The notes under the pieces: generated by a model | Told to the model about the DNA's origin: nothing | Database searches by the model: none | What the model saw: the letters and a program-made list of their open reading frames with translations, nothing else | Shown here: one piece after another, positions 1 to 64,000 of the stretch | Layout: every line of letters starts with the position of its first letter | Numbering within the stretch: the first letter of the stretch is position 1 | Made by a program: the position numbers and the translations under genes | Source of the DNA: Mytilus edulis | Taxonomy: Eukaryota | Direction: 5' to 3' | NCBI RefSeq assembly: GCF_963676685.1 | Contig: NC_092355.1 | Span: 31,186,001 to 31,250,000 of the forward strand | DNA length: 64,000 nt

Positions 1-168
1 TGGGTTTTTTTCATGAAATTGACATTCATACCGCATCTTCTTTTTTATAATTCCTTCTTTGATTGATTCATTTTATCATAGTTTTTATATATTGAATAAT
101 AACATATTATACGTCTAATATGTCCCATAATAGATATTAACAACTACATGTATCATAACATATATTAC

Positions 169-3100
169 CTCTAAAATGTCTACAATAGATACAACAGACA
201 CAGCATTTAATGGAGAGGTGATAGATTCTAATGAGTCTGCAGAAGTCAGTATAATATCTGGTTCTGATGATACCTCACATTGGAGAATGTCTTGTTTTGA
301 ACTCCATTCAGAACCACTCCTGCAAATAACAAATGTTTTAGACACAAGAATTCAATTTTAAATAACATACATTGTAGTATATTTCTATATATCATTTTTT
401 TTTTAATCTTTGCATACAAATGATCTAGAAATCTAAGATGTTTTTAAAAAGGTTTTTTTTTACAAATTCACACATGCAGGCCTAGGTCATTAATTTTGAA
501 CAGCGCTTTATACCTCTACATGTATATGCATCAATTTTTGCTGAAATCCAAGCACATAAAAGGATGTTTATCAAAATTGTATATTTTTCAAAAATTAAAG
601 TAAAATTTCCCTCACTATATGACATCTTCTCTTATATAAAGGACAACAAATGCAACTTAGGAATAACAGATTTCCCAATATATTAACTTTCTTTGATTTC
701 TAAGGTTATTGAACAAAAGGATATAAATCATTCTCAAATTTTGTGATTTTTTAACAAAATAATCATGTTAAAAAACTTTTTACTGCAAATTCATTTTTAA
801 ATATTCATAACAATTCTGTATACATGTATGGTATATATACAAATTCATAAAATTCTGACTTTGACATGTATAGAAGTCTTGACAGATGGACCGTTTGATA
901 AATATCGGCACTGCCAATTAGTTGGCCCCTACATGTGTATATATACATATAGTAAAAAAAATATTTTGTCTTTATCATCATTGCTTTTCTAATATGATAC
1001 AGGCATACATTTTGTACATGAAATCAGGAGGGACCTATTTTTTTACTTCCAGAACATATACATGATATATAGAAATTGTCTCATTTCATTTACACAAATT
1101 TTATTTACCAGTACTGATTATTATTCACTGAACATTGTGAAAATTCCCAATATTTTAAAGGTTCTGTCTTACACCATCAACCATGTAAATTGCATGTACA
1201 AATGTACATTGTTTTGAAAATTTTGTGGAGTTTGTGTTATTTTCCTTTAAACATTGTAGACATGCATGGTAGATGTTCAAGTATTCATTGACCTATAATG
1301 GTTTACTTTTATCATGTTTATCAATGTTTATAATTGTTATTTGGATGGAGCGATGACATCATGTCTCATTGGCACTCATACCACATCTTATACCTATATC
1401 TATTGAATTGTGAAATACAATACCTTAAGGTGGTACATGTACATACATGTAACACTACAGGGAGATAACTTAAAATTAGCTGAATGTTTTAATCTCCTTC
1501 TATTGATTAGGAATTATTAAGCTTCTCAATGATCAAAATTAGTGTTCGTCAAACTGCTTTAGCATGCATACAATGTATACCCAATGAAATTTTTCTAACA
1601 AAGTGTGCGATTCAATTTTTTGGAATATATTTTGAAAATGAATTTGTTATATATATCCTCATTTTTGGTGGGTTGATGCTACTCATGCTTTAGTTTTCTA
1701 AATTATGTTCAAGGTTCTGTTGTTAGTCTTTTCCTGATTTTTAGATTTTCCAATCCACTTATGAGTTAGAGTATTGCTATGATATTTATTAGCCTTTCTT
1801 TCATTATATAATCAGATAATAGCTATAGATGTAGGATGATTGCCAAAGAGACTTGAATCTTTTTACTGCCATCTACAATGAGCAAAACCAATAATGTATA
1901 GTAACCTAGAACATGAAGAAAATGCCCTGGTATGAGTTTGATTGCCACTGTTAATAAACTTACATAGGTATTAAGCCACACATCTTTACAAACGAGTTAA
2001 ACAAATCCATAAACACTCCTTTGGATACTTTGTCTGGTTGAGATCGCCTCATTGCAGAATGCACCATCAGCACTGTATTTCTAAGAAAGTCTTCAGTAAG
2101 CCTGCAATTTAAGAATGTCAAATATTATATGGACATTACACAAACATTGATCATGTTGATTGATAAATTAGAGTCAAACGCCACTTTCAAGATTATTGTG
2201 CTACATGTGTGTCCTGGTGATCAGTTTTGATTATAAGGAGATTCAAAGTAGGAGTGCCCTAAGAGCAACCATCCTTCAGTCAGATCTGCTCTAAATGCTT
2301 TGGTTTTAGAGAACTTTATATAAGCCAAAAACTGCATTTTACCCCTATGTTCTATTTCTAGCCATGACTGCCATCTTGATTGGTTGGCCGGGTCACGCCA
2401 CACATTTTTAAAGCTAGATACCCCATTAAAAAAATGATTAATGATTGTGGCCAAGTTTGGTTTAATTTGGCCCAGTAGTTTCAGAGGAGAAGTTTTTTGT
2501 AAAAGTTAACAGACGACGCCAGACGCCGACGACGGACGCCGACGACGTCGGACAACGGACGCAAAGTGATGAGAAAAGCTCACTTGGCCCTTCGGGCCAG
2601 GTGAGCTAAAAATGAACAAATTGGTACCTGATTTATATAATTCAAAGGCCGTTAGTTGGCACCAGAAGCGACGAAGCAGCGCATCTATTTTGGGTGGGCA
2701 AATATCCACTTTTTGATATGGGACGAGCTCTGACGTCCTACGGCCCCAGCTTGTCTGGCAAAACAGCCGTTGGACATCAGAGTAATCTCCGACTATTAAT
2801 ATTCATTCATATGTTTTACTCATACCAAGCTAAATACATGTACGTCACAGCAATTTAAAACAATTAACAATCATGATTTTCTAACTATTCAACTGGAATT
2901 TAATTTAAAAGTGGGTGCAAACGTTCCATGTGCAAATGTGTAGGGTGCGAAAGTGTATTTGGCGCGTACTGACCTGACTGGCTTGCAGGGTTGCACAGAA
3001 ACTTCTGAAACGTTACAGGCTTTAGACTCCAGACATGCCAGACAGGCACATACGGATTGTCTGTTGAAAAACTCAATGGGAAATTATGAGCTTGATTTCA

Positions 3101-3718
3101 TTATGATTTGACTTAATAAAATCTTTTTTTTATATACACGATACACCTTATCCCTATTTGGAAATCTGTCCTGCTTAAACTTTTGACGTCATACAAAAAC
3201 TTTTCCATTGTCATGATTGTGGCGTCAAAAAATTGTACAGGAACTTTTGTGATCTCCTGTAATGTTGGACAAATAGTGATTAAGTGAAATGAAGGTGAGT
3301 CTGACTTACACAACATCCTCCTGTTTGATCATGTTCAAATTTTCTTGGGTTACACTCAAACAGTCATCACCAAAAGTTATGTCATCCATAGAGTAATTAA
3401 AAGTTATATTTCTCTGAAGACTTTGAACTACTTGGTTTTGTTCAAGAGATAACTCTTTAAACATCCCTGTTTGAATGGTAATCAAGTCTAATGAGTTTAA
3501 GACAGATGTAGATTCATTGAAGTAGAAAAGCCCAACTGTTCGTAGGTCCAAACTGGTCCATTTGGACGTCCTATTTTGAGGCTGCTCATTATCCCTCGAG
3601 GTACCATCGCACGTACTCTGAAACCAGTTGTCTTGGTCACTCTCTTCTGTCATGTCTAGTAACCGTTTACTGTCGCTAGTTGAACATTTTTCAACTGTAT
3701 TTGTTGTCCTTTTAATTT
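169..3718 (-). CDS. Partial multi-exon gene of unknown function (exons 3718-3310, 2101-1964, 319-169; continues beyond the left edge)
   Basis: Canonical AG/GT sites (donors GTAAGT at 3309 and 1963, GTAATA at 168). Phases 2-2 join into one open frame: ...MTEESDQDNW...SKWTSLDLRTVGLFY...QEDV|VLTEDFLRNTVLMVH...KMCGLIP|MSGSEWSSKQDILQCEVSSEPDIIL...VSIVDILE. Confidence 0.6.
2290..2612. mobile_element. Non-autonomous pearl/HINE (Helentron-associated)-like repeat
   Basis: GACG-rich microsatellite followed by the terminal hairpin AGCTCAC..TGGCCC TTC GGGCCA..GTGAGCT and an A-tract. Related degraded copies lie in opposite orientation near 10345-10490 and 23580-23850. Confidence 0.55.
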
Positions 3719-4179
3719 CTGTAAATCAAAATACGGCGGGTGGAAAAGGGGAGATAATTCGTGAAGGTTTCTCTAAATACCTAAAAGTTTACCTTAAATC
3801 GACCCATAACGGACTTGGACTAAAATTCACTCGACCCGTGACCATGGAAATACAATTGCCCTTTTGTTCCAATAAACCCATTTATGATCTTAATGAAAAA
3901 CTTTAGAGATCGGATCGTGAAAGATCTGGTATCGGATCAGATCATGAATAAAGTTAATTGAAATTCTGCTTAAAAATCTGGGAAAAATCTGTTGTATTTT
4001 CAAAACGCGGATCAAATCTTTTTTTTTTTAATCTTTGTCAAGATTCAACTCTCTCAGTAATACGGTGTAATAAAATACTTAAGGTGGTTTAGCAAACTCC
4101 ATACAGCGTTATCATTCGGGTCATACTTCCCTTTCTCTACAAAGAAGCGTAGCTAGATGTCACCACTGTTTCGGAGTTT

Positions 4180-5411
4180 GGTGGTATGAGTGTCTTTCGC
4201 CATCTTGGATTGTAAAAAAACCTAAGAGATTTTCTATCAAGTTAGCAAAGTTTGATAGAGGAATGCACCCATTTAATGTGAATATTCATTTAAAAGAACA
4301 AATTTATGAAAATATAACTTAAAATATTAGTATTTTTACAATTGTAGATTATTTTTTGTTGTTTTCAAATGTTTTCAAATTGGCATTTTAAGGGGAAGTA
4401 AGTCTTTAAAAGTGCATTTTCTGAAGGAATCTACATGGAATTTCCTGTTTTGTTTTTTGGCGGAAAAAACGTACGGTGAACCTACCTTTTCTTTCGATAT
4501 TCTCAAAGCATAATTGGCTGAAAGCTATCTTTGCCTTATTGATTTTACAAATCTATCATTATGTTTAGTTTTTAATCACAAAATGGTGTTTTTCCATAAA
4601 CAATGTGTCATTTTGTCACAACCTGTAGCTTAAGAAAATGTGCGGTGACCTATCATTTTTATAATATTTTTTAACATATCTATAATACTAAAATTACGAG
4701 GTCCAATTTGTCAGCCGTCATCGGGTAAAAACGACAAATCAAAGAAATCAACTCTATATATAACTAATATAGGACAATGGTGTAGATTAAAAATTACACC
4801 ACTACAGACCCTTTTGTTTTCCACATAATTAATATTGCCAATAATTAACAAGTTCCGGGTCTAATCCGATACCGAAACCAATAGTATATTCACCTGTTAG
4901 CTATTACCTTATCTGTACGTTCCTCATTTGACAGGCGCACCACCAAACGGTGTATTTAGGATTTTGCTATATACACGGGTCATAATCAAAGGGCTGACAC
5001 GACTAAATTCAATCATTGCAAATTGTTCCCTATTGTAGCTTTATTCAGCTATCAGCAAGACTTTCTAAGATAACTAATATAGGACAATGCTGTTGATTAA
5101 AAAATACCCCATTCCTGGATAGCCTGGACCTTTTGTTTTCCAAATAATTAATATTTCCAATAATTGATAAGTTCCAGGTCGACGGGTTCAAACAGAAAGA
5201 TTTGAAAGCAGAGAAAACTGTGTATCTTATAATCGACATGACTTTATCAGATGACAATACCAATTACTAAAATAAGGCTTAGGCATAGTTATATACTTTA
5301 ATTCAGTCACGGACCCGCGATATCACGGGTGTGTACTTGTATATCAAAAGATACTACGTTTTGGCAAAGTATGAACAAATTTTATCATTTTTTTTAGACT
5401 CTCATACCACC
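4180..5411. mobile_element. Non-autonomous TTAA-type (Kolobok-like) DNA element with a nested Helitron
   Basis: Inverted ends GGTGGTATGAGTGTCT ... AGACTCTCATACCACC followed by TTAA (5412-5415). The left flank is rearranged; another TTAAGGTGG lies at 4079. Confidence 0.5.
4679..5339 (+). mobile_element. Non-autonomous Helitron
   Basis: 5' TC after A, subterminal hairpin ACCCGCGATATCACGGGT, and 3' CTTG (CTRR variant) before T. Homologous to 22715-23399. Confidence 0.75.
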
Positions 5412-6089
5412 TTAATGAGTAACCATGTCTATTGGATTTATAAAGAAAAAAGCGTTTTGTACCTATAATGACTACTAAGAGAATATCACATTTTGTCAAT
5501 AGAGTACATAATTCACCTATTTCCAGAATAAGAAATAAACTGCAAAACTTTCACAGCGGTTTGTGTTTGTACCGGCCGACAAAGCAGCCAACAATGTGGT
5601 GGTGGTATGCCGTAAATACTACACGGACGGTCTTAAGTATGACATTTGAAATTCATCTACATTTAAGTCCCTCCGCTCCACAGAGAGTCATATAGTAATC
5701 AAACATATCACAATTAACCACATCAAAGCTTAAGGCTTCTTTTGAACATTTGAAGGTCCCTACTATGTATTGGCTACCTAAACTATAAAAAAAAAACATT
5801 TAAATATCGTTTCATCTCGGCCTCTAGTAAGTGTTCTACAACTAACCTTTCAGTGCTTTTAACAAGTTCATTAACTACTATTAAATAGCTTATTATAAAT
5901 AAACTATTATAATAAAATATATGAACATAGTGGTATAAACTATTTTTGGAGTGGATGTTTTAGATAAATTACGTGCTTTTAATGGTCCTTTTCATTCTGT
6001 TGACAGTTTTGATTTTTCTACACTTTACACTACACTTCCATCCTATCTAAGCAAAGCAAAGTTTTCCTATTTAAATGAATGGTCGTTTG

Positions 6090-6840
6090 GTAGAGCTGAA
6101 TGCAAATACATGTGCTGCATGTAACTCATTTAAAGCCTTCTTCTTAAAAGAGATAGGTAAATATGCTAGATATGCATACTGGAGGTGTTTATCGACAGGT
6201 TGTAGGTATCGCTATGGACACTTATTGTGCCCTTTTAAAAGCAGACTTGTTTTTGTACTGTTACGAATCACAGTTTATGACTAAACTCAGTAAAACCCGT
6301 CCAAATTGCATTTATTTTATAAATTCAACAACACTTACCGTTTACTTATCTTGATGATATTTTTTCGTTAAATAATCAAGAATTTTCTCAATATACTGCT
6401 GAAATTTTCCCCAAGGAACTTACTTTAAATAAATCAAATTTAAACGGTAATAACGGTACTTTCCAAGATTTAGATATTTCGGTTTTAAACGGGAAACTCC
6501 ACACTAAAATTTACGACAAAAGGGACGATTTTTCGTTCCCTATTGTTAATTTTCCATTTTAGATGGTGATGTTCCTTTGGCACCAACTTACGGTGTTTAT
6601 ATTTCACAGCTCGTTCGCTATGCCTGTGTCTGTTGTGACGTTTGTTATTTTAACGAACGTAATCTATGTATTATATTATTAACCGTGCCCGGAAATTTAG
6701 AAATGATCCTTGTAAACTTATCGCTCCTTTGAATAAGCTATTCAAAAAGGTTACCAATTCAATACTGTAATAAGATCATTGAGTATTGTTTTTATTGGTA
6801 TATATATTGATTTTGTTATCAGTAAATTAAAAGCAAAGTA
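6090..6840 (+). mobile_element. Degraded Penelope-like retroelement reverse transcriptase fragment
   Basis: Translates with frameshifts to YRQVVGIAMDTYCALLKADLFLYCYE...YLDDIFSLNN...FPKELTLN...FQDLDISV...TKIYDKRDDFSFPIVNFPFLDGDVPLAPTYGVYISQLVRYA, matching the PLE RT core and thumb motifs. Confidence 0.8.
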
Positions 6841-7119
6841 AATATAACTAGTATGTTATATACATATACACATACATGGATCTACAATCTGCCGATACCT
6901 GTATCGTGGCATTGCACAAGGTCATGTTTTTTCTCTGACTGTTTATGACGTTTTTACACTAAATCCATTGGATGTTGGATGTGTACGGATTGATAATTTA
7001 GTCTTAGATGAATGATTTTTGTGTTTGTTGTTTTGTGGCTTTGAACTAGCTGTCAGATAACTGCGAGTACTCTCAGATAAGTTTCTAGTGTCTTTTTGTT
7101 GTTGGGATGTACAAGTATA

Positions 7120-7645
7120 AAAAAGAAGATGTGGTATGATTGCCAATGAGACAACTATCCACAAAAGACCAAAATGACAGAGACATTAACAACTATAGGT
7201 CACGTACCGGCCACGTCCACTTGTATTTTTGTCCATCTTAAACCTTTTCAACATATTTTTATAATTCGTTCTTATGTTGTACTGTTAAACCACTGTCCTA
7301 GGTTAGGGGGGTTGGTATCCCGCTAACATGTTTAACCCCGCCACATTATTTACGTATGTGCCTGTCCCAAGTCAAGAGCCTGTAATTCAGTGGTTATCGT
7401 TTGTTTATGTGTGTACATATTTGTTTTTCGTTCATTTGTTTTATGTAAATCAGGCCGCCGGTTTGTTTTCTCGTTTGAATTGTTTTACATTGTCATTTCG
7501 GGGTCTTTAATAGCTGACTATGCGGTATGGGCTTTGCTCATTGTTGAAGGCCGTACGGTGACCTATAGTTGTTAATTTCTGTGTCGTTTTTGGTATCTTG
7601 TTGACAGTTGGCTCATTGGCAATCATACCACATCCTCTTTTTTAT
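7120..7645. repeat. Copies of an abundant dispersed repeat family (AAGAAGATGTGGTATGATTGCCAATGAGACAACT... motif)
   Basis: The same motif occurs in both orientations at about 7123, 7430-7645, 18205-18365, 47185-47300, 55020-55240 and 56915-57060. Confidence 0.7.
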
Positions 7646-7928
7646 ATACACATAATGGCAACCAAATTGAATCCCCTATGTATGAGAGGTTTTTATAAAA
7701 CGGACTGAAAAGAGTTGCATGTAAATATAATTTGCTTTGAAAATGCATATGACGATAATGTTTTATTTATCCTGTAAAATATTACTACAAATAAATATAC
7801 TTCACTTATCTATATTAGAATGTCTATAAATATATAATCTTAAGTGAACTTTGAAAGTACCGGGAAAAAAAAACGTCCTGTTAAAAGGAAGTTTGAAACT
7901 TTACTTAAATGATCTGTTTGTTTAAAAT

Positions 7929-7951
7929 GAAACTGAAAGTTGGAAAGTTTC
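7929..7951 (+). promoter_or_regulatory. Candidate ISRE/IRF site with an adjacent kappaB-like site, upstream of cGLR copy 1
   Basis: GAAACTGAAAGT (GAAANNGAAA consensus) followed by TGGAAAGTTTC; a second GAAATGGAAA lies at 8917-8926. Confidence 0.3.
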
Positions 7952-9771
7952 TTACATAAAGTGCAAACCACTTGCTTACAATATACACAAGTAGACAACA
8001 CCCTACAAACTTCACTCTGATGCCAGATCTATCATTTGTTCATTTTGAATATTTCATTGTTAATTCAATTCTAAATTCAAGTTTATTTTAACACAAATTG
8101 AACGTGTGTGAAAACTTCTTCATGGTATTAATTTATTCCTAGCAAAAGTGTTATTTATTTAATTAGGTCATTAGAATTTTCCAATCCATAAGTAAATCCA
8201 ATAAACATTATTTCCAGCACGTAAACAGGTAATTAAGGCATCACACAGAAAACAAAATTAGGGATCAGTTTAATTGAATGTTTGAAAATATAAAAACTGT
8301 GGTCTAGAAACACCATGCAAAACAGAAAAATGTTTTTAAAATTCATACTTTTCTTCAGTCGTCGATAATATCAAATCTTATGTATTCATACACTGTACAG
8401 TCAACGAATAGTAAACATTTTGTTAGGGAAGCAAACATATATTTGAAAAATGATTATCAAAAAATATTTTAAAATATTTATAATTGAGATACATCATTTA
8501 TCATGTTTATGTAGGCATAATCATGTTAAATTATTACAAATTTCAAACACAATTAAAACATTTTTTTACATTGAGGATACAACTGCACCCATGCAGACAA
8601 AGAGCTGTTTCATTTGCATAACTGAAACTTAACAGTCCATTTTCAAATTAATCAAATGAAAAATTAAATTGAATGTATTATTACGTAACGGAATTATAAA
8701 CACTATATTTGCATAATAATTCTTCCGTAAAGTATTCAGTGCATCAACATTTGTATAGTTGTAGGTGTGTGCTTAAGTATGGACATATGGAAAGTTAATG
8801 GTAAGCATTTAATTTAAACATATTTATCCAAAGTAAATATGGTTGATAAAATAGACTTGAAATAGTATGAGTTTTTTGTGTGCAGATTTTGTAAGCTTCT
8901 TTTAAAAAAATCAGTCGAAATGGAAATGAAAGAGAAGTAATTTATACCATTTGATAAGTTTATATTTATATATATAAAAAAAACTTAACTTCTTATAATT
9001 TGTAATGGACAAATGTTTCACACAGAATAGGAACATTGTGAAGAATATTTAATTACTAGTTTGCATATATGACCATATATGGAGGACTGCAGGTGCATAA
9101 CACGGACCTCAACAAATGGAAGTTTTTAACGACCCTGACTGGCTATACAGCCCTTGCACGGTCGGTAAACGTACCCCATACGTGCTTCTAGCCTTTTATT
9201 AAATAGAAGTTGATGATTGGCCTTGTTCCGTATACAGCTAAAATAAATTATATCGCAATTACCAGATACAAGTAATCAACGATAAATGGCAGTGTAAACA
9301 AGATCTCCAAATAAGCTACGGAATGACAATTTGAAAACCCTAATTTTAAGGTGGGGATATTACCAAGTCGATGTTCGATGTTGTGTTTTCCATACTGTTG
9401 TTTGTCTTTTTTTTTTCGTTTATGACATGGCGTTGTCAGTTAATTTTCATTTTATTGATTGAATGTCACCTTGGTATCTTTCGCCTCTGTTTTTTTTTTT
9501 TTTGGCATACTGCAAAAGAAATTGTTTTGGGGTTTCCTGTGCCAAAAAAAAAATCGTTGTTTTAGTTTTTATGACTTTTATACATGTATATGTCTACATT
9601 AATTGCACTTACTTCCAGTTAAGACTTCCGTAATGACGTTATAATACCATATACTGGTCTCTTCTTTAAGATATACTATACTGTATTGCTTCATTTATGC
9701 AACAAAATGTGAATTTTTATGACCAATCATGCATATACCTTATACGTCCGTTCTATTACAGCTATTTCATT

Positions 9772-10110
9772 ATGGATATAATTATTGAAAGAACGAGCAA
9801 CCAAGGTGTAGCAGAAAATAGAAATGTTCATGGAATGAGGAAAGTAACATATTGGGAAAATATGGAGTTAAACGTTTTCCATACCGTGGGAGAAAAAGGT
9901 TCACTCCAATTCTCAATCAACATTTTGACGGTCAAATTAGTATAACAAACGATGTATTTGGCCTCACTATTCAGCAATTTGAACGGACCTTTAGAGCCAG
10001 TTTGGAAAGAAGAAAACACAATTCTCAATGGATACTTAATTTAAGATATCCTTTGAAATCTTCCAACAAATACCTTGAATATTTGGAAAATTTTACAGGT
10101 CATATTGAAG
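9772..10110 (+). pseudogene. cGLR copy 1, first coding exon (N-terminal domain); 1-nt deletion in an A-run
   Basis: ATG at 9772; MDIIIERTSNQ...HGMRKVTYWE/KYGVKRFPYRG...YLEYLENFTGHIE. TGGGAAAA has A4 versus A5 in the three paralogs. Phase-1 donor G|GTAAAT at 10111. Confidence 0.85.
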
Positions 10111-11289
10111 GTAAATTGATATAAGTTATTGAAAGTAAACAATCCTACAAATATCCTACAGTAACGTAAAGGAATGATATTATAAAAAAAAACCACACTC
10201 ATTGAATATGCTTGTACTGCTTTCACACCAATTGCAACATTCATCATGTGCAGCATCAACCACAGAATATTATGATAAACACGAATCTGTAATACAGTAC
10301 GGATCCGTCTGAGGATAGACTCGATGAATCGACATATATACATGTTTAGCTCAACCGGCACAAATAGATCAAATGAGCTTTTCTCATCAATCGGCGTCCG
10401 TTGTCGTCCGTTAACTTTTACAAAAATCTTCTCTGAAACTATTAGGTCAAATTCAAACAAACTTGGTCATAATCATTATTGGGGTCTCTAGCATTCGTTG
10501 ATTGTACGTTATGGAATATCTAGACTAGTTCACAGATAACGATGAAACGTTTACAATTTAACGTCGTACCGACAATCCCGTCATAGTTTCCTCAAACATC
10601 ACACCACTTAATGGGGCTGATAACTTATTTGTAGGGACATAAGCATCACACAAAGAATGCCATATGTTGATCAGGATCCGCAATCTGCTCAGACTTCAGG
10701 TATACCTGAGATCACCCCGGTTTTAAATTGGGGTTCGTCTTACTCGGTCTTAGTTTTGATGATGAAACTTATCTTTTTTGTCGTGTTTCGTTTTTAGCAA
10801 TTGCATGACCAGTTTACCTTCGATAGTTTGCATATTTCTTTACTATATTGTCTCTTATTTTCTTCAGCTATACGCTAAAGGTATCTTGGGTATAGCTATA
10901 TAGTTACTGCTGAGCGTCTTTTAGTCAGCAGTAAAACGCTTAGCAAAGTGGATATGCATATCCATTTGACAGTGCGGGATGATTTTGCATCCACTTGTGA
11001 TCAGAATGGGGATGTCAAATCCGTTGTCTTCTGTTAAGAGAGTGCTACGTAAAAAAAAACCATGAATCAACTCTTCGGTTGGGGGGGGGGGGGTTCCATA
11101 GGGGGCCTGTTGCAATGCAACATGTCTGCGTGTATCAAACAAACCCTAGTTGTACAGTTGTAGTTTGAAAGTCCCGCACGTCAACTGTCTCAAAAATGAT
11201 GTAACTATTTATCTTTGAAACATAGTAGTTTACCATTATATTTCAAAATCCATTAAAAAAATATCCATGTATTCATTTTTATCTTTTAG

Positions 11290-13275
11290 GTAATGTGCTC
11301 TGGCCCGGAATAAATGTTAATAATGAATACCTGTATGAACAGCTTGTTCAAATAGTCGGAAAAGAAAGAGACATACGTCATAGACAACGGTTATTTCTGA
11401 TTAAAGATATAATAGAAAATATTATGGACATTTCTAATATACAGCGTATTACAAGTGGAAGTATATCCGAAGGACTTGATTTACCCGGCAGTGACCTTGA
11501 TATGATGTTTGTAATTGGTGTTGTAAAAGTAGTAAATATGTCAGAAAATATGAAATGTTCACGAAAATATACAAAACTGATGATGGAAACAGACCCCTTT
11601 TTTTGTATCCAGGGTTCACAAGACTGAAGTTAGCTGCAGTCGACTATCATTCTTCTTATCGTTTGATCAAAGATTCTCTAGTACAACGTTTGCAAACCAT
11701 CAGAAATGGTTTTTATGTATCAACCTATAAATTCGTTCAAAATATTCAACAAATAACGGAGTCAGTTGAAACGTTATTACACGGTCCATGTTTATCGGAT
11801 TTGTATGAGAAAATGGACGTTGCTTATTGTCTCCGTTGTAAATCATTCCAATACAATGCAAGCAATTGGGTAAATCGTCATAGAAAACATTGGCCACCTA
11901 GTGAAGTAATTGACACAATTGTGAAGAACGGCTGTTTGTTGGTACCTGTTGGACCTAAAACAATGACAAACGATCAATTGTTTTGGAGGTTATCTTTTTC
12001 TGTGGCAGAAAAACAACTGGTTCATTCGTTTAATTATACGCAATTATTATGTTACGGCCTTCTTAAATTAACATTGAAACACATCATTAACAAAAAACCT
12101 GGTGTAAAGGATTTGTTATGCTCCTACTTTCTAAAAACAACGCTCTTCTGGTTATCAGAGAAAGTGTCTATCGAGACATTTCAGTTAGCTAACATATTTA
12201 ACTGCTTTTTCTTGTGATTAGATACATTAAGATCGTTTGTTAACAATTGCTACTGTCCTAACTACTTTATACCTGAACAAAATATGTTTCAAGGAAAGGT
12301 CAATATGAGAAATAATAAGAGATTGCTAAGTATCCTTCACAGTATTGAACGTGGCGGAACAGCTGGACTGATATCTAATTTATTTTGCCTAGCACCAACT
12401 TTTATATGCAAATCTTCCACGCAGTTAGATTTTTTCTTTTATAAATATATCGCCGTATTAAAGTCTCAAACGCTTATAAATGACTGTTACCGAGGAATGA
12501 TTATTGCTAAATCTTTCCTTCAGAGTGAATCATCTATCTTTGTACGGGATGTATGCAAATGGTGGATCGACAGTCTCAATCATTTTGTGGTGCAACTACT
12601 TCCTCGTCCATTTGTGGGACAGAATGTCAAAAATAAACGGAATCGTTATCATAAACATTTACTGCAAAGTTTACAAACAGATGCTGTGAATGGTTGGTTG
12701 TTATACGCTTCGTTTTATTACGTAATTGGACAGTACAAAGTTACACTCCGAATTACAGATTATGTTTTATCAAAGTGTACACATGATAAGTTATATATAG
12801 GCTTTTTAACTTTTCCCCAAGATATAATAAATAACTATGCGAAAAATTTTGTACAAAAAACGTAACACTTAATGAAAAGGCGAAATTAGCGACTATAAAT
12901 CATTTTACATACTTGAAACGTTCATCTTTAATACCTTCGGAGCTAAGCCTGGAGGTGGAAAATAATGAATTGTATGTACCTCCTGTTGTTTTAACTCATT
13001 GTCTTAGAGTTTTGTGTTTCCATCATCTCGGTGAAACCTTCAATACACTACAAGCATGGCAGGATTTGAACTTAACTGTTAGAGAAATGTATTTCATCAC
13101 AAGCTGTCTAAAATCTGAAACATTAACAATTCTCGGTGTGTGCTGTGAGGTATCTGGGGATATTGATTCAGCTTGTTTGTGCTACGATGCAGTTTTACAA
13201 ACCCATAAAGGGACTAATTGTACAGCAGGCATTAGGAAAAAAGAACTCTTGAACAGACGGAATGTTAAACTCTAG
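11290..13275 (+). pseudogene. cGLR copy 1, main exon: Mab-21/cGAS-like nucleotidyltransferase plus TPR-like C-terminus (disrupted as assembled)
   Basis: Acceptor TTTTAG at 11289 is in phase with exon 1. Motifs [51 protein letters not shown] and CPNYFIPEQNMF. Frameshifts near 11600 and 12860; TGA at 12215-12217. Confidence 0.9.
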
Positions 13276-16200
13276 GAATAGTCGTTTTGTTAATGGATGT
13301 TTGCTTTAATGCACATTTTGAATGTATTTGTTTGTCAGGTCATTACAAATACTCTATTGTAATCATTGGTGTAATAAGAAAAATCACATACAAAAATCAC
13401 TAGATTAATTGTTGTTTAAATGCAGAGTTATAGTAGATATAATTAAGAAATTAGTGAGAAAACGAATAAGGTTCAACAGATCATCACTGGACAACGGGAA
13501 AATGTTTCCATGCATGGGAGGAACTAAATCTTTAATGTATAATAATATTTCAGAAAGTTAAAAATTTTAGTATTGTGTGTTCCCATATAAGATGCCAAAA
13601 AACAAACTAAGTTCGGAAAAGATTTGAGATATTCTTCTCTGTAATAATTGAATTGAATAAGTGAACTAACTTATAATATTGATTGTCATGGGCAAAAAAG
13701 AAACAAGAGATATTTGAACATAGTGGGTGATTTAAACTATCCAAAATGAGAGCGGAACGTATCAAATACAAATCAAGTGATTATTTCTTTTCACAGCTGA
13801 CGTGTATGTAACCAATTGAAGGTTACGTACAACCATTAGCAATAAGCATTACTCATCTTATTTTGACGGCTCTAAATGGCCAGAGGATGACAAAATAAAG
13901 GACAATAAAAAAGAGAATATCTACGATCTGATGTATGATAAGACATTAAATAAAAGATATGATAGACATTAAGCGAAAACAACTGAAACGCAAGAACCTA
14001 ACTTGGAACAGGCAATACAATTGCAAATTTGGAGGGGTTAAAAATATTTTCGAGCGCTTTGACATTTTGAGATATTATGTCTGTTTGTTTAGTTCACACA
14101 TCGTTGTCAATATAATGGAATTTGGTGCATGCAAATGGAGGGTTTAGCTAGCTCAAACAACTAGGTTTAATATAACATTGTCTACATAAGAACATGCCGG
14201 TACAAGTCAGGAATATGACAGTTGTCATCAATTCGTTTGGTGTGGTTTTGAGCTTTTAATTGTGTGATTTGATTAGGGTCTTTTTTTTGGAATTTTCCTC
14301 GAAGTTCAGTTTTTTTTGTATTTTATTTAAACAAGAATCAGTGGGTGTAAAAGCACAACATTTAAACAATCTGCAAACATCATTAGCAAAGTGCTTTACT
14401 CATTACATCTGACACTACGCACAATACTAAAAATAAGACAGAAGAAACAACAAACGAGTACTCCTAGTCACTGAAAGCTATTTAAAAGACAATTATAGCT
14501 CACGAACAGATCATGTTTTCCCACACTCAAATTGAAACCAATACAAATTCAACTTCTTAAGATGGCATCATTTGTTCATACATGTAAAATCAGTAACCCC
14601 TTCCCTTTTACACCGGTACAGCCTACAGGTAAAGCCAATTTTAAGATATTTTGGGGGCATTTAGACTTGTGCCATCGCAATTTTCTGACGTACAGATGTG
14701 GTAAAGGACTCAAATTAATCCTCAGATAACCAGCAATGGGATGTAATGTGCATCAAACTTCTATCATTATCAGTTTATAGTCAAGTACACTAACGTGTAC
14801 TCATGTGTACTTTTTATGTACAAACCATTTATTTTTCTTCGAATTTATAGAATATTTTCAAAAAGAAGTGCAAAGAAAACTGCTCTTTCTAGGAGAATTA
14901 TGATTTTTTTCAATTACTGTGCAGTGAGTTTTTGAAGAATAGTATTTAACTAATGGTTCTAACTTGTACACTAGTAAAAATTGTATTTTTCGCGGATTAT
15001 TCAATGTGAAGAGTCAAAATTAAAATTTATGGTTCAATAAATTCAAAATAAACAATAGCCATTCATAAATTATAGGTTCAAAAATATGATTTCATCTTAT
15101 TTAACTGTATTACAATACATTTTTATGAATCGAATCAGTCACTCAAATAGTTTCTCCTTGTTTGACATGCTTCACATGCAATGTTGACATTATTTCCCTT
15201 TCAATAGATGAACACGTATAGTTCGTGCTTACCCATTATCTCTAGATAAGGGGTTATGGTTAAATTATTGACTTGCAAGTGAGATAATACATCAGCGATG
15301 TTTCACCAATTTTACAAAAAATACAAACTGTCTGATTTAAGCGACTAACTTGTTTACTGATTATACTTTATTTTATTACTTATACTTATTACTTTCAGTA
15401 ATGATTGAAAAGATAAAAGTTAAAAAAAATTTCAAACATATTATCATTATATCTCGTAGCTTATGTACTTTTAAAACCCGGTGTTTTCATACCTAAGGAT
15501 ATTTTGTATAACATGTATAATACAAATAGGTGCCCAGCAACCAGCATTAATCAAGTTATATTTCATAATGTGAATTAAATAGCGGTTTCAAATACTGTAT
15601 ATCCATCTTGTAACTTGCTGCATTCCTGAAATGCTGTATATCCGCCGATTTAATGACAAAATGGGGAGGTTAAATTTTCACTGTGTACAATATTCGCTGA
15701 ATTGGAAAATACAAATGACAAAATCACTGCGAAAACCATACTTATGCTTTCATCCGTTAAAATGTGATTTAGGTTAAAAAAAAATATTGCAACATATTTT
15801 ATATCTTTAAACAACAATAATAAGACATCGTTGATAATCATTATTAACATGTCACTGGCTCCTACATGTGCTATGTTGTCAAACGATATGATATATATGA
15901 TTACCCAATTAAAATATTATAAAAACATATATCTAAATCAATTTTGCACACACTTGTGATCTGACGATAAACACACACAAGACTCATTTTATATGTAATT
16001 TAGCACGTTTCACCTTTAGTTAGAAATGAGTTTACATATGACTTTTGTTTAACTCGGTTACCGTAATTAATAATTCTATGTATAAAACATTTAAATATCT
16101 ATACATCTTATAACATGAAGAAAATTTACGTAGGGTCAAAAATTTGTGTTTTGTTTGGTTCCGAACAAAGCGAAATCAAAAACCCGATATTCGGTATCAG

Positions 16201-17385
16201 TACATTAGTTAACTGAGAATGACTTGATAATGCAAATGAATACTGTATTGGAACCCAATTTTACAAAATGTTGGCCGCAGCCGAATTTGACCATTTTTGT
16301 ACTTTATAATGTATATAATTTCAAAATTAGGTGAAAATTCAAACAAAATTGCAGCAAGAATTTTTTTTAGCAAAACTTGTTTTATATGACGATTCTGAAA
16401 CTCGGTAAAGGAATTACATGAATAGTAATAACTTTCGTGTTTGAACATGCCATTGTTTTAAACAACTTATCTGCATTTAAAACGTATTTAATCTAGATCA
16501 AATAAACTTGTATTTATAACTAAGATTGCATTGTTTACAAATTCCTCTGTTTTAGTTGTACGATAGGTAATGCAAACACAACATGCACAATGAAGGATAT
16601 TTTTGGTACTTTTTATCATTAGATACAGATTATATCAGTTGATTCTTTGTTTTGTTCATAGAAACGTAAGAATGTACTAATCAAAGATAGCACGAAGTCG
16701 GTTTTTTTTTATTATTTTACATGTTGTTGAAAACAATAAACTAAGTTATCACTGACACGTGTGATTGTCAAGTCACCATCACCCTATCGGCTGTGTTGAT
16801 TTTTGCATGTTGATAAGTTACAAAAAAAGCATTTAAAAGAGTGTTTTTGGAGGTGTATAATCATATAATCCCGATTAAAGTAAAGTCTTCTCATAATCGT
16901 AAGTATGTGAATGTAATAATATAATTGTATGAACATTAACATTGTTAGGTGATAAATCTTTGATTCACATTCGGTACGAGGTATTTGTTCGTGTACTTTA
17001 TTCCATGTTTTGTCTAGGACTTCGTCCCCTTTCAAACAAGTATAATCGTGTTGTTACTTATGTGTGCATTAATACTTTCAAATCTGAAAATAATTATAAT
17101 TTTCAAGTAAAAATTGGCGAAATTAAAAGTAATATCTATAACGGTAACCGTAAGTTAGAAGGAACAGTTATTGAAGCGATTAAATTGTTGAGTGTTTATC
17201 ATCAATGTTTCAACACTAAAGAAATTTAAAAAAACTCACGTGTAAAATCACGTTTTTTTTAACAAACATGTCGTAATTACTTAATACATTTTATCATTTT
17301 ACTTCTCAAAATCATTCTCGTATACCAGGGAATACAACAATCGCAACTTTGTAATCAGTATGTTTTATTTGATTTCAGTTCTGCA

Positions 17386-17449
17386 ATGAAGTGTATGTAC
17401 TGTTTGTTTGGCTTGTTTCTTTTGGTTTTGATTGTATCATCCTCTGCTG
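17386..17449 (+). CDS. Secreted protein exon 1 (signal peptide MKCMYCLFGLFLLVLIVSSSA)
   Basis: Acceptor TTTCAG at 17378 upstream of the ATG; hydrophobic core ending in SSA; donor G|GTAAGC. Confidence 0.8.
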
Positions 17450-20400
17450 GTAAGCAAGCAAGTTATATTGAAACACAAACTATTTATAACTGGACATCTC
17501 TTTGTATAATTGATAACAATTTTTTAACCGCTATTTGATATCATTGGTAAAAGTGAGGAGCTATGTGCATGATATACAAATATGACATACTGCTTGCAGT
17601 AAACAGCTTGTTATATCCTCAATGTTACCAATTAAAAATAACATGTTTAATTGCATCATCATAAATGTAATAATCCCTGATCGCTTTTGATAACGGGTGC
17701 AAAATCTGTTCATCCTCCGATTTACAGATGATCACCCAAGTGGTGTAGGGGGGGGGGAGTCGATGTCCTCAATCTTTAGTCTTTAAACTTCTATGTTTTG
17801 AATGAAAAACTGTTGTTTGTCTTTTTGTCGATATTCGTATGTTCACTGGATTTGTCAGTGTGTTTTTGACATACGAATTTAAATATTTTACACAACATCA
17901 ATATGAAGCGGAAACATTGTTCTAAGAGAATTTGAATAGAAATGGTTGTTTTTGGAGATAAATTAGTATATTCTTTCTTATTTCATGAAAAAAGTCATCA
18001 ATAGCGCGCTGCGTTACTTCGATTAAGTCGGTTATTGAATTTACTGTTTTCAAATTGAGCTGTTTTTGTTTTGTACTCTGTCTTCCTTTTGTATATTCTA
18101 CTGCATTTGAATGTAGTAAGACGTAAGTTTTCACATTTACCTTAATTTTGATTGTATACAATTTGATCATATATATTTAAAAAAAACCCAGTCATTATAA
18201 AAAAGGAAGATATGATATAATTGCCATTGAGAAAACTCTCCACAAGAGACCAAAATGACACAGAAATTACCAACTATAGGTCACCATACAGCCTTCAGCA
18301 ATGAACAAAGCCCATACTGCATAGTCAGCTATAAAAGGTCCCGAAATAGAAACAAATTCAAACGACCTAATTCATTCATTACTCTTGTTGTGGTTCCGCA
18401 CGATATAGTTTAAAAGCTGTCATTGATTAGAGTGCTATAGGTATTTAGAAAAGTTTAAATGAAACATTATTTGAAGTATCAATACATGAACAATTATTTT
18501 AATCATATTTGTGATCATTTGATATGAACATGATTGATGATTTGTGATTTAAAATAAAATTCCATTATACAATAAACACAAGCATAACTAGAGTGTTTAT
18601 CAGGGCCCTATATGACTGACGCCCTGTGTGCACTCCGCAGCATGATCTTGTTAATGCAATGATTTCAAAATTTTTTAATTTTATTTCATTGATATTTGGT
18701 ATGGAGTTTACTTTAAGACAAGTTATGATGAGCAGTTTTCAACAATGACCTTATAGTAATTTTACGAGAAGTGTCGTTAGAAAATCTATATTATACTTAT
18801 ATATTACCTTATAGAAAAAAAAACCACATCCGTTTGGTATCATTGTGACAGTGCCTGAGCAAAAAGTTGATGAACCTTGGGTATGTCACAGAACGTCTCG
18901 TCCTTTTTCTTTAAAAGTTCATTGGAAGGTACAAAGACCTTGTTGATAAATATTCCAATATCATTTTTACAAATACTACACGATGGTCTTGAAGTATAGA
19001 TTCTTGGTACTGACGTTGTTTATCGTCTGAATAACGTATTGTATTTTTTTAGTGATATCCATTTGACGTGGCTCTGTAATTATACATCCCGGCATTGTGC
19101 TATTATTCTATGATACCATTGTTGTATTCTGGTCTTTCTTTTTTGCTAATGTGATTTGTCTATATGCCTCTTTGTGTTTTCTTTGTTACATATATGACGT
19201 AGCTTTGTACTTATAAATCCTGCCATAATGTTATTGTGTTTTAGTAAAATTTTGTATCCTTGTCTCTCCTTTTTTGCTTATGTGCTTTGTCTATATGCGC
19301 TTTGTGCTTCTTTTGCAAATATCCGTTGTTTTTTTTGGTGATTCAGATTATAACACAATATTGACTGTTGTACCCCTATTTTTGTCACTTTTATCTCTTG
19401 TGTCTGTTTTGTTTGTTCACACAACATTGTCAATATAATGGAGTTTTAAACGACTGTCGTGCAAGTGAGAGGCCTCGCTAGCTATAAAACCCGGTTTCAT
19501 TCACCAATTTCTGCATCAGAAAATGCCTGTACCAAGTCAGAAATATGACAGTAGTTAATCATCCGTTCGTTTGATGTGCTTGAGTTTTTGATTTTGTCAT
19601 TCGATCAGAGACTTTCAGATTTGAATTTTCCTCGTAGTTCAGTATTTTTGTGATTTTACTTTTTTTTTTATACAACTTGTATTTGAAAGCAGTGGTCATA
19701 ATAATATTGAAATAGTTGATAAGAATGGCTTAATTTTGTAAGTAATTAAAAAACGGGGTATTATAAAACCATGCATCATTGGCGGAGATTTCTCTTTTCT
19801 GGTACAAACTTCACGAATTCTCCACACGATTTTTGTGGAATTTCAAATATGTTGATATAAATTATTTTGGCTGCCTTTGCATGTTTGTTCCCTAGTAGAG
19901 GTTCGTTATTCCATCTCTTTGTTCAGAACTGGACAATTTTATTTCATTTCAATGAAAGTGAATAATCAAATTACATTGAACGTAAGGCAAAGTTTTGTAA
20001 ATAAACTCATCATAGATACAAGGATTATATTTTGTATTTACGCCAGACGCGCGTTTCGTCTACAAAAGATACATCAGTGACGCTCGAATACAAAAAAATT
20101 CCTAAAAGTTTTGCCAAATACAGCTAAGGTGATCTATTCCTGGGATAGAAAAGCCTTAGTACTTTGAAAATTCAAAAGTTTTGATACAGTTTGATTTTAC
20201 AAATATGACCATATCAATGATAATTCATGTCAGCATAACGTGCTCACTACTGGGCTGGTGTTATGTTCAAAATGGAGCATTTTATACAAAGGAGTAGGTC
20301 CGGTAAGGCTCCTTTTTGGCCCAAAAATATAACAGTTTTACAAAATTGTTAAAATGTAAACTTTTAGTTATTTATTGGACAGATGAATGCTTCTGCTACA

Positions 20401-23400
20401 TAAATATGGGCTGTTTTTGACAATACAATGCACTTATATCAGGTTGTAGCACCATCAAGTCATGCTAAATTACTGAAATCTTTAAAATTCTATCATTTTA
20501 GTGAAATTTTAGACGGTTTCCGTGTAAAACGAAAGTGGCCGCATTCGTGTTCATCCTTAATATTGCAATGTAAGTTGTATTTTATGATAATACATAACAT
20601 ATATAAAGGTTGTGGATAAACAAGGATGCGGCCACTTTCATTTTTGACAAAAACAATCTGAAAAGTGACGTTTTTTGGCATATTTGAGAGATTTTTCATA
20701 TTTGAGCTTCAATCGGATCGTTTTTAATGACTTAATCAGTTAAAATCTTTCACACAAACTAATTGAATCAAGTGAAATAGACACTTAAGTGTTTAAAAAG
20801 TGGTAAAAATCTTTCGTCAGATGAAACTGAAATTTGAGGCCAAAATGAGTCCTTACCGGACCTACTCCTTTAGACTAAGTTCAGCCCCAGAAAATAATTT
20901 AGAGTGGGGTGCCCATTTTCGCCGGGGACACAATTTCGCCGTTTAAGGATTTTGAGGTGTAAAAACTTCAAAGGATGGCTGAAATGGAAGAAATGTACCC
21001 GTAAATTATATTTTTATAACAAATATAATATTTTTTTAAACTGAGACAAAATTGCGGCTCCTACCGAAAATGACCGAAAAACGGACAACGATTTTCGGAC
21101 AATTTCCTGAATAAAAAACACGATTTCAAACAAGTATTTCTAAGTTAATATTTGACTGAATGCCGTAATTTTGAATTCTTTATACCTTTTAAATGTCTGC
21201 TATTCATCTATAATGCAATTGATTTGATTAAAATTGTTAAAAGCTGCGGTTATTTGGTTTTAAATATATGTGTAAAAACGGCGAATATGGGTCCCCCATT
21301 GACAAAACATCCGGAAATTTCAAACACCCTGTAATCTAACTTTTCAGATGATTTCCTTAAAACAAACCGGTTTTCAAGCTTAAGTATATTTTGCATTTGA
21401 AGTTATCTTCATATAGAAATATCAGTATACTTCAAAAACATTTAGACCTGAACATAAACTGTAGAAAACATGGAAAGATGTGGCGAAAATGAGCACCCCT
21501 CTCTATAGGTGTTTGAAATAACTGTTACGGCCAGAGACACAAATCAATAATAATATTTAACAAGATTCATGATACAAAAGTTTACAAGAAGTATTACAAA
21601 TATCACTGTCAACTTAACTGTCAAAATATGAGTCCAATCTTTTATTTTTATCTGTATCCGGAAATCTTCACGGGAATCTAATCAGAATATCATATCCACT
21701 ACTAAGGTCACAATCTAGTATGATGTTGTTAGTAGAATAAAAGTGTCAATACAAATGCTGTGAATACTAATGTCTATCGATGTCTATGTCTGAAACTTTA
21801 ACTTTAGTGTCTGTATATATATGGTTGTCACGGAAATTTCTAGAACACTGTGGAAAAGGAAAGTACTAGTAAACTACAACGGAAATTTCTGGAAAAATGT
21901 AGAACTTTAAATAACGCATCTCTTGTTAGGATCATTCTTCAATCGTTATGTAAGTCAAATGGAAAGTTCCAATCATTCCATCAGTATCTGTGTTTGTTCC
22001 AGTGACTTTTAAACTGCACAGTTATAAGATTATTTTGTAAACAACTATCAGGGCACACAACACAAATTAGGCCAACATATATAAATATAATAATTACAAT
22101 ATCACAACATAAAATATATGTTATTAATAATGTTCAATTCAATTTGAAGTCTAGTGTGGACTATGTTGATGATATTGAAAGAATATGTCCTGCAAAGAAA
22201 CAATAACTGGATCATCTATAATTTCCAAAAGATGACGGTGCATTGGGCACTTAATTATCACGTTTTCTACAATATTTGTACTTACGATTGGTGGTTAACG
22301 TATCATGAATATGCAGATTATCCTATTGTTTTGTTAATATACATTGTGGTTAAGAATGTTCTAATTTGATCGTTGATAAGCATTTTCTCTTCAAATCATT
22401 ATGAACCACATCATCCTAGTTTATTTCAAAAATTTAAACAAAAATACATATTATACTTCTTTTTGAGAATGGTAATACATAAACTTATATATTGTTCTTA
22501 AAGAAATCAACTGGCAAAAGGAAGCAGGAGATGAAAAAAATAATATCGGTCAGGAACCAAAACTGGAAAGGTAATAATTAATGTTGACATACACCAAAAT
22601 ACTGAAGTTTTGTGAATTCTTAATTAAAAAAAAAACAAGACATATTTTAGTTGGAGCACTGTACATGTTTACCTACATTTTTTTGTAACTCTCATCCGCG
22701 ATAAATCAAATATATCTATTATACTAAAATAACGATGTCAATTTGTCAGCCGTCATCTGGTAAAAACGACAATTTAAAGAATTCTACATAATTAATATTG
22801 CCATTAATTAACAAGTTCCGGTCTAATCCGATACCGATACCAATAATATATTCACCTGTTACCTATTACCTTATCTGTATGTTCCGCATCTGACAGGCAC
22901 ACCACCAAACGGTGTATTTACGATTTTCCTATATACACGGGTCATAATCACAGGATTGACACTACTAAATTCAATCATTGTCAAATTGATCGCTATTGTA
23001 GTATTTTAATCAGTAAGACTTTTTAAGATGGCCATGCGAATACTAAAAATCTGGACTTTAAATAAGGCGTATAGGCACAGTTTTGAATTTGTTATCGGGC
23101 ATAACGCAAAACAGCGAATCAAAGAATTCAACTTTATTTATAACTAATATAGGACAATGATGTTGATTAAAAATATTCCATTCCAGGTCCTTTTGTTTTC
23201 CAAATAATCAATATTACCAATGATTGGTAAGTTCCAGGTCGACGGGTTCAAACAGAAAGATTTAGAAAGCAGATAAAACTGTGCATCTTATAATCGGCAT
23301 GACTTTATCAGCTGACAATATCAATACTAAAATAAGGCTTACGCATAGTTGTTTACTTTAATTCAGTCACGGACCCGCGAAATCATGGGTGTGTTCTAGT

Positions 23401-26250
23401 ATATGAATAATTTTGAATGATATTTCTAAATTGCCCACAATGAACTATTAGAAAAACCTGAAAACAAAAGTTTGTCTTTATAATTTACAAACTGTTTTGT
23501 TAAATGTGTCAAACGGACGACGGGTAGTCAAGTTTGTGAGGCAAATTATTTTTTTCTTTTGTGATCTTCCTCACAGCGCCTTTAGATAACCTGACCCAAA
23601 GGTCAAGCATATGTTCTTCCAATCACTTGTCGTTCGTCGTCTGTCGTCGTCCGTTAATATTTACCAAAATCTTTTTCTGAAACTTCTGAGCTATATTTAA
23701 TCAAACTAAGTCAGAGTCATTCTAAGGGTATCTAGTTTATAACTTGTGTCTGTTGATCCTGCCTGTCTACCAACATGGATGCCAACGGTAGAAAATAGAA
23801 CATGGGGATAAAATCCAAGTATCTTCTATTATCTTGCAAAGAGTTATAGAGAAAATCTAACAGTGCAGCAGAGGTTCAAAATATTTAAATCTAACTACCA
23901 TTTGCTTAGAAAAATATTCAGACGACTCTGTTTCGGAGTTTTCATGGTTATAAGCCTGAAAAGAAGATTTGTCTGCCATTTGTTGTTCTTTTGACTAATA
24001 TCTAACTAACTGCATTAGAGTGAGAACATCTCTAAATGCTAAACAAGATCATTACAGCATAATCTATAAATACGTTAACATGGCCGAATAGCCAATTGAC
24101 CTCTTGTAATAGTTATTGCACTTGAGAGAAGATTGTTTAGCCCTTTTAACTCTTAACAGCAAAACAGATCTGCTTTAAGACATACATGTACAAATTAACC
24201 ATTTAACATGGTCGAAATCGACAGTCGACACATAATAGAAGTTATTGCCCTTTTAAGACCTTTTTATTCATTTCTGTTGGCTTTTTTCTACTATAAAGTC
24301 ATTATGGCTAAAATTGTTTGATGATTCAACATAGGAGTAATGGCATTTGAAAGGTGATTTTAAACCATTGAACGTTTTTTTATGTAAACTATAACAAATA
24401 GAGAGAAACGATAAAAGGCTACGCGTATCAGCCGGACTCTATATACAGATCAGCTTGGCAACTTCAGTTTACTCATTGTATGAATAGACCACTTTCGAGT
24501 TTGTCCGTCACCGGATAAAACTCGTGAATTATGCATGTCTTTATGACGTCATTTACTAGATATAGGGATTCGCATGTATCCTTGCCTTATAAACTTTCAT
24601 CAAGCGTCTTAGTGATCGTCGTTGTGCAGGATAAACTAGAAATAATATTTGTATTGTAAGTACTTAATCAGAATTCCTTAATGACAGCAATGCTAAAAGA
24701 CAATTATGAGAAATCAAATTGCCGAATAATTCGCGCAACTTAGCTTTATAGTTTTCCAACCACTCGCTCAACCTTGGAAAGGTAGTGACGACGCCCCTAA
24801 ACGCACGAATGATGTTCACTAAAACCTAAGTTTTTGACGAAAATGTATCGAACTTGAAAGTGGTCTATTATTTCAACTTTAACGATCATGACGATAATGT
24901 TAAATTTTCTGGTTGTTTTTTTTTTTTTGGGGGGGGGGGAGGATAATAATTTGAAAAAATTATCTTGCATCGTATTAATTTTATATTTGAGCTATGTTTG
25001 CTTCTTGGAATCGCTAGTTGTAAGAATTTTCCTTTCTCGGTATTAAAGAAAAAACATTTTTTTTCTTATGTATAGTGTTTTGTTGTGGCAAAACATGAGA
25101 TAATTAAGTAAATTTTACCTTGCATTTCAGCTTCTAAGTGCTAAACTGAGATTATATATTATATACACACTGATATACTACATGCATATTAACGTATGTA
25201 CGACAATATGTAAAGGCTTTATACTATTCTTATTAATAACATGTTTTATCTTTCCTTTTAGACGGAGGCGAGGTCTGTATCCAGGTAATGTAGAATATAG
25301 CTTCTTTTTGCATTATTTTGAAGCAATAGGTCGCGTGCCGGAGTATTTACAAAGCATTACGAAAGGAGTTGCAAATTGGAGCATTGCATTTGGAGGAAAT
25401 AACTATATAAGCTATGATTCAGCTATCGAAAAAGTAGCAGACTATTATATCGATCCTACCAGAAGAGGTAAGTTTACCTGAGGAGGATATGTGTAACTTA
25501 TATTTTACATGTATATTAGTTTTATTATCGTACTATAGGGATCAATAAATCATTTCTCATAGAATATAGACTAGTTCATGAGTTGGCGATCATTTATATG
25601 TAACGTAACTCCGAAGTTTTGTCTTTTTGAAGTAAAAATGTAAAGAAATTATTACAAGTCGCAAATAATTAAATTGCATTAATGTATGACAGTCGAACTC
25701 CAAATGTATCACTTCGCATGTATTTACTACTAGTCTGAAGAAAGGATGACGCTTTTACAAAAAGTGATATAATTCATTTCCCAACTTCGAACAACTTCGT
25801 TTTGGAAAGGATAACAATTGTTATGCAATTTTATATATTATTTAATATCTAATAAATGTTACATAAGTTATATCTGTAACATTTAGTACAATGTGGTAAC
25901 ACAATTCTTGAAGACATAGTTCCTTGAAATCTCTGTTAAATAGATCATTATTTACGAGTTAAAAACTGCGAATAGTATTTTAATAGACATTTCTTAACTG
26001 ATATCGACCTAGTTACACGGTAAATGCAATATGAACATTTTTGTGAATTTGGATTGTTATATTAATTATAAGTATTTATATGTATGACTACGTTGTTTAT
26101 TTTTAATTTACAGTCGAAAGAAAAGACGCTATACGCACGATTGATGCCATTATTAGCATTAGAAAGAGGTATGGTCTTCTAGATGCTAACCATCAGCATA
26201 TCGTAGATGTGTGGACTGACGCAAGAAGAAGACTCTTTAAGGCACAGTGA
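17386..26250 (+). CDS. Four-exon gene for a 157-aa secreted preproprotein of unknown family
   Basis: Exons 17386-17449, 22504-22570, 25262-25467 and 26114-26250 total 474 nt. All introns are GT-AG with matching phases (1,2,1). Product: signal peptide, acidic pro-region, RRRR, and a Cys-free 110-aa mature region. Confidence 0.8.
20005..20260 (-). mobile_element. Retrozyme-type repeat with a degenerate minimal type I hammerhead ribozyme (20040-20083)
   Basis: Minus strand GCGTCA-CTGATGT-ATC TTTTGTA GAC-GAAA-CGCGCG-TC-TGGCGT: stem I, palindromic stem III and GUC site are present; core A9 is mutated. Confidence 0.7.
20288..20871. mobile_element. MITE / non-autonomous TIR element
   Basis: Inverted repeats AAAGGAGTAGGTCCGGTAAGG ... 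CCTTACCGGACCTACTCCTTT. Confidence 0.8.
20902..21503. mobile_element. MITE / non-autonomous TIR element, TA-flanked
   Basis: Inverted repeats GAGTGGGGTGCCCATTTTCGCC ... GGCGAAAATGAGCACCCCTCTC with TA on both sides. Confidence 0.75.
21523..22109. mobile_element. Possible solo LTR
   Basis: TGTT...AACA termini, ~590 bp, with an internal TATATA and polyA-signal-like hexamers. The flanks TAAC/TAAA are only a near-match TSD. Confidence 0.4.
22504..22570 (+). CDS. Secreted protein exon 2 (acidic propeptide EINWQKEAGDEKNNIGQEPKLE)
   Basis: AG at 22502-22503; donor AAG|GTAATA; phase 1 in and phase 2 out, bridging exons 1 and 3 exactly. Confidence 0.7.
22715..23399 (+). mobile_element. Non-autonomous Helitron
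   Basis: A|TC 5' end, hairpin ACCCGCGAAATCATGGGT, CTAG|T 3' end. Same family as 4679-5339. Confidence 0.8.
24483..24869. mobile_element. MITE / non-autonomous TIR element
   Basis: Inverted repeats AATAGACCACTTTCGAGTT ... AACTTGAAAGTGGTCTATT. Confidence 0.75.
25262..25467 (+). CDS. Secreted protein exon 3 (RRRR site and start of the mature peptide GLYPGNVEYSFF...)
   Basis: Polypyrimidine tract plus TTTTAG acceptor; donor AGAG|GTAAGT; open frame. Confidence 0.8.
26114..26250 (+). CDS. Secreted protein exon 4 (VERKDAIRTIDAIISIRKRYGLLDANHQHIVDVWTDARRRLFKAQ*)
   Basis: TTTACAG acceptor, phase 1, open to TGA at 26248-26250. Confidence 0.8.
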
Positions 26251-28027
26251 AGCAGAAAATTTACAAGATTAACCTTACTTTAAACTTTATCATATGTAAA
26301 AAAATTACATGTAATTATATATGAGAGAGAGAGACTGAAAGAGATTCATTATAGTACATCCATGCTTATACATGTATCATACTCTAAAAAAAATGCTATT
26401 TGAATTCAGGCATTATTTTCCTTCTAATCGAGATCGTTTTTTACAAATAGTCCTGTCGGTGGTGTTTGGTGTCATACAATTGAGGTCCTAACCAAAAATT
26501 TATAAATCATTTTTTGTTTTACGTAGCTTGATCGATTAATCAAACCACGTAGGAAGGAACACAAAAGGTATGTTACTTCTAAACTGGCTTAAAATCAAGT
26601 TGACACTAACTTGTAATAATATACCCAAGATCTACCACAAACTCTACTATATGTGTCAATTTCATTACAACTGATCAGGGAAAATATACAGATCCTGTGA
26701 CATTGCCTTATTTTGGACGATGACCAACGCTCTGTTCTACTTTCTGTGTATCTTCTAGTTTTGTCGTAATTATACACACCTTCAAAATGTGAAGGCTGAA
26801 ATTTAATTGGCTGATATAATAATTACTACAACAGAAAATAGAACTGTGTTTTAATCAGATTAATTTGTAATGAACCTGTCTAGATCAACTTCTAATCATA
26901 CACGGTCTAAGTTTTATCATGAAGTAAATCTCTGTAATCAGTAAATTGTCATGTGACAATTATTTTATCACTATGGGCGTATATGTATGTAAGTTCTAAG
27001 CTAAGGTATGTTTTATTTTGATAAAATTGTTTCTTCTGCATCGTCTACATATTATATAGTGATTTGAATGACTCTTACATCCAAATATCAAACTATTATC
27101 ATGGACAGACAATCATTGTTGAATTGTTATGAATGTATGCCTCCAAATTATATAGGTAGACTGATAAGTCATGTTTGTTTTTCTCCAAAAATCTTACTCG
27201 TAATATAAGACATCAAACGGTCACGAAGTATGAAATCACATACATTAAAACTTACTGCAATGAACAGTCATGTTTGTTTTCTTCCAGAAAGGTCAAACGC
27301 GTTCTTATACATCAAACGGGCATCAAATGTGGAATCACATGGCATAAAGTTCACTGCATTCTCATACTAAACACCGGTACAAATTGAACACTGGTCTCAT
27401 CTTTCAATGACAATAAGACGCCAAAATTAATTAAAGGCCAAAGGATGGCTCCATGGTGATTTTCTGTGTATTTTCAATATAAGTCTATATGCATTTCAAC
27501 ATGTTCGTAATTACAAGATATAACTACAATGTATGTACTATCAATAGTGCGTTCAACTTTTGATATATATCCTGGTCATTGTTAATGAAACAAAATAACC
27601 ATTTTAAACTTGAATAACAAACAAAACTCATTTCCGTTTGTACATTGTTTATCAGTCTTCTAGCGTTCTTGTGAACTAAGCTTCGGGGAAAAATAATTAA
27701 ATTTGAATGATCATTCTTCCTAACAGAATCACAAAAAAGACGAACAAAACACTTGTTGATAGCAAGAAGATAATTTTCAGAAATAGCTTCTTCCTGAACT
27801 ATACATATTATTCCAATTATTTATATGATTTAATTACAGAATTAACCAACTGAACCTTTTTGCTTGGTATTATGTGACCTTTCGTTGAATATAACAGTCA
27901 TGTACTAAATATGTAATTGTTAGTATTTCCATTATATTAGAATATGAAGATGTGATATAATAGCCAATGAGATACCCATTCATCAGATACCTCAAAATGA
28001 AATAAAATTTACCTTTCATGTTGCACT

Positions 28028-29725
28028 CAAAGAGTCGTTATTAATGGTCAGACATCATCGAGTCAAAACACCTATGCTGGTGTACACCCGGGCTCTATAC
28101 TCGGTCCTCTGCTTTTTCTTATCTATGTTAAAGATATTAAAGTTGGAATTATCATCAATATCAAACTGTTCGCTGATGTAACTTCCCTTGTCAAACAAAT
28201 TGATGACATCTCTGATTGTTTTCAAACTCTGAACAGTGACCGCGACACATTGAACACATGGGCCAATCAATGGTGTGTAACTTTCAATGCACAAAAAACT
28301 GTGTATCTTATTATTTCTAAGAAGAAGCAAATACCCCATTACCCCCCATTGATCTTAAATAATGTGATTATAAAGAGAGTTAAACATTTAGGTTTTATTT
28401 TGAATGATAAACTTTCTTGGACCGATCATATTGCTGACATTTGTAAGAAATGTCATAGTAAACTGAACACTATCTTAAGGATGCGACATATATTATTTAG
28501 AGTATGCATTGAAGAATTATATAAACCATTTCTTCGTTCATTGCTAGACCATGCAGATGTCATCTACTATAACTGCTCTAGCGCCGATTTTGCAAACATT
28601 TAACATGTACAAAGACGTGCCTGCATTATATCTACTTGGGCAATCAGGGTCACAAAACATGTCATTTTATTGAGAGAGGTTAGCCTTGAGCGCCTTTAAA
28701 CACGTCATCAAGTTCTTAGACTTACATACCTGTACAAAATTAAAATCATCTTGTCCAAGATTATCTCTGTTATATCCATCCATTGTTCCATCATAACACC
28801 GAAAACTATAACTTATGACGACATGCCAACGTGATACCCATCAGGTCAAGAACAGTAGCATAATATAATTATTGCATGTCTTCTAGCTACTATTAAAGAC
28901 TGATTTTCAGCAACATCTTTGGCGAGTTTCAAAAAGTTGTTAAAGAAAAAGAATCTCAATGTATGAAGTAAAAAAAAATATATTCACAAGGACATGGTTA
29001 TGAGAAAAAGATTCATACTAGATTACGCTTAGGGCTTAATGCCCTTATTGACCTCTTGTACAAATATAATCTTACATTAAATAGGTTTTTCGATTTCTGC
29101 CCAGGTAACCGTATTGAAAGCACTAAGCACTATTAATTTATTGCGCCCGTTTCATGAACTATCGGATTACTCTTCTACTTGGTATTAAGAATCTGATTTG
29201 TCCGGATATAAATAAAGCAATGTTGCGGGATCTATGTCCCAACTATCTGAGCAAAATTTTGATAGAAGGTAGTGACCATTTGTCTGATGATACTAATTTA
29301 GAGTTGTTTGAGTGTGTGTTTCGATATATTAAATCTTCAAACAGATTTTCTCGATAGCTAAATAACTTATTTGTACTTTATTTTTTCCTTGTAATTAAAC
29401 ATATAAGGTATGAAAAACACTTTCCATTGGATCTGATTGTACTCAAAATCGTCTTTCGGTAATCAGTATGCTATATTTCTGAATCATACATGTTTGTAAA
29501 GTTGTGTGCATGTGAGTAAGAATGAGCGAGTGATTGGATGGGTGTGTAGTCAAATTACATTCTTATGTCTTGTCCTGTAAATATTGTCTTGTCTTGTGTT
29601 TAACATGTTTGTAAACTTTAAAAAAAAACTAACTTTGTTAATTTTGAATCTATATATATCTATGTTGAGGAGACACACCCGTAGCCTCTGGTTGTTTGCA
29701 TCCTCTTTAAATAATTTAATAAAAA
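28028..29725 (+). mobile_element. 5'-truncated, degraded CR1-clade-like LINE (RT C-terminal part and 3' UTR)
   Basis: QRVVING...AGVHPGSILGPLLFLIYVKD...IKLFADVTSL...WANQWCVTFNAQKT...KHLGFILNDKLSWTDHI...HTRLRLGL...FRYIKSSNRF, with many stops and frameshifts. Confidence 0.85.
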
Positions 29726-30353
29726 GTGTGTAGGTAATTGCTGCTTGGATATTGGTAGGACATGTTGAAATAAAACAATCAAAATAAGAAATCTGACGTG
29801 AAAATGTTTAGTTTCCCGACCTTCAGTGTCATATGTCTAGATGTATGTATATATACATGTTTCTCAGAATTATAAGTTGTTAAATTTTCTCAAGACTTTT
29901 AATATTTAGTTACAGGACATTGTATAATATATATAAAGCGTAACGTCGAGATAAAGGATCACACTACCGTATTGTGCAATACAGCTTTGTAATTCGTATG
30001 AATGAAGTGAACTGTGGGGTGTTTTCATGTCAGATCTTTTGGGGATTTTTTCATGACCATCGTTCATAATAATTAGTAGTTCGTCCGTATAGAGGACCAT
30101 CTGCTTGTCTATAAAATATATAAATTTTCAACAGTAATGTATATGCAACATACATTCTGCAAACACAAAACACTTAGAAATGTAACAATGAACAATCTTT
30201 AAAAAGCCCCCTGCGTATATCCCAAGTGAGAGCGCTCCTATATATAACGGAGAAAAATACCTGAATAGAATGAGAGCCCGGATTAAGATTGATACTGCTG
30301 ATATTGATTCTCAGTCAGATGAAATCATCATCGTTTTGTCCACGACATTTGAA

Positions 30354-30560
30354 TACTGCAAACCAACTAAGTATCGCGACAGATTTATTTTCGCGACTTT
30401 CGAGAGTAAATTTATAACACGAAAATTGATCGTCGGAAATATTTTTTAAAAGATCTTTTCTTATTCACCTACATTACGTAGTTTGAAAATCGTCGCGTAA
30501 TTAACTAGAATAAGATAAACGCGAAATAAAGTATCCGCGAAAATAATTTGGTTTACAGTG
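30354..30560. mobile_element. MITE (Tc1/mariner-type ends)
   Basis: TACTGCAAACCAA ... TTGGTTTACAGTG inverted ends with internal TTTCGCG/CGCGAAA repeats. A second degraded MITE lies at about 30660-30846. Confidence 0.6.
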
Positions 30561-30949
30561 TGTACATAAATACTTACTTTTAGGGCACGTAATTAAAGCG
30601 TAAATTGTATCCTGCACATGCATAATTAGGATCATGTCCTGTGACAGATATTGTATGAATTGTGGATTCATCATTATACGTTGGATACAGAATTTCGTGA
30701 ATTTCGTGGGTACAGGAGAACCAGGAATTAAAAAGCATCATTTTTGCTAAAAGTTAATATACATACTTTGCAAAAACCATGAAATTAGATATTGTTTATC
30801 TCAATCAACGAACATTGGTACCCTCGAAAACAAACGAATCCACAGTGTAAAGCACAAGTTTTCTATTGTAGACCTAGGCAACCGATTTAGAATCTAACTT
30901 CGACCATGCAAGTCTACCTGTTCGCCAATTATATAAAAGGTCTGTCATA

Positions 30950-31292
30950 ATGAATAAGTATACCAATAAATCAAGTAATCAAAGTGAATATGACAATGAG
31001 CTTGTGTATGGAATGAGAAAAATAACGTATTGGGAAAAATATGGCGTTAAACGCTTTCTGTACCGCGGATGACGACAATAATGCACACCTTTTCTCGAGT
31101 AACATTTTGATGGTCGAATAGGTATCTCAAAAGACGTATTTGGTCTCACTATTCACCAGTTTGAAAAGAAATTCAAAGCCTGTTTAAAAAGAATGAAACA
31201 TAATTCACAGTGGATTTTGAATTTTGGATTTCCTGTTAAATGTTCGATCGAGTACCTTGAATATTTAGAGAATTGTGAAGATCGTGATGAAG
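30950..31292 (+). pseudogene. cGLR copy 2, first coding exon (three in-frame stops)
   Basis: MNKYTNKSSNQSEYDNELVYGMRKITYWEKYGVKRFLYRG*RQ*CTPFLE*HFDG...YLEYLENCEDRDE; donor G|GTAACC at 31293. Confidence 0.85.
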
Positions 31293-31320
31293 GTAACCAT
31301 ACAATATCATACTACACGTA

Positions 31321-31489
31321 GGGGCATCAGTGGCCGAGTGGTCTAGGTAGTTACTTCTGTAATCACTAGCCAGTCAACACTGAGGTTGTTAGTTCGACTC
31401 CCGCTCGTGCGGGTGAACTCGACTCGAATCTTAATTGACTAGTATTGTCAGTTTTCCTATCGAAGGTCGGTGGTTTTCTCCGGACACTC
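31321..31489 (+). mobile_element. tRNA-derived SINE fragment (V-SINE-like core)
   Basis: A box TGGCCGAGTGG, B box AGTTCGACTCC, followed by GGTGGTTTTCTCCGGACACTC. Confidence 0.7.
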
Positions 31490-32217
31490 AAAACAATTTT
31501 CATCATTGATCAAATTTAAGCAAAACCAATAATGTCTCGTTTAGAATATATATCTATATATTATTATGTTATAATGTCAGCAAAAAGAACAGTAACACTA
31601 ATTCATTTGTAATTGTCCTGACTGTCTATGCCGATATGCATTATTTATACAATTTTAAACACGGTTGTAAAAGTTGAGAGAAGCGTTCAAATCATACAAA
31701 CGTATCTGACACTTAACTTACAATGCGACGAATGAAAATTTTTAAATGAAAACAAATTAGACTTTATAAATTTTAATCGTCCGAATCACTTTTCTAGCTT
31801 TAAGGTCATTATCAACTCAAAAGTGTGGAAGTCAATGATGTATAACTATCAAAACACGTGACGAGCTATTCGACTATAAGCCACCGAAATGAAGCAATAA
31901 TATATATGGTCAACATTGAAAGCCGGAATTGAAACCTTCCGTTCTGAATAATTTCAGAATCAATCAAAGCACAATTTAAGAAAAAATGTCACAATTCTTA
32001 TCAGCACCAACACACTGACAACTAAGCGTACAACATCCTCATGTATCACTAGCCAAGTATTCAGTACATTAAAGTTGGAATACATTGTCAGCGATATAGT
32101 TTTCAAAACACTCATCAGAGACGCTGAAAGCACAAAACCTTAAATGCCATATAAAGTATAATGATGCGAGCATTGGGTAGTAAAAATTCGAAACAAATTT
32201 ATTGCAAATACAGCTAA

Positions 32218-33803
32218 GGCCACACCAATTTGATTCCTTGTTCGACGGACCCGCCCGCACCTATTTTTTTCAAAACAGAATATTTTTATTCCCGCTTCCC
32301 GCATCCGGAAATGTAATCATGTCCATTTCCCGCACCGTTTTTTTTTTGTAGATATTATAAAAAGATATCAACATTTGTTTTAAAATCACAGTCTAACCTG
32401 TATATAACGATTTTAAACATAAAAGCACCCCACCACACTGTGTAAATATCTGTGAGAATATTTGTTTTAGCATGAAACCTATTTATCAAAAGTGAAAGTG
32501 CTCCGATGTAAATTTACAACAGCGGGAATACCTGTAAAGAACAAAAAAATGGTTTCTTTCCCACTTACTTATATTCCCTATCAAAACATGTTCGTTGTTA
32601 GAATAAACGATAAAGTACAAAGAACTTCTGAAGGATTTGCCCTCAACTGCAATTCTATTGTATGCTGGCGAAGCAAACTATCCATAGCCGCTGCATGTTT
32701 ATGCACCTGTCCTGATTGATTCAGGGACCTGTCGTTCAGCAGTTATCATTTGTTGATGTGGTTCATTGGTATTTTCTGGTTCGGATATATAAATTAGATC
32801 GTTGGTTTTCCTGTTCGAATTGTGTACGCTAATAATTTTGGGGTCCTTTTTAGCTTGCTGTTTGGTAGCCCTGTGTAAAACGCCGTACTTTGACCTTTGT
32901 TTGTTATTATCAGGTTGAGAACAATCCTCCCTCAGACAAGGGGTCATTTTACTGATGTAGAAAAGAAAATAGAAATACCAAGGATTTGTATAGTTCTTCT
33001 ATACAAAACCTTTGAAAACTTAGAATTTTGTACTCAAAAAGAGGAAAGTTACATCATATGTTAAACAACTTTTTCTAAAAGAGGGGTCCACTTATTTTGA
33101 ATAATATTAAACTGTTAAAGTAAATATCAGTGGCGGATCCAGAAATTTTCATAAGTGGGGGCCCACTGACTGCCTAAGAGGGGGCCCGCTCCAGTCACGC
33201 TTCAGTGATTCCCTATATAAGCAACCAAATTTTTTCCAAAAAAGGAGGGCCCGGGCCCCCTGCCCCCCCCCCCCCTAAATCCGCCTCTGAATATGTTAAC
33301 ATGGTTAAAGTCCAGGAATATTACAAAAATTCTTGGACATGTTTTGACCATTTAATATCAGATAGTTCTATGAGAAAATATGAGCCCTTTTGTACAAACA
33401 AATATATCATATTTTATATTGATCCCTCATAAAACATGTAAAAGGGATATTTATAACATTAAGTGGTTGCCCCAAAACTGATTATGACTTGGATTGAGAA
33501 TTGTCTCATTGTCAGTTACACATACATAGACCAGATTTAATTATTTCTTGGTGAACAGGGAAAAAATACTTCAGAAATTAAAGAAATGTCAAAGTACAAG
33601 TGATAAATCAAGTTTTAATATTGTCAAAACCTACTATTTTATGTTTACAAAAAAAAATTATAATCGCTCGCCTTTACTTTTGAAGCTTCGCCTCAAAAAT
33701 TTTTAAATTAAATATTTTTTTTATTAAAATTCTCAAATCGCTCGCTCGCCCCAAATTTTGGAGTCCAAAAATCCGTAGAACAGGAAATTAAATTGGTGTG
33801 GCC
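32218..33803. mobile_element. Non-autonomous PIF/Harbinger-type element
   Basis: Imperfect ~30-bp TIRs GGCCACACCAATTT...AAATTGGTGTGGCC with a 3-bp TAA TSD (32215-32217 and 33804-33806). It splits a retrozyme-type repeat. Confidence 0.8.
33128..33289. mobile_element. MITE nested in the Harbinger-type element
   Basis: TIR CAGTGGCGGATCCAG / CTAAATCCGCCTCTG with a 5-bp AATAT duplication. Confidence 0.8.
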
Positions 33804-33876
33804 TAAGAAAATCTATTTCTGGTGTATAATATTCATAATACTTGTATATATATATATCATATATATATATATATAT

Positions 33877-34676
33877 ACTCAGACGTACTTATGAATATAA
33901 TTATTTTCTGTGACTGTATCTTACATTAATTTGTAGGATCCTTTACTATAGATAATTTAGCTGATCTGTAACAATAACATCTTCATGCCTTATATATCAT
34001 GTACTGTAGTACGCCGCTAGATTAAAACTGACGTGGAAAGGTAACACATGCCCACCGAAAGCTCTTTTTTGAGAGCCCAGGTGGTCGTGTGGTCTAGCGG
34101 GACGGCTGCAGTGCAGGCGATTTGGTGTCACGATATCACAGTAGCATGGGTTCGAATCCCGGCGAGGGAAGAACCAAAAATTTGCGAAAGCAAATTTACA
34201 GATCTAACATTGTTGGGTTGATGTTTAGACGAGTTGTATATACATTATGTACACAGCCATGTATCACCATCATTGATGGCGATCCGATGGATACGTCTGT
34301 TGTAGGGTTGTCACTGACTCAGACGTACTTATGAATATAATTATTTTCTGTGACTGTATCTTACATTAATTTGTAGGATCCTTTACTATAGATAATTTAG
34401 CTGATCTGTAACAATAACATCTTCATGCCTTATATATCATGTACTGTAGTACGCCGCTAGATTAAAACTGACGTGGAAAGGTAACATATGCCCACCGAAA
34501 GCTCTTTTTTGAGAGCCCAGGTGGTCGTGTGGTCTAGCGGGACGGCTGCAGTGCAGGCGATTTGGTGTCACGATATCACAGTAGCATGGGTTCGAATCCC
34601 GGCGAGGGAAGAACCAAAAATTTGCGAAAGCAAATTTACAGATCTAACATTGTTGGGTTGATGTTTAGACGAGTTG
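33877..34676 (+). repeat. Tandem array (1.8 units, 440-bp period) of a Pol III-type structured-RNA retroelement in a (TA)n tract
   Basis: Near-identical direct repeats at offset 440; A box 34082-34092, B box 34149-34159, T6 runs at 34065-34070 and 34505-34510; (TA)n on both flanks. Confidence 0.85.
34071..34510 (+). ncRNA. Predicted 440-nt Pol III transcript with base-paired 5' and 3' ends
   Basis: G start 11 nt before the A box. The only T-run of 5 or more in the unit is at its end. The 5' ~45 nt are complementary to the 3' ~70 nt, and there are several internal hairpins. Confidence 0.5.
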
Positions 34677-35588
34677 TATATATGATATATATATATACAA
34701 GTATATATATATATATTTATCATTCAGGTCATACATATTGGTCTGAAGATAATGTTCACCAGCAATATGTATATGAACAACTTGTAAATATAATCGGAAA
34801 GGAAACAGATTTACAGCGGTTATTTTTGGTACAAGATGTGATTAATTGGGTCAGGATTAACATACATATCAAGTGGAAGTTTAGCTGAAGGTTTGAGTTT
34901 ACCTGGCAGTGATCTTGATATCATGTACGTTTTACACGGTATTAAAGTCGTCAATAGGGAACAGGATATACCAATTCCAAATGAATTTGCAACACTGTTG
35001 ATGGAGATAAACCCTAATCATCTAGGATTTAGCAGACTTAAATTAGCTGAAGGTTTCGAGACATCTAGTCCACTTCTTTAAAAAATGGTTACAAAAACCG
35101 ACGAAGGTTTATACCTAGAACCCCATGAATTCATTTCAATTTTTCAACAACATACAATACCTACATGGCCCATGTGTTTCAGATAAATGTATGGCTTTGA
35201 ATATAGCAGTTGTTTCCGAAATAAATCACTTCCCTTACTATGTAAAACAATGGGTTTGTCGACAAAGAAAACAATGGCCGCCGAATGCAGTTATTGATAC
35301 CATATATATAATGAGATTTGGATGTTTGCTGGTACCAATCGGACCTAAAACGATGACAAATAATCAGTTTCTATGGAAATTATCATTTTCAGTTGCAGAA
35401 AAACAACTTTTACACCCAACTATTATGCTACGGTCTACTTAAATTAACATTGAAACACATCATAATCAAAAAGCCAGGTGAAGAGGATTTGTTATGTTCA
35501 TATTTTCTAAAAACAACGTTGTTTTGGTTGTCAGAGGAAGCATCCATCTAGACATTTCAATTACAAAACTATTTCACTTTTAAAAATT

Positions 35589-36982
35589 GGCCGTTTCAGA
35601 ATCTAATGCATTCTGGGTAATATTTTCAAAAGCGTACACCAAGGCGTTGTGATTGGTTTAAAACATTCTAAACAATGGAAATTCAACCGATGACGTAACG
35701 TTATTTTCGTTTTAGGGTACGAACAATAAAATTACCCATGATCAGGGTTTCCGCTGGCGGTCGCAATTTGCGAAAAAACAATAATTGTGGCGATAAAAAT
35801 TCGTCATTTGCGAAAGAATTTGGCGAAAGAAATATATATATCCATAACGATTTATTTTCCTCCATCTTGTTTATTTACCTTTTTCGAGTTTCTCGGACTT
35901 TACCCAATCAGTCAATACTCGGAATTCACCTTGACCTTATTAAGATTTGGACAGAAAATCAATAATCAGCTGATTGCATTTTATAGCTATCGACAACAAA
36001 GGACTAATTAATAAAGGTGTTGATTGAATTGTTTGACAAAATGATATGGTTAAATGGCTTCCACTAAATGTCACATGCCGAATTTATTTACCACTTTTCG
36101 ACGCACGTGTTTGAAGCAAACTTTGACGTCTCCTCTCCTTTTAAAGATAGTTTAAAAAGAAAGCTGTTGTTGTGACGAAAAATGTTCAAAAGCAAGAAAA
36201 ATCTCCGATTCAAAACTTTAATTATCCTTTGACTTTAATATAGGTAATTGATTAGGGAGACTACTTTAAAGTCGTTTGAGTGACACACGTGTTTTAAGCA
36301 AAGTTTTACGTCTTAACGTTTTCATTTACGATGGACAAGAAAAGAAAACTGTCGTTATGAAGAAATCTATCCAAAAGGTTGGGAACAACCATCAAATGAG
36401 AGTAACCCTTCAATGTAATGTCTACACATGAAATGAGGGGTCAATTTCATGTGATAAAAGCTTTTGTTTTGTTGTAAAAACCACTTCTTAGTACAAAAGG
36501 GCACATCAGTATTTTTCTTTTAAAGAAACTTTCCCTACGAACTATACTCATGTCTGGTAAATAAATATTATATGATCAAAATATGCCCATTAATTTTGTT
36601 ATATTCCAGGACTTCTTTATTATTAAAAGTATAGTGGTCTCCTCATTTAGAAAAGTTGTTTAAAATACAAGAATATTTTTCCCTTTTAAGTTAAAAAATT
36701 CTGTTGTTTTAAAGTAAACGGTTAGTGTTTATTCATTAAAATGTAGACTCTAAAATAAGTTTGAGAGAATAATCAAAGACACAATGGGGAAAAATCATCT
36801 TAATTAAGGGAGGGGTAGAAAAAAAGGTAAATTTCAAACGAAAAATATATTTATGTTACATGTACTTGGCGAAAAAAATAATAAAGTGGCGAAAAATATA
36901 TTGTTTTGGCGAAAGAGGTGGCGAAAAAAATAATTGACCCAGGGGAAACCCTGCCCATGATGCTTCAAGTACTGAAACGGCC
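35589..36982. mobile_element. Short TIR element with a 4-bp AATT duplication (Sola1-like, superfamily uncertain), containing a nested hAT
   Basis: TIR GGCCGTTTCAG...CTGAAACGGCC. Removing it plus one AATT restores the codon register seen in copies 1 and 3. Confidence 0.75.
35743..36953. mobile_element. Non-autonomous hAT element
   Basis: TIR CAGGGTTTCCGCTGG / CCAGGGGAAACCCTG; perfect 8-bp TSD CCCATGAT (35735-35742 and 36954-36961); subterminal TGGCGAAA repeats. Confidence 0.9.
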
Positions 36983-38149
36983 AATTGTGCCTAGGTAATT
37001 TAATATCGTAGATAGAAAACTGCCACTGTCCTAATTACTTTATACCTGCACAAAACATGTTTCAGGCAAAAGTAGAGCAATAACCAACTCTTGCTCAGTT
37101 TTCTCGACAGCATTATTTGTGATGAAACTGTAGGACTGGTATCGAATGTATTTTCTAAAGACCTAGCATCGACCATGACAAACAAGTAGACTTTTTGTTT
37201 TATAAGATTTTTTCCAAATTTGGAAACCGTGGATTAATCGCCGTTCAATATCTGCTCCAATCAGAATCATCTGTATATATACGTGATGTTTGCAGAAGAT
37301 GGATATCAAATATTAACCAGTATATACTGTACTACAATAACTTCCTTCTCGGGTCAGAAGAAAGAAGATCGAAAATATACGTAACCGCTATCATAATCAT
37401 TCACAAGATGCCCTACAGCAAGATGTTGTGACTGGGTGGCTGTTGTATGCATCTTTTTACTATGTTATCGGACAGCATAATGTTACACTCCGAATAGTAC
37501 ATCATGTTCTAACAAAGTGTACATCGGATAAGATATGTCACGGCCTGGTATCATATCTCCAAAGACAGACTAATTACTTGCTAAATATGTCCATATGCAA
37601 TCCATAGCATGAAATGGAAAGTTAAGATTAGCAACTATTTCTCCTATTAGATACTTACAGAATTCGTCTTCAATACCCAATGAGTTACAACTTTAGATCC
37701 AAAAAGGCTACATCACCGTAACTCCTGTTGTGATGCCTCATTGTATGAAATTTTTATGTTTTTATCATCTTGGTGATTTTTTTAACAGACAACGGGCGCT
37801 GAGAGATTTGTATTTGACTCTAGAGGATGTTTTTTTTTTATTTCACCAAAACAACAATCATTGTCTTTCTTAATTGGTGGTATGTGCTCAGAATTATCTG
37901 CTGATATAGAAACTGCCTGTCAGTGTTACGTTGCGATAAAAAATATTGTTTCACAGCAAAAATCAGGAAAACAAGAATCTCTTAAAAAGACAGGATTTGG
38001 AATTTTCTTAATAACCGAGAAAAATATACCAGTTTCATTACTTGAAATAAACGTTATATGATGTGTGTCCTTTGAAAACTGGTTATTTCAATCATTACTG
38101 TCATATGTTTAATTGCTTCAGATGAACCTTAAAAGAAATAGCAAGTTCA

Positions 38150-38896
38150 GTTACTGGTAATGAAATGCACCGATCATCATACTCTTGATAGATCAGACAC
38201 ATGCAGAATGATCATGTCTATGAAAAATACAGATATGTGCAATATCATCCTAAAATATCATTTCTAATGCGCATTAAATCAATAAATCTCAATACAACTC
38301 TTTTTGAAGATTTAATTCTCAGTATTCAGGTCTTAATAAAGATAAATCTAACTGACACAATAAATACATGGCCTCCTCTATAATGTTTTCGCACAGATTT
38401 GAGATTTAAAGTCTAAGATCCCCTATGTCTTGAAACTTTATATGTTTACATTTTATCAAAATGAAGAGATAATAATAATTACGTGAACTATGAGGTATAT
38501 TCCAAACTAGTTCATCAAGGAATTCAAAGTGTCTGATGAAAACGTTGATTACCAAAAGTATCAAGAGCGTTTGGTCAGGCAGTTGCCTCTTTGTGTCATT
38601 CAAGGTAACATCACTGCTCGAGTTCGGTAAGTCTTGGGCTCGATCCTCGCCCGTTGCAAATCTAAGACTACCTGCATACCTCCCAAGCATGCAATATTCT
38701 GGAGATAGAACAAAGATTGTTTGGTCCAGCGTCCAAATTTTTTCTCGGGTATGATGACCTGTTGTCCTGTGTTATAATACAATTCTGGTTCATATTCATC
38801 TTCCCGTTCAACATATTGATATATAAAATACAAAGTATATGCAACGAACCCTACATATATATATGCAACAAACCATATGGGTCTACATCTTATTAA
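38150..38896 (-). pseudogene. Degraded coding sequence for a type II membrane protein (possibly a GT31 glycosyltransferase)
   Basis: N-terminal TM segment IWFVAYIYVGFVAYTLYFIY, then LLILLVI...HF...W...YLFIL...IIEEA...LD...Y.EL..QK...F*DD through several stops. The family call is by eye only. Confidence 0.3.
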
Positions 38897-41752
38897 AGGG
38901 AAACTTCGCAAAAAAAATCAAAAATTGACATTATGTCCATTCTATATAGAAATGCTCAAATTTATAGATATTAAAGTTTTATTCCGCTAGATAAGAGATC
39001 ACCATCGATTTTAAATTTAGAGTATCAATTCTCTGCGTTCCGCCATTTTGTCGTCTTCCCCAATGAAAAATCACGATATGTCTATAAACCACAAAGGACC
39101 AAAACTACAGTAACCGATGTAGTCGTAATTGCGTGTCGATATCTTGTCAATCGTACGGTTGTTTTATCTGACAAACTAACTTGATACGGAAAATGTTCTT
39201 ATTTTTTTTAAATAACCACAGTCTGTTATTTTTAAACTGTTAATATTGGAATAGTTAAAAAGTCAAAGTTTAAATCATAAATAAGTGTTCCGTGAAAACC
39301 GTTTTCGTAAATCTAATTCGTTTATAATTCTTTAAAGTAATAAATTTTATTCAAATAAATTCGGATCTTCCCTATCTGATCACCAGCATGACTAAAGGTA
39401 TTACTCCCAAAGGTATTGTGAGGGGTGTGAGGTGACACGTCCAGGTATTCAAGCGATTTCCTGTCGGGCTTGCAAGTTCATGCATCGTTTCACTTCTGTA
39501 GGTATTGATCAGTGCATGTACACGGCCGATAACTTATAACTCTCCATTTTGAACTATCAGGTGTATAATATACATCTCTGTCTTGCGTGGCCGAAAGTGA
39601 TATAATATACTAGTCATTACGCTTGTTTATACATGTTATAAATAACATTACTGATGTAAAGAATATTATTTATGAAAATATAAATAATACCAAAAAAAAA
39701 AAAAAGATCTGATAAAATAAAAATCTATTTACATTTTTTTTTCCAAGGTTTAATTTGGGAAAATGTAATAAATACTCGTTGTCAATAGTAAAGGACAGAT
39801 TGGAACATACCAGAAATATTGATTTAAAAAAAATGTACGCACTTGTCGACGATTCATTTCTACGCCTGGATAGAAAGTTACGGAGCTATATCGCAATTTA
39901 AAATATATACATGTATTCATTGAACATAAGAAAGAAACATACATTTTGTGTAAATTGGGGTAACAGTTTTGTAAATAGACTAGTCCACGAATGCCAACAG
40001 TATGTAATCATCGAATTCGATAGCCTATTGTATACCAAAAAAAGAAGAAGAAGAAGTAGAGGACCAATTTGATTTAAATACAGGTCGATATAACAACTTA
40101 CTTCGGTTCATCGAAGTTATGAACATAGCAAAATCACAAATGTATATATATCAATTAGATCGTTCTCCAATAAAGGAAGAAATTCGACATCATCACATTT
40201 GTTCCGACATTCATGTAAAACATATGCAACTGGACGTACACTAATAAACCCCAAGGGATGTGAATATTTTCTAGGAAAACTTTTGAGTATTAAAGGATCA
40301 AATTGATTTCGGGAATTATTTTCTTTCTTGATATTCAATGACAGCAATTTAAAGAATAAACTGCTTGTCCGCTTTAGGGGTATTATTGCCAGTTGAACAG
40401 ACTCATAATTACATTCAAAAATAGGGAAATTAAGATGACATTAAATTGGTTGTCTTTTTTTTTAAACATCGTTGGTCAAATAGCTAAAGTATTATTCGTT
40501 GTGAGAAGAAGACTATTTTAATATAAGGACGCTCCCGATTATGAATAAATTTGGTTGACGTTTTCACACTTGAAAAAAAATTCTATTCGTAATTTTTCGA
40601 TTCCATTCCAAGAGGATCCTTAAATTTCCTGTCAATTTTTTAAAACATCTTTTTTTTTCAAATAGCTGAAGTATTCATGCATGCGTTGTGAGATTTAAAA
40701 TATTTTGATGAGAACATTAATTCCTAAATAGGTAAATAAAGATCGCTTTGGATGGACTAAATTATTTAATTGCAATCTGTTTGAAATATTAAAGGTTGGC
40801 GATTTTAATTTAAAAAGGTACAATTTTTAGTTCATACACTCGTGTTTAGAAGGCTATTTTTATTTATTCAATTAAAATAATTCAGTATTTTATCGTTACA
40901 AAACTAATCAGAAGTCATAATTCATTTAAAAGTGAGCTTAATGCAAAATATATAAAAATATACAACAGCTATCCAGTTATTGTGCGACCTTATTTCTCCC
41001 GTAAATTCATTTTAATTGTTTTTCTTACATTTCTGTGTCTATAACTATAACTGACTCCCGTATATCATTCATACGAAATGTTGTTCACACCTGAAATGCT
41101 GAACCGTGACGCCTGGGTGTCACTGAATGAAGATCAAAAGATTAGAATTACATAATGTTTATCTTTTAATTACCTTGAGTTTAACTACGCATTCAACATT
41201 CACTAAGTGTCACAAATTAATACACATTTAATTTCCACAGTACAAGCAAGTGAAAATGTTTTCTGAAATGAAGCAAAAAGTTCAGAATACAAACATGTAT
41301 TGTTTAATACACTATGGATCGTGTCAGTTTCATATGTTTGTTTAAATTATTTGAAGAAAAAAAATCATAAAAATGTTCTATTGTATTATTTACTTTAATC
41401 ACTAGAATTCGTATAAAAAAATCCACACATGAATCCTACAATCTAATTAAAAAAGTTGCATGGCTATCACTTACTTTTCTTGGGTTAATAGCTACACCAA
41501 AAGTCGTCGATGCTCTTTAAATAGCGCTATTAGATGGTTAACGAACAAGACTTAAATGAAATTAATTTCACTCCCGGCATGCTCAAAGACTTAAACTACG
41601 TCACATAAGTCAGGAAGTTTGATAAAATAAAATTAATAATTCCCAATTTTCTCCTTTATTACTTTTCATATCGAAATAAAACTTGGTGAATATGTTTTTT
41701 ATGGTATTATGAACATAATAAGATGAAAAGTGAAAAATCGCGAATTATCCCT
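38897..41752. mobile_element. 2.86-kb non-coding TTAA-flanked (Kolobok-like) DNA element
   Basis: TTAA-AGGGAAACTTCGC ... GCGAATTATCCCT-TTAA inverted ends; no long ORF inside. Confidence 0.7.
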
Positions 41753-44700
41753 TTAATTCTAACGTTGCCTATACCCCTCCCAATGTCGGTATCCTTGATC
41801 AGCATATAACATTTCTAAAAACGATATATATCATATTATGTTGTTCATTGTTACTAACTTTATATATTTCCTACAATTGTTTATTCAGTACAATGAATTC
41901 GGTGAACCTAGCTCTTAAATTTTATCAATAAAATTAATCAAATGCTATAAGTTAATTTACTCCAAGGATACATAAAACAATTAAATTTTTACTCGATTAC
42001 TTTCCCATTAAACAAATTACTGCAGAACAATTACTAATTGAACACACCTTAATTCTAAAAAAATACCAGCATATAAAGGGATTTTTTATGTGAATACAAT
42101 GTATAGAAGACGAAAAAACACTTTTGAAATTAGAAAAAAACCGGATGCGATTGGATTATCTCAATTTTCGAATTTGATAGAGAGACATATTCTGACAAAC
42201 TTTAGCTTCGATATTTCTGAAATCGTCAAAAAAAAAACTCACACAACACATATAATAAAAGTTGATAAACTTTGATGAAAGTCAGATAGTATAAAAGGGC
42301 GTTCACCTACAAAGTATATTGAAAAACAATTCATATTCAAAACATAGAGAGATAACTCGAATCGTACGTATGATAAGTATTGGATACGTGTGTTTATACA
42401 TAGTATTAAGTTCGTGAAAATAAGGCGGAAATCTAGAAAACCACGTGACACATACAATTGCTAGATTTCTAATTTTTTTTTTTTTTTCATAATTAAATTA
42501 TTTAATATGGACGAACATTCCAGTGTGTGATTTTGAAACTCTTCGGATACGTTGCATAAACTTGGGCAACGTATTTAATCAATTTAAATGGTTGGCAATA
42601 ACAAGCCCAATTTGGTCCGTACGTCGAGTTACGTCTTTGTGTAATTTTATTGGAAATCTCTAGAACTACGAGAAAATGATATCGTAAATTTCGTATCAAT
42701 TGATATTAGTTTTTTTGTGATATGCCATTTATTAAAGTTGCAACCTAACACGGCTAAAAATTAACGACAAGTTACAGCTCTTATAACAAAGGACATGGGC
42801 AATCCAGCTATAACAGTGCGGCCTTTATCACATAGGGAGATCAGTATTTTTCTATTCAATCATTTGATAAGGGTCTTTCCGTTTCAAATTTCTTGGAGTT
42901 CTGTATTTTAGGTTTTTTTTTCTTTTTGTTACATATCATGCATATTGTTACATATTCTTACATAGAATTCAAAGGAGTAAAAGAGGGGTAACTAAAATTA
43001 AAGAAATACAATTTTATCTTTTAATCGGAATCACAGGAAAGAGTAATTTTTCGATTATTCATTATCTGTCAGTTTTTTTATGAGATCTAATAGGATAAGC
43101 TGCAGAAACCAAAGTTTAATGATATTTTTTTTAAACCAAGAACAAGATAAAGTCATTTATAAAATTATTGATATGTGTTGGATTGCAATTCTAATATGTA
43201 TTGCATGTTTTTATTAGGACGTACATTTTATTTAAATTATCAGTTTAAGTATATTAAAAAAACTGTTAATCGTTATTTTACGCTTTAACATCTTACAATG
43301 ACGTCAATCCTATACTAGATACAATAGATAAAACACGACGTCGTTACTCCCGCGTTATTTTCAAAATCCTCCAATCGCGTAGCTGCGTTTAAAAGTCCGC
43401 AAAATATAATAACGCTTGCGGTCAAATAGTTTCACCCAGGTACAATGGTTGGAAATTTTTGACCGGTCCGATAGTTCAAAGCATGTAATTTGCAAAATAG
43501 TGAAAATATTGTGTACTTATCTTATATAGAAAATTATAACTGAGGTATAATAAAAGACAACTATCCACTAGAGACCAGATGACAAGCAAGTATTTTGGTG
43601 CATATCTTGTGCATGTGGGGAAAAACAGTCATAGTAGTAACAGGTACACACAGATTATTAGAATGTTGATACAATTGTGGAATGTTGTGAACATTGTTGT
43701 GGTTCGAACAAGGTCATCGTTATCATCATGATATAAGGATAGCAGTCTTCAAAATTAAATTTATATTGACCAGGCACAGAATCAAAGGAAGACTACTCCT
43801 TTCAATAATTCATTGAAAAATAGACAAGAAAGGAACATTCAAGGTATGTTTATTTTTTATCGTTTCTTTTCTCTCCCTGAAATAGGAATACTATTTAATA
43901 ACATTAATTCTATCAAAACGTCTAAGCAATAGATGTTCTCTGTGTAATTTTTTTCTACATTAGCTAGAGGTATAGGGGGAGGGTTGAGATTAAAAAAAAA
44001 CATGTTTAACCCCGCCGCAATTTTTCGTCTGTCCCAAGTCAGGAGCCTCTGTCCTTTGTTAGTCGTGTATGATTTTTAATTCTAGTTTCTTGAGTATGAT
44101 TCAGAGTTTAGTATGACGTACATTATCACTTAACTAGTATACATATTTGTTTAAGCGCCTCCGGGTGCGGAAGTTTCTACCTGCATTAAAGACCCATTTG
44201 TGGTTGATCGGATGTTGTCTGCACTAGGGTCGGTTTGTTGTCTCTTTGACACATTCCCCATTTCCATTCTCAATTTTATTGAAAAGTTTGGCTAGAGCTT
44301 ATTTTTTGGTACACACTGACTACAATTATTTAAGGATGCCAAAATTCATTTCCCTCGGAGTTCAATATTTCTGTGATTTTACTTTTTACTTATTAAAGAT
44401 AGTTACAAGTTGCAACCATTTAGATCAAAATACATTGATATAAAGTAGTGTTGCGTGATTTTTCTTAAATAATTTAATAAATTTGGGGTTTAGGAAATTA
44501 CATTTTATCAATTGTATTTAACGGGGCTTCAGTGAGACACATTATGGAAACTGTTTAAAAGGTGTTCTTTGATCTGGCAGTCTTGTTTACAAATTTATAT
44601 TAGATATAGATATCATCATTGCTAATTATTGAATTACCCCGTTTTTTACCTTTACAAAGAAGTGATGGGTACGAATTGCGGTCGAGTTTAACCAAAGGCT

Positions 44701-44840
44701 TCAAATTAAGCGTCTAAGATCAGAAGTATATATAAAACCATTGGTAAATTATTGTATATCATCTTTTTTTATGAATAGTAACAAAATAAAATATTCCAAA
44801 GTTTCATACAATATATCATATTCATTTCAGTATCTTCATA

Positions 44841-45168
44841 ATGTACACCGATACCTCTAGAACAAGCAGACAAAATGGACATATACATGGAATTAGGAAC
44901 ATAACATTTTGGGAAAAATACGGGGTAAAACGCTTTCCATACCGTGGAACACGACGGCACACACCAATTCCTCAACAACATTTTGATGGTCAAATAAGTA
45001 TCTCTAACGACGTACTTGGCCTTACTATTCAGCAGTTTGAAGAGAATTTCAAAGCATGCTTAGAAAGAAGAAAACAAAATTCTGAATGGATCATGAATTT
45101 GAGATATCCAGTTAAATCTTCTAATGAATACCTGGAATACTTAAAGAATTGTAAAAGTCATGATGAAG
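44841..45168 (+). CDS. cGLR copy 3, first coding exon (intact N-terminal domain)
   Basis: Open frame MYTDTSRTSRQ...YLEYLKNCKSHDE; acceptor TTTCAG 10 nt before the ATG; phase-1 donor G|GTAATC at 45169. Confidence 0.8.
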
Positions 45169-46889
45169 GTAATCTAGAAATATAACACAATATGTATGGA
45201 TTAAGTTTATAGGTCAGTTCACAAGAGGCATTTTGGTAAACAAAAGATTTATCAGTAAAAAGATAAGCAATTGGAAATCGAAAATGAGATACGTTGAAAA
45301 ATATAGATTATCTTTAAACCAGAAAACGAGTTCTTCGTAGTTGAAAGGATAAAGTTATATAGGTTTCAATTCTATACACATAGACATTGCAATTTCCAAT
45401 AGGAACTCCAATTAAGGCTTAAATTGTACAATTTTTACTATGAAGTTTCGTAACATAATATATTCAAGAACAGAAAGCTCATATGCATTACTTTATTTAA
45501 AGGTAAAAATATAGGGCTATGTGGCATATTTTCAACATTCATATGTTGCTAACATCTAATAGTTAAAACTTATATAAAACAATTGTACTATCTTTTCCTT
45601 CAATTTGAGTCTTCAAAATATTACAATTTGGCATTATGCATGTGTATAGATATTGTAACATTTCCTAGTTATGTCTCTACGAGATGTCACATAGATATCA
45701 TATGTTGTATACAAAACAAAATATCTATGAATAATTTATATCTCCCCAAAAGAGGTCCTGGTTTGTGAACAGCAGTTTTACAGGGTGCAACCAGTAAGGA
45801 TCAAATTTGGCCCCAATTATCAAGTGTTATGTATCAAGATAAAAGTATTCAAAATTAATGAAAAGACATGTTGATTTTTACAAATAGGTCCCCAAAAACA
45901 ATATTTTGGAAAAATTTTCATGATTTAAACCGAATAGAGGCATAAGAAGCAAAGGGCACATGCATCGGTAATCTAATATCTTAGACCGATAAGTAAAATG
46001 TGCAAGCCAAAGTAACTCAATATAGATTATTGTTAAGCACATAATAAAGCTTCATGAACTAATTCAATGCATATCAGTATAAATACGCACGTCTTAATGT
46101 GTGACAACCTTACGGCATGCATTCTCAATCGGATATCCTATGCGTACAGTCCTAACACCTCAATTTTATAAACTTCGAATGAAATCTAGCCATAAATGTC
46201 AGTCGTATTCCAAACGTACTTGTTTAACATCGAAGCGAACGCACTATTTGCGGCTCCCTCGGCGAAAAACTTTTTTTTTCAAATAGTATAGATAAACAAG
46301 AAAACTTTCATTAGTCGAGTGTACCATTTCTTGTATTTAAACCAATAATTTACAAAGTTACAAAGTCCTCCCAATTCTCTGAAATCATTAATACTTTTTG
46401 GGGAAAAAATAAAACTAGTTTATAAATTCAAAAATGACCACTTGATAATAAGGCGAAATCATGAGTCTAAACTTGGATAAGGACAACTATCATTCATAAC
46501 TTTATTTATCTAAAAATCAGGAGATATGGTATGAGTACTAATGAGACATCGACCCACAAGAGATCAAATAAAGTGCGTATAATCATGTAAGACGTGCGTA
46601 TTCAAATAGAAATGCGTTTTAACCTGATTTTAAAAGACACTTTATAGCAACCCAGTGGTATTTTTTATTAAAGAAAATTTATTTCAATAGGTTTACGGGT
46701 ATGTAATTTAAATCTGAAAACTAGGAGTCGAATCCCATGAAGGTAGCATTCAAGGATCAACTGAAACACTACATAATGAATATATCAAAATATATGACAG
46801 AACAGAAAAGAAATCCAGAAAATTTCGAAACATTCAAGAATGATGTTTCGTTTTTCACTAAGCAGTGTTATTTCGTACATTTTACGGCC

Positions 46890-47390
46890 TCAATAACGCG
46901 TTAATTGGCCGTTATGGAACAAATACGATAATAAATTGTTCCAAAAGTTGAAAACAACACGTTTATTAATTTTTGCGTCCGAAGCGCTTTTATGGATTTA
47001 CCTTCATCAGGAACGCTCAAAGCCAAACCTTTGAAATCCGAAGATGTATAAGTACCGAAACCGTTGAAGCGCAAATGTAAAAAATACCTAAAATAAATAG
47101 CCAAATTCACCTAAAGCCAACTTTGCCTGAGGGAGTTGAAACCTTAGTTTCTTCATAATTTCAAAATTTATAAACGGGCAAATTTATGCTTTGCTCATTG
47201 TTGAAGACCGTACGGTGACCTATAGTTGTTAATGTCTGTGTCATTTTGGTCTCTTGTTGACAGTTGTCTCATTGACAATCATATCACATCTTCTTTTTTA
47301 AATTTAGTAAAGTTTGTTAAATCATGTCAGTATCAAAGTACTGACTACTGAGCTGATGATACCCTCGGGGACTAATAGTCCACAAGCAAT
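46890..47390 (-). mobile_element. Second retrozyme/PLE-type repeat with a degenerate type I hammerhead (46975-47016)
   Basis: Minus strand GCGTTC-CTGATGA-AGGTAAATCCA-TAAA-AGCGCT-TC-GGACGC; G12 of GAAA is mutated to T. Interrupted by a dispersed repeat at about 47185-47300. Confidence 0.6.
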
Positions 47391-47705
47391 TGTCGTAACA
47401 ACAATTGACTTCATTACGAATGTTTTATCTTCTACTGAACAAGTCTTTTCATTGGGTTTGTACGTAAACGAGCAACACGACAGTAGCTAAGTGTTTAACA
47501 GGATCTGCCAACCTCAAGAGCACCTGGGATCATCCTCGGTTTTTTGTGGTGTTTGTGCTGTACTTTTGTATCCTTTTTTGTGTATTGTTGTTTTGCTTTT
47601 CTGTTTGTCTTTTTTGTCTTTTTGAATGATGAGTTATAATGTCCTTTTTGTATCTTTTGCCTCTCTATTGTTACAGGATACATACTTATTCAAACATACA
47701 TGTAT

Positions 47706-48478
47706 AGATAACAAGATGTACATGTCAGTGTAGTGAAGTTAGAGTTGGATTATATAAACTTTAAATATTTAATAATGTCTTTGTTCCTAGATACTATTAA
47801 ATGTAACAATTCAACAAATTCTTCAGTACAGAGGTTTTTTTACCTAAATGTTGACATGCACAGCAGCATACAAATTGATATAACAGTTTACTGAACATAT
47901 AAGTGGTCTTTAATCTCCACAAACGCTTTGGGCGTTGCAATCTCCTTCTATGGCAAATGTTTACTGACACATTTTTTTTTATTGCTAATGTAAATCGTGC
48001 AACGCAAACTACGATTACATTAACTTAAATTAAATTTGGGAAATGATGCAGATGCGTATAATCTGTATATTATAATAAGTTATTATCTTCATATTGGAAT
48101 GTGTGTTCTTGGAATCTTCCTTACCATTTGTACGTTTATGGTTCGACAGAACAATTCAAAGATAAACAAAATTTAAACTGATCGTTTAAGATAATAAGAT
48201 GAACATGTCAGTGTAGTTTAGTTATAGTTAGGTTATATAGAATTTGAGTATTAATAATGTCTTTGTTCCGAGATAATATGAAATGTAACTATTCAAAAAA
48301 AAAATCAGTACAGAGGTGTTTTATCTAAATGTTCTACATGCACATACGCATGTATATTGATACTACAATTTAATCATCATTTAGATGCAAGGGGTCTTTC
48401 ATCACCACATATACGCATTATTCCATGGCAAATGTTTTGATGACATTGTTTTTATGTTACATGTATATCGTGAATCGT
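47706..48478. repeat. Diverged direct duplication (~290-bp homology, ~480-bp offset)
   Basis: ACATGTCAGTGTAGT...TAATAATGTCTTTGTTCC...TCAGTACAGAGGT...ATGGCAAATGTTT occurs twice. Confidence 0.75.
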
Positions 48479-49673
48479 TTCAATGTTTACTTTTGGCACA
48501 ATATGGTCTAAAATATCAACATTGTTATAAAAAAAACACCAAAAACCATTTGGTTCGTAATTGGGTCTATTACTCTTTCTGTGATATCCATTTTACGAGC
48601 TCGGTACTTATACATCCCGTCCATGTGTTTGTATTATCTTTCATTTTTGCTGGTGTGATTTGTATGTTCGATAGTGTGTGTTTCTTTGGTTCAAATGACG
48701 TGACTCTGTGCTTTAAAAGATCCCGTCATTATGTTATATTGTTCTATAATATGTCATTATGGTATTGTTCTATTATAAATTTGACAATACTTTAAACGAC
48801 TAACGAGAAAATTATTTTACTCACGTAGTGGTATAAACCATATGTGGATTCTTAAAAATTCTAAAGAACTTCTGGATAATTTCAAATCTTGGTCTTTTTC
48901 TGAAAATATTTCTAACATAACTTTTGACTTTTTAACCCTGTATACCACTATTCCTTATGTGTAATTTTAATTCTTTGAAAATACTATGAACGACAAAAGT
49001 TCTTCCTATGTGACGATTACATTTTCTTACGTCAAACAAGCAAAGTAATGAATGTGATTTCTAAATTTGATAGATGCTTTTTGTGAATTTTTGTTAAATA
49101 TTTGTTTGTTTTGAGATTGTGACACAGTCATGACTGCTGTACCCATATTTTGAGTATTTTGCCTGTTATGTCTGTTTTGTTCACACATCATTGTAGATAC
49201 AGCTGAATTTGATGTGACTGTCATATAAGTGAGAAGTTAAGCGCTAATAACCAGGTTTTATCCACAATTTTCTATATTTGAAAAAACCTGTCACAAGTCA
49301 AGAATATGACAGTTGTTGTCCTTTCAGTTTATCATTTGGTTTTTACATTTGATTAGGGACTTTCCTAATGTTAAGTAAATCAGTTCTTTAACAAAAACTG
49401 CATTATATTCGCCAAAGTTAACCAATTTTGTAAATTGAAATATGATGATTATGTGCACCTTGGACGCCACCTACGATCAAAATATGAAAATGCTCCGTCA
49501 TTTTACAAGATATTTGAATTATATATTTGTAAAACGGAAGAGTCATAACTTTAACAATATCAAAAATCATAGTCTTATCATGTACAGTTCTATCTTACCT
49601 TGATTCTGGTCAGTGGTGTGTCCTCTCCAAATCTTTAGTAATGATTTGCATATATTTCTTGTTTATGTTTCAG

Positions 49674-51644
49674 GTTAAATATTTTGGCCTGATGATTCTC
49701 ATGAAAAATATGTGTACGAACAGCTTGTAAATATAGTCGGTAAGGAAACAGAGATACATCAAAGACAACGTTTATTTCTGGTACAAGATGAAATATATAA
49801 TACTTTGCATCCTACAACTGGGTATACATATCTATCAAGTGGAAGTCTAGCTGAAGGTTTGTGTTGACCAGGCAGTGATCTCGATATAATGAACGTTATA
49901 CATGGTATTAAAGTCGTCACTAGCATGAAGGGTGTAAAAATCCCATATGAATTTGCTACACTTATGATGGAGATAGACCATGCACATCCAGGATTTAGTC
50001 GACTGAAATTGGCCGGCGGGTTCGAGACATCCATTCCAGTACTTCACGATATTGTTACCGAAACCGACAAAGGTTTATATCTAACACCAGAAAAGTTCAT
50101 TGGACGTTTTAAACGGGAACATACAAGTACTAATTTTGTGGATTTACATGGTCCATGTATTTCGGATCGCAATTTATCTTATGATATTACAATTTGTTTT
50201 CGCTGTAAATCGCTCCCATACATTGCGATACCGTGGGTTTATCGGCATAGGAAAGAATGGCCACCAAATGTAATAATAGATGCAATAGTGAGAAATGGGT
50301 GTTTATTGGTACCAATCGGACCAAAACACATGACAAATAATCAATTTTTATGGAGAATGTCATTTTCAGTTGCAGAAAAACAACTTTTGCACGCGTTTAA
50401 CTATACCCAATTATTATGCTACGGTCTACTGAAATTAACATTAAAACACATCATAAACAAACAAAGAAGGATTTACTCTGTTCCTACTTTCTTAAAACGA
50501 CGCTTTTTTGGATATCAGAAGAAGTTTGCATACAGACCTTTCAGTTAGGTAACCTATTTTACTGTTTTTCACTGTGTTTGATTAAATTAAGACCATGGAT
50601 AGAAAACTGTTTCTGTCCGAACTATTTTATACCTGAACAAAATATAAAGGAAAAGTCAATACTTCTAATAATCAGCAATTGCTTAGTGTTCTTGATAATA
50701 TTATTTGTGACGGAACTTCTGGACAAATATCTAATGTACTTTCCAAAGGTCTTGCATCAACTATGAAAAGCAGTTCCACAATTCAGCAAGACTTTTTGTT
50801 TTATAAGATTTTCGCTCAGTTCGGAAATCCCAAGAAAATAAGTCACTGTTACCGGGGGTTGGTTACTGTTACATCTCTGCTGGAATCAGAATCGTCTGAA
50901 TATGTTCTTTATGTTTGCAAACGTTGGAAATCCAAAATCAATCAGTATATGCTACAACTACTACCTTGTCCGGTCAAAGGACATAATATCGAAAATATAC
51001 GACGTCGTTATCACAAACATTTACAAGAAGCGATAAAACAAGATGATGTAACTGGATTGATGATGTTTGCATCGTTTTACTATGTCATTGGCCAGCACAA
51101 TGTAACAATCCAAATAACTGATTATGTCCTATCAAAGTGTACACCTGATCAGGTTTGTCAAGGATTATCATTCTATGTACAAAGACATGTGAATTATTAT
51201 GCTAAACATGTTCATACACAATCTATCAATTTAAATGACAAGTTGAAATTAGCGACCATTTCTGTGGTTACATATTTACAACATTCTTCCATAATACCAG
51301 AAGAGCTAAAACTTGAGATCCAACACTGCATGATCACCGTTACTCCTGTTGTTATGTGTCATTGTCTAAAATTTTTATGCTATTATCATATTCGTGATAT
51401 GTCCAATCGACAACAGGCATTGAGGGATTTGTGTTTGACCATTAAGAAAAAGTACTTTGTTCCACAATAACAACTTTCATTAGCATTACAAGTTTGGAGT
51501 GTTTGCGCTGAATTGTCTGGCGATAAAGATACTGCTTATGATTGTTACGATAAAGCGTCATTGTGTGAAGAGGATGTGTGTATAACAGCAAATATCCGAA
51601 AAACAAATCTATTAAACAAAAAGGCTGTGATATTCTCTGGATAA
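49674..51644 (+). pseudogene. cGLR copy 3, main exon (Mab-21 NTase plus TPR-like tail), disrupted
   Basis: Acceptor TTTCAG at 49673. TAA at 49676-49678; SGSLAEGLC*PGSDLDIM (TGA 49865-49867); frameshifting deletions near 50465 and 50645; TAA at 51468-51470; paralogous tail runs to TAA at 51644. Confidence 0.9.
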
Positions 51645-52335
51645 ATATTGGTGATAAAGAAGGTTCACTTGTTTTAGATTGATGAAGCACAACATTAGTT
51701 TTCGAACCTGAATAATAGCGGTACTTTAAATTATATTGAGAAAAATGTTTGAAAATATAAAAAGACTGTATCTTTTGGATATTTGAAACACCTGTAATAT
51801 AGTTAGCAATCTAATTGAATTGAATGTTATCTAGCTACTGGAGTTATACCTCAGAAGAATAGCAAGAATTAATTTAAAAAAAAAACGTTGAACATTTTCC
51901 ATCAATTTATTCTGAATTTAAAATACATAGACTCAGTGTAATTTGGAATACCGCTATCTATACGATGAGGGGCCTATTGTCGATATCGTTCTACGAATGT
52001 TATAGCTTGCAAAAAGTGTCTCGAAAGAAGACAAATTACGTAAATGTATATGTATGTAAAATCCTATGAACTTTACCCGTGTTGACTTAGATATTATAAA
52101 AAATATCCTGCAGGTACTATGACATTTACATTTAGTTTCTTCCAAACTCGGTGTTTTTATTCAAAAGGGTATTTTTACCCAAGTGATTGTCAATAAGAGT
52201 AATAATATTAAGTGGTCTACTGTATGTATGTTATGAAACTAATGTAAAACTATCAAAGCTTTACGATTCTACCAGTGTTCTTGGAGCAATGTCCTATGAA
52301 ATACAACTCTAATATGAGGCAGGCATTACCTGTGA

Positions 52336-52789
52336 ATGGGGACGAAGTCTGTATTAATTTTTGTTTTTCACTTAAATATTTGTATAAAAAAGAAACGGAA
52401 ATACCGTAACGTTTCCGATTTTGGTTCTGTTGTTAGGGATTTTACTTGTAACGTTATTTAAGTTATGACGTCATGTTCAATGTAAACGCGATCATCAGAT
52501 AATGTTTATTCATATCAAAGACATTTGAAGAATTATTGAAAATTAAATTGGTATTGTGTTCCTTGATTTCCTATATTTTACTAGACAACTCAAAGTATCA
52601 TGACAACGAGACCGGAAAAAGGAAGTAGATTTCTGCATTCTGCGCAAATGCGGGAATTCAAAACACGACAAAAAAAAGTTTGAACGATTTTGAGTTCATT
52701 AGAACAATAAAAAATATGGGAAATTTTCCCGATTTTTTTTTTTTTTTTTTTTTTTAATTTTCTACTGTAATAGGGGACTTCGTCCCCAT
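52336..52789. mobile_element. MITE / non-autonomous TIR element
   Basis: ATGGGGACGAAGTC ... GACTTCGTCCCCAT inverted repeats. Confidence 0.7.
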
Positions 52790-54097
52790 ATCAAGTTAGT
52801 TTTTTGTTGCATAATGACAACATCTCCAAAGTTGACAATCTCTCATCAGGATACTCCTTTTTGTATTGTATCTTAAAAAATACACTTATGTCAATTCATT
52901 TTACAATTTAACATAACTTTATCTCCCTTTTCTCATAAATATTCTTGTTAACATTGTTCGCACATTTCTTAAACCTGACCATGTTCATTTATTTCGATAT
53001 TACCTCATCGAACAGCTTGTATTTTGTATATACATGTATGATATAAGTGTTCAGTTCGTGAAGATTATTTCGTCGTCGATTTGAAACAACTACGAGACTT
53101 AACAGTCTTTACATTCCCAGAATATCGTAAATATATATGTGTAAATATAATGTATACGTTAAAATAAAGTATTATAAATTTCAAGTGTTGGAATCATATA
53201 TCGTATTTGTTTGTTTGTTGTATTCTTTATGGGTTTGTTTTTTATAAATATTTGTTTAAAGGGTGAGTGTTGTGTGTGATGTGGGAACCTGAGACTGAGT
53301 ACACCAATATAGACCGAGTTTATGATCCACAAGCTTGTACTATCTGGTATATGTGGGGAGGGGAAGGGGATGGGGATTTATAAGACATTTACAGTATTGT
53401 TTATGTCTGTCCTTCTTCACCAGCACTACTTGTATTCCATAAAATTATATTTTCAATTTTTTGTTTTTAATACGAGTACAGTCATATACAGACTTTTACA
53501 AAGGGCCGACATTGAGAAAACAAAACAATAACATGAATCAAAAATGAACAATTGGGACAAAGAGGTTAATTATTTCCTAGTACCATGAGTACTGTTAATA
53601 TACAAATCTTCCATTCAGTAACCTTAGTATCAAAAATATTTAACTTTTCATTATTGAAATGTTTGTTTACCTTGAAGTTTAACAATAGGATATACTATGT
53701 CAAGTCTACTTTGGCTGTCATCTGCCCTTTGGTAAGATTATTGTCTTTTCGCATATTTTCAATTTCCATTCTCGATTTTTTATTTCACTGTGTATTTAAT
53801 TAAAATATAAGTGGAAGCTTCAGATATATTCAGATATATTACTGTGTCTGATAGCCAATCGTCACACAATTTGAAAACGTACTTAAAAAATGTATTAGAA
53901 AAACAAGTGCTAATTTTATTTATTAATCTATTTCATAAGTTGGTGTGATTTATAGCGAAGACAATCAAAATGTCGATTTAAGAAGTCGTCTAATGCTTAA
54001 AACATTTTTAGGAATGAAATCATTTTTTTTTGTCACACCTCATTGTTGTATGCTAAATTCTGCAATTTCAAGCACACATAATTATTTTTTTTTTATG

Positions 54098-54657
54098 AGG
54101 CTCGCGGGTATAAGATTTTCAGAAAAGAAATAAACTTTAATTTTTCATTATAACTTTTATTTATTACCTTTAGTAGTTGTTACTTTATCATATGGTACAA
54201 AAATCATTCCAAAAAATCAATTCATGTTGGCCCCAGGTGACATTTAAAATGTAGATATCATTGACAAAGCTCCAAATTATCTCCCTTTGGTACAACAATG
54301 CCATTTTTGGGCATTAAAATTGAAATATCTCTTTTAACTCATCAGTGACATATATTTTTTATTGTTGTTTTCAAATAAGCTGTACATAAACTAAATAATT
54401 GTAAAATTTAAGCAATTTCTGTAATTCAGTACTTTTTTTATTTCGTGATTACTGCTATTTCTCACATTAGTTCAACAGAAAAAAGGACATTAACAAAAAT
54501 GTATGCTTCTTTCAAAGGCAGACTGTGCTCGTAAATAAACGGTGGCCCCAATTTTTTATTTCATTTTTCTATTAAGTATAAGATAAAGTTCATTTATAGA
54601 AAAAAATAGAGAAATCCTATATTAGATAAAAAATTTGATTTAGACTCGCGAGCCCCC
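54098..54657. mobile_element. Non-autonomous TTAA-type (Kolobok-like) element, left end eroded
   Basis: GGCTCGCGGGTATAA ... TTAGACTCGCGAGCCCCC-TTAA. Confidence 0.6.
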
Positions 54658-57555
54658 TTAATATGCTTAAATAAGTCAAATATATGTCATGTTAACACAC
54701 CACTTTATCCTGGCTGTGCTGAAAGAAAATTGTCAACACTTAATTGTGTATTAAAGGTAATAAGTACATCTGATCTATGCAACAGGGCAACTATTCCCTT
54801 CTATTTTAATAATACTAGACTAGTATAAATATATATTTTTTTATATTCCAAAAACCTTTCAAAAGGTTCAACAGTGATACCACGTCCTACATGTATACCA
54901 TACATTTGATACGACAGTCACCCAGATTTGCACTTAGTGTCAAAGTAAAATACGTAGGAAGAAGTATGAACATGGCAAGACGTTTAAACCCGCTGCACTG
55001 TATGCATATGTTCTACGTTAATAGCCTGTTGTTCAGTGGTTTTCATTTGATGGTGTGGTTTATATGTGTTTCTCGTTTCTTGTGTTTTTTTTTTTTTTTT
55101 TAGATTAAGCCATAGTTTTACCTGTTTCTGTTTGAAATGTTATACACTAGTAATTTTGAGCCCCTTTATATCTTGTTGTTTGGTGTGAGCTAAGACCCCG
55201 TGTTAAAAGCCATGCTTTGACAAATAATTTTTAACTTTAAATACATTGTGACTTTGATGGAAATTTGTCTGATTGGCACTTATATCTCATCTTTGTATTT
55301 AAATGTGCTGTTTTGTTTTATATTCTTTCTGACCAAGTTCGGATGAGTGTATCTTATACTTCAAGGCCACATTCTTGAAATGGGACATAAAAATTATAAT
55401 GGCATGAGTTATATGCTTCAATGATATTCAGATATGTTATCCGGTTAATTCAATAAATTAGCATTTAATTGTTGATATTAAGTCATGAATATGTAAAAAC
55501 CTGAATGCTACAATTAGAAATATTTCTTTTCGATTTCATAGTATCTTTTTCCCAAAGTATCTTAAGTCGACTAAGCATATGAAATAGACTTATTATATAT
55601 TTAAACCACTTTGGGCATTTCCTTGCAACAGTCATGCTGTATGTGTACCCTAACAAAGGGTATTGTGAAAATCTGCCTTCAAACGCAAAGCATTAATTGT
55701 AACGTCCCATACTTGACCGGGGATTACTGTGTATGTGTACATCCCGAACAACCAAATTGTCAACTCACTTGGGCATATCTATAAATACCAGTCTTGGGTT
55801 GTAACGTAAAGCATTGAGAATTTTCACGCTCCAACCTTTTGATTGAATCAAATTAACTTATAATGATTCACGTGTTGAACCGTTTTGAGGGAATACAAAT
55901 GAATAGACAAAAATGCATTGATATACGAAAGCTACGAAACAAAATGGATATTAAAACTGAATAAAATGAGGACCTCTAATTTCGTAATACGATACATGTA
56001 TTTCCATTATCAAGAACACTTGATATTCAAATAAACACAATTTGTTTGTAAATAAGGAAGCAAGCAAGGTCTTCTATCAATTTCGCATATAAAGCTTTAT
56101 AAATATGATCGTCGACCCCACCCTAGCGCCGGCACCACATTTGCGGATAGTAATCGTTATGTCTAGCAGTCGCATGTGGTATTGTTAATCATCCCATGTT
56201 AATAATAGGGAATGACATTTATGTTGTTATGTTTTTGGGAATTAAAGACTTTAAAGTGTTTATATTGTTGTTAATGGCGTGTTTATATCGGTAATCTAAT
56301 CTCATGTATCACCTTGGACAGCATTGTATGTTCTCATTGCTTTCACATATTTTCCTCCTGAAAAAGCATCTAACTTTCCGCCGGAAGTTAAACAGACATT
56401 CATCCTCACTATTGATAACACGACAACAAACAAAATAACTAACTGACGGATGGACGAGAACAAAACTTGATATTTCTCGATACTTTGTAGAGACGGGCAT
56501 TTTTATTTCCGGTAAATGGGTTCTTTGGTGCACACATCTACATGTGCCGTGGTGACACAAATTGATAAGATTAAAGCGAACCATGGGCCCGTTTCTAACT
56601 TTCGTTTTGGGAGAACTGTTTTTTTTTTTATGTTAACGGTTTCATTATAACAATCGTGTTCATGGTAGATTCATAACATTGACTTACAGATAAAGAACAG
56701 TCAAAAAAAAAGCGCTGGACATGTAATTGAACTTTTGATTTTGTCATTTGATCAGGGCCTTTCCTTTTTAAATTTACCAAGGAGTTCAGTATTTTACTTC
56801 TTGTTTTTGAATGACTTTGGCATAGTGATTGTGTGTCAACATTTGATACTAATTCCGAAATATAAAATATATAAATAAGGAAAACTTGACTAACAAATCA
56901 GATTTACATAGATATAAGAAAATGTGGTATGTGTGCTAATGCGACAACTCACAATTTGTAAAAGTAAAATCATCATTATAGGTCAAAGTACGGCCTTCAA
57001 CACGGACCCTTGGCTAACACCGAACAGAGCAAGCTATTAAGGGATCCAAATGACTAGTGTAAACTCTAGTTGAATGTCTGCATCGGAAATGAAATCTTCA
57101 TTGATTGTCTTTTGTTTATTGGAACAGTTAAAAAAAATCTGCAATTGCATAAAAGTTTCTAGTTTAAAACTACAGAGTGACTAAAACTGCTTTGTTATTA
57201 TTGTAAACAAATAATGAAGACATCATAGGAAGTCAATGTTCTCTTTACAGAAGCTGTGCAGTTAGGCAAAATACGTCGTTATGGATACAAGCAATGTCAC
57301 AGTATTTTAAAAGATACGAAGTATCGCCAAGAATCATTGTATAATGAAAAAAAAACATATATGTGTATTTCCACATATTGAGGGTCATTGTAATTAAAAC
57401 TAATATTGTATTTAACTCCTATTGTGTTTCTATTTTTGAATCTATATCAGTGCAAAGGGTAGTCAAGGTAGTAGACAGTGCGGTTTAACCATTGTTAAAC
57501 ACATTATCGTATATAACAAAAACATAATAAAACTATTGTTTTAAATTGTAAAGCT

Positions 57556-57580
57556 GAAAGTGAAAAATATTATGACGTAA
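57556..57580 (+). promoter_or_regulatory. Candidate ISRE plus CRE/ATF-like site upstream of cGLR copy 4
   Basis: GAAAGTGAAA (57556-57565) and TGACGTAA (57573-57580); candidate 5'-UTR donors at 57683 and 57861. Confidence 0.3.
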
Positions 57581-58719
57581 ATCAAGTTATTTAGATTAAA
57601 TCTTGCGTATAGTACATGTATTCAGTAAATTGTCATTAAATGTCAATTGTTGAAATATATGATTATAATTTCGAAGATTCAGGTGAGGATTTTTATGTTT
57701 ATTTTCAAGTAGTCATAAGACACAAAGTAGTATTTTCACCACTAACAAACACAATGAAATTGATTGCTCATAGCTTCATTCAAAATCTCTTTAAAATTTC
57801 ATTTAACAATTTCTTATACATTTTGCAAATAAGTACTTATAAAAAGTAAACACGAATGATGTAAGTTTGTTTTTCGCACAAAGATTGTTGTTTCATGTCT
57901 ATAACGAGAAACAATATAGATTTCACTCTGTAGCAACACGGCTATTTAATTACAATTATCATAGAACTCATAATCGCAGTTTCCCTTACAAAAAAAATGC
58001 TAATTAATGTTAATTGATGACAACCATTCTTGCATACGTCGTATGCAGTAATTGCTTTACAAAAATGACCGATTGCCAGCAGAATTTTGTTGACAGTTTT
58101 GGAATAACTGTGTCACAGATGATCACGCATATATTCTAATTGTGGGAACCATAATCCTGTCCTCTTGTCTGGATTGTGACATCACTATAAAAAACTGAGT
58201 TAATATTAAAAAAAAGAATACAGAAGTTTGCATTTTTCTGGGTCCATTGATTGTTTTATTGGTTTATCTGATGATTTTCTTTTTATAAACACAACATAAT
58301 ATGTATCGCAAAATTACCTTATAAATGACATTTCGTGTCAGTACAATGATCAGACAAATGGGCTGGTGATACCCTCGGCGATGAAACGTTCATCAATAGC
58401 ACCGTGGCAGTGTGGTACAATCTCACTAATAATACCAGACTTATAATTTGTCACGCCAGATCAAATGTGTCTTTAAAAAAAAATCAAATAGAGGATTTCT
58501 TTAAACTTAATCTTTTGCAATAATGTACCATACAAAAATAGTAAACAATAAACATGTTAAATGCACAAGTAAGACACTCGTAATCAAAGGCTGATATCGG
58601 GCTCGGATGCATCCAGAAGTATTTGTAAATCTAAATCTAAATCTAAATTTATGTACAAATTTAACTTAATTTCAATTTTGAATAATGAACTACATCTCTT
58701 ATATTGAAGGCTTGTCATT

Positions 58720-59059
58720 ATGAATACTAAAAGCAATAGAGCAAGCAACCAGAGTGAAGATGACAATGAACATGTGTATGGAATGAGAAAAATAACGTAT
58801 TGGGAAAAATACGATGTTAAACGATTTCCCTACCGTGGAAAACGACGGCACTCTCCCCTTCTTCAACAACGTTTTGACGGTGGAATAAATATTTCTAATG
58901 ACGTATTTGGTCTCACTATTCACCAATTCGAACAGAAATATATAGCTTGCTTGGAAAGAAGGAAACACAATTCACAGCGGATTCTCAATTTGCGATATCC
59001 TGTTAAATCTTCAAACAAATACCTGGAATATTTAGAACATTGTGTTGAACTTGATGATG
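58720..59059 (+). CDS. cGLR copy 4, first coding exon (113 codons, intact)
   Basis: Open frame MNTKSNRASNQ...YLEYLEHCVELDD; consensus phase-1 donor G|GTAAGT at 59060. Confidence 0.9.
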
Positions 59060-61429
59060 GTAAGTATTGACACAATAGCACAATCAAGTAAGAGCAGTGT
59101 GTTAAACTTATGTATGTTCAATTAAACTGCATTAGAAGCTATTGACAATAACCGGCTTGCATAGCTTCTTCATAACCAATTGACGCCTGACATCACAAAT
59201 AGAGAGATCAAACATAAAGGAACATTTGACTTTCAAATCTTAGATAATTAAAAACCCATTTTTCACCTCTAAATGTATACAGCAAAATAGCTTTAGTAGA
59301 CACTAAATCTTGCTTCATAGTCTGAAGGAAGGCACATGTGTTTCCACATTGCAATTTCGTGAAGTAGTGTTTCTGATATTATACGTGTACGTAATTAAAC
59401 ATCACATGATGAATGTGAATCCACATGATCCATAAGAGCGCTGATGACACATTCAATATTTGACCGTTTTAATTTCTCTTGTTCTGTTGATGGATGTTGC
59501 TTAATGAGATCTGCTTTGAAGTTCATCAATCTTATCTTACTACATATACTATATGCTTGTACATTGCTAGAAAACTAGTCATTGACTGTTTTTATATATT
59601 AGTACGTTCTTGTTTAATCATATCGAAATAATTGGATAGGTTGAATGACATTTCAGAATCCACCCGCCATATATTTACAATCCACTGGGTATGTTATTAC
59701 TAATGATCTAAATATACTTAACATGAAAATCTCCGGAATATTATATAACTCGGTCATAAATATCGAGATCATCACATAAATCTAATCGAACCATAACATT
59801 GAATCTCTTCAATGCATATGCCTTTGAGCAACAAATCGAATGATTTACCGTGTTTGTGTTGTATCTCTAAACTTCACAATTTTCCTTGAAACACCGGTAT
59901 ATTACGAGGTTATCTGCATGCTCTTTTGGGGAATTGACCAATATATTGTCCGCAGTAAAAGAGGGATTACAGAAATATCGTTAATCGCGTAGTGTTTTGA
60001 ACGAAATGGAGATTCTCGAAAACAAAAACAAATCTGTTAAATTTAAAATCACTGTGCTTCTTTCAATTACAAAACTGATTTTCAACCATACCGCATTTAA
60101 AAGTATTCAACTGTCTGAAAGTAATAATCCAGCATGCTTTTTCATAAAATATTCACATATGCTACTATATTGTTTTTGGTACAATTAAAAAAATATTATT
60201 TTAAATGAACTGGAGCATAAAACATGCTACACAGATGAACACAGTGTGTGTATGCTGGCGTGTCTCATTGGCAACTTATGTGTTAACAGTAGATGTAGTA
60301 TTTTTAACAGGATGTCGGCGTACCTTCGGGGACTGTTGCCGAACATTTTATTTTTTTTATGAATCAGAGTTCCTTTAAGGTGGAACCCTACAGATATAGC
60401 AATTTTTTTTCCAAATTGAATTTTTCTTAAAATTTGCATACATATACTATGCAATGGCCTCTATAAAAATCTGAGTTAAAAAATAGTATGTCACCAGACT
60501 CGATTCTATGGTAACGGTCACCAAAGTTGTTACATCACGTGTATGCATAAATACATACCTGATGTAGAATTTTTCAAGCCATTGAAAGTAATTTGAAAGG
60601 TTTGTTCTTCATTTATTACAAAATTATTATTAAACATGTAAATAAAATACAAATAATGGCAGTTTTATTCATATTTATTGATTTCGGCTCCAATTTCATC
60701 AACACTGCTGCACACAAAAAAACATAGGTTTTGTTCAAAATTTCTATTTTTCTTAAATTTCCAAAAAGATGGTCCATTGAATATTTTTTTTAATTTGACA
60801 TAAGATGGTCAAATAAAAGCATTTTTTTGTTCCTACGAACAACGTAGTTTTTGCATTGTTCTGTTGTGCAAAAGTTTCAACTCAACAGACAAAAAGAGAT
60901 CAAATACCATGATTTCAGAGCTACAACAAATGGCGTCTATGTAAATGTAAACACATTTTATGATACATTGTAATGCAGCTTATATAAGTATTACTGTGGT
61001 TTAAAAGAAGCAAAATAAATTACTCAGAAGTTAGCGAAAATCACCATATATTTTTTTCTTTCAATTATCAATTCATAGAAGTCATGCAGGTGAATGGATT
61101 AAAAGAATGTCAAGACTTTGTCACCCTGTCCTTAATTAATGATTTAAGTTTGATGAAGCATAATGCAAATACATTATATATTTTCAGTTGCCATAGTAAA
61201 ATTATAAACCAAAAAAAGATGACATTATACCTTTTTTAAAGGTTTTTCAACTTTCTTTATTTTTAATGCCTCAATAATTAAGTAAACATATAGACTGTTA
61301 TATTTAAAAAAATGTATATAAAGTTTACTCCTCTGATTCAGTCAAATACTGATTGATAGTCATAGCATAATAAGAGTTCACTTGTTCGCAGTCAAAATTG
61401 TCAGTCCTGCTATTTTGAATAGTACAAGT

Positions 61430-61623
61430 TGCTCCCATTCAGATATATCATACTACTATTAGTGGCATTACGAAAAGAAAATACCAGTTATTTTGCTGGC
61501 TTCATTTAAAATGTCACATCTTTCCATATTACATCCCTGGAATAGGTTTGATCCACTGACAGCTGCTACCTGAGTGATGTTACCATTTCTTGAAGGACGT
61601 CTTGTTTGAAAATCAAAATCGAA
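61430..61623 (-). pseudogene. Degraded DEDDh 3'-5' exonuclease fragment, probably transposon-borne
   Basis: FDFQTRRPSRNGNITQVAAVSGSNLFQ...EASKITGI resembles the Exo I region FDLETTG...ITQIAA...ASxITG. A TTAA-GGTGG element end lies at 60375-60383. Confidence 0.55.
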
Positions 61624-61640
61624 ACATTGATCTTTATATA

Positions 61641-62492
61641 TGTAGGACTCTAAAGTGCGATGGGGACGCTAAAGTACGATGGTCACGCTCAAGTGCGATG
61701 GTCTACGCTAAAGTGCAATTCCTCCATACGCTATAGTACGATGTTCTGCGAAAGTATAGACGTAAGAAACGTACATGGATTATGACGTTAACAGTCGTTT
61801 ATACAAACTAAAAATGAACACGCCGGAAGACAACTAACAAATATTTGATTCATAAGAACTTCAAGTTTTTATCCAAATGTCTAGTTTGTACATTGCAGGA
61901 AAATATAACATGGATGTATAGTCGCTACAAAAAACAGAGAACATTAAGCTCGGCAAACATCGCTTTTTCCCGTTCATTTAAATTAAACAAATAAATGTAC
62001 ACATTCCGACAATAATCGAATTTTGTATCTGTAATGTAAAAAAGACGATTGTCAGAGGATGTGTTCCTATTAGTGTAACGGCAATCTACACCAATTATCC
62101 AAATATTCAATACGCATTATTTTAAATAAAATATAATATTTTGCGACACATAAATTACCTTTTTAGCAATTGTTACGTACTTTGGTCAGTCTTTTTAATT
62201 TAGAAACAATCACTTTAGCCTATCGGTAAATTATGAAGCCTATCACATATGTTATACCTTAGCATACTAGCTTTTGCTAAAAAAAAAAAAACTGTTTAAA
62301 CCTCGATATTTTGATCCCTCTAATCTTAACTTGTTGTTCCATCGCACTTTAGCGTGATATACCATCGTACTTTAGCGAACAAACAACCATCGCACTTAAA
62401 TAGCGTGAGACACCATCGTATTTTAGCGTAGACCATCGCACTTTAGCGTGACCATCGCACTTTAGAGTATCATCGCACTTTAGAGTCCTACA
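61641..62492. mobile_element. Non-autonomous TIR element with TGT...ACA ends (Ginger-like) in a TA tract
   Basis: TIR TGTAGGACTCTAAAGTGCGATG / CATCGCACTTTAGAGTCCTACA; multiple subterminal CGCTAAAGTGCGATG repeats; TATA flanks. Confidence 0.8.
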
Positions 62493-62499
62493 TATATAT

Positions 62500-63068
62500 A
62501 GTGCAGGCGATTCGGTGTCACGATATCACAGTAGCATGGGTTCGAATCCCGGCGAGGGAAGAACCAAAAATTTGCGAAAGCAAATTTACAGATCTAACAT
62601 TGTTGGGTTGATGTTTAGACGAGTTGTATATACATTATGTACACACCCATGTATCACCATCATTGATGGCGATCCGATGGATACATCTGTTGTATAGTTG
62701 TCACTGACTCAGACGTACTTATAAATATAATTATTTTCTGTGACTGTATATTACATTAATTTGTAGGATCCTTTACTATAGATAATTTAGCTGATCTGTA
62801 ACAATAACATCTTCATGCCTTATATATCATGTACTGTAGTACGCCGCTAGATTAAAACTGACGAGGAAAGGTAACACACGGCCAGCGAAAGCTCTATTTT
62901 TGTAGAGCCCAGGTGGTCGTGTGGTCTAGCGGGACGGCTGCAGTGCAGGCGATTCGGTGTCACGATATCACAGTAGCATGGGTTCGAATCCCGACGAGGG
63001 AAGAACCAAAAATTTGCGAAAGCAAATTTACAGATCTAACATTGTTGGGTTGATGTTTAGACGAGTTG
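62500..63068 (+). repeat. Second tandem array (1.3 units, 442-bp period) of the Pol III-type retroelement
   Basis: Same family as 33877-34676 and the same 3' end GACGAGTTG(TA)n, with a different 5' truncation. Confidence 0.85.
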
Positions 63069-63686
63069 TATATATATATATATAATATATATATACATGT
63101 ATTATAAAGAATAAGAGAATGAATTTGTTGAATGTCACAAGCCCTAAAGCATTGTCGTTTACTTCAATTTCTATTTCATATGTTGTTCCTTCTTTAACAT
63201 TTGAAATATGTGGGGCCTCTTTCTATTCTTTTGATTTCAATTCTTCTCTTTTAAATTCTTTGTTTTCTGGTTATCTCTTTGCCTCTCCAATTTCTTATTC
63301 ATACTTTCCCAAACATTCGGCGTAAATTTTCCTCGGGAACGTTCTGATGCCTCATTTACCTGAAAGTTTTATTTATTTATTTGTAATGAAAAGGTGTAAT
63401 ATATATTACAGTGCAAAATTAATCCAATCATGCATTAAAACATCAATTTAAAAATATTTTATACCTGACTAACAAAGGCACTCATTAAGCGTTTAACATC
63501 ATAATGTGATATATGGCCAGGTTTATTAAGTGATTGCAATAATTAGGTCATCTGGTGATGGGTATGCAATTTTATATTGATTCTGCATATGATGTACATC
63601 CTTTTTAGTGTTTTTTTTTTATATACAATGGCAAAGTTATCTAAATGTGAAAAATGTTCATGCCCATGTTCATTTTTATCTTTCAG

Positions 63687-64000
63687 ATTACATGTCTTGG
63701 CCAGGAAAAGATTTTCATGCAGAATATTTATATAGTCAGCTGGTACACATAGTTGGTAAGGAAACCGACGTACGTTGCAGACAACGGTTATTTCTAATTG
63801 AAGATATAATAAGAAATATTATTCGTCCTTCTTTTATACGTTTTGTAAGCGGACGTTTATCTAAAGGACTGGATTTACCTGGAAGTGATCTGGATATTAT
63901 GTACGTTTTACCATTTGCAGAAGCAATTAGTGATACACAGAATATAAAAGACATCACAACACTGTTAATGGAGATAGATTCCTTTCATCCTGGGTTTACA
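63687..64000 (+). CDS. cGLR copy 4, main exon (partial, open to the window edge): Mab-21/cGAS-like nucleotidyltransferase
   Basis: Acceptor TTTCAG at 63686, in phase with exon 1. DYMSWPGKDFHAEYLYSQLVHIVGKETDVRCRQRLFLIEDI...VSGRLSKGLDLPGSDLDIMYV...MEIDSFHPGFT with no stop. Confidence 0.85.

What the first reader, a model, noticed from the sequence alone, without database searches (positions are those of the whole stretch)
9772..64000. Tandem array of four cGAS-like receptors with a three-part architecture (unknown N-domain + Mab-21 NTase + TPR-like tail), evolving by birth and death
Seen: four co-oriented paralogs share a phase-1 intron linking a ~110-aa exon to an exon with GS-x-DxD, a third Asp, WRLSFS and SYFLKT motifs and a LGVCxExxGDxxxAxxCY TPR-like tail. 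Decay ranges from open (copy 4) to heavily degraded (copy 2). Established: cGLRs are PAMP-activated cyclic dinucleotide synthases upstream of STING and are expanded in bivalves. Inference: this is a distinct subfamily whose ligand, product and accessory domains are probably uncharacterised.
Basis: partly seen in the sequence, partly recalled or inferred. Interest (0 to 1): 0.8.

Follow-up and report, generated by a model that had tools for sequence, protein, structure and literature searches.

The report
Broken mussel cGAS-like receptor gene array
This stretch of a blue-mussel chromosome holds four disabled copies of a very large mussel-specific family of cGAS-like immune enzymes that carry an unknown extra domain at the front and a TPR-like repeat tail at the back.

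Summary
The four co-oriented paralogs are real. The phase-1 GT..AG intron joining a ~113-aa exon to a ~2-kb Mab-21 exon is conserved in 7 of 7 local copies. It appears as a spliced joint in two RNA-like public runs and in public Mytilus gene models.

Intact relatives have three parts:
- a basic N-domain with no Pfam, PDB or Atlas relative;
- a catalytically complete Mab-21/cGLR-type core, whose best PDB hit is "cGAS-like receptor 1";
- a ~330-aa tail ending in a sub-threshold TPR, whose Atlas model resembles TPR proteins.

All four window copies are broken in this assembly, copy 4 included: beyond the window end it has a frameshift, a ~6-kb inverted-repeat insertion and GS changed to GR. Copy 1's four lesions are absent from the public contigs that cover them, so it is probably a null allele of a live, transcribed gene.

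The array has at least 7 copies. The family has over 100 in this genome, mostly on one chromosome. cGLR-TPR fusions are already in print (Li et al. 2023 preprint); only the N-domain, found in named records only in Mytilus, looks new. Ligand and product are untested.

Earlier scan notes on other DNA of this genome describe the same family (s1-838054, s1-838887).

The parts
9762..10110 (+). Copy 1, first coding exon (ATG at 9772). It encodes the N-domain. The assembly has a 1-nt frameshift at the A4 run at 9857-9860.
   Evidence: acceptor cag at 9759-9761; an extra A behind 9856 in contigs of all 4 runs (X1 31.3 of 58 depth)..
10111..11289 (+). Copy 1 phase-1 intron (GT..AG, 1179 nt). It contains a high-copy repeat at about 10287-10568.
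   Evidence: joint 10108->11288 (cut +2 = 10110/11290), skipping 1179, in X15 (1 contig, depth 16.1) and X16 (1 contig, depth 141.6), none in DNA run X1. RNA-like runs have zero depth in bins 10146-10286 and 10569-10991..
11290..13275 (+). Copy 1 large exon: Mab-21 NTase core, Mab-21_C and TPR-like tail. Broken in the assembly by a T7 run near 11598 (frameshift), TGA at 12215-12217 and a 1-nt loss near 12847.
   Evidence: 5 letters left out at 11598 (X17, the only run covering it), A>T at 12217 in 4 of 4 runs, an extra A behind 12847 in 4 of 4 runs (X1 49.3 of 64.9 depth).
30950..31292 (+). Copy 2 N-domain exon, with three in-frame stops (31070, 31079, 31100).
34728..38008 (+). Copy 2 large exon, heavily decayed: at least 5 frame changes, many stops, a 1.38-kb insertion at 35579-36960, and the third catalytic Asp read as Asn.
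   Evidence: Asn read from the ORF translation against P0009.
44841..45168 (+). Copy 3 N-domain exon, open.
49671..51638 (+). Copy 3 large exon: TAA two codons after the acceptor (49676), stops at 49865 and 51468, and frameshifts near 50467-50569 and 50643.
58720..59059 (+). Copy 4 N-domain exon, open.
63687..64000 (+). Start of the copy 4 large exon (GS motif reads GR). It runs off the window. In L009 it has a frameshift near 1834-1864 and a ~6-kb insertion bounded by inverted repeats.
63410..63634 (.). A ~220-nt dispersed repeat just upstream of the copy 4 acceptor. Its peptide signature also occurs near 34562, 62452 and 62930.
   Evidence: 39 further genome matches at 86-90% identity to query positions 4-235..

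Best explanation
The window lies on a Mytilus edulis chromosome, judged by a matching contig length. It holds four tandem, same-strand members of a large Mytilus-specific branch of Mab-21 / cGAS-like nucleotidyltransferase genes. Each gene has two coding exons.

Shown:
- A ~113-aa exon is spliced by a phase-1 GT..AG intron to a single ~2-kb exon.
- Intact relatives are ~770-aa proteins with three parts: a basic N-domain of unrecognised fold; a Mab-21 core plus Mab-21_C helix bundle with the GS, DxD and third-Asp catalytic set; and a ~330-aa helical tail that ends in a TPR-type repeat.
- All four window copies are disabled in this assembly. Copy 1 is transcribed and spliced in other samples, and its lesions are absent there.
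- The cluster has at least 7 copies. They include recent duplicates (92-95% nt identity) and old ones (65-70%).

Inferred:
- Intact members work like cGLRs. They would be held inactive until a ligand is bound, then make a nucleotide second messenger for STING, which the genome encodes.
- The variable TPR tail and the conserved basic N-domain would act as recognition or regulatory modules.
- The array turns over by tandem duplication, transposon insertion and point decay, with null alleles segregating.
For: Gene structure:
- Splice sites and phase are conserved in 7 of 7 copies.
- A spliced joint sits exactly at 10110/11290 in 2 RNA-like runs and not in the DNA run.
- Public models P0009, P0001 and P0003 join the same residues.
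- 80 of 103 N-exon matches have a large exon downstream on the same strand within 20 kb, at a median of 1,774 nt.

Identity of the core:
- Pfam Mab-21 scores 43.9 bits and Mab-21_C 40.9 bits on intact copy 5.
- Catalytic residues are invariant in 18 of 18 genomic paralogs and kept in 50-51 of 51 full-length proteins.
- A profile search of the PDB gives cGLR1 8gjy at 2.5e-21, MB21D2 at 2.1e-14, pig cGAS at 2.5e-14 and MAB21L1 at only 1.3e-3. The third Asp aligns with cGAS's catalytic VD.

Tail:
- 9 of 10 Atlas structural rows are TPR proteins, with TM 0.48-0.56.
- TPR_2 hits 10 of 16 tails and TPR_1 hits 9 of 16.
- PDB TPR proteins match profile positions ~258-319.

Other:
- STING_LBD has 5 matches over its cut-off in the genome.
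- Lesions are listed.
Against: - No enzymatic, ligand or STING data exist for any member.
- The published cGLR motif is not met to the letter: S rather than Q/T before GS, and 101 rather than 50-90 residues before the third Asp.
- HMM alignments to solved cGLRs and cGAS cover only the part from the third Asp onwards.
- Wherever cut-offs were shown, the TPR Pfam scores are below the curated cut-offs. Intact copy 7's tail alone gave 0 families.
- Atlas TM values near 0.5 compare two predicted models.
- The RNA-like runs are labelled RNA only by a guess, and they are contigs.
- Contigs laid at 95% or more may come from sister species or alleles. The intact state of copy 1 is therefore shown for other samples, not for the reference animal.
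- Expression of copies 2-4 was not tested.
Confidence: 0.75

Rival explanations
1. The family has the Mab-21 fold but does not signal through a nucleotide messenger. It would act as a scaffold or adaptor, like MAB21L1 or the MiD49/51 type of Mab-21 proteins, with the TPR tail mediating protein-protein contacts.
For: No activity data exist. The N-lobe is too divergent to align with solved cGLRs by HMM. The NTase core has pI 6.81, not the pI above 8.5 that Li et al. report for nucleic-acid-sensing cGLRs (passage). TPR modules are typical protein-interaction domains.
Against: GS, DxD and the third Asp are invariant in 18 of 18 genomic paralogs, including two from the distant subfamily, and are kept in 50-51 of 51 proteins at about 60% mean identity. 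That is hard to explain without catalysis. MAB21L1 is a far weaker PDB match (1.3e-3) than cGLR1 (2.5e-21).
Confidence: 0.12
2. The frameshifts and stops are assembly errors, and the window holds four intact, working genes.
For: Copy 1's four lesions are absent from the public contigs that cover them. One of them is a homopolymer length difference, A4 against A5.
Against: 72 of 106 scored family members have open frames of 600 aa or more in the same assembly (hand count), so errors are not general. The lesions include a TGT>TGA substitution and a 5-T expansion. Copy 2 has dozens of stops, and copy 4 has a ~6-kb insertion bounded by inverted repeats. In DNA run X1, only 31.3 of 58 depth at 9856 and 49.3 of 64.9 at 12847 carry the extra A. 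The rest reads as the reference, or comes from a paralog.
Confidence: 0.07
3. The ~113-aa exon belongs to a separate small gene, and its proximity to the Mab-21 exon is a coincidence of tandem duplication.
For: Copy 3 would stop two codons after the splice, giving an N-domain-only product. Many short database proteins hold only this domain. Two public models attach it to SRCR and SNF transporter genes.
Against: The spliced joint is seen in 2 runs. Phase is conserved in 7 of 7 copies. 75 of 83 close large exons have the exon upstream. About 770-aa models exist in five species. The short proteins sit on contigs of 0.9-2.5 kb and are probably single-exon calls.
Confidence: 0.03

Closest known systems
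cGLR proteins fused to tetratricopeptide-repeat modules (architecture class in Li et al. 2023, preprint PMC9980059; passages and figure legend read)
   Same: A Mab-21/cGLR core with a complete catalytic set, followed by a TPR-type module, in a bivalve lineage with a very large radiation.
   Different: The paper's passages name no Mytilus protein. The extra N-terminal domain on its own exon is not mentioned in the text I read. No TPR-fused cGLR is described there as characterised.
PDB 8gjy chain A, 'cGAS-like receptor 1' (depositor's name; species not known to me)
   Same: It is the best solved relative by sequence: E 5.1e-11 with a single sequence and 2.5e-21 with a profile. The alignment runs from the third catalytic Asp through the C-terminal helix bundle, ending at C-P-x-Y-F-I.
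   Different: It is a single-domain protein of 376 residues with no N-domain and no tail. The N-lobe did not align by HMM.
Human/mouse cGAS
   Same: Mab-21 fold family, GS/DxD/D catalytic set, the WRLSFS-type motif, and a basic region N-terminal to the core (the last point about cGAS is recalled, not from a call).
   Different: PDB profile E-values are only about 1e-11. The mussel N part is a conserved, apparently folded domain, where (from recall) that of cGAS is disordered. The core pI is 6.8. No zinc-thumb comparison was possible.
MB21D2 (PDB 7lt1)
   Same: It is the second-best solved relative (2.1e-14) and is counted as a cGLR with a complete active site by Li et al. (passage).
   Different: It is a vertebrate single-copy gene with no TPR tail and no radiation.

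Membership tests
cGLR (criteria of Li et al. 2023 preprint) | Catalytic residues present: GS, [DE]h[DE]h and a third acidic residue | tested here: met
   Copy 5 reads SGS-x10-DLDI ... VDF. The residues are invariant in 18 of 18 genomic paralogs. Among full-length proteins: G 51/51, S 51/51, D 50/51, D 51/51, D 50/51. Among the window copies, only copies 1 and 2 keep GS..DxD cleanly.
cGLR (criteria of Li et al. 2023 preprint) | Literal pattern h[QT]GS x8-20 [DE]h[DE]h x50-90 h[DE]h | tested here: not met
   The residue before GS is S, not Q or T. The second spacer is 101 residues in copy 5, not 50-90 (against the pattern quoted).
cGLR (criteria of Li et al. 2023 preprint) | Homology across both the NTase core and the C-terminal helix bundle | tested here: met
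   Pfam Mab-21 and Mab-21_C are both over the 24.1-bit cut-off: 43.9 and 40.9 bits on copy 5, 33.1 and 47.0 bits on copy 7.
cGLR (criteria of Li et al. 2023 preprint) | Predicted structural homology to known cGLR/CD-NTase enzymes | not testable with these tools
The Atlas holds a model of P0009 (pTM 0.81), but I queried only its N part and its tail.
cGLR (functional definition) | Ligand-activated synthesis of a nucleotide second messenger that a STING-type receptor reads | not testable with these tools
   The only test possible here: STING_LBD (PF15009) has 5 matches over its cut-off in the genome.
Pfam Mab-21 / Mab-21_C | Score over the curated gathering cut-off | tested here: met
   (Mab-21_C over the cut-off in 6 of 6 distant-subfamily members).
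TPR repeat proteins | TPR Pfam model over its curated cut-off, or a TPR superhelix fold | tested here: inconclusive
   Sequence: TPR_2 hits 10 of 16 tails and TPR_1 hits 9 of 16 at E down to 5.7e-5. Where cut-offs were shown, scores were below them, for example 21.8 against 30.1. Only the last repeat matches PDB TPRs. Structure: 9 of 10 Atlas rows are TPR proteins at TM 0.48-0.56, comparing predicted models. One relative, P0136, carries a precomputed PF00515 hit.
MAB21L1/2-type developmental Mab-21 proteins | No predicted functional active site (as stated in the Li et al. figure legend) | tested here: not met
   The active-site residues are complete. MAB21L1 is only a weak PDB match at 1.3e-3.

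The most novel reading that the evidence does not exclude
The conserved basic N-domain and the fast-evolving TPR tail together form a recognition module that lets a cGLR core sense something other than long double-stranded nucleic acid, such as a pathogen protein, a capped or modified RNA end, or a small molecule. Mytilus would then keep a repertoire of over 100 such sensors, with segregating null alleles. This would be an animal counterpart of the repeat-based sensor repertoires of plant NLRs and bacterial TPR-STAND defence proteins, wired to nucleotide second-messenger signalling.
Probability: 0.2. Interest if true: 0.8.

Novelty: new variant of a known kind. Interest (0 to 1): 0.45.

Why it matters
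cGLRs are a recently recognised class of animal pattern-recognition receptors, and for most of them the ligand is unknown. If these are working enzymes, the mussel family offers a natural series of over 100 paralogs. In it a catalytically conserved core is flanked by a lineage-specific conserved domain and a variable repeat tail. That is the layout expected if the flanks carry recognition.

The family also shows receptor turnover in progress. One 130-kb cluster holds intact genes, a transcribed gene whose reference allele carries four lesions, and old wrecks. This bears on the heavy presence-absence variation reported for mussel genomes (that report is recalled, not read here).

For genome annotation, the practical point is that the four copies in this window should be treated as pseudogenes or null alleles in this assembly.

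Tried and rejected
I used the ESM Atlas model of P0009, PDB profile searches and per-member Pfam scans instead.
- N-domain searches found nothing outside the family. Pfam gave no family for the three single exon-1 queries, and the per-member scan of 24 gave only four weak families, best E 0.033. The PDB profile search gave nothing better than E 0.86. Atlas features gave no usable hit, and the best structural TM, 0.44, was to its own family.
- ARAGORN found no tRNA in the window, so I could not tie the ~220-nt repeat to a tRNA-derived SINE.
- Five other window ORFs gave no Pfam family.
- I could not build a phylogeny against characterised cGLRs. PDB E-value ranking is a weak substitute.
- I could not settle the taxonomic range of the wider Mab-21+TPR family beyond Mytilus. 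Atlas rows say only 'commonest Mollusca'.
- Searches of the held paper library (open PubMed Central papers and bioRxiv only): 'cGLR'+'Mytilus', 'Mab-21'+'bivalve'+'cGAS', 'cGAS-like receptors'+'mollusc', 'cGLR'+'tetratricopeptide', '8GJY', 'Mab-21'+'Mytilus', 'Mab21'+'Mytilus', 'cGAS'+'STING'+'Mytilus'+'expansion'. No paper in these listings describes this Mytilus family. PMC11817969 and PMC6215123 only list Mab-21 in tables (passages read). Tables S1 and S2 of Li et al. may list these proteins and the TPR class; supplements were closed.
- I rejected the idea of a transposon-borne gene. Homology between copies 1 and 5 covers just the gene unit of about 3.8 kb, and no transposase-like ORF accompanies the copies. 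I did not test this further.


Full report
WHERE THE WINDOW IS. The window is G000:C12:31186001-31250000 of a 1.37-Gb assembly. Contig C12 is 82,303,794 bases long. Several 'Mytilus edulis' proteins sit on a contig of the same length, so I take the genome to be a blue mussel. That is an inference from contig length. The window has about 32% G+C and no N.

THE OBSERVATION.
- A tblastn self-map shows four + strand copies. Each has a short exon homologous to ORF 44841-45185 and, 1.2-4.6 kb downstream, a ~2-kb exon.
- In all four, the short exon ends ...YLEYL-x8-(E/D)-G|GTAA. The same holds for three further copies that I fetched downstream: copy 5 on L012, copy 6 on L013 and copy 7 on L014 (minus strand).
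- In all seven, the long exon is preceded by a pyrimidine run and YAG, followed by two bases that complete the split codon. This is a phase-1 intron in 7 of 7 copies.
- Pfam Mab-21 scores over its cut-off on pieces of copies 1 and 3.
- The motif claim holds only in part. GS..DxD is clean in copies 1 and 2, holds a stop in copy 3, and reads GR in copy 4. WRLSFS is exact only in copy 1. The LGVC...CY tail motif matched only in copy 1. For copy 4, nearly all of the large exon lies beyond base 64000.

IS THE SHORT EXON SPLICED TO THE NTase EXON? Yes.
- I laid contigs of four public runs on 9300-13500 at 95% identity or more.
- Two RNA-like runs each hold one contig that joins 10110 to 11290: X15 at depth 16.1 and X16 at depth 141.6. 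The tool printed 10108/11288 'cut +2', GT..AG, skipping 1179. The DNA run X1 holds none.
- The three RNA-like runs have zero depth in intron bins 10146-10286 and 10569-10991, while X1 covers all 30 bins. Their RNA label is a guess by the tool, and these are contigs, not reads.
- Independently, the public M. edulis protein P0009 (771 aa) is the product of copy 7 with exactly this join (...HDEG|YTYWSE). P0001 and P0003 of M. galloprovincialis join ...HIEG|YVLWPG.
- Genome-wide, 80 of 103 N-exon matches have a large-exon match downstream on the same strand within 20 kb, at a median of 1,774 nt. This is a lower bound, since only 106 of 901 large-exon candidates were scored.
- An acceptor-like cag sits at 9759-9761, ten bases before the ATG at 9772. 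In one search, a 153-letter X17 contig fits the stretch only from 9763 to 9893, over 132 of its letters, which leaves 21 letters unplaced at one end. A non-coding leader exon probably lies upstream. That is inference.

STATE OF THE FOUR COPIES. I compared each with its nearest intact protein.
- Copy 1 has three frameshifts (near 9858, 11534-11603 and 12838-12859) and TGA at 12215.
- Copy 2 has at least five frame changes, stops throughout (three of them in the N-exon) and a 1.38-kb insertion at 35579-36960.
- Copy 3 has an open N-exon, but TAA at 49676 (two codons after the acceptor), stops at 49865 and 51468, and two frameshifts.
- Copy 4 has an open N-exon and an open 424-aa stretch that crosses the window end. 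It then has a frameshift near L009 1834-1864 and a ~6.0-kb insertion at L009 2286-8317. The insertion has inverted arms at about 2312-2969 and 7657-8271, 87-90% complementary, and no ORF of 150 aa or more lying wholly inside it. Its GS motif reads GR.
- The assembly is not generally error-ridden. By my hand count's table, 72 of 106 scored family members have open frames of 600 aa or more.

COPY 1 IS A SPECIAL CASE. Each of its four lesions is replaced by the frame-preserving state in the public contigs that cover it.
- An extra A behind 9856 appears in all four runs (X1 31.3 of 58 depth).
- A>T at 12217, which turns TGA into TGT, appears in all four.
- An extra A behind 12847 appears in all four (X1 49.3 of 64.9 depth).
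- Five letters are left out at 11598 in X17, the only run with cover there.
- In context, the lesions are A4 for A5, T7 for T2, TGA for TGT and a 1-nt loss.
- Copy 1 is closest to intact 780-aa genes of other Mytilus species: P0002 scores best and P0003 second.
- The simplest reading is a null allele, or less likely a set of errors, in the reference haplotype of a gene that is live and transcribed in other animals. The contigs may come from sister species or other individuals, so this says nothing certain about the reference animal.

THE CLUSTER AND THE FAMILY.
- Downstream of the window lie copy 5 (large exon open, 681 aa), copy 6 (one frameshift) and copy 7 (open, 675 aa, opposite strand). 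No family match was found in the 10 kb upstream (L011) or in L010.
- Nucleotide identity groups the copies as {1, 5, 6} at 92-95%, 2 with 7 at 84%, and 3 with 7 at 76%. Copy 4 is 65-70% identical to all others.
- Pairwise dS is 0.04-0.11 for copies 5/6/1, 0.16-0.20 for 7/2 and 0.71-0.80 for 7/3. dN/dS is 0.21-0.30 for the old pair and 0.28-1.05 for the young ones.
- Intact genes, a polymorphic null, transposon hits and old wrecks side by side fit birth-and-death turnover.
- Genome-wide, 72 of 106 scored large exons and 74 of 103 N-exons lie on C12.
- A more distant set of large exons (37-42% identity, open frames mostly 619-742 aa) almost never has the N-exon upstream: 1 of 23, against 75 of 83 for the closer set. 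In the six members I scanned, this set still has Mab-21_C (6 of 6 over the cut-off), and 2 of 6 have a sub-threshold terminal TPR.
- The Mab-21+tail layout therefore looks older, and the N-exon marks a subclade.

THE THREE PARTS.

(1) N-domain.
- It is 113 aa with pI 9.78.
- Over the same 51 full-length proteins it is the most conserved part: 64.5% mean pairwise identity, against 60.5% for the core and 50.6% for the tail.
- It has no Pfam family and no PDB match better than E 0.86.
- The Atlas gave no usable feature hit, and the best structural TM, 0.44, was to its own family.
- The word search found 41 proteins among 85 candidates, all named Mytilus. Two are odd models that attach the domain to SRCR and SNF transporter genes.
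- The profile search of 1.84 billion representatives found only 57 at E up to 0.001. Of the ten I looked up, the two that had names were Mytilus. The rest sit on unnamed contigs of 0.9-2.5 kb.

(2) Core.
- Mab-21 and Mab-21_C both score over the cut-off.
- S-G-S, D-x-D and the third D are invariant in 18 of 18 genomic paralogs.
- The PDB ranking is cGLR1 (8gjy) 2.5e-21, MB21D2 2.1e-14, pig cGAS 2.5e-14, cGLR1 (8gjw) 5.8e-12, human and mouse cGAS about 1e-11, and MAB21L1 1.3e-3. The third Asp aligns with the VD of cGAS.
- Li et al.'s literal motif is missed twice: S before GS, and a spacer of 101.

(3) Tail.
- It is about 330 aa with pI 9.22.
- Single tail pieces from the window gave no TPR hit. 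Among 16 tails, however, 10 hit TPR_2 and 9 hit TPR_1.
- The tail profile hits designed consensus TPRs (4.5e-7), SPINDLY (2.7e-6) and IFIT1 (0.023), always through its last ~60 positions.
- The Atlas model of P0009 residues 440-771 has TPR proteins in 9 of 10 rows at TM 0.48-0.56.
- 'TPR-like' is fair. A canonical multi-repeat TPR is not shown.

HOW IT PROBABLY WORKS.
- Shown: the gene structure, the domain layout, the conserved catalytic set, transcription and splicing of copy 1's locus, and STING-domain loci in the genome (5 matches over the cut-off).
- Inferred from what is established for cGLRs (Li et al. preprint, abstract and passages read): intact members are ligand-gated nucleotidyltransferases that make a nucleotide second messenger.
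- The core is near neutral while both flanks are basic. The tail is the most variable part, and the N-domain the most conserved.
- My guess, at about even odds, is that the tail carries recognition or partner binding, and the N-domain has a shared role such as nucleic-acid or membrane contact or autoinhibition.
- The four window copies themselves probably make no full-length protein from this haplotype.

WHAT IS KNOWN.
- Li et al. state that 87% of cGLRs are single-domain, that some carry tetratricopeptide and ankyrin modules, and that some bivalves have more than 200 cGLRs (passages only; Tables S1 and S2 not seen).
- The family is annotated as 'uncharacterized protein' or 'Mab-21-like HhH/H2TH-like domain-containing protein' in five Mytilus species.
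- Eight searches of the held paper library found no paper describing this family.
- Earlier notes of this scan on other DNA of the same genome report the same kind of gene. s1-838054 describes a 'hidden, shared N-terminal exon', and s1-838887 refers to an 'NTase/TPR boundary'.

VERDICT. This is a real, well-observed array, but an ordinary member of a known kind: radiated bivalve cGLRs, including the TPR-fused class. Two features are worth keeping. One is a Mytilus-restricted, strongly conserved N-domain of unknown fold on its own exon. The other is a cluster caught in turnover, with one transcribed gene represented by a null allele in the reference.

Noticed in passing
window 63410-63634; similar peptide signature near 34562, 62452, 62930: A ~220-nt dispersed repeat with at least 39 other genome copies at 86-90% identity. 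It sits just upstream of the large-exon acceptor in copies 2 and 4. ARAGORN finds no tRNA in the window.
   Followed up: partly
window 10287-10568 (intron of copy 1): A very high-copy element. Summed contig depth is about 34,000 in the DNA run X1 and far above the flanks in all four runs. Many contigs have loose ends at 10391-10441.
   Followed up: no
L009 2286-8317 (= C12:31251286-31257317, just past the window end): A ~6-kb insertion in the copy 4 large exon. It is bounded by ~660-nt inverted arms built of short tandem repeats and has no ORF of 150 aa or more lying wholly inside it. It looks like a non-autonomous foldback or TIR element.
   Followed up: partly
L013 6990-7319 (C12:31302990-31303319): An extra, open copy of the last ~110 aa of the tail lies about 400 nt downstream of the copy 6 stop codon. 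It is a partial duplicate of the TPR end.
   Followed up: no
proteins P0127 (M. trossulus) and P0139: Public gene models attach the N-domain to a six-SRCR scavenger-receptor protein and to an SNF-family transporter. These are either annotation read-through or real exon shuffling of the N-exon.
   Followed up: partly
G000 C12:52.6-53.6 Mb, C8:84.2-84.8 Mb, C13:1.4-4.6 Mb: Clusters of a more distant Mab-21+tail subfamily (37-42% identity, open frames mostly 619-742 aa). Only 1 of 23 has the N-exon upstream. The six members I scanned all keep GS..DxD.
   Followed up: partly
window 9759-9772: An acceptor-like cag lies ten bases before the copy 1 ATG, and the RNA-like contigs laid there fit the stretch only from about 9763 rightwards. 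This suggests an unannotated non-coding leader exon upstream of the laid stretch.
   Followed up: partly
window 28250-28603: An ORF whose translation looks like the C-terminal part of a reverse transcriptase, by eye. Pfam gave no family at E up to 0.01.
   Followed up: partly

What the first reader, a model, noticed from the sequence alone, without database searches (positions are those of the whole stretch)
17386..26250. Unannotated secreted preproprotein gene embedded in the cGLR cluster
Seen: four exons splice in phase to MKCMYCLFGLFLLVLIVSSSA / EINWQKEAGDEKNNIGQEPKLERRRR / GLYPGNVEYSFFLHYFEAIGRVPEYLQSITKGVANWSIAFGGNNYISYDSAIEKVADYYIDPTRRVERKDAIRTIDAIISIRKRYGLLDANHQHIVDVWTDARRRLFKAQ*. Established: a signal peptide, acidic pro-region and furin-type R-X-R-R site is the layout of many antimicrobial peptides, cytolysins and cytokines. 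Inference: the 110-aa Cys-free, probably helical mature part matches no family I recognise. It is intact between dead cGLRs and could be an immune effector or cytokine-like output. Further basic sites (RR, RKR, RRR) allow additional processing.
Basis: partly seen in the sequence, partly recalled or inferred. Interest (0 to 1): 0.75.

Follow-up and report, generated by a model that had tools for sequence, protein, structure and literature searches.

The report
Undescribed mussel-oyster secreted helical protein family
This is a real, spliced mussel gene for a predicted secreted, enzyme-cut protein of an undescribed mussel and oyster family; the oyster relatives add a tail that looks antimicrobial, so the family likely serves host defence, while its place among cGAS-like genes is likely coincidence.

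Summary
The gene model is right. Four GT-AG exons give 157 aa, and each of the three junctions appears in at least one public contig set. It is not unannotated: RefSeq holds it as an uncharacterized Mytilus edulis protein. It belongs to an unnamed family: two paralogs 16 Mb away with the same intron phases, M. galloprovincialis and M. trossulus relatives, and 8 Saccostrea oyster proteins. The first R-X-R/K-R site is kept in 13 of 13 sequences; the extra basic sites are kept in 0 of 10. The mature domain models confidently as six helices, with no Pfam, PDB or fold match. All 8 oyster members add a second cut site and a 36-43 aa, +12 to +15 amphipathic tail ending in Cys; mussels lack it. Against M. 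trossulus the prepro part is 77% identical and the mature part 44%. The cGLR link is unsupported: the gene is outside the repeated unit, the paralogs have no Mab-21 neighbours, and Mab-21 loci are genome-wide. Best reading: a fast-evolving secreted defence protein; function untested.

The parts
16783..16898 (+). Inferred 5'-UTR exon (5' end approximate), with a GTAAGT donor at 16899
   Evidence: Matches residues 7-40 of the M. trossulus model at 77% (E 1e-11); donor and acceptor; region single-copy in this genome. Spliced contigs carry 24-111 extra nt upstream of exon 1, but this junction was not among the joints shown.
17379..17449 (+). Exon 1: 7 nt of UTR and the predicted signal peptide (ATG 17386; Met4 at 17395 is the family-conserved alternative start); phase-1 donor
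   Evidence: joint 17448-22503 in X3; Met4 nearly invariant. Signal peptide judged by eye; SignalP not available.
22504..22570 (+). Exon 2: polar pro-region; phase-2 donor supplies the P4 Arg
   Evidence: joints in X3 and X1
25262..25467 (+). Exon 3: last 10 nt of the pro-region (RRRR site; mature protein predicted to start at 25272) and helices 54-65, 69-77, 84-87, 95-107
   Evidence: R44 and R47 invariant in 11 of 11
26114..26250 (+). Exon 4, coding part: helices 109-131 and 137-156 with invariant R129, G133, D136, H139, W146; stop TGA
   Evidence: joint 25465-26112 in 4 runs
26251..27500 (+). 3' UTR (continues past 27500; longest contig 3213 nt); no relic of the oyster tail found
   Evidence: table 8; (best E 0.69 in the window, 0.14 at the paralog)
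11229..13275 (+). Context: broken Mab-21 (cGLR-like) copy upstream, split over four frames
34727..37938 (+). Context: heavily decayed Mab-21 copy downstream
   Evidence: several stops and frameshifts

Best explanation
This spliced mussel gene encodes a predicted secreted precursor that a furin-type convertase likely cuts after RRRR to release a 110-residue, cysteine-free, predicted six-helix domain, which most likely acts outside the cell as a fast-evolving host-defence module that binds non-self surfaces. Shown: gene structure, splicing, family membership, the conserved cut motif and the uneven divergence. Predicted: the fold, secretion and cleavage. Inferred: the defence role. In Saccostrea oysters the same domain is followed by a second cut site and a cationic amphipathic tail that likely stays tethered by one disulfide. 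The domain would then be the targeting or carrier half of a two-part effector, and mussels would deploy that half alone. The position in the Mab-21 cluster is likely incidental.
For: Family: a profile built from Mytilus sequences alone finds Saccostrea proteins at E 1.4e-11 and 8.6e-6 among 1.84 billion. A profile built from Saccostrea cores alone scores 5 of 5 Mytilus cores at 35-53 bits, against at most 8.9 for the 970 of 1000 shuffles reported. R-X-R/K-R then G/S/A-L-Y/F occurs in 13 of 13 sequences, and 15 mature positions are invariant in 11 of 11. AF2 pLDDT is 76-96 per 10-residue block over residues 51-157. Tail in 8 of 8 oyster sequences: RKKR then GIG, 36-43 aa, net +12 to +15, hydrophobic moment 0.66-0.76, one linker Cys and a terminal Cys. 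Against M. trossulus LOC134691659, which shares the single-copy 5' exon, prepro is 34/44 and mature 48/110 identical (Fisher p 1.6e-4; paralog control p 0.58). Mussel CRP-I peptides show this pattern and the same prepro exon layout, down to the last 10 nt of the pro-region opening the next exon (PMC4558851 passages). The two exon-3 variants shared by 5 runs both change residues (N82K, N91Y).
Against: No activity, tissue or induction data exist here. The mature domain is nearly neutral (net 0 to +4 in 13 of 13), unlike typical membrane-lytic peptides, and it could not neutralise the tail by charge. The window gene has no tail. dN/dS against the distant paralog is about 0.56-0.65, below 1, and the paralog lineage is conserved between species (91-96% mature identity), so fast change is confined to this subfamily. 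The M. trossulus gene may be a paralog or a mosaic rather than an ortholog. CRP-I, the closest layout analogue, showed no antimicrobial activity in its own tests (section heading and passage). Fast mature-domain change is equally typical of gamete proteins (own knowledge).
Confidence: 0.45

Rival explanations
1. A gamete or reproductive-tract protein (acrosomal or seminal), whose mature domain diverges between sister species through gamete recognition.
For: 44% mature versus 77% prepro identity to the M. trossulus gene; patchy presence among RNA runs; small helical secreted proteins act in mollusc fertilisation (recalled, no call).
Against: The oyster tail has the features of a membrane-active defence peptide, and the paralog lineage is conserved between Mytilus species.
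Confidence: 0.17
2. A cytokine- or hormone-like ligand, possibly induced by cGLR-STING signalling, acting on a host receptor.
For: Prepro layout, compact helical domain, long 3' UTR; lies between Mab-21 copies.
Against: Not part of the duplicated unit; no Mab-21 hit in 2 x 100 kb around the paralogs; 149 of 150 scored Mab-21 candidates (510 seen) are spread genome-wide; no kB site, and no clear excess of ISRE or GAS sites, in 2.2 kb upstream; ATTTA count 10 against 13 expected.
Confidence: 0.13
3. A secreted matrix protein of shell, byssus or mucus, in which the Arg-rich oyster tail binds polyanions or mineral.
For: Furin-cut precursors with basic tails are common among bivalve matrix proteins (recalled, no call); contig depths of 30-404 in the four holder runs laid (a poor measure of expression).
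Against: The domain is globular, non-repetitive and has a conserved aromatic core; the tail starts with a strongly amphipathic helix.
Confidence: 0.13
4. A small secreted enzyme of unmatched fold, using invariant E55, R129, D136 and H139, delivered in oysters by a disulfide-tethered cell-penetrating tail.
For: Four polar invariants at 26-46% identity between lineages; two-Cys, two-site layout in 8 of 8 oyster proteins.
Against: D136-x-x-H139 and G133 sit at helix ends and can be capping residues; only about four independent lineages were sampled; whether the residues cluster in space could not be inspected.
Confidence: 0.12

Closest known systems
Mytilus CRP-I peptides (PMC4558851, passages and section 16; PMC10138031, passages)
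   Same: 5'-UTR exon; signal-peptide exon with phase-1 intron (17 codons in CRP-I and in the two paralogs, 21 here); pro exon with phase-2 intron; next exon opening with the last 10 nt of the pro-region; conserved prepro with variable mature part.
   Different: CRP-I mature peptides are 25-38 aa knottins with six Cys in one exon. Here the mature part is 110 aa, Cys-free, helical and split over two exons. Prepro sequence homology was not tested.
Prodomain-plus-peptide defence precursors: vertebrate cathelicidins and polychaete BRICHOS peptides such as nicomicin (PMC6265681, passages)
   Same: The oyster members have signal peptide, folded domain, cut site and a C-terminal cationic amphipathic peptide.
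   Different: No cathelin or BRICHOS Pfam match in 11 of 11 members. The domain is near-neutral, is itself freed by a first furin site, and stands alone in mussels.
Oyster big defensins (PMC3182236, passages)
   Same: Signal peptide, short pro-region, R-X-K/R-R furin site, mature protein near 100 aa.
   Different: No six-Cys beta-defensin domain; different exon layout.
Myticalins (PMC5577615, passages; PMC12294457, abstract)
   Same: Cys-free mussel secreted precursors with a 5'-UTR intron just before the ATG.
   Different: Myticalins place a Pro/Arg-rich peptide right after the signal peptide, followed by an anionic extension, in three exons; there is no folded 110-aa domain.

Membership tests
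CRP-I | Signal peptide, pro-region and dibasic convertase site | tested here: met
   (signal peptide judged by eye)
CRP-I | Prepro exon layout: phase 1, phase 2, last 10 nt of pro-region in the next exon | tested here: met
CRP-I | C-C-CC-C-C array in a 25-38 aa mature peptide on one exon | tested here: not met
   0 Cys in the core of 13 of 13 sequences, 107-116 aa; two exons
CRP-I | Sequence homology of the prepro region | not tested
   CRP-I sequences are in figures and supplements that I did not see
Cathelicidin/BRICHOS-type precursors | C-terminal cationic amphipathic peptide after a convertase site | tested here: not met
   Absent in the window gene and all 5 Mytilus full-length proteins; present in 8 of 8 Saccostrea homologues
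Cathelicidin/BRICHOS-type precursors | Cathelin or BRICHOS domain by sequence | tested here: not met
   No such Pfam match in 11 of 11 members at E up to 10
Cathelicidin/BRICHOS-type precursors | Antimicrobial activity of the released peptide | not testable with these tools
   Needs synthesis and assay
Big defensins | R-X-K/R-R propeptide site | tested here: met
Big defensins | Six-Cys beta-defensin domain | tested here: not met
Myticalins | Pro/Arg-rich peptide directly after the signal peptide, anionic C-terminal extension, three exons | tested here: not met
Helical cytokines, saposin-like proteins, sperm lysins | Shared fold | tested here: inconclusive
   Best VIA Z 6.7 (rmsd 3.8, 77 aligned) and 6.6 (rmsd 3.9, 104 aligned), below the level the tool trusts for helical bundles; Foldseek best E 0.64
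cGLR-cluster component | Duplicated with the Mab-21 unit, or linked to Mab-21 at paralogous loci | tested here: not met
   1 copy among 8 units in 264 kb; 0 hits near 2 of 2 paralogs
cGLR-cluster component | Co-regulation with cGLR-STING signalling | not testable with these tools
   Run metadata are coded and contigs give no expression levels

The most novel reading that the evidence does not exclude
An undescribed bivalve counterpart of cathelicidin and BRICHOS precursors, built on a helical fold with no structural match. Oysters release a disulfide-tethered two-chain effector (targeting domain plus membrane-active Arg-rich peptide), while mussels keep and rapidly diversify the targeting domain alone behind a CRP-I-like prepro exon cassette.
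Probability: 0.3. Interest if true: 0.72.

Novelty: new variant of a known kind. Interest (0 to 1): 0.47.

Why it matters
Few cysteine-free or protein-sized defence effectors are known in bivalves (PMC12294457, abstract). This family offers directly synthesisable candidate antimicrobial peptides in farmed oysters, a small soluble domain with no fold match, and a natural comparison (domain with tail versus domain alone) for asking what a prodomain does by itself. The shared exon layout with CRP-I suggests a reusable secretion cassette in mussel genomes.

Tried and rejected
Fold and family searches found nothing usable: Pfam (best ERK-JNK_inhib E 0.005, under cut-off, 1 of 11 members), PDB by sequence (best E 0.036), Foldseek PDB and viral (none at E 0.001), VIA wide (none at Z 8), ESM Atlas (no feature hit, structure TM 0.55 at most). 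No cytokine, saposin, lysin, HEPN or ACBP chain was noticed in the 50 rows shown; that does not exclude them. An ACBP resemblance (E 0.2) vanished with the deeper profile and was dropped. P0010 (1062 aa, six repeat matches) was dropped as a repeat-driven hit, so 5 of 6 hits were kept. Complex prediction of the oyster domain with its tail gave no verdict (score 0.02, alignment not used). No RNA holder is on record as RNA; X21 (0.00 share) and X20 (only low-depth pieces) were not used as evidence. My script label 'THAP' for the repeated upstream segment had no Pfam support and is withdrawn. The tree groups the window gene with M. trossulus at 87/83 only, on long branches, and is not relied on. 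Literature: 0 papers for the accession plus 3 motifs and 0 for 3 motifs plus 3 identifiers; listings named no such family; PMC8398477 passages showed no match. No supplements were read, and subscription papers, figures and proteomics tables could hold these peptides. Earlier scan notes: nothing; six unrelated genes.

Full report
Observation. The four coding exons are at 17386-17449, 22504-22570, 25262-25467 and 26114-26250, with GT-AG ends and phases 1, 2, 1. The same protein is in RefSeq as XP_071142729.1, uncharacterized, Mytilus edulis, in a cluster of one, so 'unannotated' is wrong. Public contigs skip the introns exactly: exon 1-2 in X3, exon 2-3 in X1, exon 3-4 in X1, X3, X8 and X13. These runs are only guessed to be RNA, but intron-free joints indicate mRNA. 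The longest contig is 3213 nt and runs past 27500. Raw RNA run X22 had no depth over exons 1, 3 and 4, and X23 had no reads laid (no test). Expression is therefore either restricted or the gene is missing in some animals; I could not separate the two. An upstream UTR exon near 16783-16898 is inferred from the M. trossulus model.

Family in this genome. Exon 3 finds two paralogs on the same contig, at 15.38 and 14.83 Mb, about 16 Mb away. They have a signal-peptide exon, a pro exon, RLRR at the start of exon 3 and the same phases. RefSeq models of them are 159 aa, five residues longer than my exon chain. Searches with six further family queries found no other locus (lower bounds).

Family elsewhere. 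Word-based searches with the single protein returned only itself. A Mytilus-only profile over 1.84 billion representatives gave 6 hits; 5 were kept and one repeat-driven hit was dropped. They include M. trossulus LOC134691659 and two Saccostrea cucullata proteins (E 1.4e-11 and 8.6e-6). A second round and cluster look-ups added M. galloprovincialis VDI34086.1 and more Saccostrea members, 8 oyster sequences in all. The reciprocal test holds: an oyster-only profile scores 5 of 5 mussel cores at 35-53 bits against at most 8.9 for shuffles. Mussel-oyster core identity is 26-33%. No Magallana, Crassostrea, Ostrea or scallop protein was among the hits, which may reflect limited sensitivity.

Anatomy. 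The first site (R-X-R/K-R followed by G/S/A-L-Y/F) is present in 13 of 13 sequences. AlphaFold2 with 11 sequences gives six helices over residues 54-156, with block pLDDT 76-96 (one search agrees). Pfam, PDB sequence, Foldseek, VIA and ESM Atlas searches gave no significant match; this does not prove a new fold. The core is near neutral (0 to +4). All 8 oyster proteins continue past the domain through a linker with one Cys, a second site RKKR, and a 36-43 aa tail that starts GIG, has net charge +12 to +15 and an N-terminal hydrophobic moment of 0.66-0.76, and ends in Cys. Those are the properties of linear helical antimicrobial peptides (own knowledge). A disulfide between the two Cys is inferred. 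No relic of the tail was found after the mussel stop codons or elsewhere in this genome (low sensitivity).

Evolution. The M. trossulus gene shares the single-copy 5' exon. It is 34/44 identical in the prepro part and 48/110 in the mature part (p 1.6e-4), while the distant paralog shows no such contrast (p 0.58). The paralog lineage is itself conserved, at 91-96%. dN/dS against the paralog is about 0.56-0.65; between the two recent copies there are 7.8 replacement and 1.2 silent differences, too few to test. Two exon-3 variants shared by five runs both change residues. One low-depth contig in another organism carries a further diverged exon 4 (23 differences in 142 nt; weak). Mussel CRP-I genes show the same contrast and the same prepro exon layout, including the last 10 nt of the pro-region opening the next exon (PMC4558851, passages; here). 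This could be a shared cassette or convergence.

The cGLR question. The cluster holds 8 Mab-21 units from window position 11 kb to about 125 kb, most broken, two with long open frames of 681 and 675 aa. The secreted gene occurs once, and only interspersed repeats in its introns and flanks recur in the region. Neither paralog has a Mab-21 hit in 100 kb. Mab-21 matches number 149 of 150 scored, from 510 candidates, on all 14 large contigs, in line with the bivalve expansion reported in PMC9980059 (passages). A crude promoter scan showed no clear excess of immune motifs. Proximity is best read as incidental; co-regulation was not testable.

Mechanism and rivals. Most likely (0.45): a secreted, convertase-activated defence module. 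It would be the targeting or carrier half of a two-part oyster effector, used alone in mussels. Rivals: gamete protein (0.17), cytokine-like ligand (0.13), matrix protein (0.13), small enzyme (0.12). No function was tested.

Comparison and verdict. It is not a CRP-I, myticalin, big defensin, cathelicidin or BRICHOS member, since defining features were tested and not met. It is laid out like CRP-I at gene level, and its oyster relatives are laid out like prodomain-plus-peptide precursors (PMC6265681 and PMC3182236, passages). Searches for its identifiers and motifs found 0 papers; supplements were not read. Verdict: a real gene of an undescribed bivalve family, a new variant of a known kind, interest 0.47. 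The oyster tail is the most testable lead.

Noticed in passing
window 9.8 kb, 30.9 kb, 44.8 kb, 58.7 kb; G000:C12 near 31,285,500, 31,297,700 and 31,311,800: A conserved segment of about 120 codons precedes most Mab-21 units (7 copies, 59-75% identical); the 2 copies scanned had no Pfam match. It may be an N-terminal exon of these genes.
   Followed up: partly
G000:C12:31286983-31289025 (+) and 31308479-31310503 (-): Two Mab-21 copies with long open frames (681 and 675 aa). Their motif reads S-G-S...D-L-D rather than the [Q/T]-G-S given in PMC9980059, so cGLR activity is not established.
   Followed up: partly
window 20288-20872: A palindromic repeat of about 590 nt in intron 1 also sits just downstream of paralog A (89% identical) and at about 128 kb in the cluster; probably a mobile element.
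   Followed up: no
window 28001-28603: A 200-codon frame that looks like a LINE reverse-transcriptase fragment (recalled motifs, not scanned).
   Followed up: no
G000:C12:15,371,700-15,384,700 and 14,819,950-14,833,700: The two paralogs lie in a recent duplication of about 13 kb (94-97% identical), 550 kb apart; RefSeq models add five residues that my exon chain lacks, perhaps a micro-exon.
   Followed up: partly
L018 (G000:C12 about 15,410,600-15,418,900, minus strand): Three consecutive long frames (551, 1342 and 869 aa) that look like an LTR retroelement (recalled motifs, not scanned); observed only.
   Followed up: no
window 26191-26329, run X18: A low-depth contig with 23 differences in 142 nt and the stop codon kept, hinting at a further variant of exon 4 that was not found in this assembly.
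   Followed up: partly

What the first reader, a model, noticed from the sequence alone, without database searches (positions are those of the whole stretch)
33877..34676. Spacer-less tandem Pol III unit: candidate circular-RNA retroelement without a recognisable ribozyme
Seen: (1) the 440-bp unit has A and B boxes. (2) Its only T-run of 5 or more directly abuts the G 11 nt upstream of the A box (GCTCTTTTTT|GAGAGCCC), leaving no untranscribed spacer. (3) Both arrays end at the same internal point, GACGAGTTG|TATATA, where the unit itself contains TATATA, and both sit in (TA)n tracts. (4) The 5' ends are variably truncated. (5) This array crosses the terminator/start junction twice. (6) Array-specific variants are shared within an array (GATTTGG here, GATTCGG at 62.5 kb). 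Inference: a unit-length Pol III transcript is ligated end to end, or template-jumped, then primed at its internal UAUAUA by a nicked (TA)n target and reverse transcribed for more than one turn. This would resemble retrozymes but use Pol III start and termination instead of a hammerhead to define monomers. Caveats: there is an internal T4 at 34344-34347, and PLE-style pseudo-LTR formation or local duplication could give a similar pattern.
Basis: partly seen in the sequence, partly recalled or inferred. Interest (0 to 1): 0.85.

Follow-up and report, generated by a model that had tools for sequence, protein, structure and literature searches.

The report
tRNA-headed tandem retroposon in (TA)n
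This stretch is a 1.8-unit insertion of a young, heavily transcribed, non-coding 440-base mobile element of a mussel genome that copies itself into TA-repeats as head-to-tail strings, in the style of Penelope-like retroelements, and whose units are not set by RNA polymerase III start and stop sites as first proposed.

Summary
Window 33877-34676 is 1.8 head-to-tail copies of a 440-bp unit, and 62500-63068 is 1.3 copies. Both end at GACGAGTTG|TATATA inside (TA)n.

Genome-wide there are at least 195 matches of 87-100% identity (most 98-100%). I examined 53 array segments.
- 35 of 51 3' ends lie at that same point, and 8 lie in a second TA-rich zone.
- 5' ends are spread evenly round the unit.
- Units within an array are clonal.
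- Nine loci are head-to-head inverted pairs.

This fits target-primed reverse transcription. A nicked (TA)n anneals to an internal UAUAUA of a circular or multimeric RNA, and copying goes more than once round. The genome holds abundant Penelope-like elements (PLEs) that target (TA)n and make the same shapes. They are the likeliest enzyme source.

- The T-run is the loop of a covarying hairpin.
- Lineages without T4 at the junction still spread.
- Abundant strand-biased RNA crosses the T-run at near-full depth.
- The only discrete RNA end lies at unit 407/408.

No known ribozyme matches. Older copies carry a hammerhead-like core without helices I and II.

Earlier follow-ups of this scan, on other DNA of this genome, reached the same class. 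I rate it a new variant of a known kind.

The parts
33845..33876 (.). (TA)n tract at the 5' side of array A (target)
   Evidence: TRF; sequence
33877..34070 (+). 5'-truncated first unit (unit positions about 247-440)
   Evidence: BLAST to the unit
34071..34510 (+). One complete 440-bp unit in the register used here (position 1 = G after the T-run)
34511..34676 (+). 3' partial unit (unit 1-166), ending GACGAGTTG at the family's fixed 3' end
   Evidence: 35 of 51 ends at this point
34677..34720 (.). (TA)n at the 3' side. Its first TATATA cannot be told from unit 167-172 (microhomology at the priming site).
34237..34242 (+). Internal UAUAUA (unit 167-172), the main inferred priming site
34321..34339 (+). 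Secondary 3'-end zone (unit 251-269, ...GACGTACTTATGAATATA). It is used by 8 of 51 ends, mostly the second arm of inverted pairs.
34090..34100 (+). Box A-like motif (repeated at 34530-34540). In the RNA it is the 3' strand of the long stem.
34149..34159 (+). Box B motif / T-arm-like hairpin (repeated at 34589-34599)
34061..34076 (+). Hairpin GCUCU / U-rich loop / AGAGC that holds the T6 (again at 34501-34516), at the tip of the long stem
   Evidence: 97.5% of cells paired, compensatory changes
34014..34115 (+). Long conserved stem domain (helices S0-S3) spanning the unit junction (second copy 34454-34555)
34470..34485 (+). Conserved unpaired motif GACGUGGAAAGGUAAC bulging from the stem. Read starts pile up at 34477/34478 (unit 407/408). 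The equivalent place in the first copy is 34037/34038.
62500..63068 (+). Array B: 1.3 units of an older subfamily (unit 40-440, then 1-166), same 3' end, with a hammerhead-like CUGACGAG box
63069..63106 (.). (TA)n at the 3' side of array B

Best explanation
Array A is one insertion of a non-coding, tRNA-headed, 440/441-nt retroelement family of a mussel genome. Earlier scan notes call the genome blue mussel; I did not verify that. The element is transcribed abundantly from one strand, most likely the tRNA-sense strand, as RNA that is continuous from unit to unit. The RNA folds into a rod with a long covarying stem. A new copy arises by target-primed reverse transcription. An endonuclease nicks a (TA)n tract. 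The TA 3' end anneals to the internal UAUAUA just after a hairpin at unit 130-160. The reverse transcriptase then runs round a circular or concatemeric template once to many times and stops at a random point. This gives a fixed 3' end, a random 5' end and clonal units. Priming from the second target strand gives head-to-head inverted arrays. The enzymes most likely come from the (TA)n-targeting Penelope-like elements that are abundant and recently active in the same genome. Pol III start and stop do not delimit the unit, and the T-run is a hairpin loop. Shown here: the copy anatomy, the covarying RNA fold, strand-biased RNA that crosses the junction, and co-resident (TA)n-targeting PLEs with the same shapes. 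Inferred: RNA-mediated copying, the PLE as enzyme donor, the template topology, and which polymerase makes the RNA.
For:: at least 195 matches on all large contigs, most of them 98-100% identical; of 51 3' ends, 35 lie at unit 167 and 8 at unit 251-269; (TA)4 or more spans the junction in 38 of those 43. The 5' ends are uniform (KS p=0.23), with no pile at unit 1 or 408. Sizes run from 0.08 to 14.5 units; arrays of 8, 9, 3, 3, 3, 3, 2 and 2 identical units; the within-array median is 0 substitutions, against a between-array mean of 6.1; the junction T-run is constant within most arrays and differs between arrays, and both arms of inverted pairs share their variant. Segmental duplicates keep the same unit number (L037/L040, L054/L060); nine head-to-head pairs with both outer ends in (TA)n; at least 858 GIY-YIG candidates, and one C-terminal-endonuclease PLE family ends directly at (TA)n in 9 of 9 copies. 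By eye, about 18 head-to-head against 2 tail-to-tail close pairs among the 150 listed hits. (PMC8557442): PLEs form partial tandems and inverted 5'-truncated copies; Naiads prefer (TA)n and lack hammerheads. RNA depth of 1000-2200 from 6% of a run, with a 20-50:1 strand bias. Reads cross the T-run (826 and 1121 deep), and two thirds carry T7 as in the DNA. Only 3-5% of reads at unit 172 run out into (TA)n, against about one in five of such sites in the sampled DNA. A 471-nt RNA contig equals 441+30, a closed cycle; a second family (475-bp unit, about 70% identity in the head) has the same build and the same (TA)n ends.
Against: No enzyme link is shown. The 3' ends of the PLE family and the Naiad copy that I read share no sequence with the unit. 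An earlier first-reader note, untested here, describes a LINE fused to 1.5 units, so a (TA)n-specific LINE could be the donor. RNA-mediated copying is inferred from shapes only; no target-site duplication can be read inside (TA)n. The sampled arrays came from the best BLAST hits, so long arrays are over-represented. The RNA strand rests on the usual library convention, which I could not calibrate. The conserved A and B boxes suggest some Pol III role that I cannot exclude.
Confidence: 0.7

Rival explanations
1. First reader's model. Pol III starts at the G after the T-run and stops in the next T-run. The unit-length RNA is ligated end to end (or the RT jumps from its 5' end to a 3' end) and is then copied by rolling circle.
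For: The A and B boxes are conserved in both families. The predicted 5' and 3' ends would pair as GAGAGC/GCUCUU, which would bring them together.
Against: No molecule ends were listed at 34070/71 or 34510/11, and depth is nearly unbroken there. The RNA T-run has the same T6/T7 length as the DNA, not a shortened one. TTTATT and TTATT lineages still form 3-4-unit arrays. The hairpin stem covaries while the loop only stays U-rich. 5' ends are not enriched at unit 1. There are no non-templated letters at the junctions.
Confidence: 0.1
2. Retrozyme-like cycle with an unrecognised processing site. Concatemeric transcripts are cut at unit 407/408, in the conserved GUGGAAAGGUAAC bulge, by a new self-cleaving motif or a host endonuclease. 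The monomers are ligated to 441-nt circles, which are the template for rolling-circle reverse transcription.
For: About half of the molecules end exactly at 34477/34478 (259+190 of depth 837; 301 of 903). The site lies in a motif invariant across subfamilies and family 2. The RNA contig is cyclic and few reads exit into flanks. The fold is rod-like, with z=-5.7 against shuffles. 5' ends are uniform and junctions scar-free.
Against: No matching pile of 5' ends was listed. No Rfam ribozyme matches at E up to 10. GGA/GAA is not a hammerhead NUH site. Tandem DNA alone explains junction-crossing reads and the cyclic contig. The pile could be a fragmentation hot spot, or a 5' end of the other strand if the library convention differs.
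Confidence: 0.25
3. The enzyme donor is a (TA)n-specific LINE rather than a Penelope-like element.
For: 5' truncation and twin-priming inversions are classic LINE signatures (established knowledge). An earlier first-reader note reports a full-length LINE in (TA)n fused to 1.5 units; I could not test it.
Against: Regular multi-unit tandems together with inverted copies are the PLE hallmark. (TA)n-targeting PLEs are demonstrably abundant here. I did not see a (TA)n-targeting LINE myself.
Confidence: 0.15
4. DNA-level origin: a satellite spread by unequal crossing-over, by extrachromosomal circles re-integrating at fragile (TA)n, or by Helitron-type rolling-circle transposition.
For: Tandem units and insertion at A/T steps are seen. 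(TA)n tracts are break-prone.
Against: Polarity is strict, with the fixed end always on the same strand and side. The termini are not Helitron-like. Unit number is stable in segmental duplicates. Arrays are clonal, on every large contig, with unrelated flanks. The RNA is abundant and strand-biased.
Confidence: 0.04

Closest known systems
Metazoan non-LTR retrozymes (Cervera & de la Pena 2020, PMC7229834; Cells 2020, PMC7761336)
   Same: Both are non-coding, AT-rich tandem units of a few hundred bp that are highly expressed as unit-continuous, strongly self-paired RNA. Both are thought to depend on PLEs and to be copied from circular RNA. Mussels carry them.
   Different: Retrozymes are defined by a type I hammerhead, and none is detectable here. 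The reviews state that retrozymes carry no promoter, whereas this unit has conserved A/B boxes. The unit is longer (440 against 350-390 bp in mussel). A circle is not shown.
Pseudo-LTR / tandem-inverted insertions of Penelope-like elements, especially Naiads (Craig et al. 2021, PMC8557442)
   Same: Shared features are the (TA)n insertion bias, 5' truncation, partial tandems, adjacent inverted 5'-truncated copies and the absence of a canonical hammerhead.
   Different: This element has no ORF and no sequence similarity to the PLE copies read here. It has many full turns instead of about 1.3 units, and it has a tRNA-derived head.
tRNA-derived SINEs, including tandem-like SINE arrays of bivalves (PMC11481361)
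   Same: Shared features are the tRNA-like head with A/B boxes, the 200-700 bp length, non-autonomy, and a 3' end in a microsatellite. Tandem and palindromic SINE structures are reported in Scapharca broughtonii.
   Different: SINEs insert as monomers delimited by Pol III start and by the LINE tail. Here the unit is permuted relative to the insertion ends. Arrays are born multi-unit, and RNA runs through the supposed terminator.
Plant LTR retrozymes (PMC4918200)
   Same: Both are non-autonomous elements thought to spread through small, structured, circular RNA.
   Different: Plant retrozymes have LTRs, a primer-binding site, a polypurine tract, type III hammerheads and Gypsy enzymes. None of these is present here.

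Membership tests
Non-LTR retrozyme | Type I hammerhead ribozyme in every unit | tested here: not met
   No Rfam hammerhead or other ribozyme matches at E up to 10 in arrays A and B or in an older copy. The young subfamily has CUGACGUG and AGAGCC, a broken core. Older copies have CUGA[U/C]GAG...CGAAA...UC but no helices I and II. No RNA end lies at the predicted cut.
Non-LTR retrozyme | Short, AT-rich, non-coding tandem units | tested here: met
   The unit is 440/441 bp with 41% GC. The longest open frame read circularly is 78 aa.
Non-LTR retrozyme | Accumulates as covalently closed circular RNA | tested here: inconclusive
   Reads cross the unit junction, the RNA contig is cyclic (441+30) and few reads exit into flanks. 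Tandem DNA templates can give the same picture.
tRNA-derived SINE | [quoted passage not shown] | tested here: met
   Both box motifs are present and conserved in family 2. ARAGORN and the Rfam tRNA model find no tRNA.
tRNA-derived SINE | Element delimited by the Pol III start at its 5' end, with full-length monomers predominant | tested here: not met
   5' ends are uniform round the unit, with no excess at unit 1. 44 of the 53 segments exceed one unit, and 28 reach two units or more.
tRNA-derived SINE | 3' tail shared with a partner LINE, or poly(A)/microsatellite | tested here: inconclusive
   The element ends in (TA)n, which is also the target. No partner with a similar 3' region was found among the loci read.
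Penelope-like element (autonomous) or its pseudo-LTR | RT plus GIY-YIG ORF, or sequence identity with the terminal region of such an element | tested here: not met
   The unit has no ORF. No shared upstream sequence exists among 51 junctions. There is no similarity to 20 PLE loci or to a 1053-aa Naiad copy beyond neighbouring insertions.
PLE-mobilised (works like) | (TA)n bias, 5' truncation, partial tandems and adjacent inverted 5'-truncated copy | tested here: met
   for the element. for PLEs of the same genome. for the published definition.
Helitron | 5' TC and 3' CTRR termini with a subterminal hairpin, inserted between A and T | tested here: not met
   The ends read ...CGAGTTG|TA and the 5' ends vary.

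The most novel reading that the evidence does not exclude
The element is a retrozyme-type circular-RNA retroelement that has replaced the hammerhead. It carries its own tRNA-type promoter. Its monomers are defined by a so far undescribed processing site (a new self-cleaving motif, or a host endonuclease plus ligase) at unit 407/408, in the invariant bulge of a covarying rod. The resulting 441-nt circle is copied by rolling-circle reverse transcription by a Penelope-like enzyme.
Probability: 0.2. Interest if true: 0.85.

Novelty: new variant of a known kind. Interest (0 to 1): 0.6.

Why it matters
How Penelope-like elements make their tandem and inverted copies is an open question; Craig et al. 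2021 call for an in-vitro system. A 441-nt passenger that is copied up to 14 times round gives far more informative junctions than a 4-kb element.

The passenger has a fixed microhomology-anchored 3' end, clonal units and paired inverted arms that use two different priming zones. It also shows that tandem, retrozyme-like spread does not need a working hammerhead. A tRNA-type promoter module can sit in such an element, although published retrozymes are described as promoterless.

If the discrete RNA end at unit 407/408 is a processing site, it points to a new way of making small circular RNAs in animals.

Tried and rejected
- Known RNA families. Rfam at gathering score on the whole window and at E up to 10 on both arrays and an older copy gave only chance-level hits. 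ARAGORN found no tRNA.
- Positive control for hammerheads. Rfam at gathering score on 18 loci, including PLE copies, found nothing. I therefore have no in-genome control for ribozyme detection.
- Hammerhead reading. The core letters exist in older copies, but helices I and II are missing, and the competing long stem is the one that covaries.
- Coding capacity. There is none.
- Helitron or DNA-satellite origin. Rejected on polarity and termini.
- Pseudo-LTR of a PLE. There is no similarity to 20 GIY-YIG loci or to a Naiad copy with its own 194-bp terminal repeat. The hits near PLEs are separate insertions into shared (TA)n.
- Minor-strand RNA over unit 20-175. I read this as background from many short 5'-truncated copies inside host transcripts, not as a separate Pol III RNA (run X24: 66% of what was laid runs on into unlike sequence).
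- More copies of family 2, or the reported LINE chimera.
- Pfam on the ORF beside array A. Only a sub-threshold nucleotidyltransferase hit.

Full report
**What is at the coordinates.** Window 33877-34676 holds 1.8 head-to-tail copies of a 440-bp unit.
- I use the register where unit position 1 is the G at 34071 and position 440 is the last T of the T6 at 34510.
- The array starts at unit 247, directly after a (TA)16 tract.
- It crosses the T-run/G junction at 34070/71 and at 34510/11.
- It stops after GACGAGTTG (34676, unit 166), where the unit's own TATATA merges into a (TA)n tract.
- A second array (62500-63068) starts at unit 40 and stops at the same point.
- The unit has a box A-like TGGTCTAGCGG at unit 20, a box B GGTTCGAATCC at unit 79, one T6 (unit 435-440) and one T4 (unit 274).
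- ARAGORN and Rfam see no tRNA and no other RNA family, even at E up to 10.

**Genome-wide anatomy.**
- The window's genome has 1.37 Gb and 14 large contigs. Earlier scan notes call it blue mussel.
- It holds at least 195 matches to the unit, most of them 98-100% identical, on all large contigs.
- I cut out 36 loci and chained the hits, together with the two window arrays, into 53 array segments.
- Of 51 readable 3' ends, 35 lie at unit 167. Eight lie in a second zone (unit 251-269, ...GACGTACTTATGAATATA). Eight lie elsewhere, mostly inner ends of rearranged copies.
- A (TA)4 or longer tract spans the junction in 31 of the 35 and in 7 of the 8.
- The longer TATATAT at unit 361 is never used as a 3' end. 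TA microhomology alone therefore does not choose the site. The hairpin just upstream of unit 167 probably contributes.
- The 51 5' ends fit a uniform spread round the unit (KS p=0.23), with no excess at unit 1 or at unit 408.
- Sizes run from 0.08 to 14.5 units (median 2.2).
- The sample is biased toward long arrays, because it came from the best BLAST hits.

**Units are clonal and junctions are clean.**
- Units of one array differ by a median of 0 substitutions.
- Eight arrays, of 8, 9, 3, 3, 3, 3, 2 and 2 units, are internally identical. Units of different arrays differ by 6.1 per 440 on average.
- The junction reads T6 to T9, or an interrupted run. It is constant within most arrays, with occasional differences of one T.
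- No extra letters occur at junctions.
- Segmental duplicates keep the same unit number (L037/L040, L054/L060). Arrays therefore do not grow quickly after insertion.
- A few arrays mix units that differ by 7-10 substitutions (L050, L056, L063). This suggests occasional template switching or recombination.
- Together with the uniform 5' ends, this points to a template without fixed ends: a circle or a long homogeneous concatemer.

**Inverted pairs and the Penelope-like context.**
- Nine loci are head-to-head pairs. Both outer ends are 3' ends in (TA)n, and both arms carry the same variant.
- In most pairs one arm ends at unit 167 and the other at unit 251-269.
- Several (TA)n tracts were hit repeatedly (L035, L042, L056).
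- This is the copy geometry published for Penelope-like elements (PLEs): 5' truncation, partial tandems, an adjacent inverted 5'-truncated copy, and a (TA)n bias in Naiads, which also lack hammerheads (PMC8557442).
- The genome has at least 858 GIY-YIG candidates.
- By eye, the 150 listed hits include about 18 close head-to-head pairs against 2 tail-to-tail pairs.
- One near-identical C-terminal-endonuclease family ends directly at (TA)n in 9 of 9 copies read.
- Four of 20 random PLE loci had copies of the unit beside them, in shared TA tracts.
- I found no sequence link between the unit and these PLEs or a 1053-aa Naiad copy. The enzyme donor is therefore inferred, not shown.

**RNA structure.**
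- The most common natural unit, folded as a circle, has -137 kcal/mol against -105 +/- 5.6 for shuffles (z=-5.7).
- The T-run is the loop of a hairpin (GCUCU/AGAGC) at the tip of a long stem.
- In that stem the box A region pairs with CCGCUAGAU about 60 nt before the junction.
- Subfamilies replace the hairpin stem by GCUCUA/UAGAGC, GCUU(U)A/UGAAGC or GCUUCAU/AUGAAGC.
- A second family (475-bp unit, also tandem and in (TA)n) has GUUAUA/UAUAGC in that place.
- On a 15-row alignment, 91.6% of cells pair, against 24-45% when the partners are slid. Five pairs change on both sides, and none of 500 shuffles reaches the observed covariation score.
- One caveat applies to that count: the structure was derived from one of the rows.
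- The loop stays U-rich but not T4 or longer. TTTATT (L043, four junctions, and L042 on another contig) and TTATT (L074, three units) lineages still formed arrays.
- A 20-nt bulge holds the motif GUGNNAAGGUAAC, with AAGGUAAC invariant in all rows.

**RNA reads.**
- Two stranded raw-read runs of the same species label cover the unit 1000-2200 deep from 6% of each run.
- The strand bias is 20-50:1. The first mate lies on the minus strand, so the RNA is plus sense under the usual convention.
- Reads cross the T-run at 826 and 1121 deep, and two thirds carry T7, the commonest DNA length.
- Summed over both copies, depth at the junction is about half of the maximum and 70-80% of the depth over unit 1-250.
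- No molecule ends were listed at 34070/71 or 34510/11.
- The one strong pile of read starts is at 34477/34478: 259+190 of depth 837 in one run, and 301 of 903 in the other. That is unit 407/408, inside the invariant bulge.
- Only 35 and 67 reads run from unit 172 into (TA)n, which is 3-5% of depth. About one in five such sites is an array end in the sampled DNA.
- A fish-gut metatranscriptome holds a 471-nt contig at depth 171. That length is the 441-nt unit plus 30, a closed cycle in a 31-mer graph.
- The element is therefore expressed as unit-continuous RNA. Circle or concatemer cannot be told apart from these data.

**Ribozyme question.**
- The young, expressed subfamily has CUGACGUG and AGAGCC.
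- Older copies (array B, L017/L035, L042, L066, L074) have CUGA[U/C]GAG, CGAAA, a good helix III, and in L017/L035 a UC at the cut position.
- That amounts to a complete hammerhead core. However, helices I and II are absent, no Rfam model matches, and the covarying stem competes with that fold.
- I read it as a look-alike or a decayed relic.
- The plus-strand site 407/408 (GGA/GAA) does not obey the hammerhead NUH rule.

**Mechanism and verdict.**
- Best supported (0.7): a non-autonomous retroelement copied by target-primed reverse transcription from an end-less RNA template into (TA)n. The enzymes are most likely PLE enzymes.
- A retrozyme-like cycle with a new processing site at 407/408 remains open (0.25).
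- A LINE donor is possible (0.15).
- A DNA-level origin is unlikely (0.04).

**Comparison with what is known.**
- The element works like a non-LTR retrozyme and like a PLE pseudo-LTR.
- It fails the defining test of each: it has no hammerhead and no ORF or identity to a PLE.
- It also fails the SINE test of a Pol III-defined 5' end.
- I found no description of such an element in the held literature.
- Published reviews state that retrozymes lack promoters (PMC7761336).
- Earlier follow-ups of this scan, on other DNA of the same genome, reached the same class: a tRNA-headed, Penelope-style tandem retroposon whose units are not set by Pol III, with a doubtful hammerhead. My reading was formed before I saw them and agrees with them.

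**Limits.**
- Only one reads call was allowed, and the library strand convention is not calibrated.
- The list of molecule ends was truncated.

Noticed in passing
window:61632-62501: An 870-bp foldback / MITE-like element has 31-nt terminal inverted repeats (97% complementary) and subterminal 19-bp tandem repeats (CTAAAGTGCGATGGTCACG). Both of its ends are in TATATA, and it abuts the 5' end of array B. The same TA tract was therefore hit by two kinds of element.
   Followed up: partly
L080:1978-2370 (minus strand); L082:2200-2600 (minus strand); arrays listed: A sister family has a 475-bp unit and at least 652 first-look candidates. It is also tandem and ends in (TA)n. It has the same stem/hairpin/tRNA-head build but only about 70% identity in the head. 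In L080 and L082 it lies tail-to-tail with a PLE across an identical (TA)11, which suggests that this composite was itself copied.
   Followed up: partly
L078-L086, about 190 bp after the ORF stop: A near-identical C-terminal GIY-YIG PLE family ends ...GTGTATTTAATTTTTAA directly at (TA)n in 9 of 9 copies. Many PLE hits are close head-to-head pairs.
   Followed up: partly
window:34745-35080 and window:63700-63998: Both arrays lie just upstream of paralogous coding stretches (...LPGSDLDIMY...) with a weak, sub-threshold nucleotidyltransferase-fold hit. This is a tandemly duplicated gene family whose (TA)n tracts were hit independently.
   Followed up: partly
window:33700-33816: The stretch left of array A is another multi-copy repeat. 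It is transcribed mostly from the opposite read direction (depth 100-150). Every read differs from the window copy at 33732 and 33783 and by a one-base deletion at 33715, so the RNA comes from other copies.
   Followed up: no
L041:489-1548: One head-to-head pair has identical flanks in inverted orientation on both sides. It is either a true palindrome (snap-back copying) or an assembly artefact.
   Followed up: no
run X12 (fish-gut metatranscriptome): The mussel element's RNA is present at depth 171 as a clean cyclic contig in fish-gut RNA. This would fit an unusually stable RNA, but DNA carry-over is not excluded.
   Followed up: no

What the first reader, a model, noticed from the sequence alone, without database searches (positions are those of the whole stretch)
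58720..59059. Unrecognised ~90-aa N-terminal domain, apparently more conserved than the adjacent NTase segment
The core GMRKITYWEKYGVKRFPYRG...HFDGxIxISNDVFGLTIxQFE...CLERRKHNS...NLRYPVKSSNxYLEYL is about 70% identical between copies 3 and 4 by manual count (65/91). The first part of the NTase exon appears more divergent. The domain is rich in basic and aromatic residues and has its own exon. It resembles none of the accessory domains I know in cGLRs (death fold, ankyrin, zinc finger). It is a candidate nucleic-acid-sensing or oligomerisation module.
Basis: partly seen in the sequence, partly recalled or inferred. Interest (0 to 1): 0.7.

Follow-up and report, generated by a model that had tools for sequence, protein, structure and literature searches.

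The report
Unnamed domain on mussel cGAS-like receptors
About a hundred copies of a mussel immune-sensor gene (cGAS-like receptors) carry an extra, strongly conserved 90-residue front-end domain that matched no known family in our searches and likely helps the sensor grip nucleic acid, although all four copies in this window are broken genes.

Summary
Window 58720-59059 is the first coding exon of a Mytilus cGLR (Mab-21 core plus TPR-like tail). The core is 64/91 identical between copies 3 and 4, against 50/103 for the start of exon 2. Over 51 full-length homologues the domain is 73% identical against 58% for the NTase start, but the Mab-21 C-lobe is as conserved (75-79%). It is under purifying selection (dN/dS about 0.17), has 103 matches in this genome, and is spliced to exon 2 in an intact neighbour. 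It is not a spine extension: cGAS aligns only to residues 124-474. It marks one clade; sister cGLRs start at a Met just before the spine. No match in Pfam, PHROGs, PDB sequences or dsRBD profiles; a profile search of 1.84 billion proteins found only this family plus one chance hit. The fold is unresolved (pLDDT 60). Best inference: a basic-aromatic arm (net +7) binds nucleic acid and conserved helices dock it on the enzyme, in the position of the cGAS N-terminus. Untested; invariant protein docking is a close rival. New variant of a known kind.

The parts
58720..59059 (+). Copy 4, first coding exon: variable tail (aa 1-21), conserved domain (aa 22-110), phase-1 donor. Frame open.
58783..58857 (+). 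Basic-aromatic arm, aa 22-46 (KxFPYxGxR motif); mean net charge +7.3, range +4 to +10 in 51 homologues; low model confidence
58897..59034 (+). Predicted helical half, aa 60-105 (NDxFG, IxQFE..CLxRR, IxNxxxPxK, YLEYL); best conserved part, dN/dS about 0.16
63687..64000 (+). Copy 4 exon 2 (spine helix and NTase loop), runs off the window. Activation loop reads GR where 51 of 51 homologues have GS; beyond the window a frameshift near aa 496 and an interruption of about 6 kb in the tail
44841..45168 (+). Copy 3 first coding exon, frame open
49674..51644 (+). Copy 3 exon 2, cGLR core plus helical tail; premature stops and frameshifts
30950..31292 (+). Copy 2 first coding exon, three in-frame stops
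34728..38008 (+). Copy 2 exon 2, many stops and frameshifts, insertion of about 1.4 kb at 35579-36960
9772..10110 (+). Copy 1 first coding exon, one frameshift
11290..13275 (+). Copy 1 exon 2, frameshifts and one stop

Best explanation
This exon encodes a conserved, clade-specific N-terminal domain of a large mussel cGLR subfamily, and it likely acts as an accessory nucleic-acid-binding arm that helps switch the enzyme on; the four copies in this window are pseudogenes of that subfamily. Shown: its own exon, splicing to the cGLR exon in an intact neighbour, purifying selection, position outside the cGAS fold, confinement to one clade, intact catalytic triad in the family. Inferred: the basic-aromatic half (aa 22-46) orders on a polyanion such as dsRNA or dsDNA; the helical half (aa 60-105) holds the arm against the enzyme next to the spine helix; binding raises affinity or clustering and so cyclic-dinucleotide synthesis for STING.
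Against: No binding or activity was measured. Only 26 of 49 proteins pass pI 8.5 even with the domain, and the spine segment is near neutral and no different from the sister clade (net +0.5 vs +1.0). The domain is far more conserved, aromatic and helical than a disordered cGAS-type tail, and the best-conserved half (aa 60-105) is not the basic one: aa 85-110 is net negative. In an expanded receptor family a constant part may equally bind a constant host protein. No dsRBD or other nucleic-acid-binding family was matched. The models leave aa 1-67 under pLDDT 50 in the full protein and at 53-65 alone.
Confidence: 0.4

Rival explanations
1. The domain is a constant docking or oligomerisation module: it binds one invariant host protein or copies of itself, while the variable core surface and TPR-like tail do the sensing.
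For: It stays at 73% identity while aa 216-275 (39%), 450-560 (43%) and 560-771 (53%) diverge, the pattern of signalling domains in expanded receptor families (general knowledge). Long amphipathic helix 61-92. Some genes carry two tandem copies of the exon before one NTase exon (P0001, P0002).
Confidence: 0.25
2. The domain is an intramolecular latch that packs on the Mab-21 C-lobe or tail and holds the enzyme off (or stabilises it) until ligand binds elsewhere.
For: It is almost never found away from the enzyme (60 profile hits, all but one chance hit in this family). Its conservation matches that of the C-lobe. Invariant hydrophobic and polar residues in aa 60-105 and poor folding alone fit a fixed internal interface.
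Against: Model confidence for aa 91-110 is the same alone (80, 77) as in the full protein (81, 76), and lower for aa 61-90 in the full protein, so the model gives no sign of packing. Sister cGLRs persist without it.
Confidence: 0.2
3. The domain is a localisation signal (nuclear import, or binding to acidic membrane lipids) rather than a ligand sensor.
For: Clustered K/R in aa 34-43 and 80-82; a passage of PMC10855445 mentions membrane binding by the cGAS N-terminus.
Against: A targeting signal needs about 10-25 residues, not 85 with invariant N, D, Q, F, C, P and Y.
Confidence: 0.1
4. It is only an extended spine helix, or a remote member of a known domain family.
For: The model is too uncertain for fold search to exclude a known fold (pLDDT 60, pTM 0.28).
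Against: The spine starts at helix 120-136 and is separated from the domain by a 34%-identical linker. No match in Pfam, PHROGs, PDB sequences or to a dsRBD profile.
Confidence: 0.05

Closest known systems
cGAS-like receptors (cGLRs; Mab-21 PF03281 + Mab-21_C PF20266), bivalve TPR-tailed clade
   Different: Carries about 110 extra N-terminal residues on a separate exon. Table S1 trims them off, Table S2 lists only Mab-21 for 6 of 6 accessions checked, and the screen table has no Mytilus entry. The oyster relatives seen in Table S1 rows and 20 of 20 sister genes in this genome start at the spine.
N-terminal region of vertebrate cGAS (about aa 1-160)
   Same: Same position before the spine helix; basic; not part of the catalytic fold.
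   Different: The cGAS region is disordered (abstract of PMC11761673); this one is under strong purifying selection with invariant aromatic, Pro, Gly, Asn and Cys residues and predicted helices. Homology was not tested by alignment; no cGAS appeared among the profile hits.
Double-stranded RNA-binding domain (dsrm, PF00035)
   Same: Superficial order of predicted elements: short helix, hairpin, long helix.
   Different: Profile-profile probability 0.05% against 11 dsRBD pieces from the same genome; no dsrm hit in 41 members.

Membership tests
cGLR (criteria of PMC9980059), intact family members | GS activation loop and three acidic catalytic residues | tested here: met
   G171, S172, D183, D185, D283 in 51 of 51. 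Small departures from the printed pattern: Ser before GS, 97 residues between second and third Asp; the authors still list these proteins.
cGLR (criteria of PMC9980059), intact family members | [quoted passage not shown] | tested here: met
   PF03281 E 8.5e-8 and PF20266 E 1.2e-11 in P0004
cGLR (criteria of PMC9980059), intact family members | Predicted structure like cGAS/CD-NTase | tested here: met
cGLR (criteria of PMC9980059), intact family members | Ligand-dependent cyclic dinucleotide synthesis | not testable with these tools
   No Mytilus entry in the screen table
Functional cGLR gene, the four window copies | Uninterrupted reading frame and intact loop | tested here: not met
   Stops or frameshifts in all four; copy 4 has GR for GS, a frameshift and a 6 kb interruption
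Spine-helix extension | Continuous with and aligned to the cGAS spine | tested here: not met
   Alignments start at 122-127; linker 111-127 is 34% identical, pLDDT under 50 at 111-114
Any Pfam family (incl. death fold, ankyrin, zinc finger) | HMM match above cut-off | tested here: not met
   0 of 41 members; best E 0.025; one well conserved Cys in the core only
dsRBD | Profile similarity | tested here: not met
   hhalign probability 0.05% with a small 11-row profile
Any solved fold | Structural match of the domain model | tested here: inconclusive
cGAS-type N-terminal DNA-binding region (works-like claim) | Basic segment directly before the spine | tested here: met
cGAS-type N-terminal DNA-binding region (works-like claim) | Intrinsic disorder | tested here: inconclusive
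   Low pLDDT for aa 1-67 but strong conservation and helices after 61
cGAS-type N-terminal DNA-binding region (works-like claim) | Binds nucleic acid and boosts activity | not testable with these tools
   needs EMSA and deletion assays

The most novel reading that the evidence does not exclude
A new nucleic-acid-binding fold, born in the mussel lineage as a mobile phase-1 exon and grafted onto one cGLR clade, gives about a hundred receptors a shared sensing arm: an independent invention of a structured counterpart to the cGAS N-terminus, tunable by tandem exon duplication.
Probability: 0.25. Interest if true: 0.72.

Novelty: new variant of a known kind. Interest (0 to 1): 0.5.

Why it matters
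Bivalves have the largest cGLR repertoires (218 genes listed for M. galloprovincialis in a supplementary table of PMC9980059) and the activators of most are unknown. The published survey trimmed these proteins to the catalytic domain, listed no other domain for the 6 accessions checked, and screened no Mytilus protein. If a constant N-terminal arm is needed for activation, core-only constructs of this clade would read as inactive, and the arm defines the construct and mutants for a direct test. The locus itself, four dead copies beside intact ones, shows rapid birth and death of these receptors.

Full report
Observation. The stretch 58720-59059 is an open frame of 113 codons ending at a phase-1 GT donor; the next coding exon starts at 63687 and the junction keeps frame. 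The window holds four tandem copies of this two-exon gene on the + strand. All four are broken: copy 1 has a frameshift in exon 1 and frameshifts plus a stop in exon 2; copy 2 has three stops in exon 1 and a wrecked exon 2; copy 3 has stops and frameshifts in exon 2; copy 4 has GR in place of the invariant GS loop and, just past the window, a frameshift near residue 496 and an interruption of about 6 kb. Two intact paralogues lie 35-65 kb further on (L032; L034, whose product is P0004).

Is it a real protein module? Over those 51 proteins the core (22-110) is 73% identical, the first 21 residues 36%, the linker 34%, the NTase start 58%, the C-lobe 75-79%; the set was chosen by similarity to the domain, which favours it. 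Among 41 genomic copies dN/dS is 0.17 in the core (525 of 820 pairs; pairs with saturated or very low dS dropped; dS about 1.1, so rough) against 0.5-0.6 in the tail. The G|GT donor recurs across most of the 50 loci printed. Contigs of runs X1 and X3 join exon 1 to exon 2 of neighbour L032 across a GT..AG intron of 1185 bases; X3 has 128 letters on the short side, X1 only 26, and both runs are guessed, not recorded, as RNA.

Distribution. The genome has 103 matches, mostly on contig 12 (a lower bound). After dropping two rows that are second halves of frameshifted copies, 88 of 101 have an NTase exon within 20 kb downstream; of 150 scored NTase exons (of 502 candidates), 83 of 96 scoring 60 bits or more have the domain exon upstream, against 2 of 54 weaker ones. 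Twenty of 20 sister genes have an in-frame Met 46-54 residues before the GS loop, against 3 of 49 proteins in the domain clade, and 16 upstream stretches of 10 kb (14 sister, 2 domain-clade genes without a nearby exon 1) hold no trace of it (best E 0.02). A tree of 48 NTase fragments (122 columns, midpoint root only) separates 16 sister rows from 32 rows that include all 23 domain bearers at 100/99 support: one gain fits, but the root is not shown. A profile search of 1.84 billion representatives gave 60 hits; the 24 I read and the rest already known or of like score are family members, bar one repeat protein. A divergent group from unnamed metagenome records is 46% identical to the Mytilus set and shares 24 positions at 85% or more (68 sequences); eight longest-contig lengths recur between these exon-1 products and exon-2-only products, which suggests the same two-exon gene in another host, not identified here. 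Several Mytilus models lack the domain and start inside or after it; I did not test whether they are incomplete models.

Known families. Nothing in Pfam, PHROGs, PDB sequences or the Atlas, and no dsRBD likeness. Alone the domain models at pLDDT 60, pTM 0.28: short helix 27-30, hairpin 47-59, helices 61-92 and 99-112. Fold searches are therefore inconclusive. The hairpin segment differs between the two groups, so it may not be a conserved element.

Mechanism. The domain has two halves. Residues 22-46 are basic and aromatic (net +7.3); residues 60-105 are helical and the most conserved. It sits where cGAS carries its DNA-binding N-terminus (abstract of PMC11761673), on a core more basic than its sisters (pI 8.3 vs 6.4), and nucleic-acid-sensing cGLRs have high pI (passage of PMC9980059). 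I infer an accessory nucleic-acid-binding arm docked on the enzyme (0.4). Against it: half the proteins stay under pI 8.5, the spine is near neutral, and constancy in a diversifying family fits docking on a fixed protein (0.25) or an internal latch (0.2) nearly as well. No step from binding to activation is shown.

Literature. Eight full-text searches listed no paper on this domain; most subscription journals are not covered. PMC9980059 (seen: passages, and searches of its six readable supplements; a seventh file with supplementary figures was too large and may bear on domain architectures) lists these proteins in Table S1 (37 occurrences of one core motif; all rows shown were Mytilus), trims the domain off, annotates only Mab-21 for 6 of 6 accessions checked, and has no Mytilus entry in its screen table. 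PMC10855445 (passages) says invertebrate cGAS N-termini are short, up to 70 residues. PMC11761673: abstract, opening paragraphs and outline only.

Verdict. A real, unnamed, lineage-restricted domain on a known receptor family: new variant of a known kind. The sequences are public and the window copies are dead, and function rests on composition and position, so interest is 0.5 rather than 0.7.

Noticed in passing
G000:C13:30159949 and 30167444 (L061, L062); G000:C13:30038182 and 30046886 (L063, L064): Two intact copies of the domain exon lie 7.5 and 8.7 kb apart before a single NTase exon, with no long NTase frame between. Many members have an AG five bases before the ATG, so a phase-1 donor would splice in frame; models P0001 and P0002 carry two tandem domains. 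Either tandem domains or alternative first exons.
   Followed up: partly
L032:1502-5026 (+) and L034 (- strand), 35-65 kb past the window end: Two intact paralogues, and a frameshifted one in L033, continue the cluster; these are the ones to express.
   Followed up: yes
window 28001-28600 (+): Reverse-transcriptase fragment (RVT_1, E 7.9e-5, below cut-off) between copies 1 and 2.
   Followed up: no
window 34149, 34589, 62539, 62981: A SINE-like repeat with a tRNA B-box-like motif inside the introns of copies 2 and 4; very many contigs of four runs lie on 62500-63070.
   Followed up: no
window about 61640-61720 and 62330-62490: Inverted, internally repeated ends around about 600 bases in the intron of copy 4, MITE-like.
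   Followed up: no
L031:2325-2738: 21-base tandem repeat (about 19 units) at the start of the 6 kb interruption in the tail of copy 4.
   Followed up: no
P0013, P0029, P0057, P0099, P0108: Single gene models fuse the domain to SRCR repeats, an aspartic protease, a SAM-named protein, a transporter or another unrelated protein; each occurs once and may be a gene-model error.
   Followed up: no
P0118, P0174, P0175: A divergent sub-branch has an Asp/Asn-rich repeat of up to about 120 residues in front of the domain.
   Followed up: no
P0323: A source labels this exon-1 product 'endonuclease IV'; Pfam gives no support.
   Followed up: partly
L093-L112: Sister cGLRs without the domain have a more acidic core but a more basic tail (median net +10.5 vs +3), as if charge sits at the other end.
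   Followed up: partly
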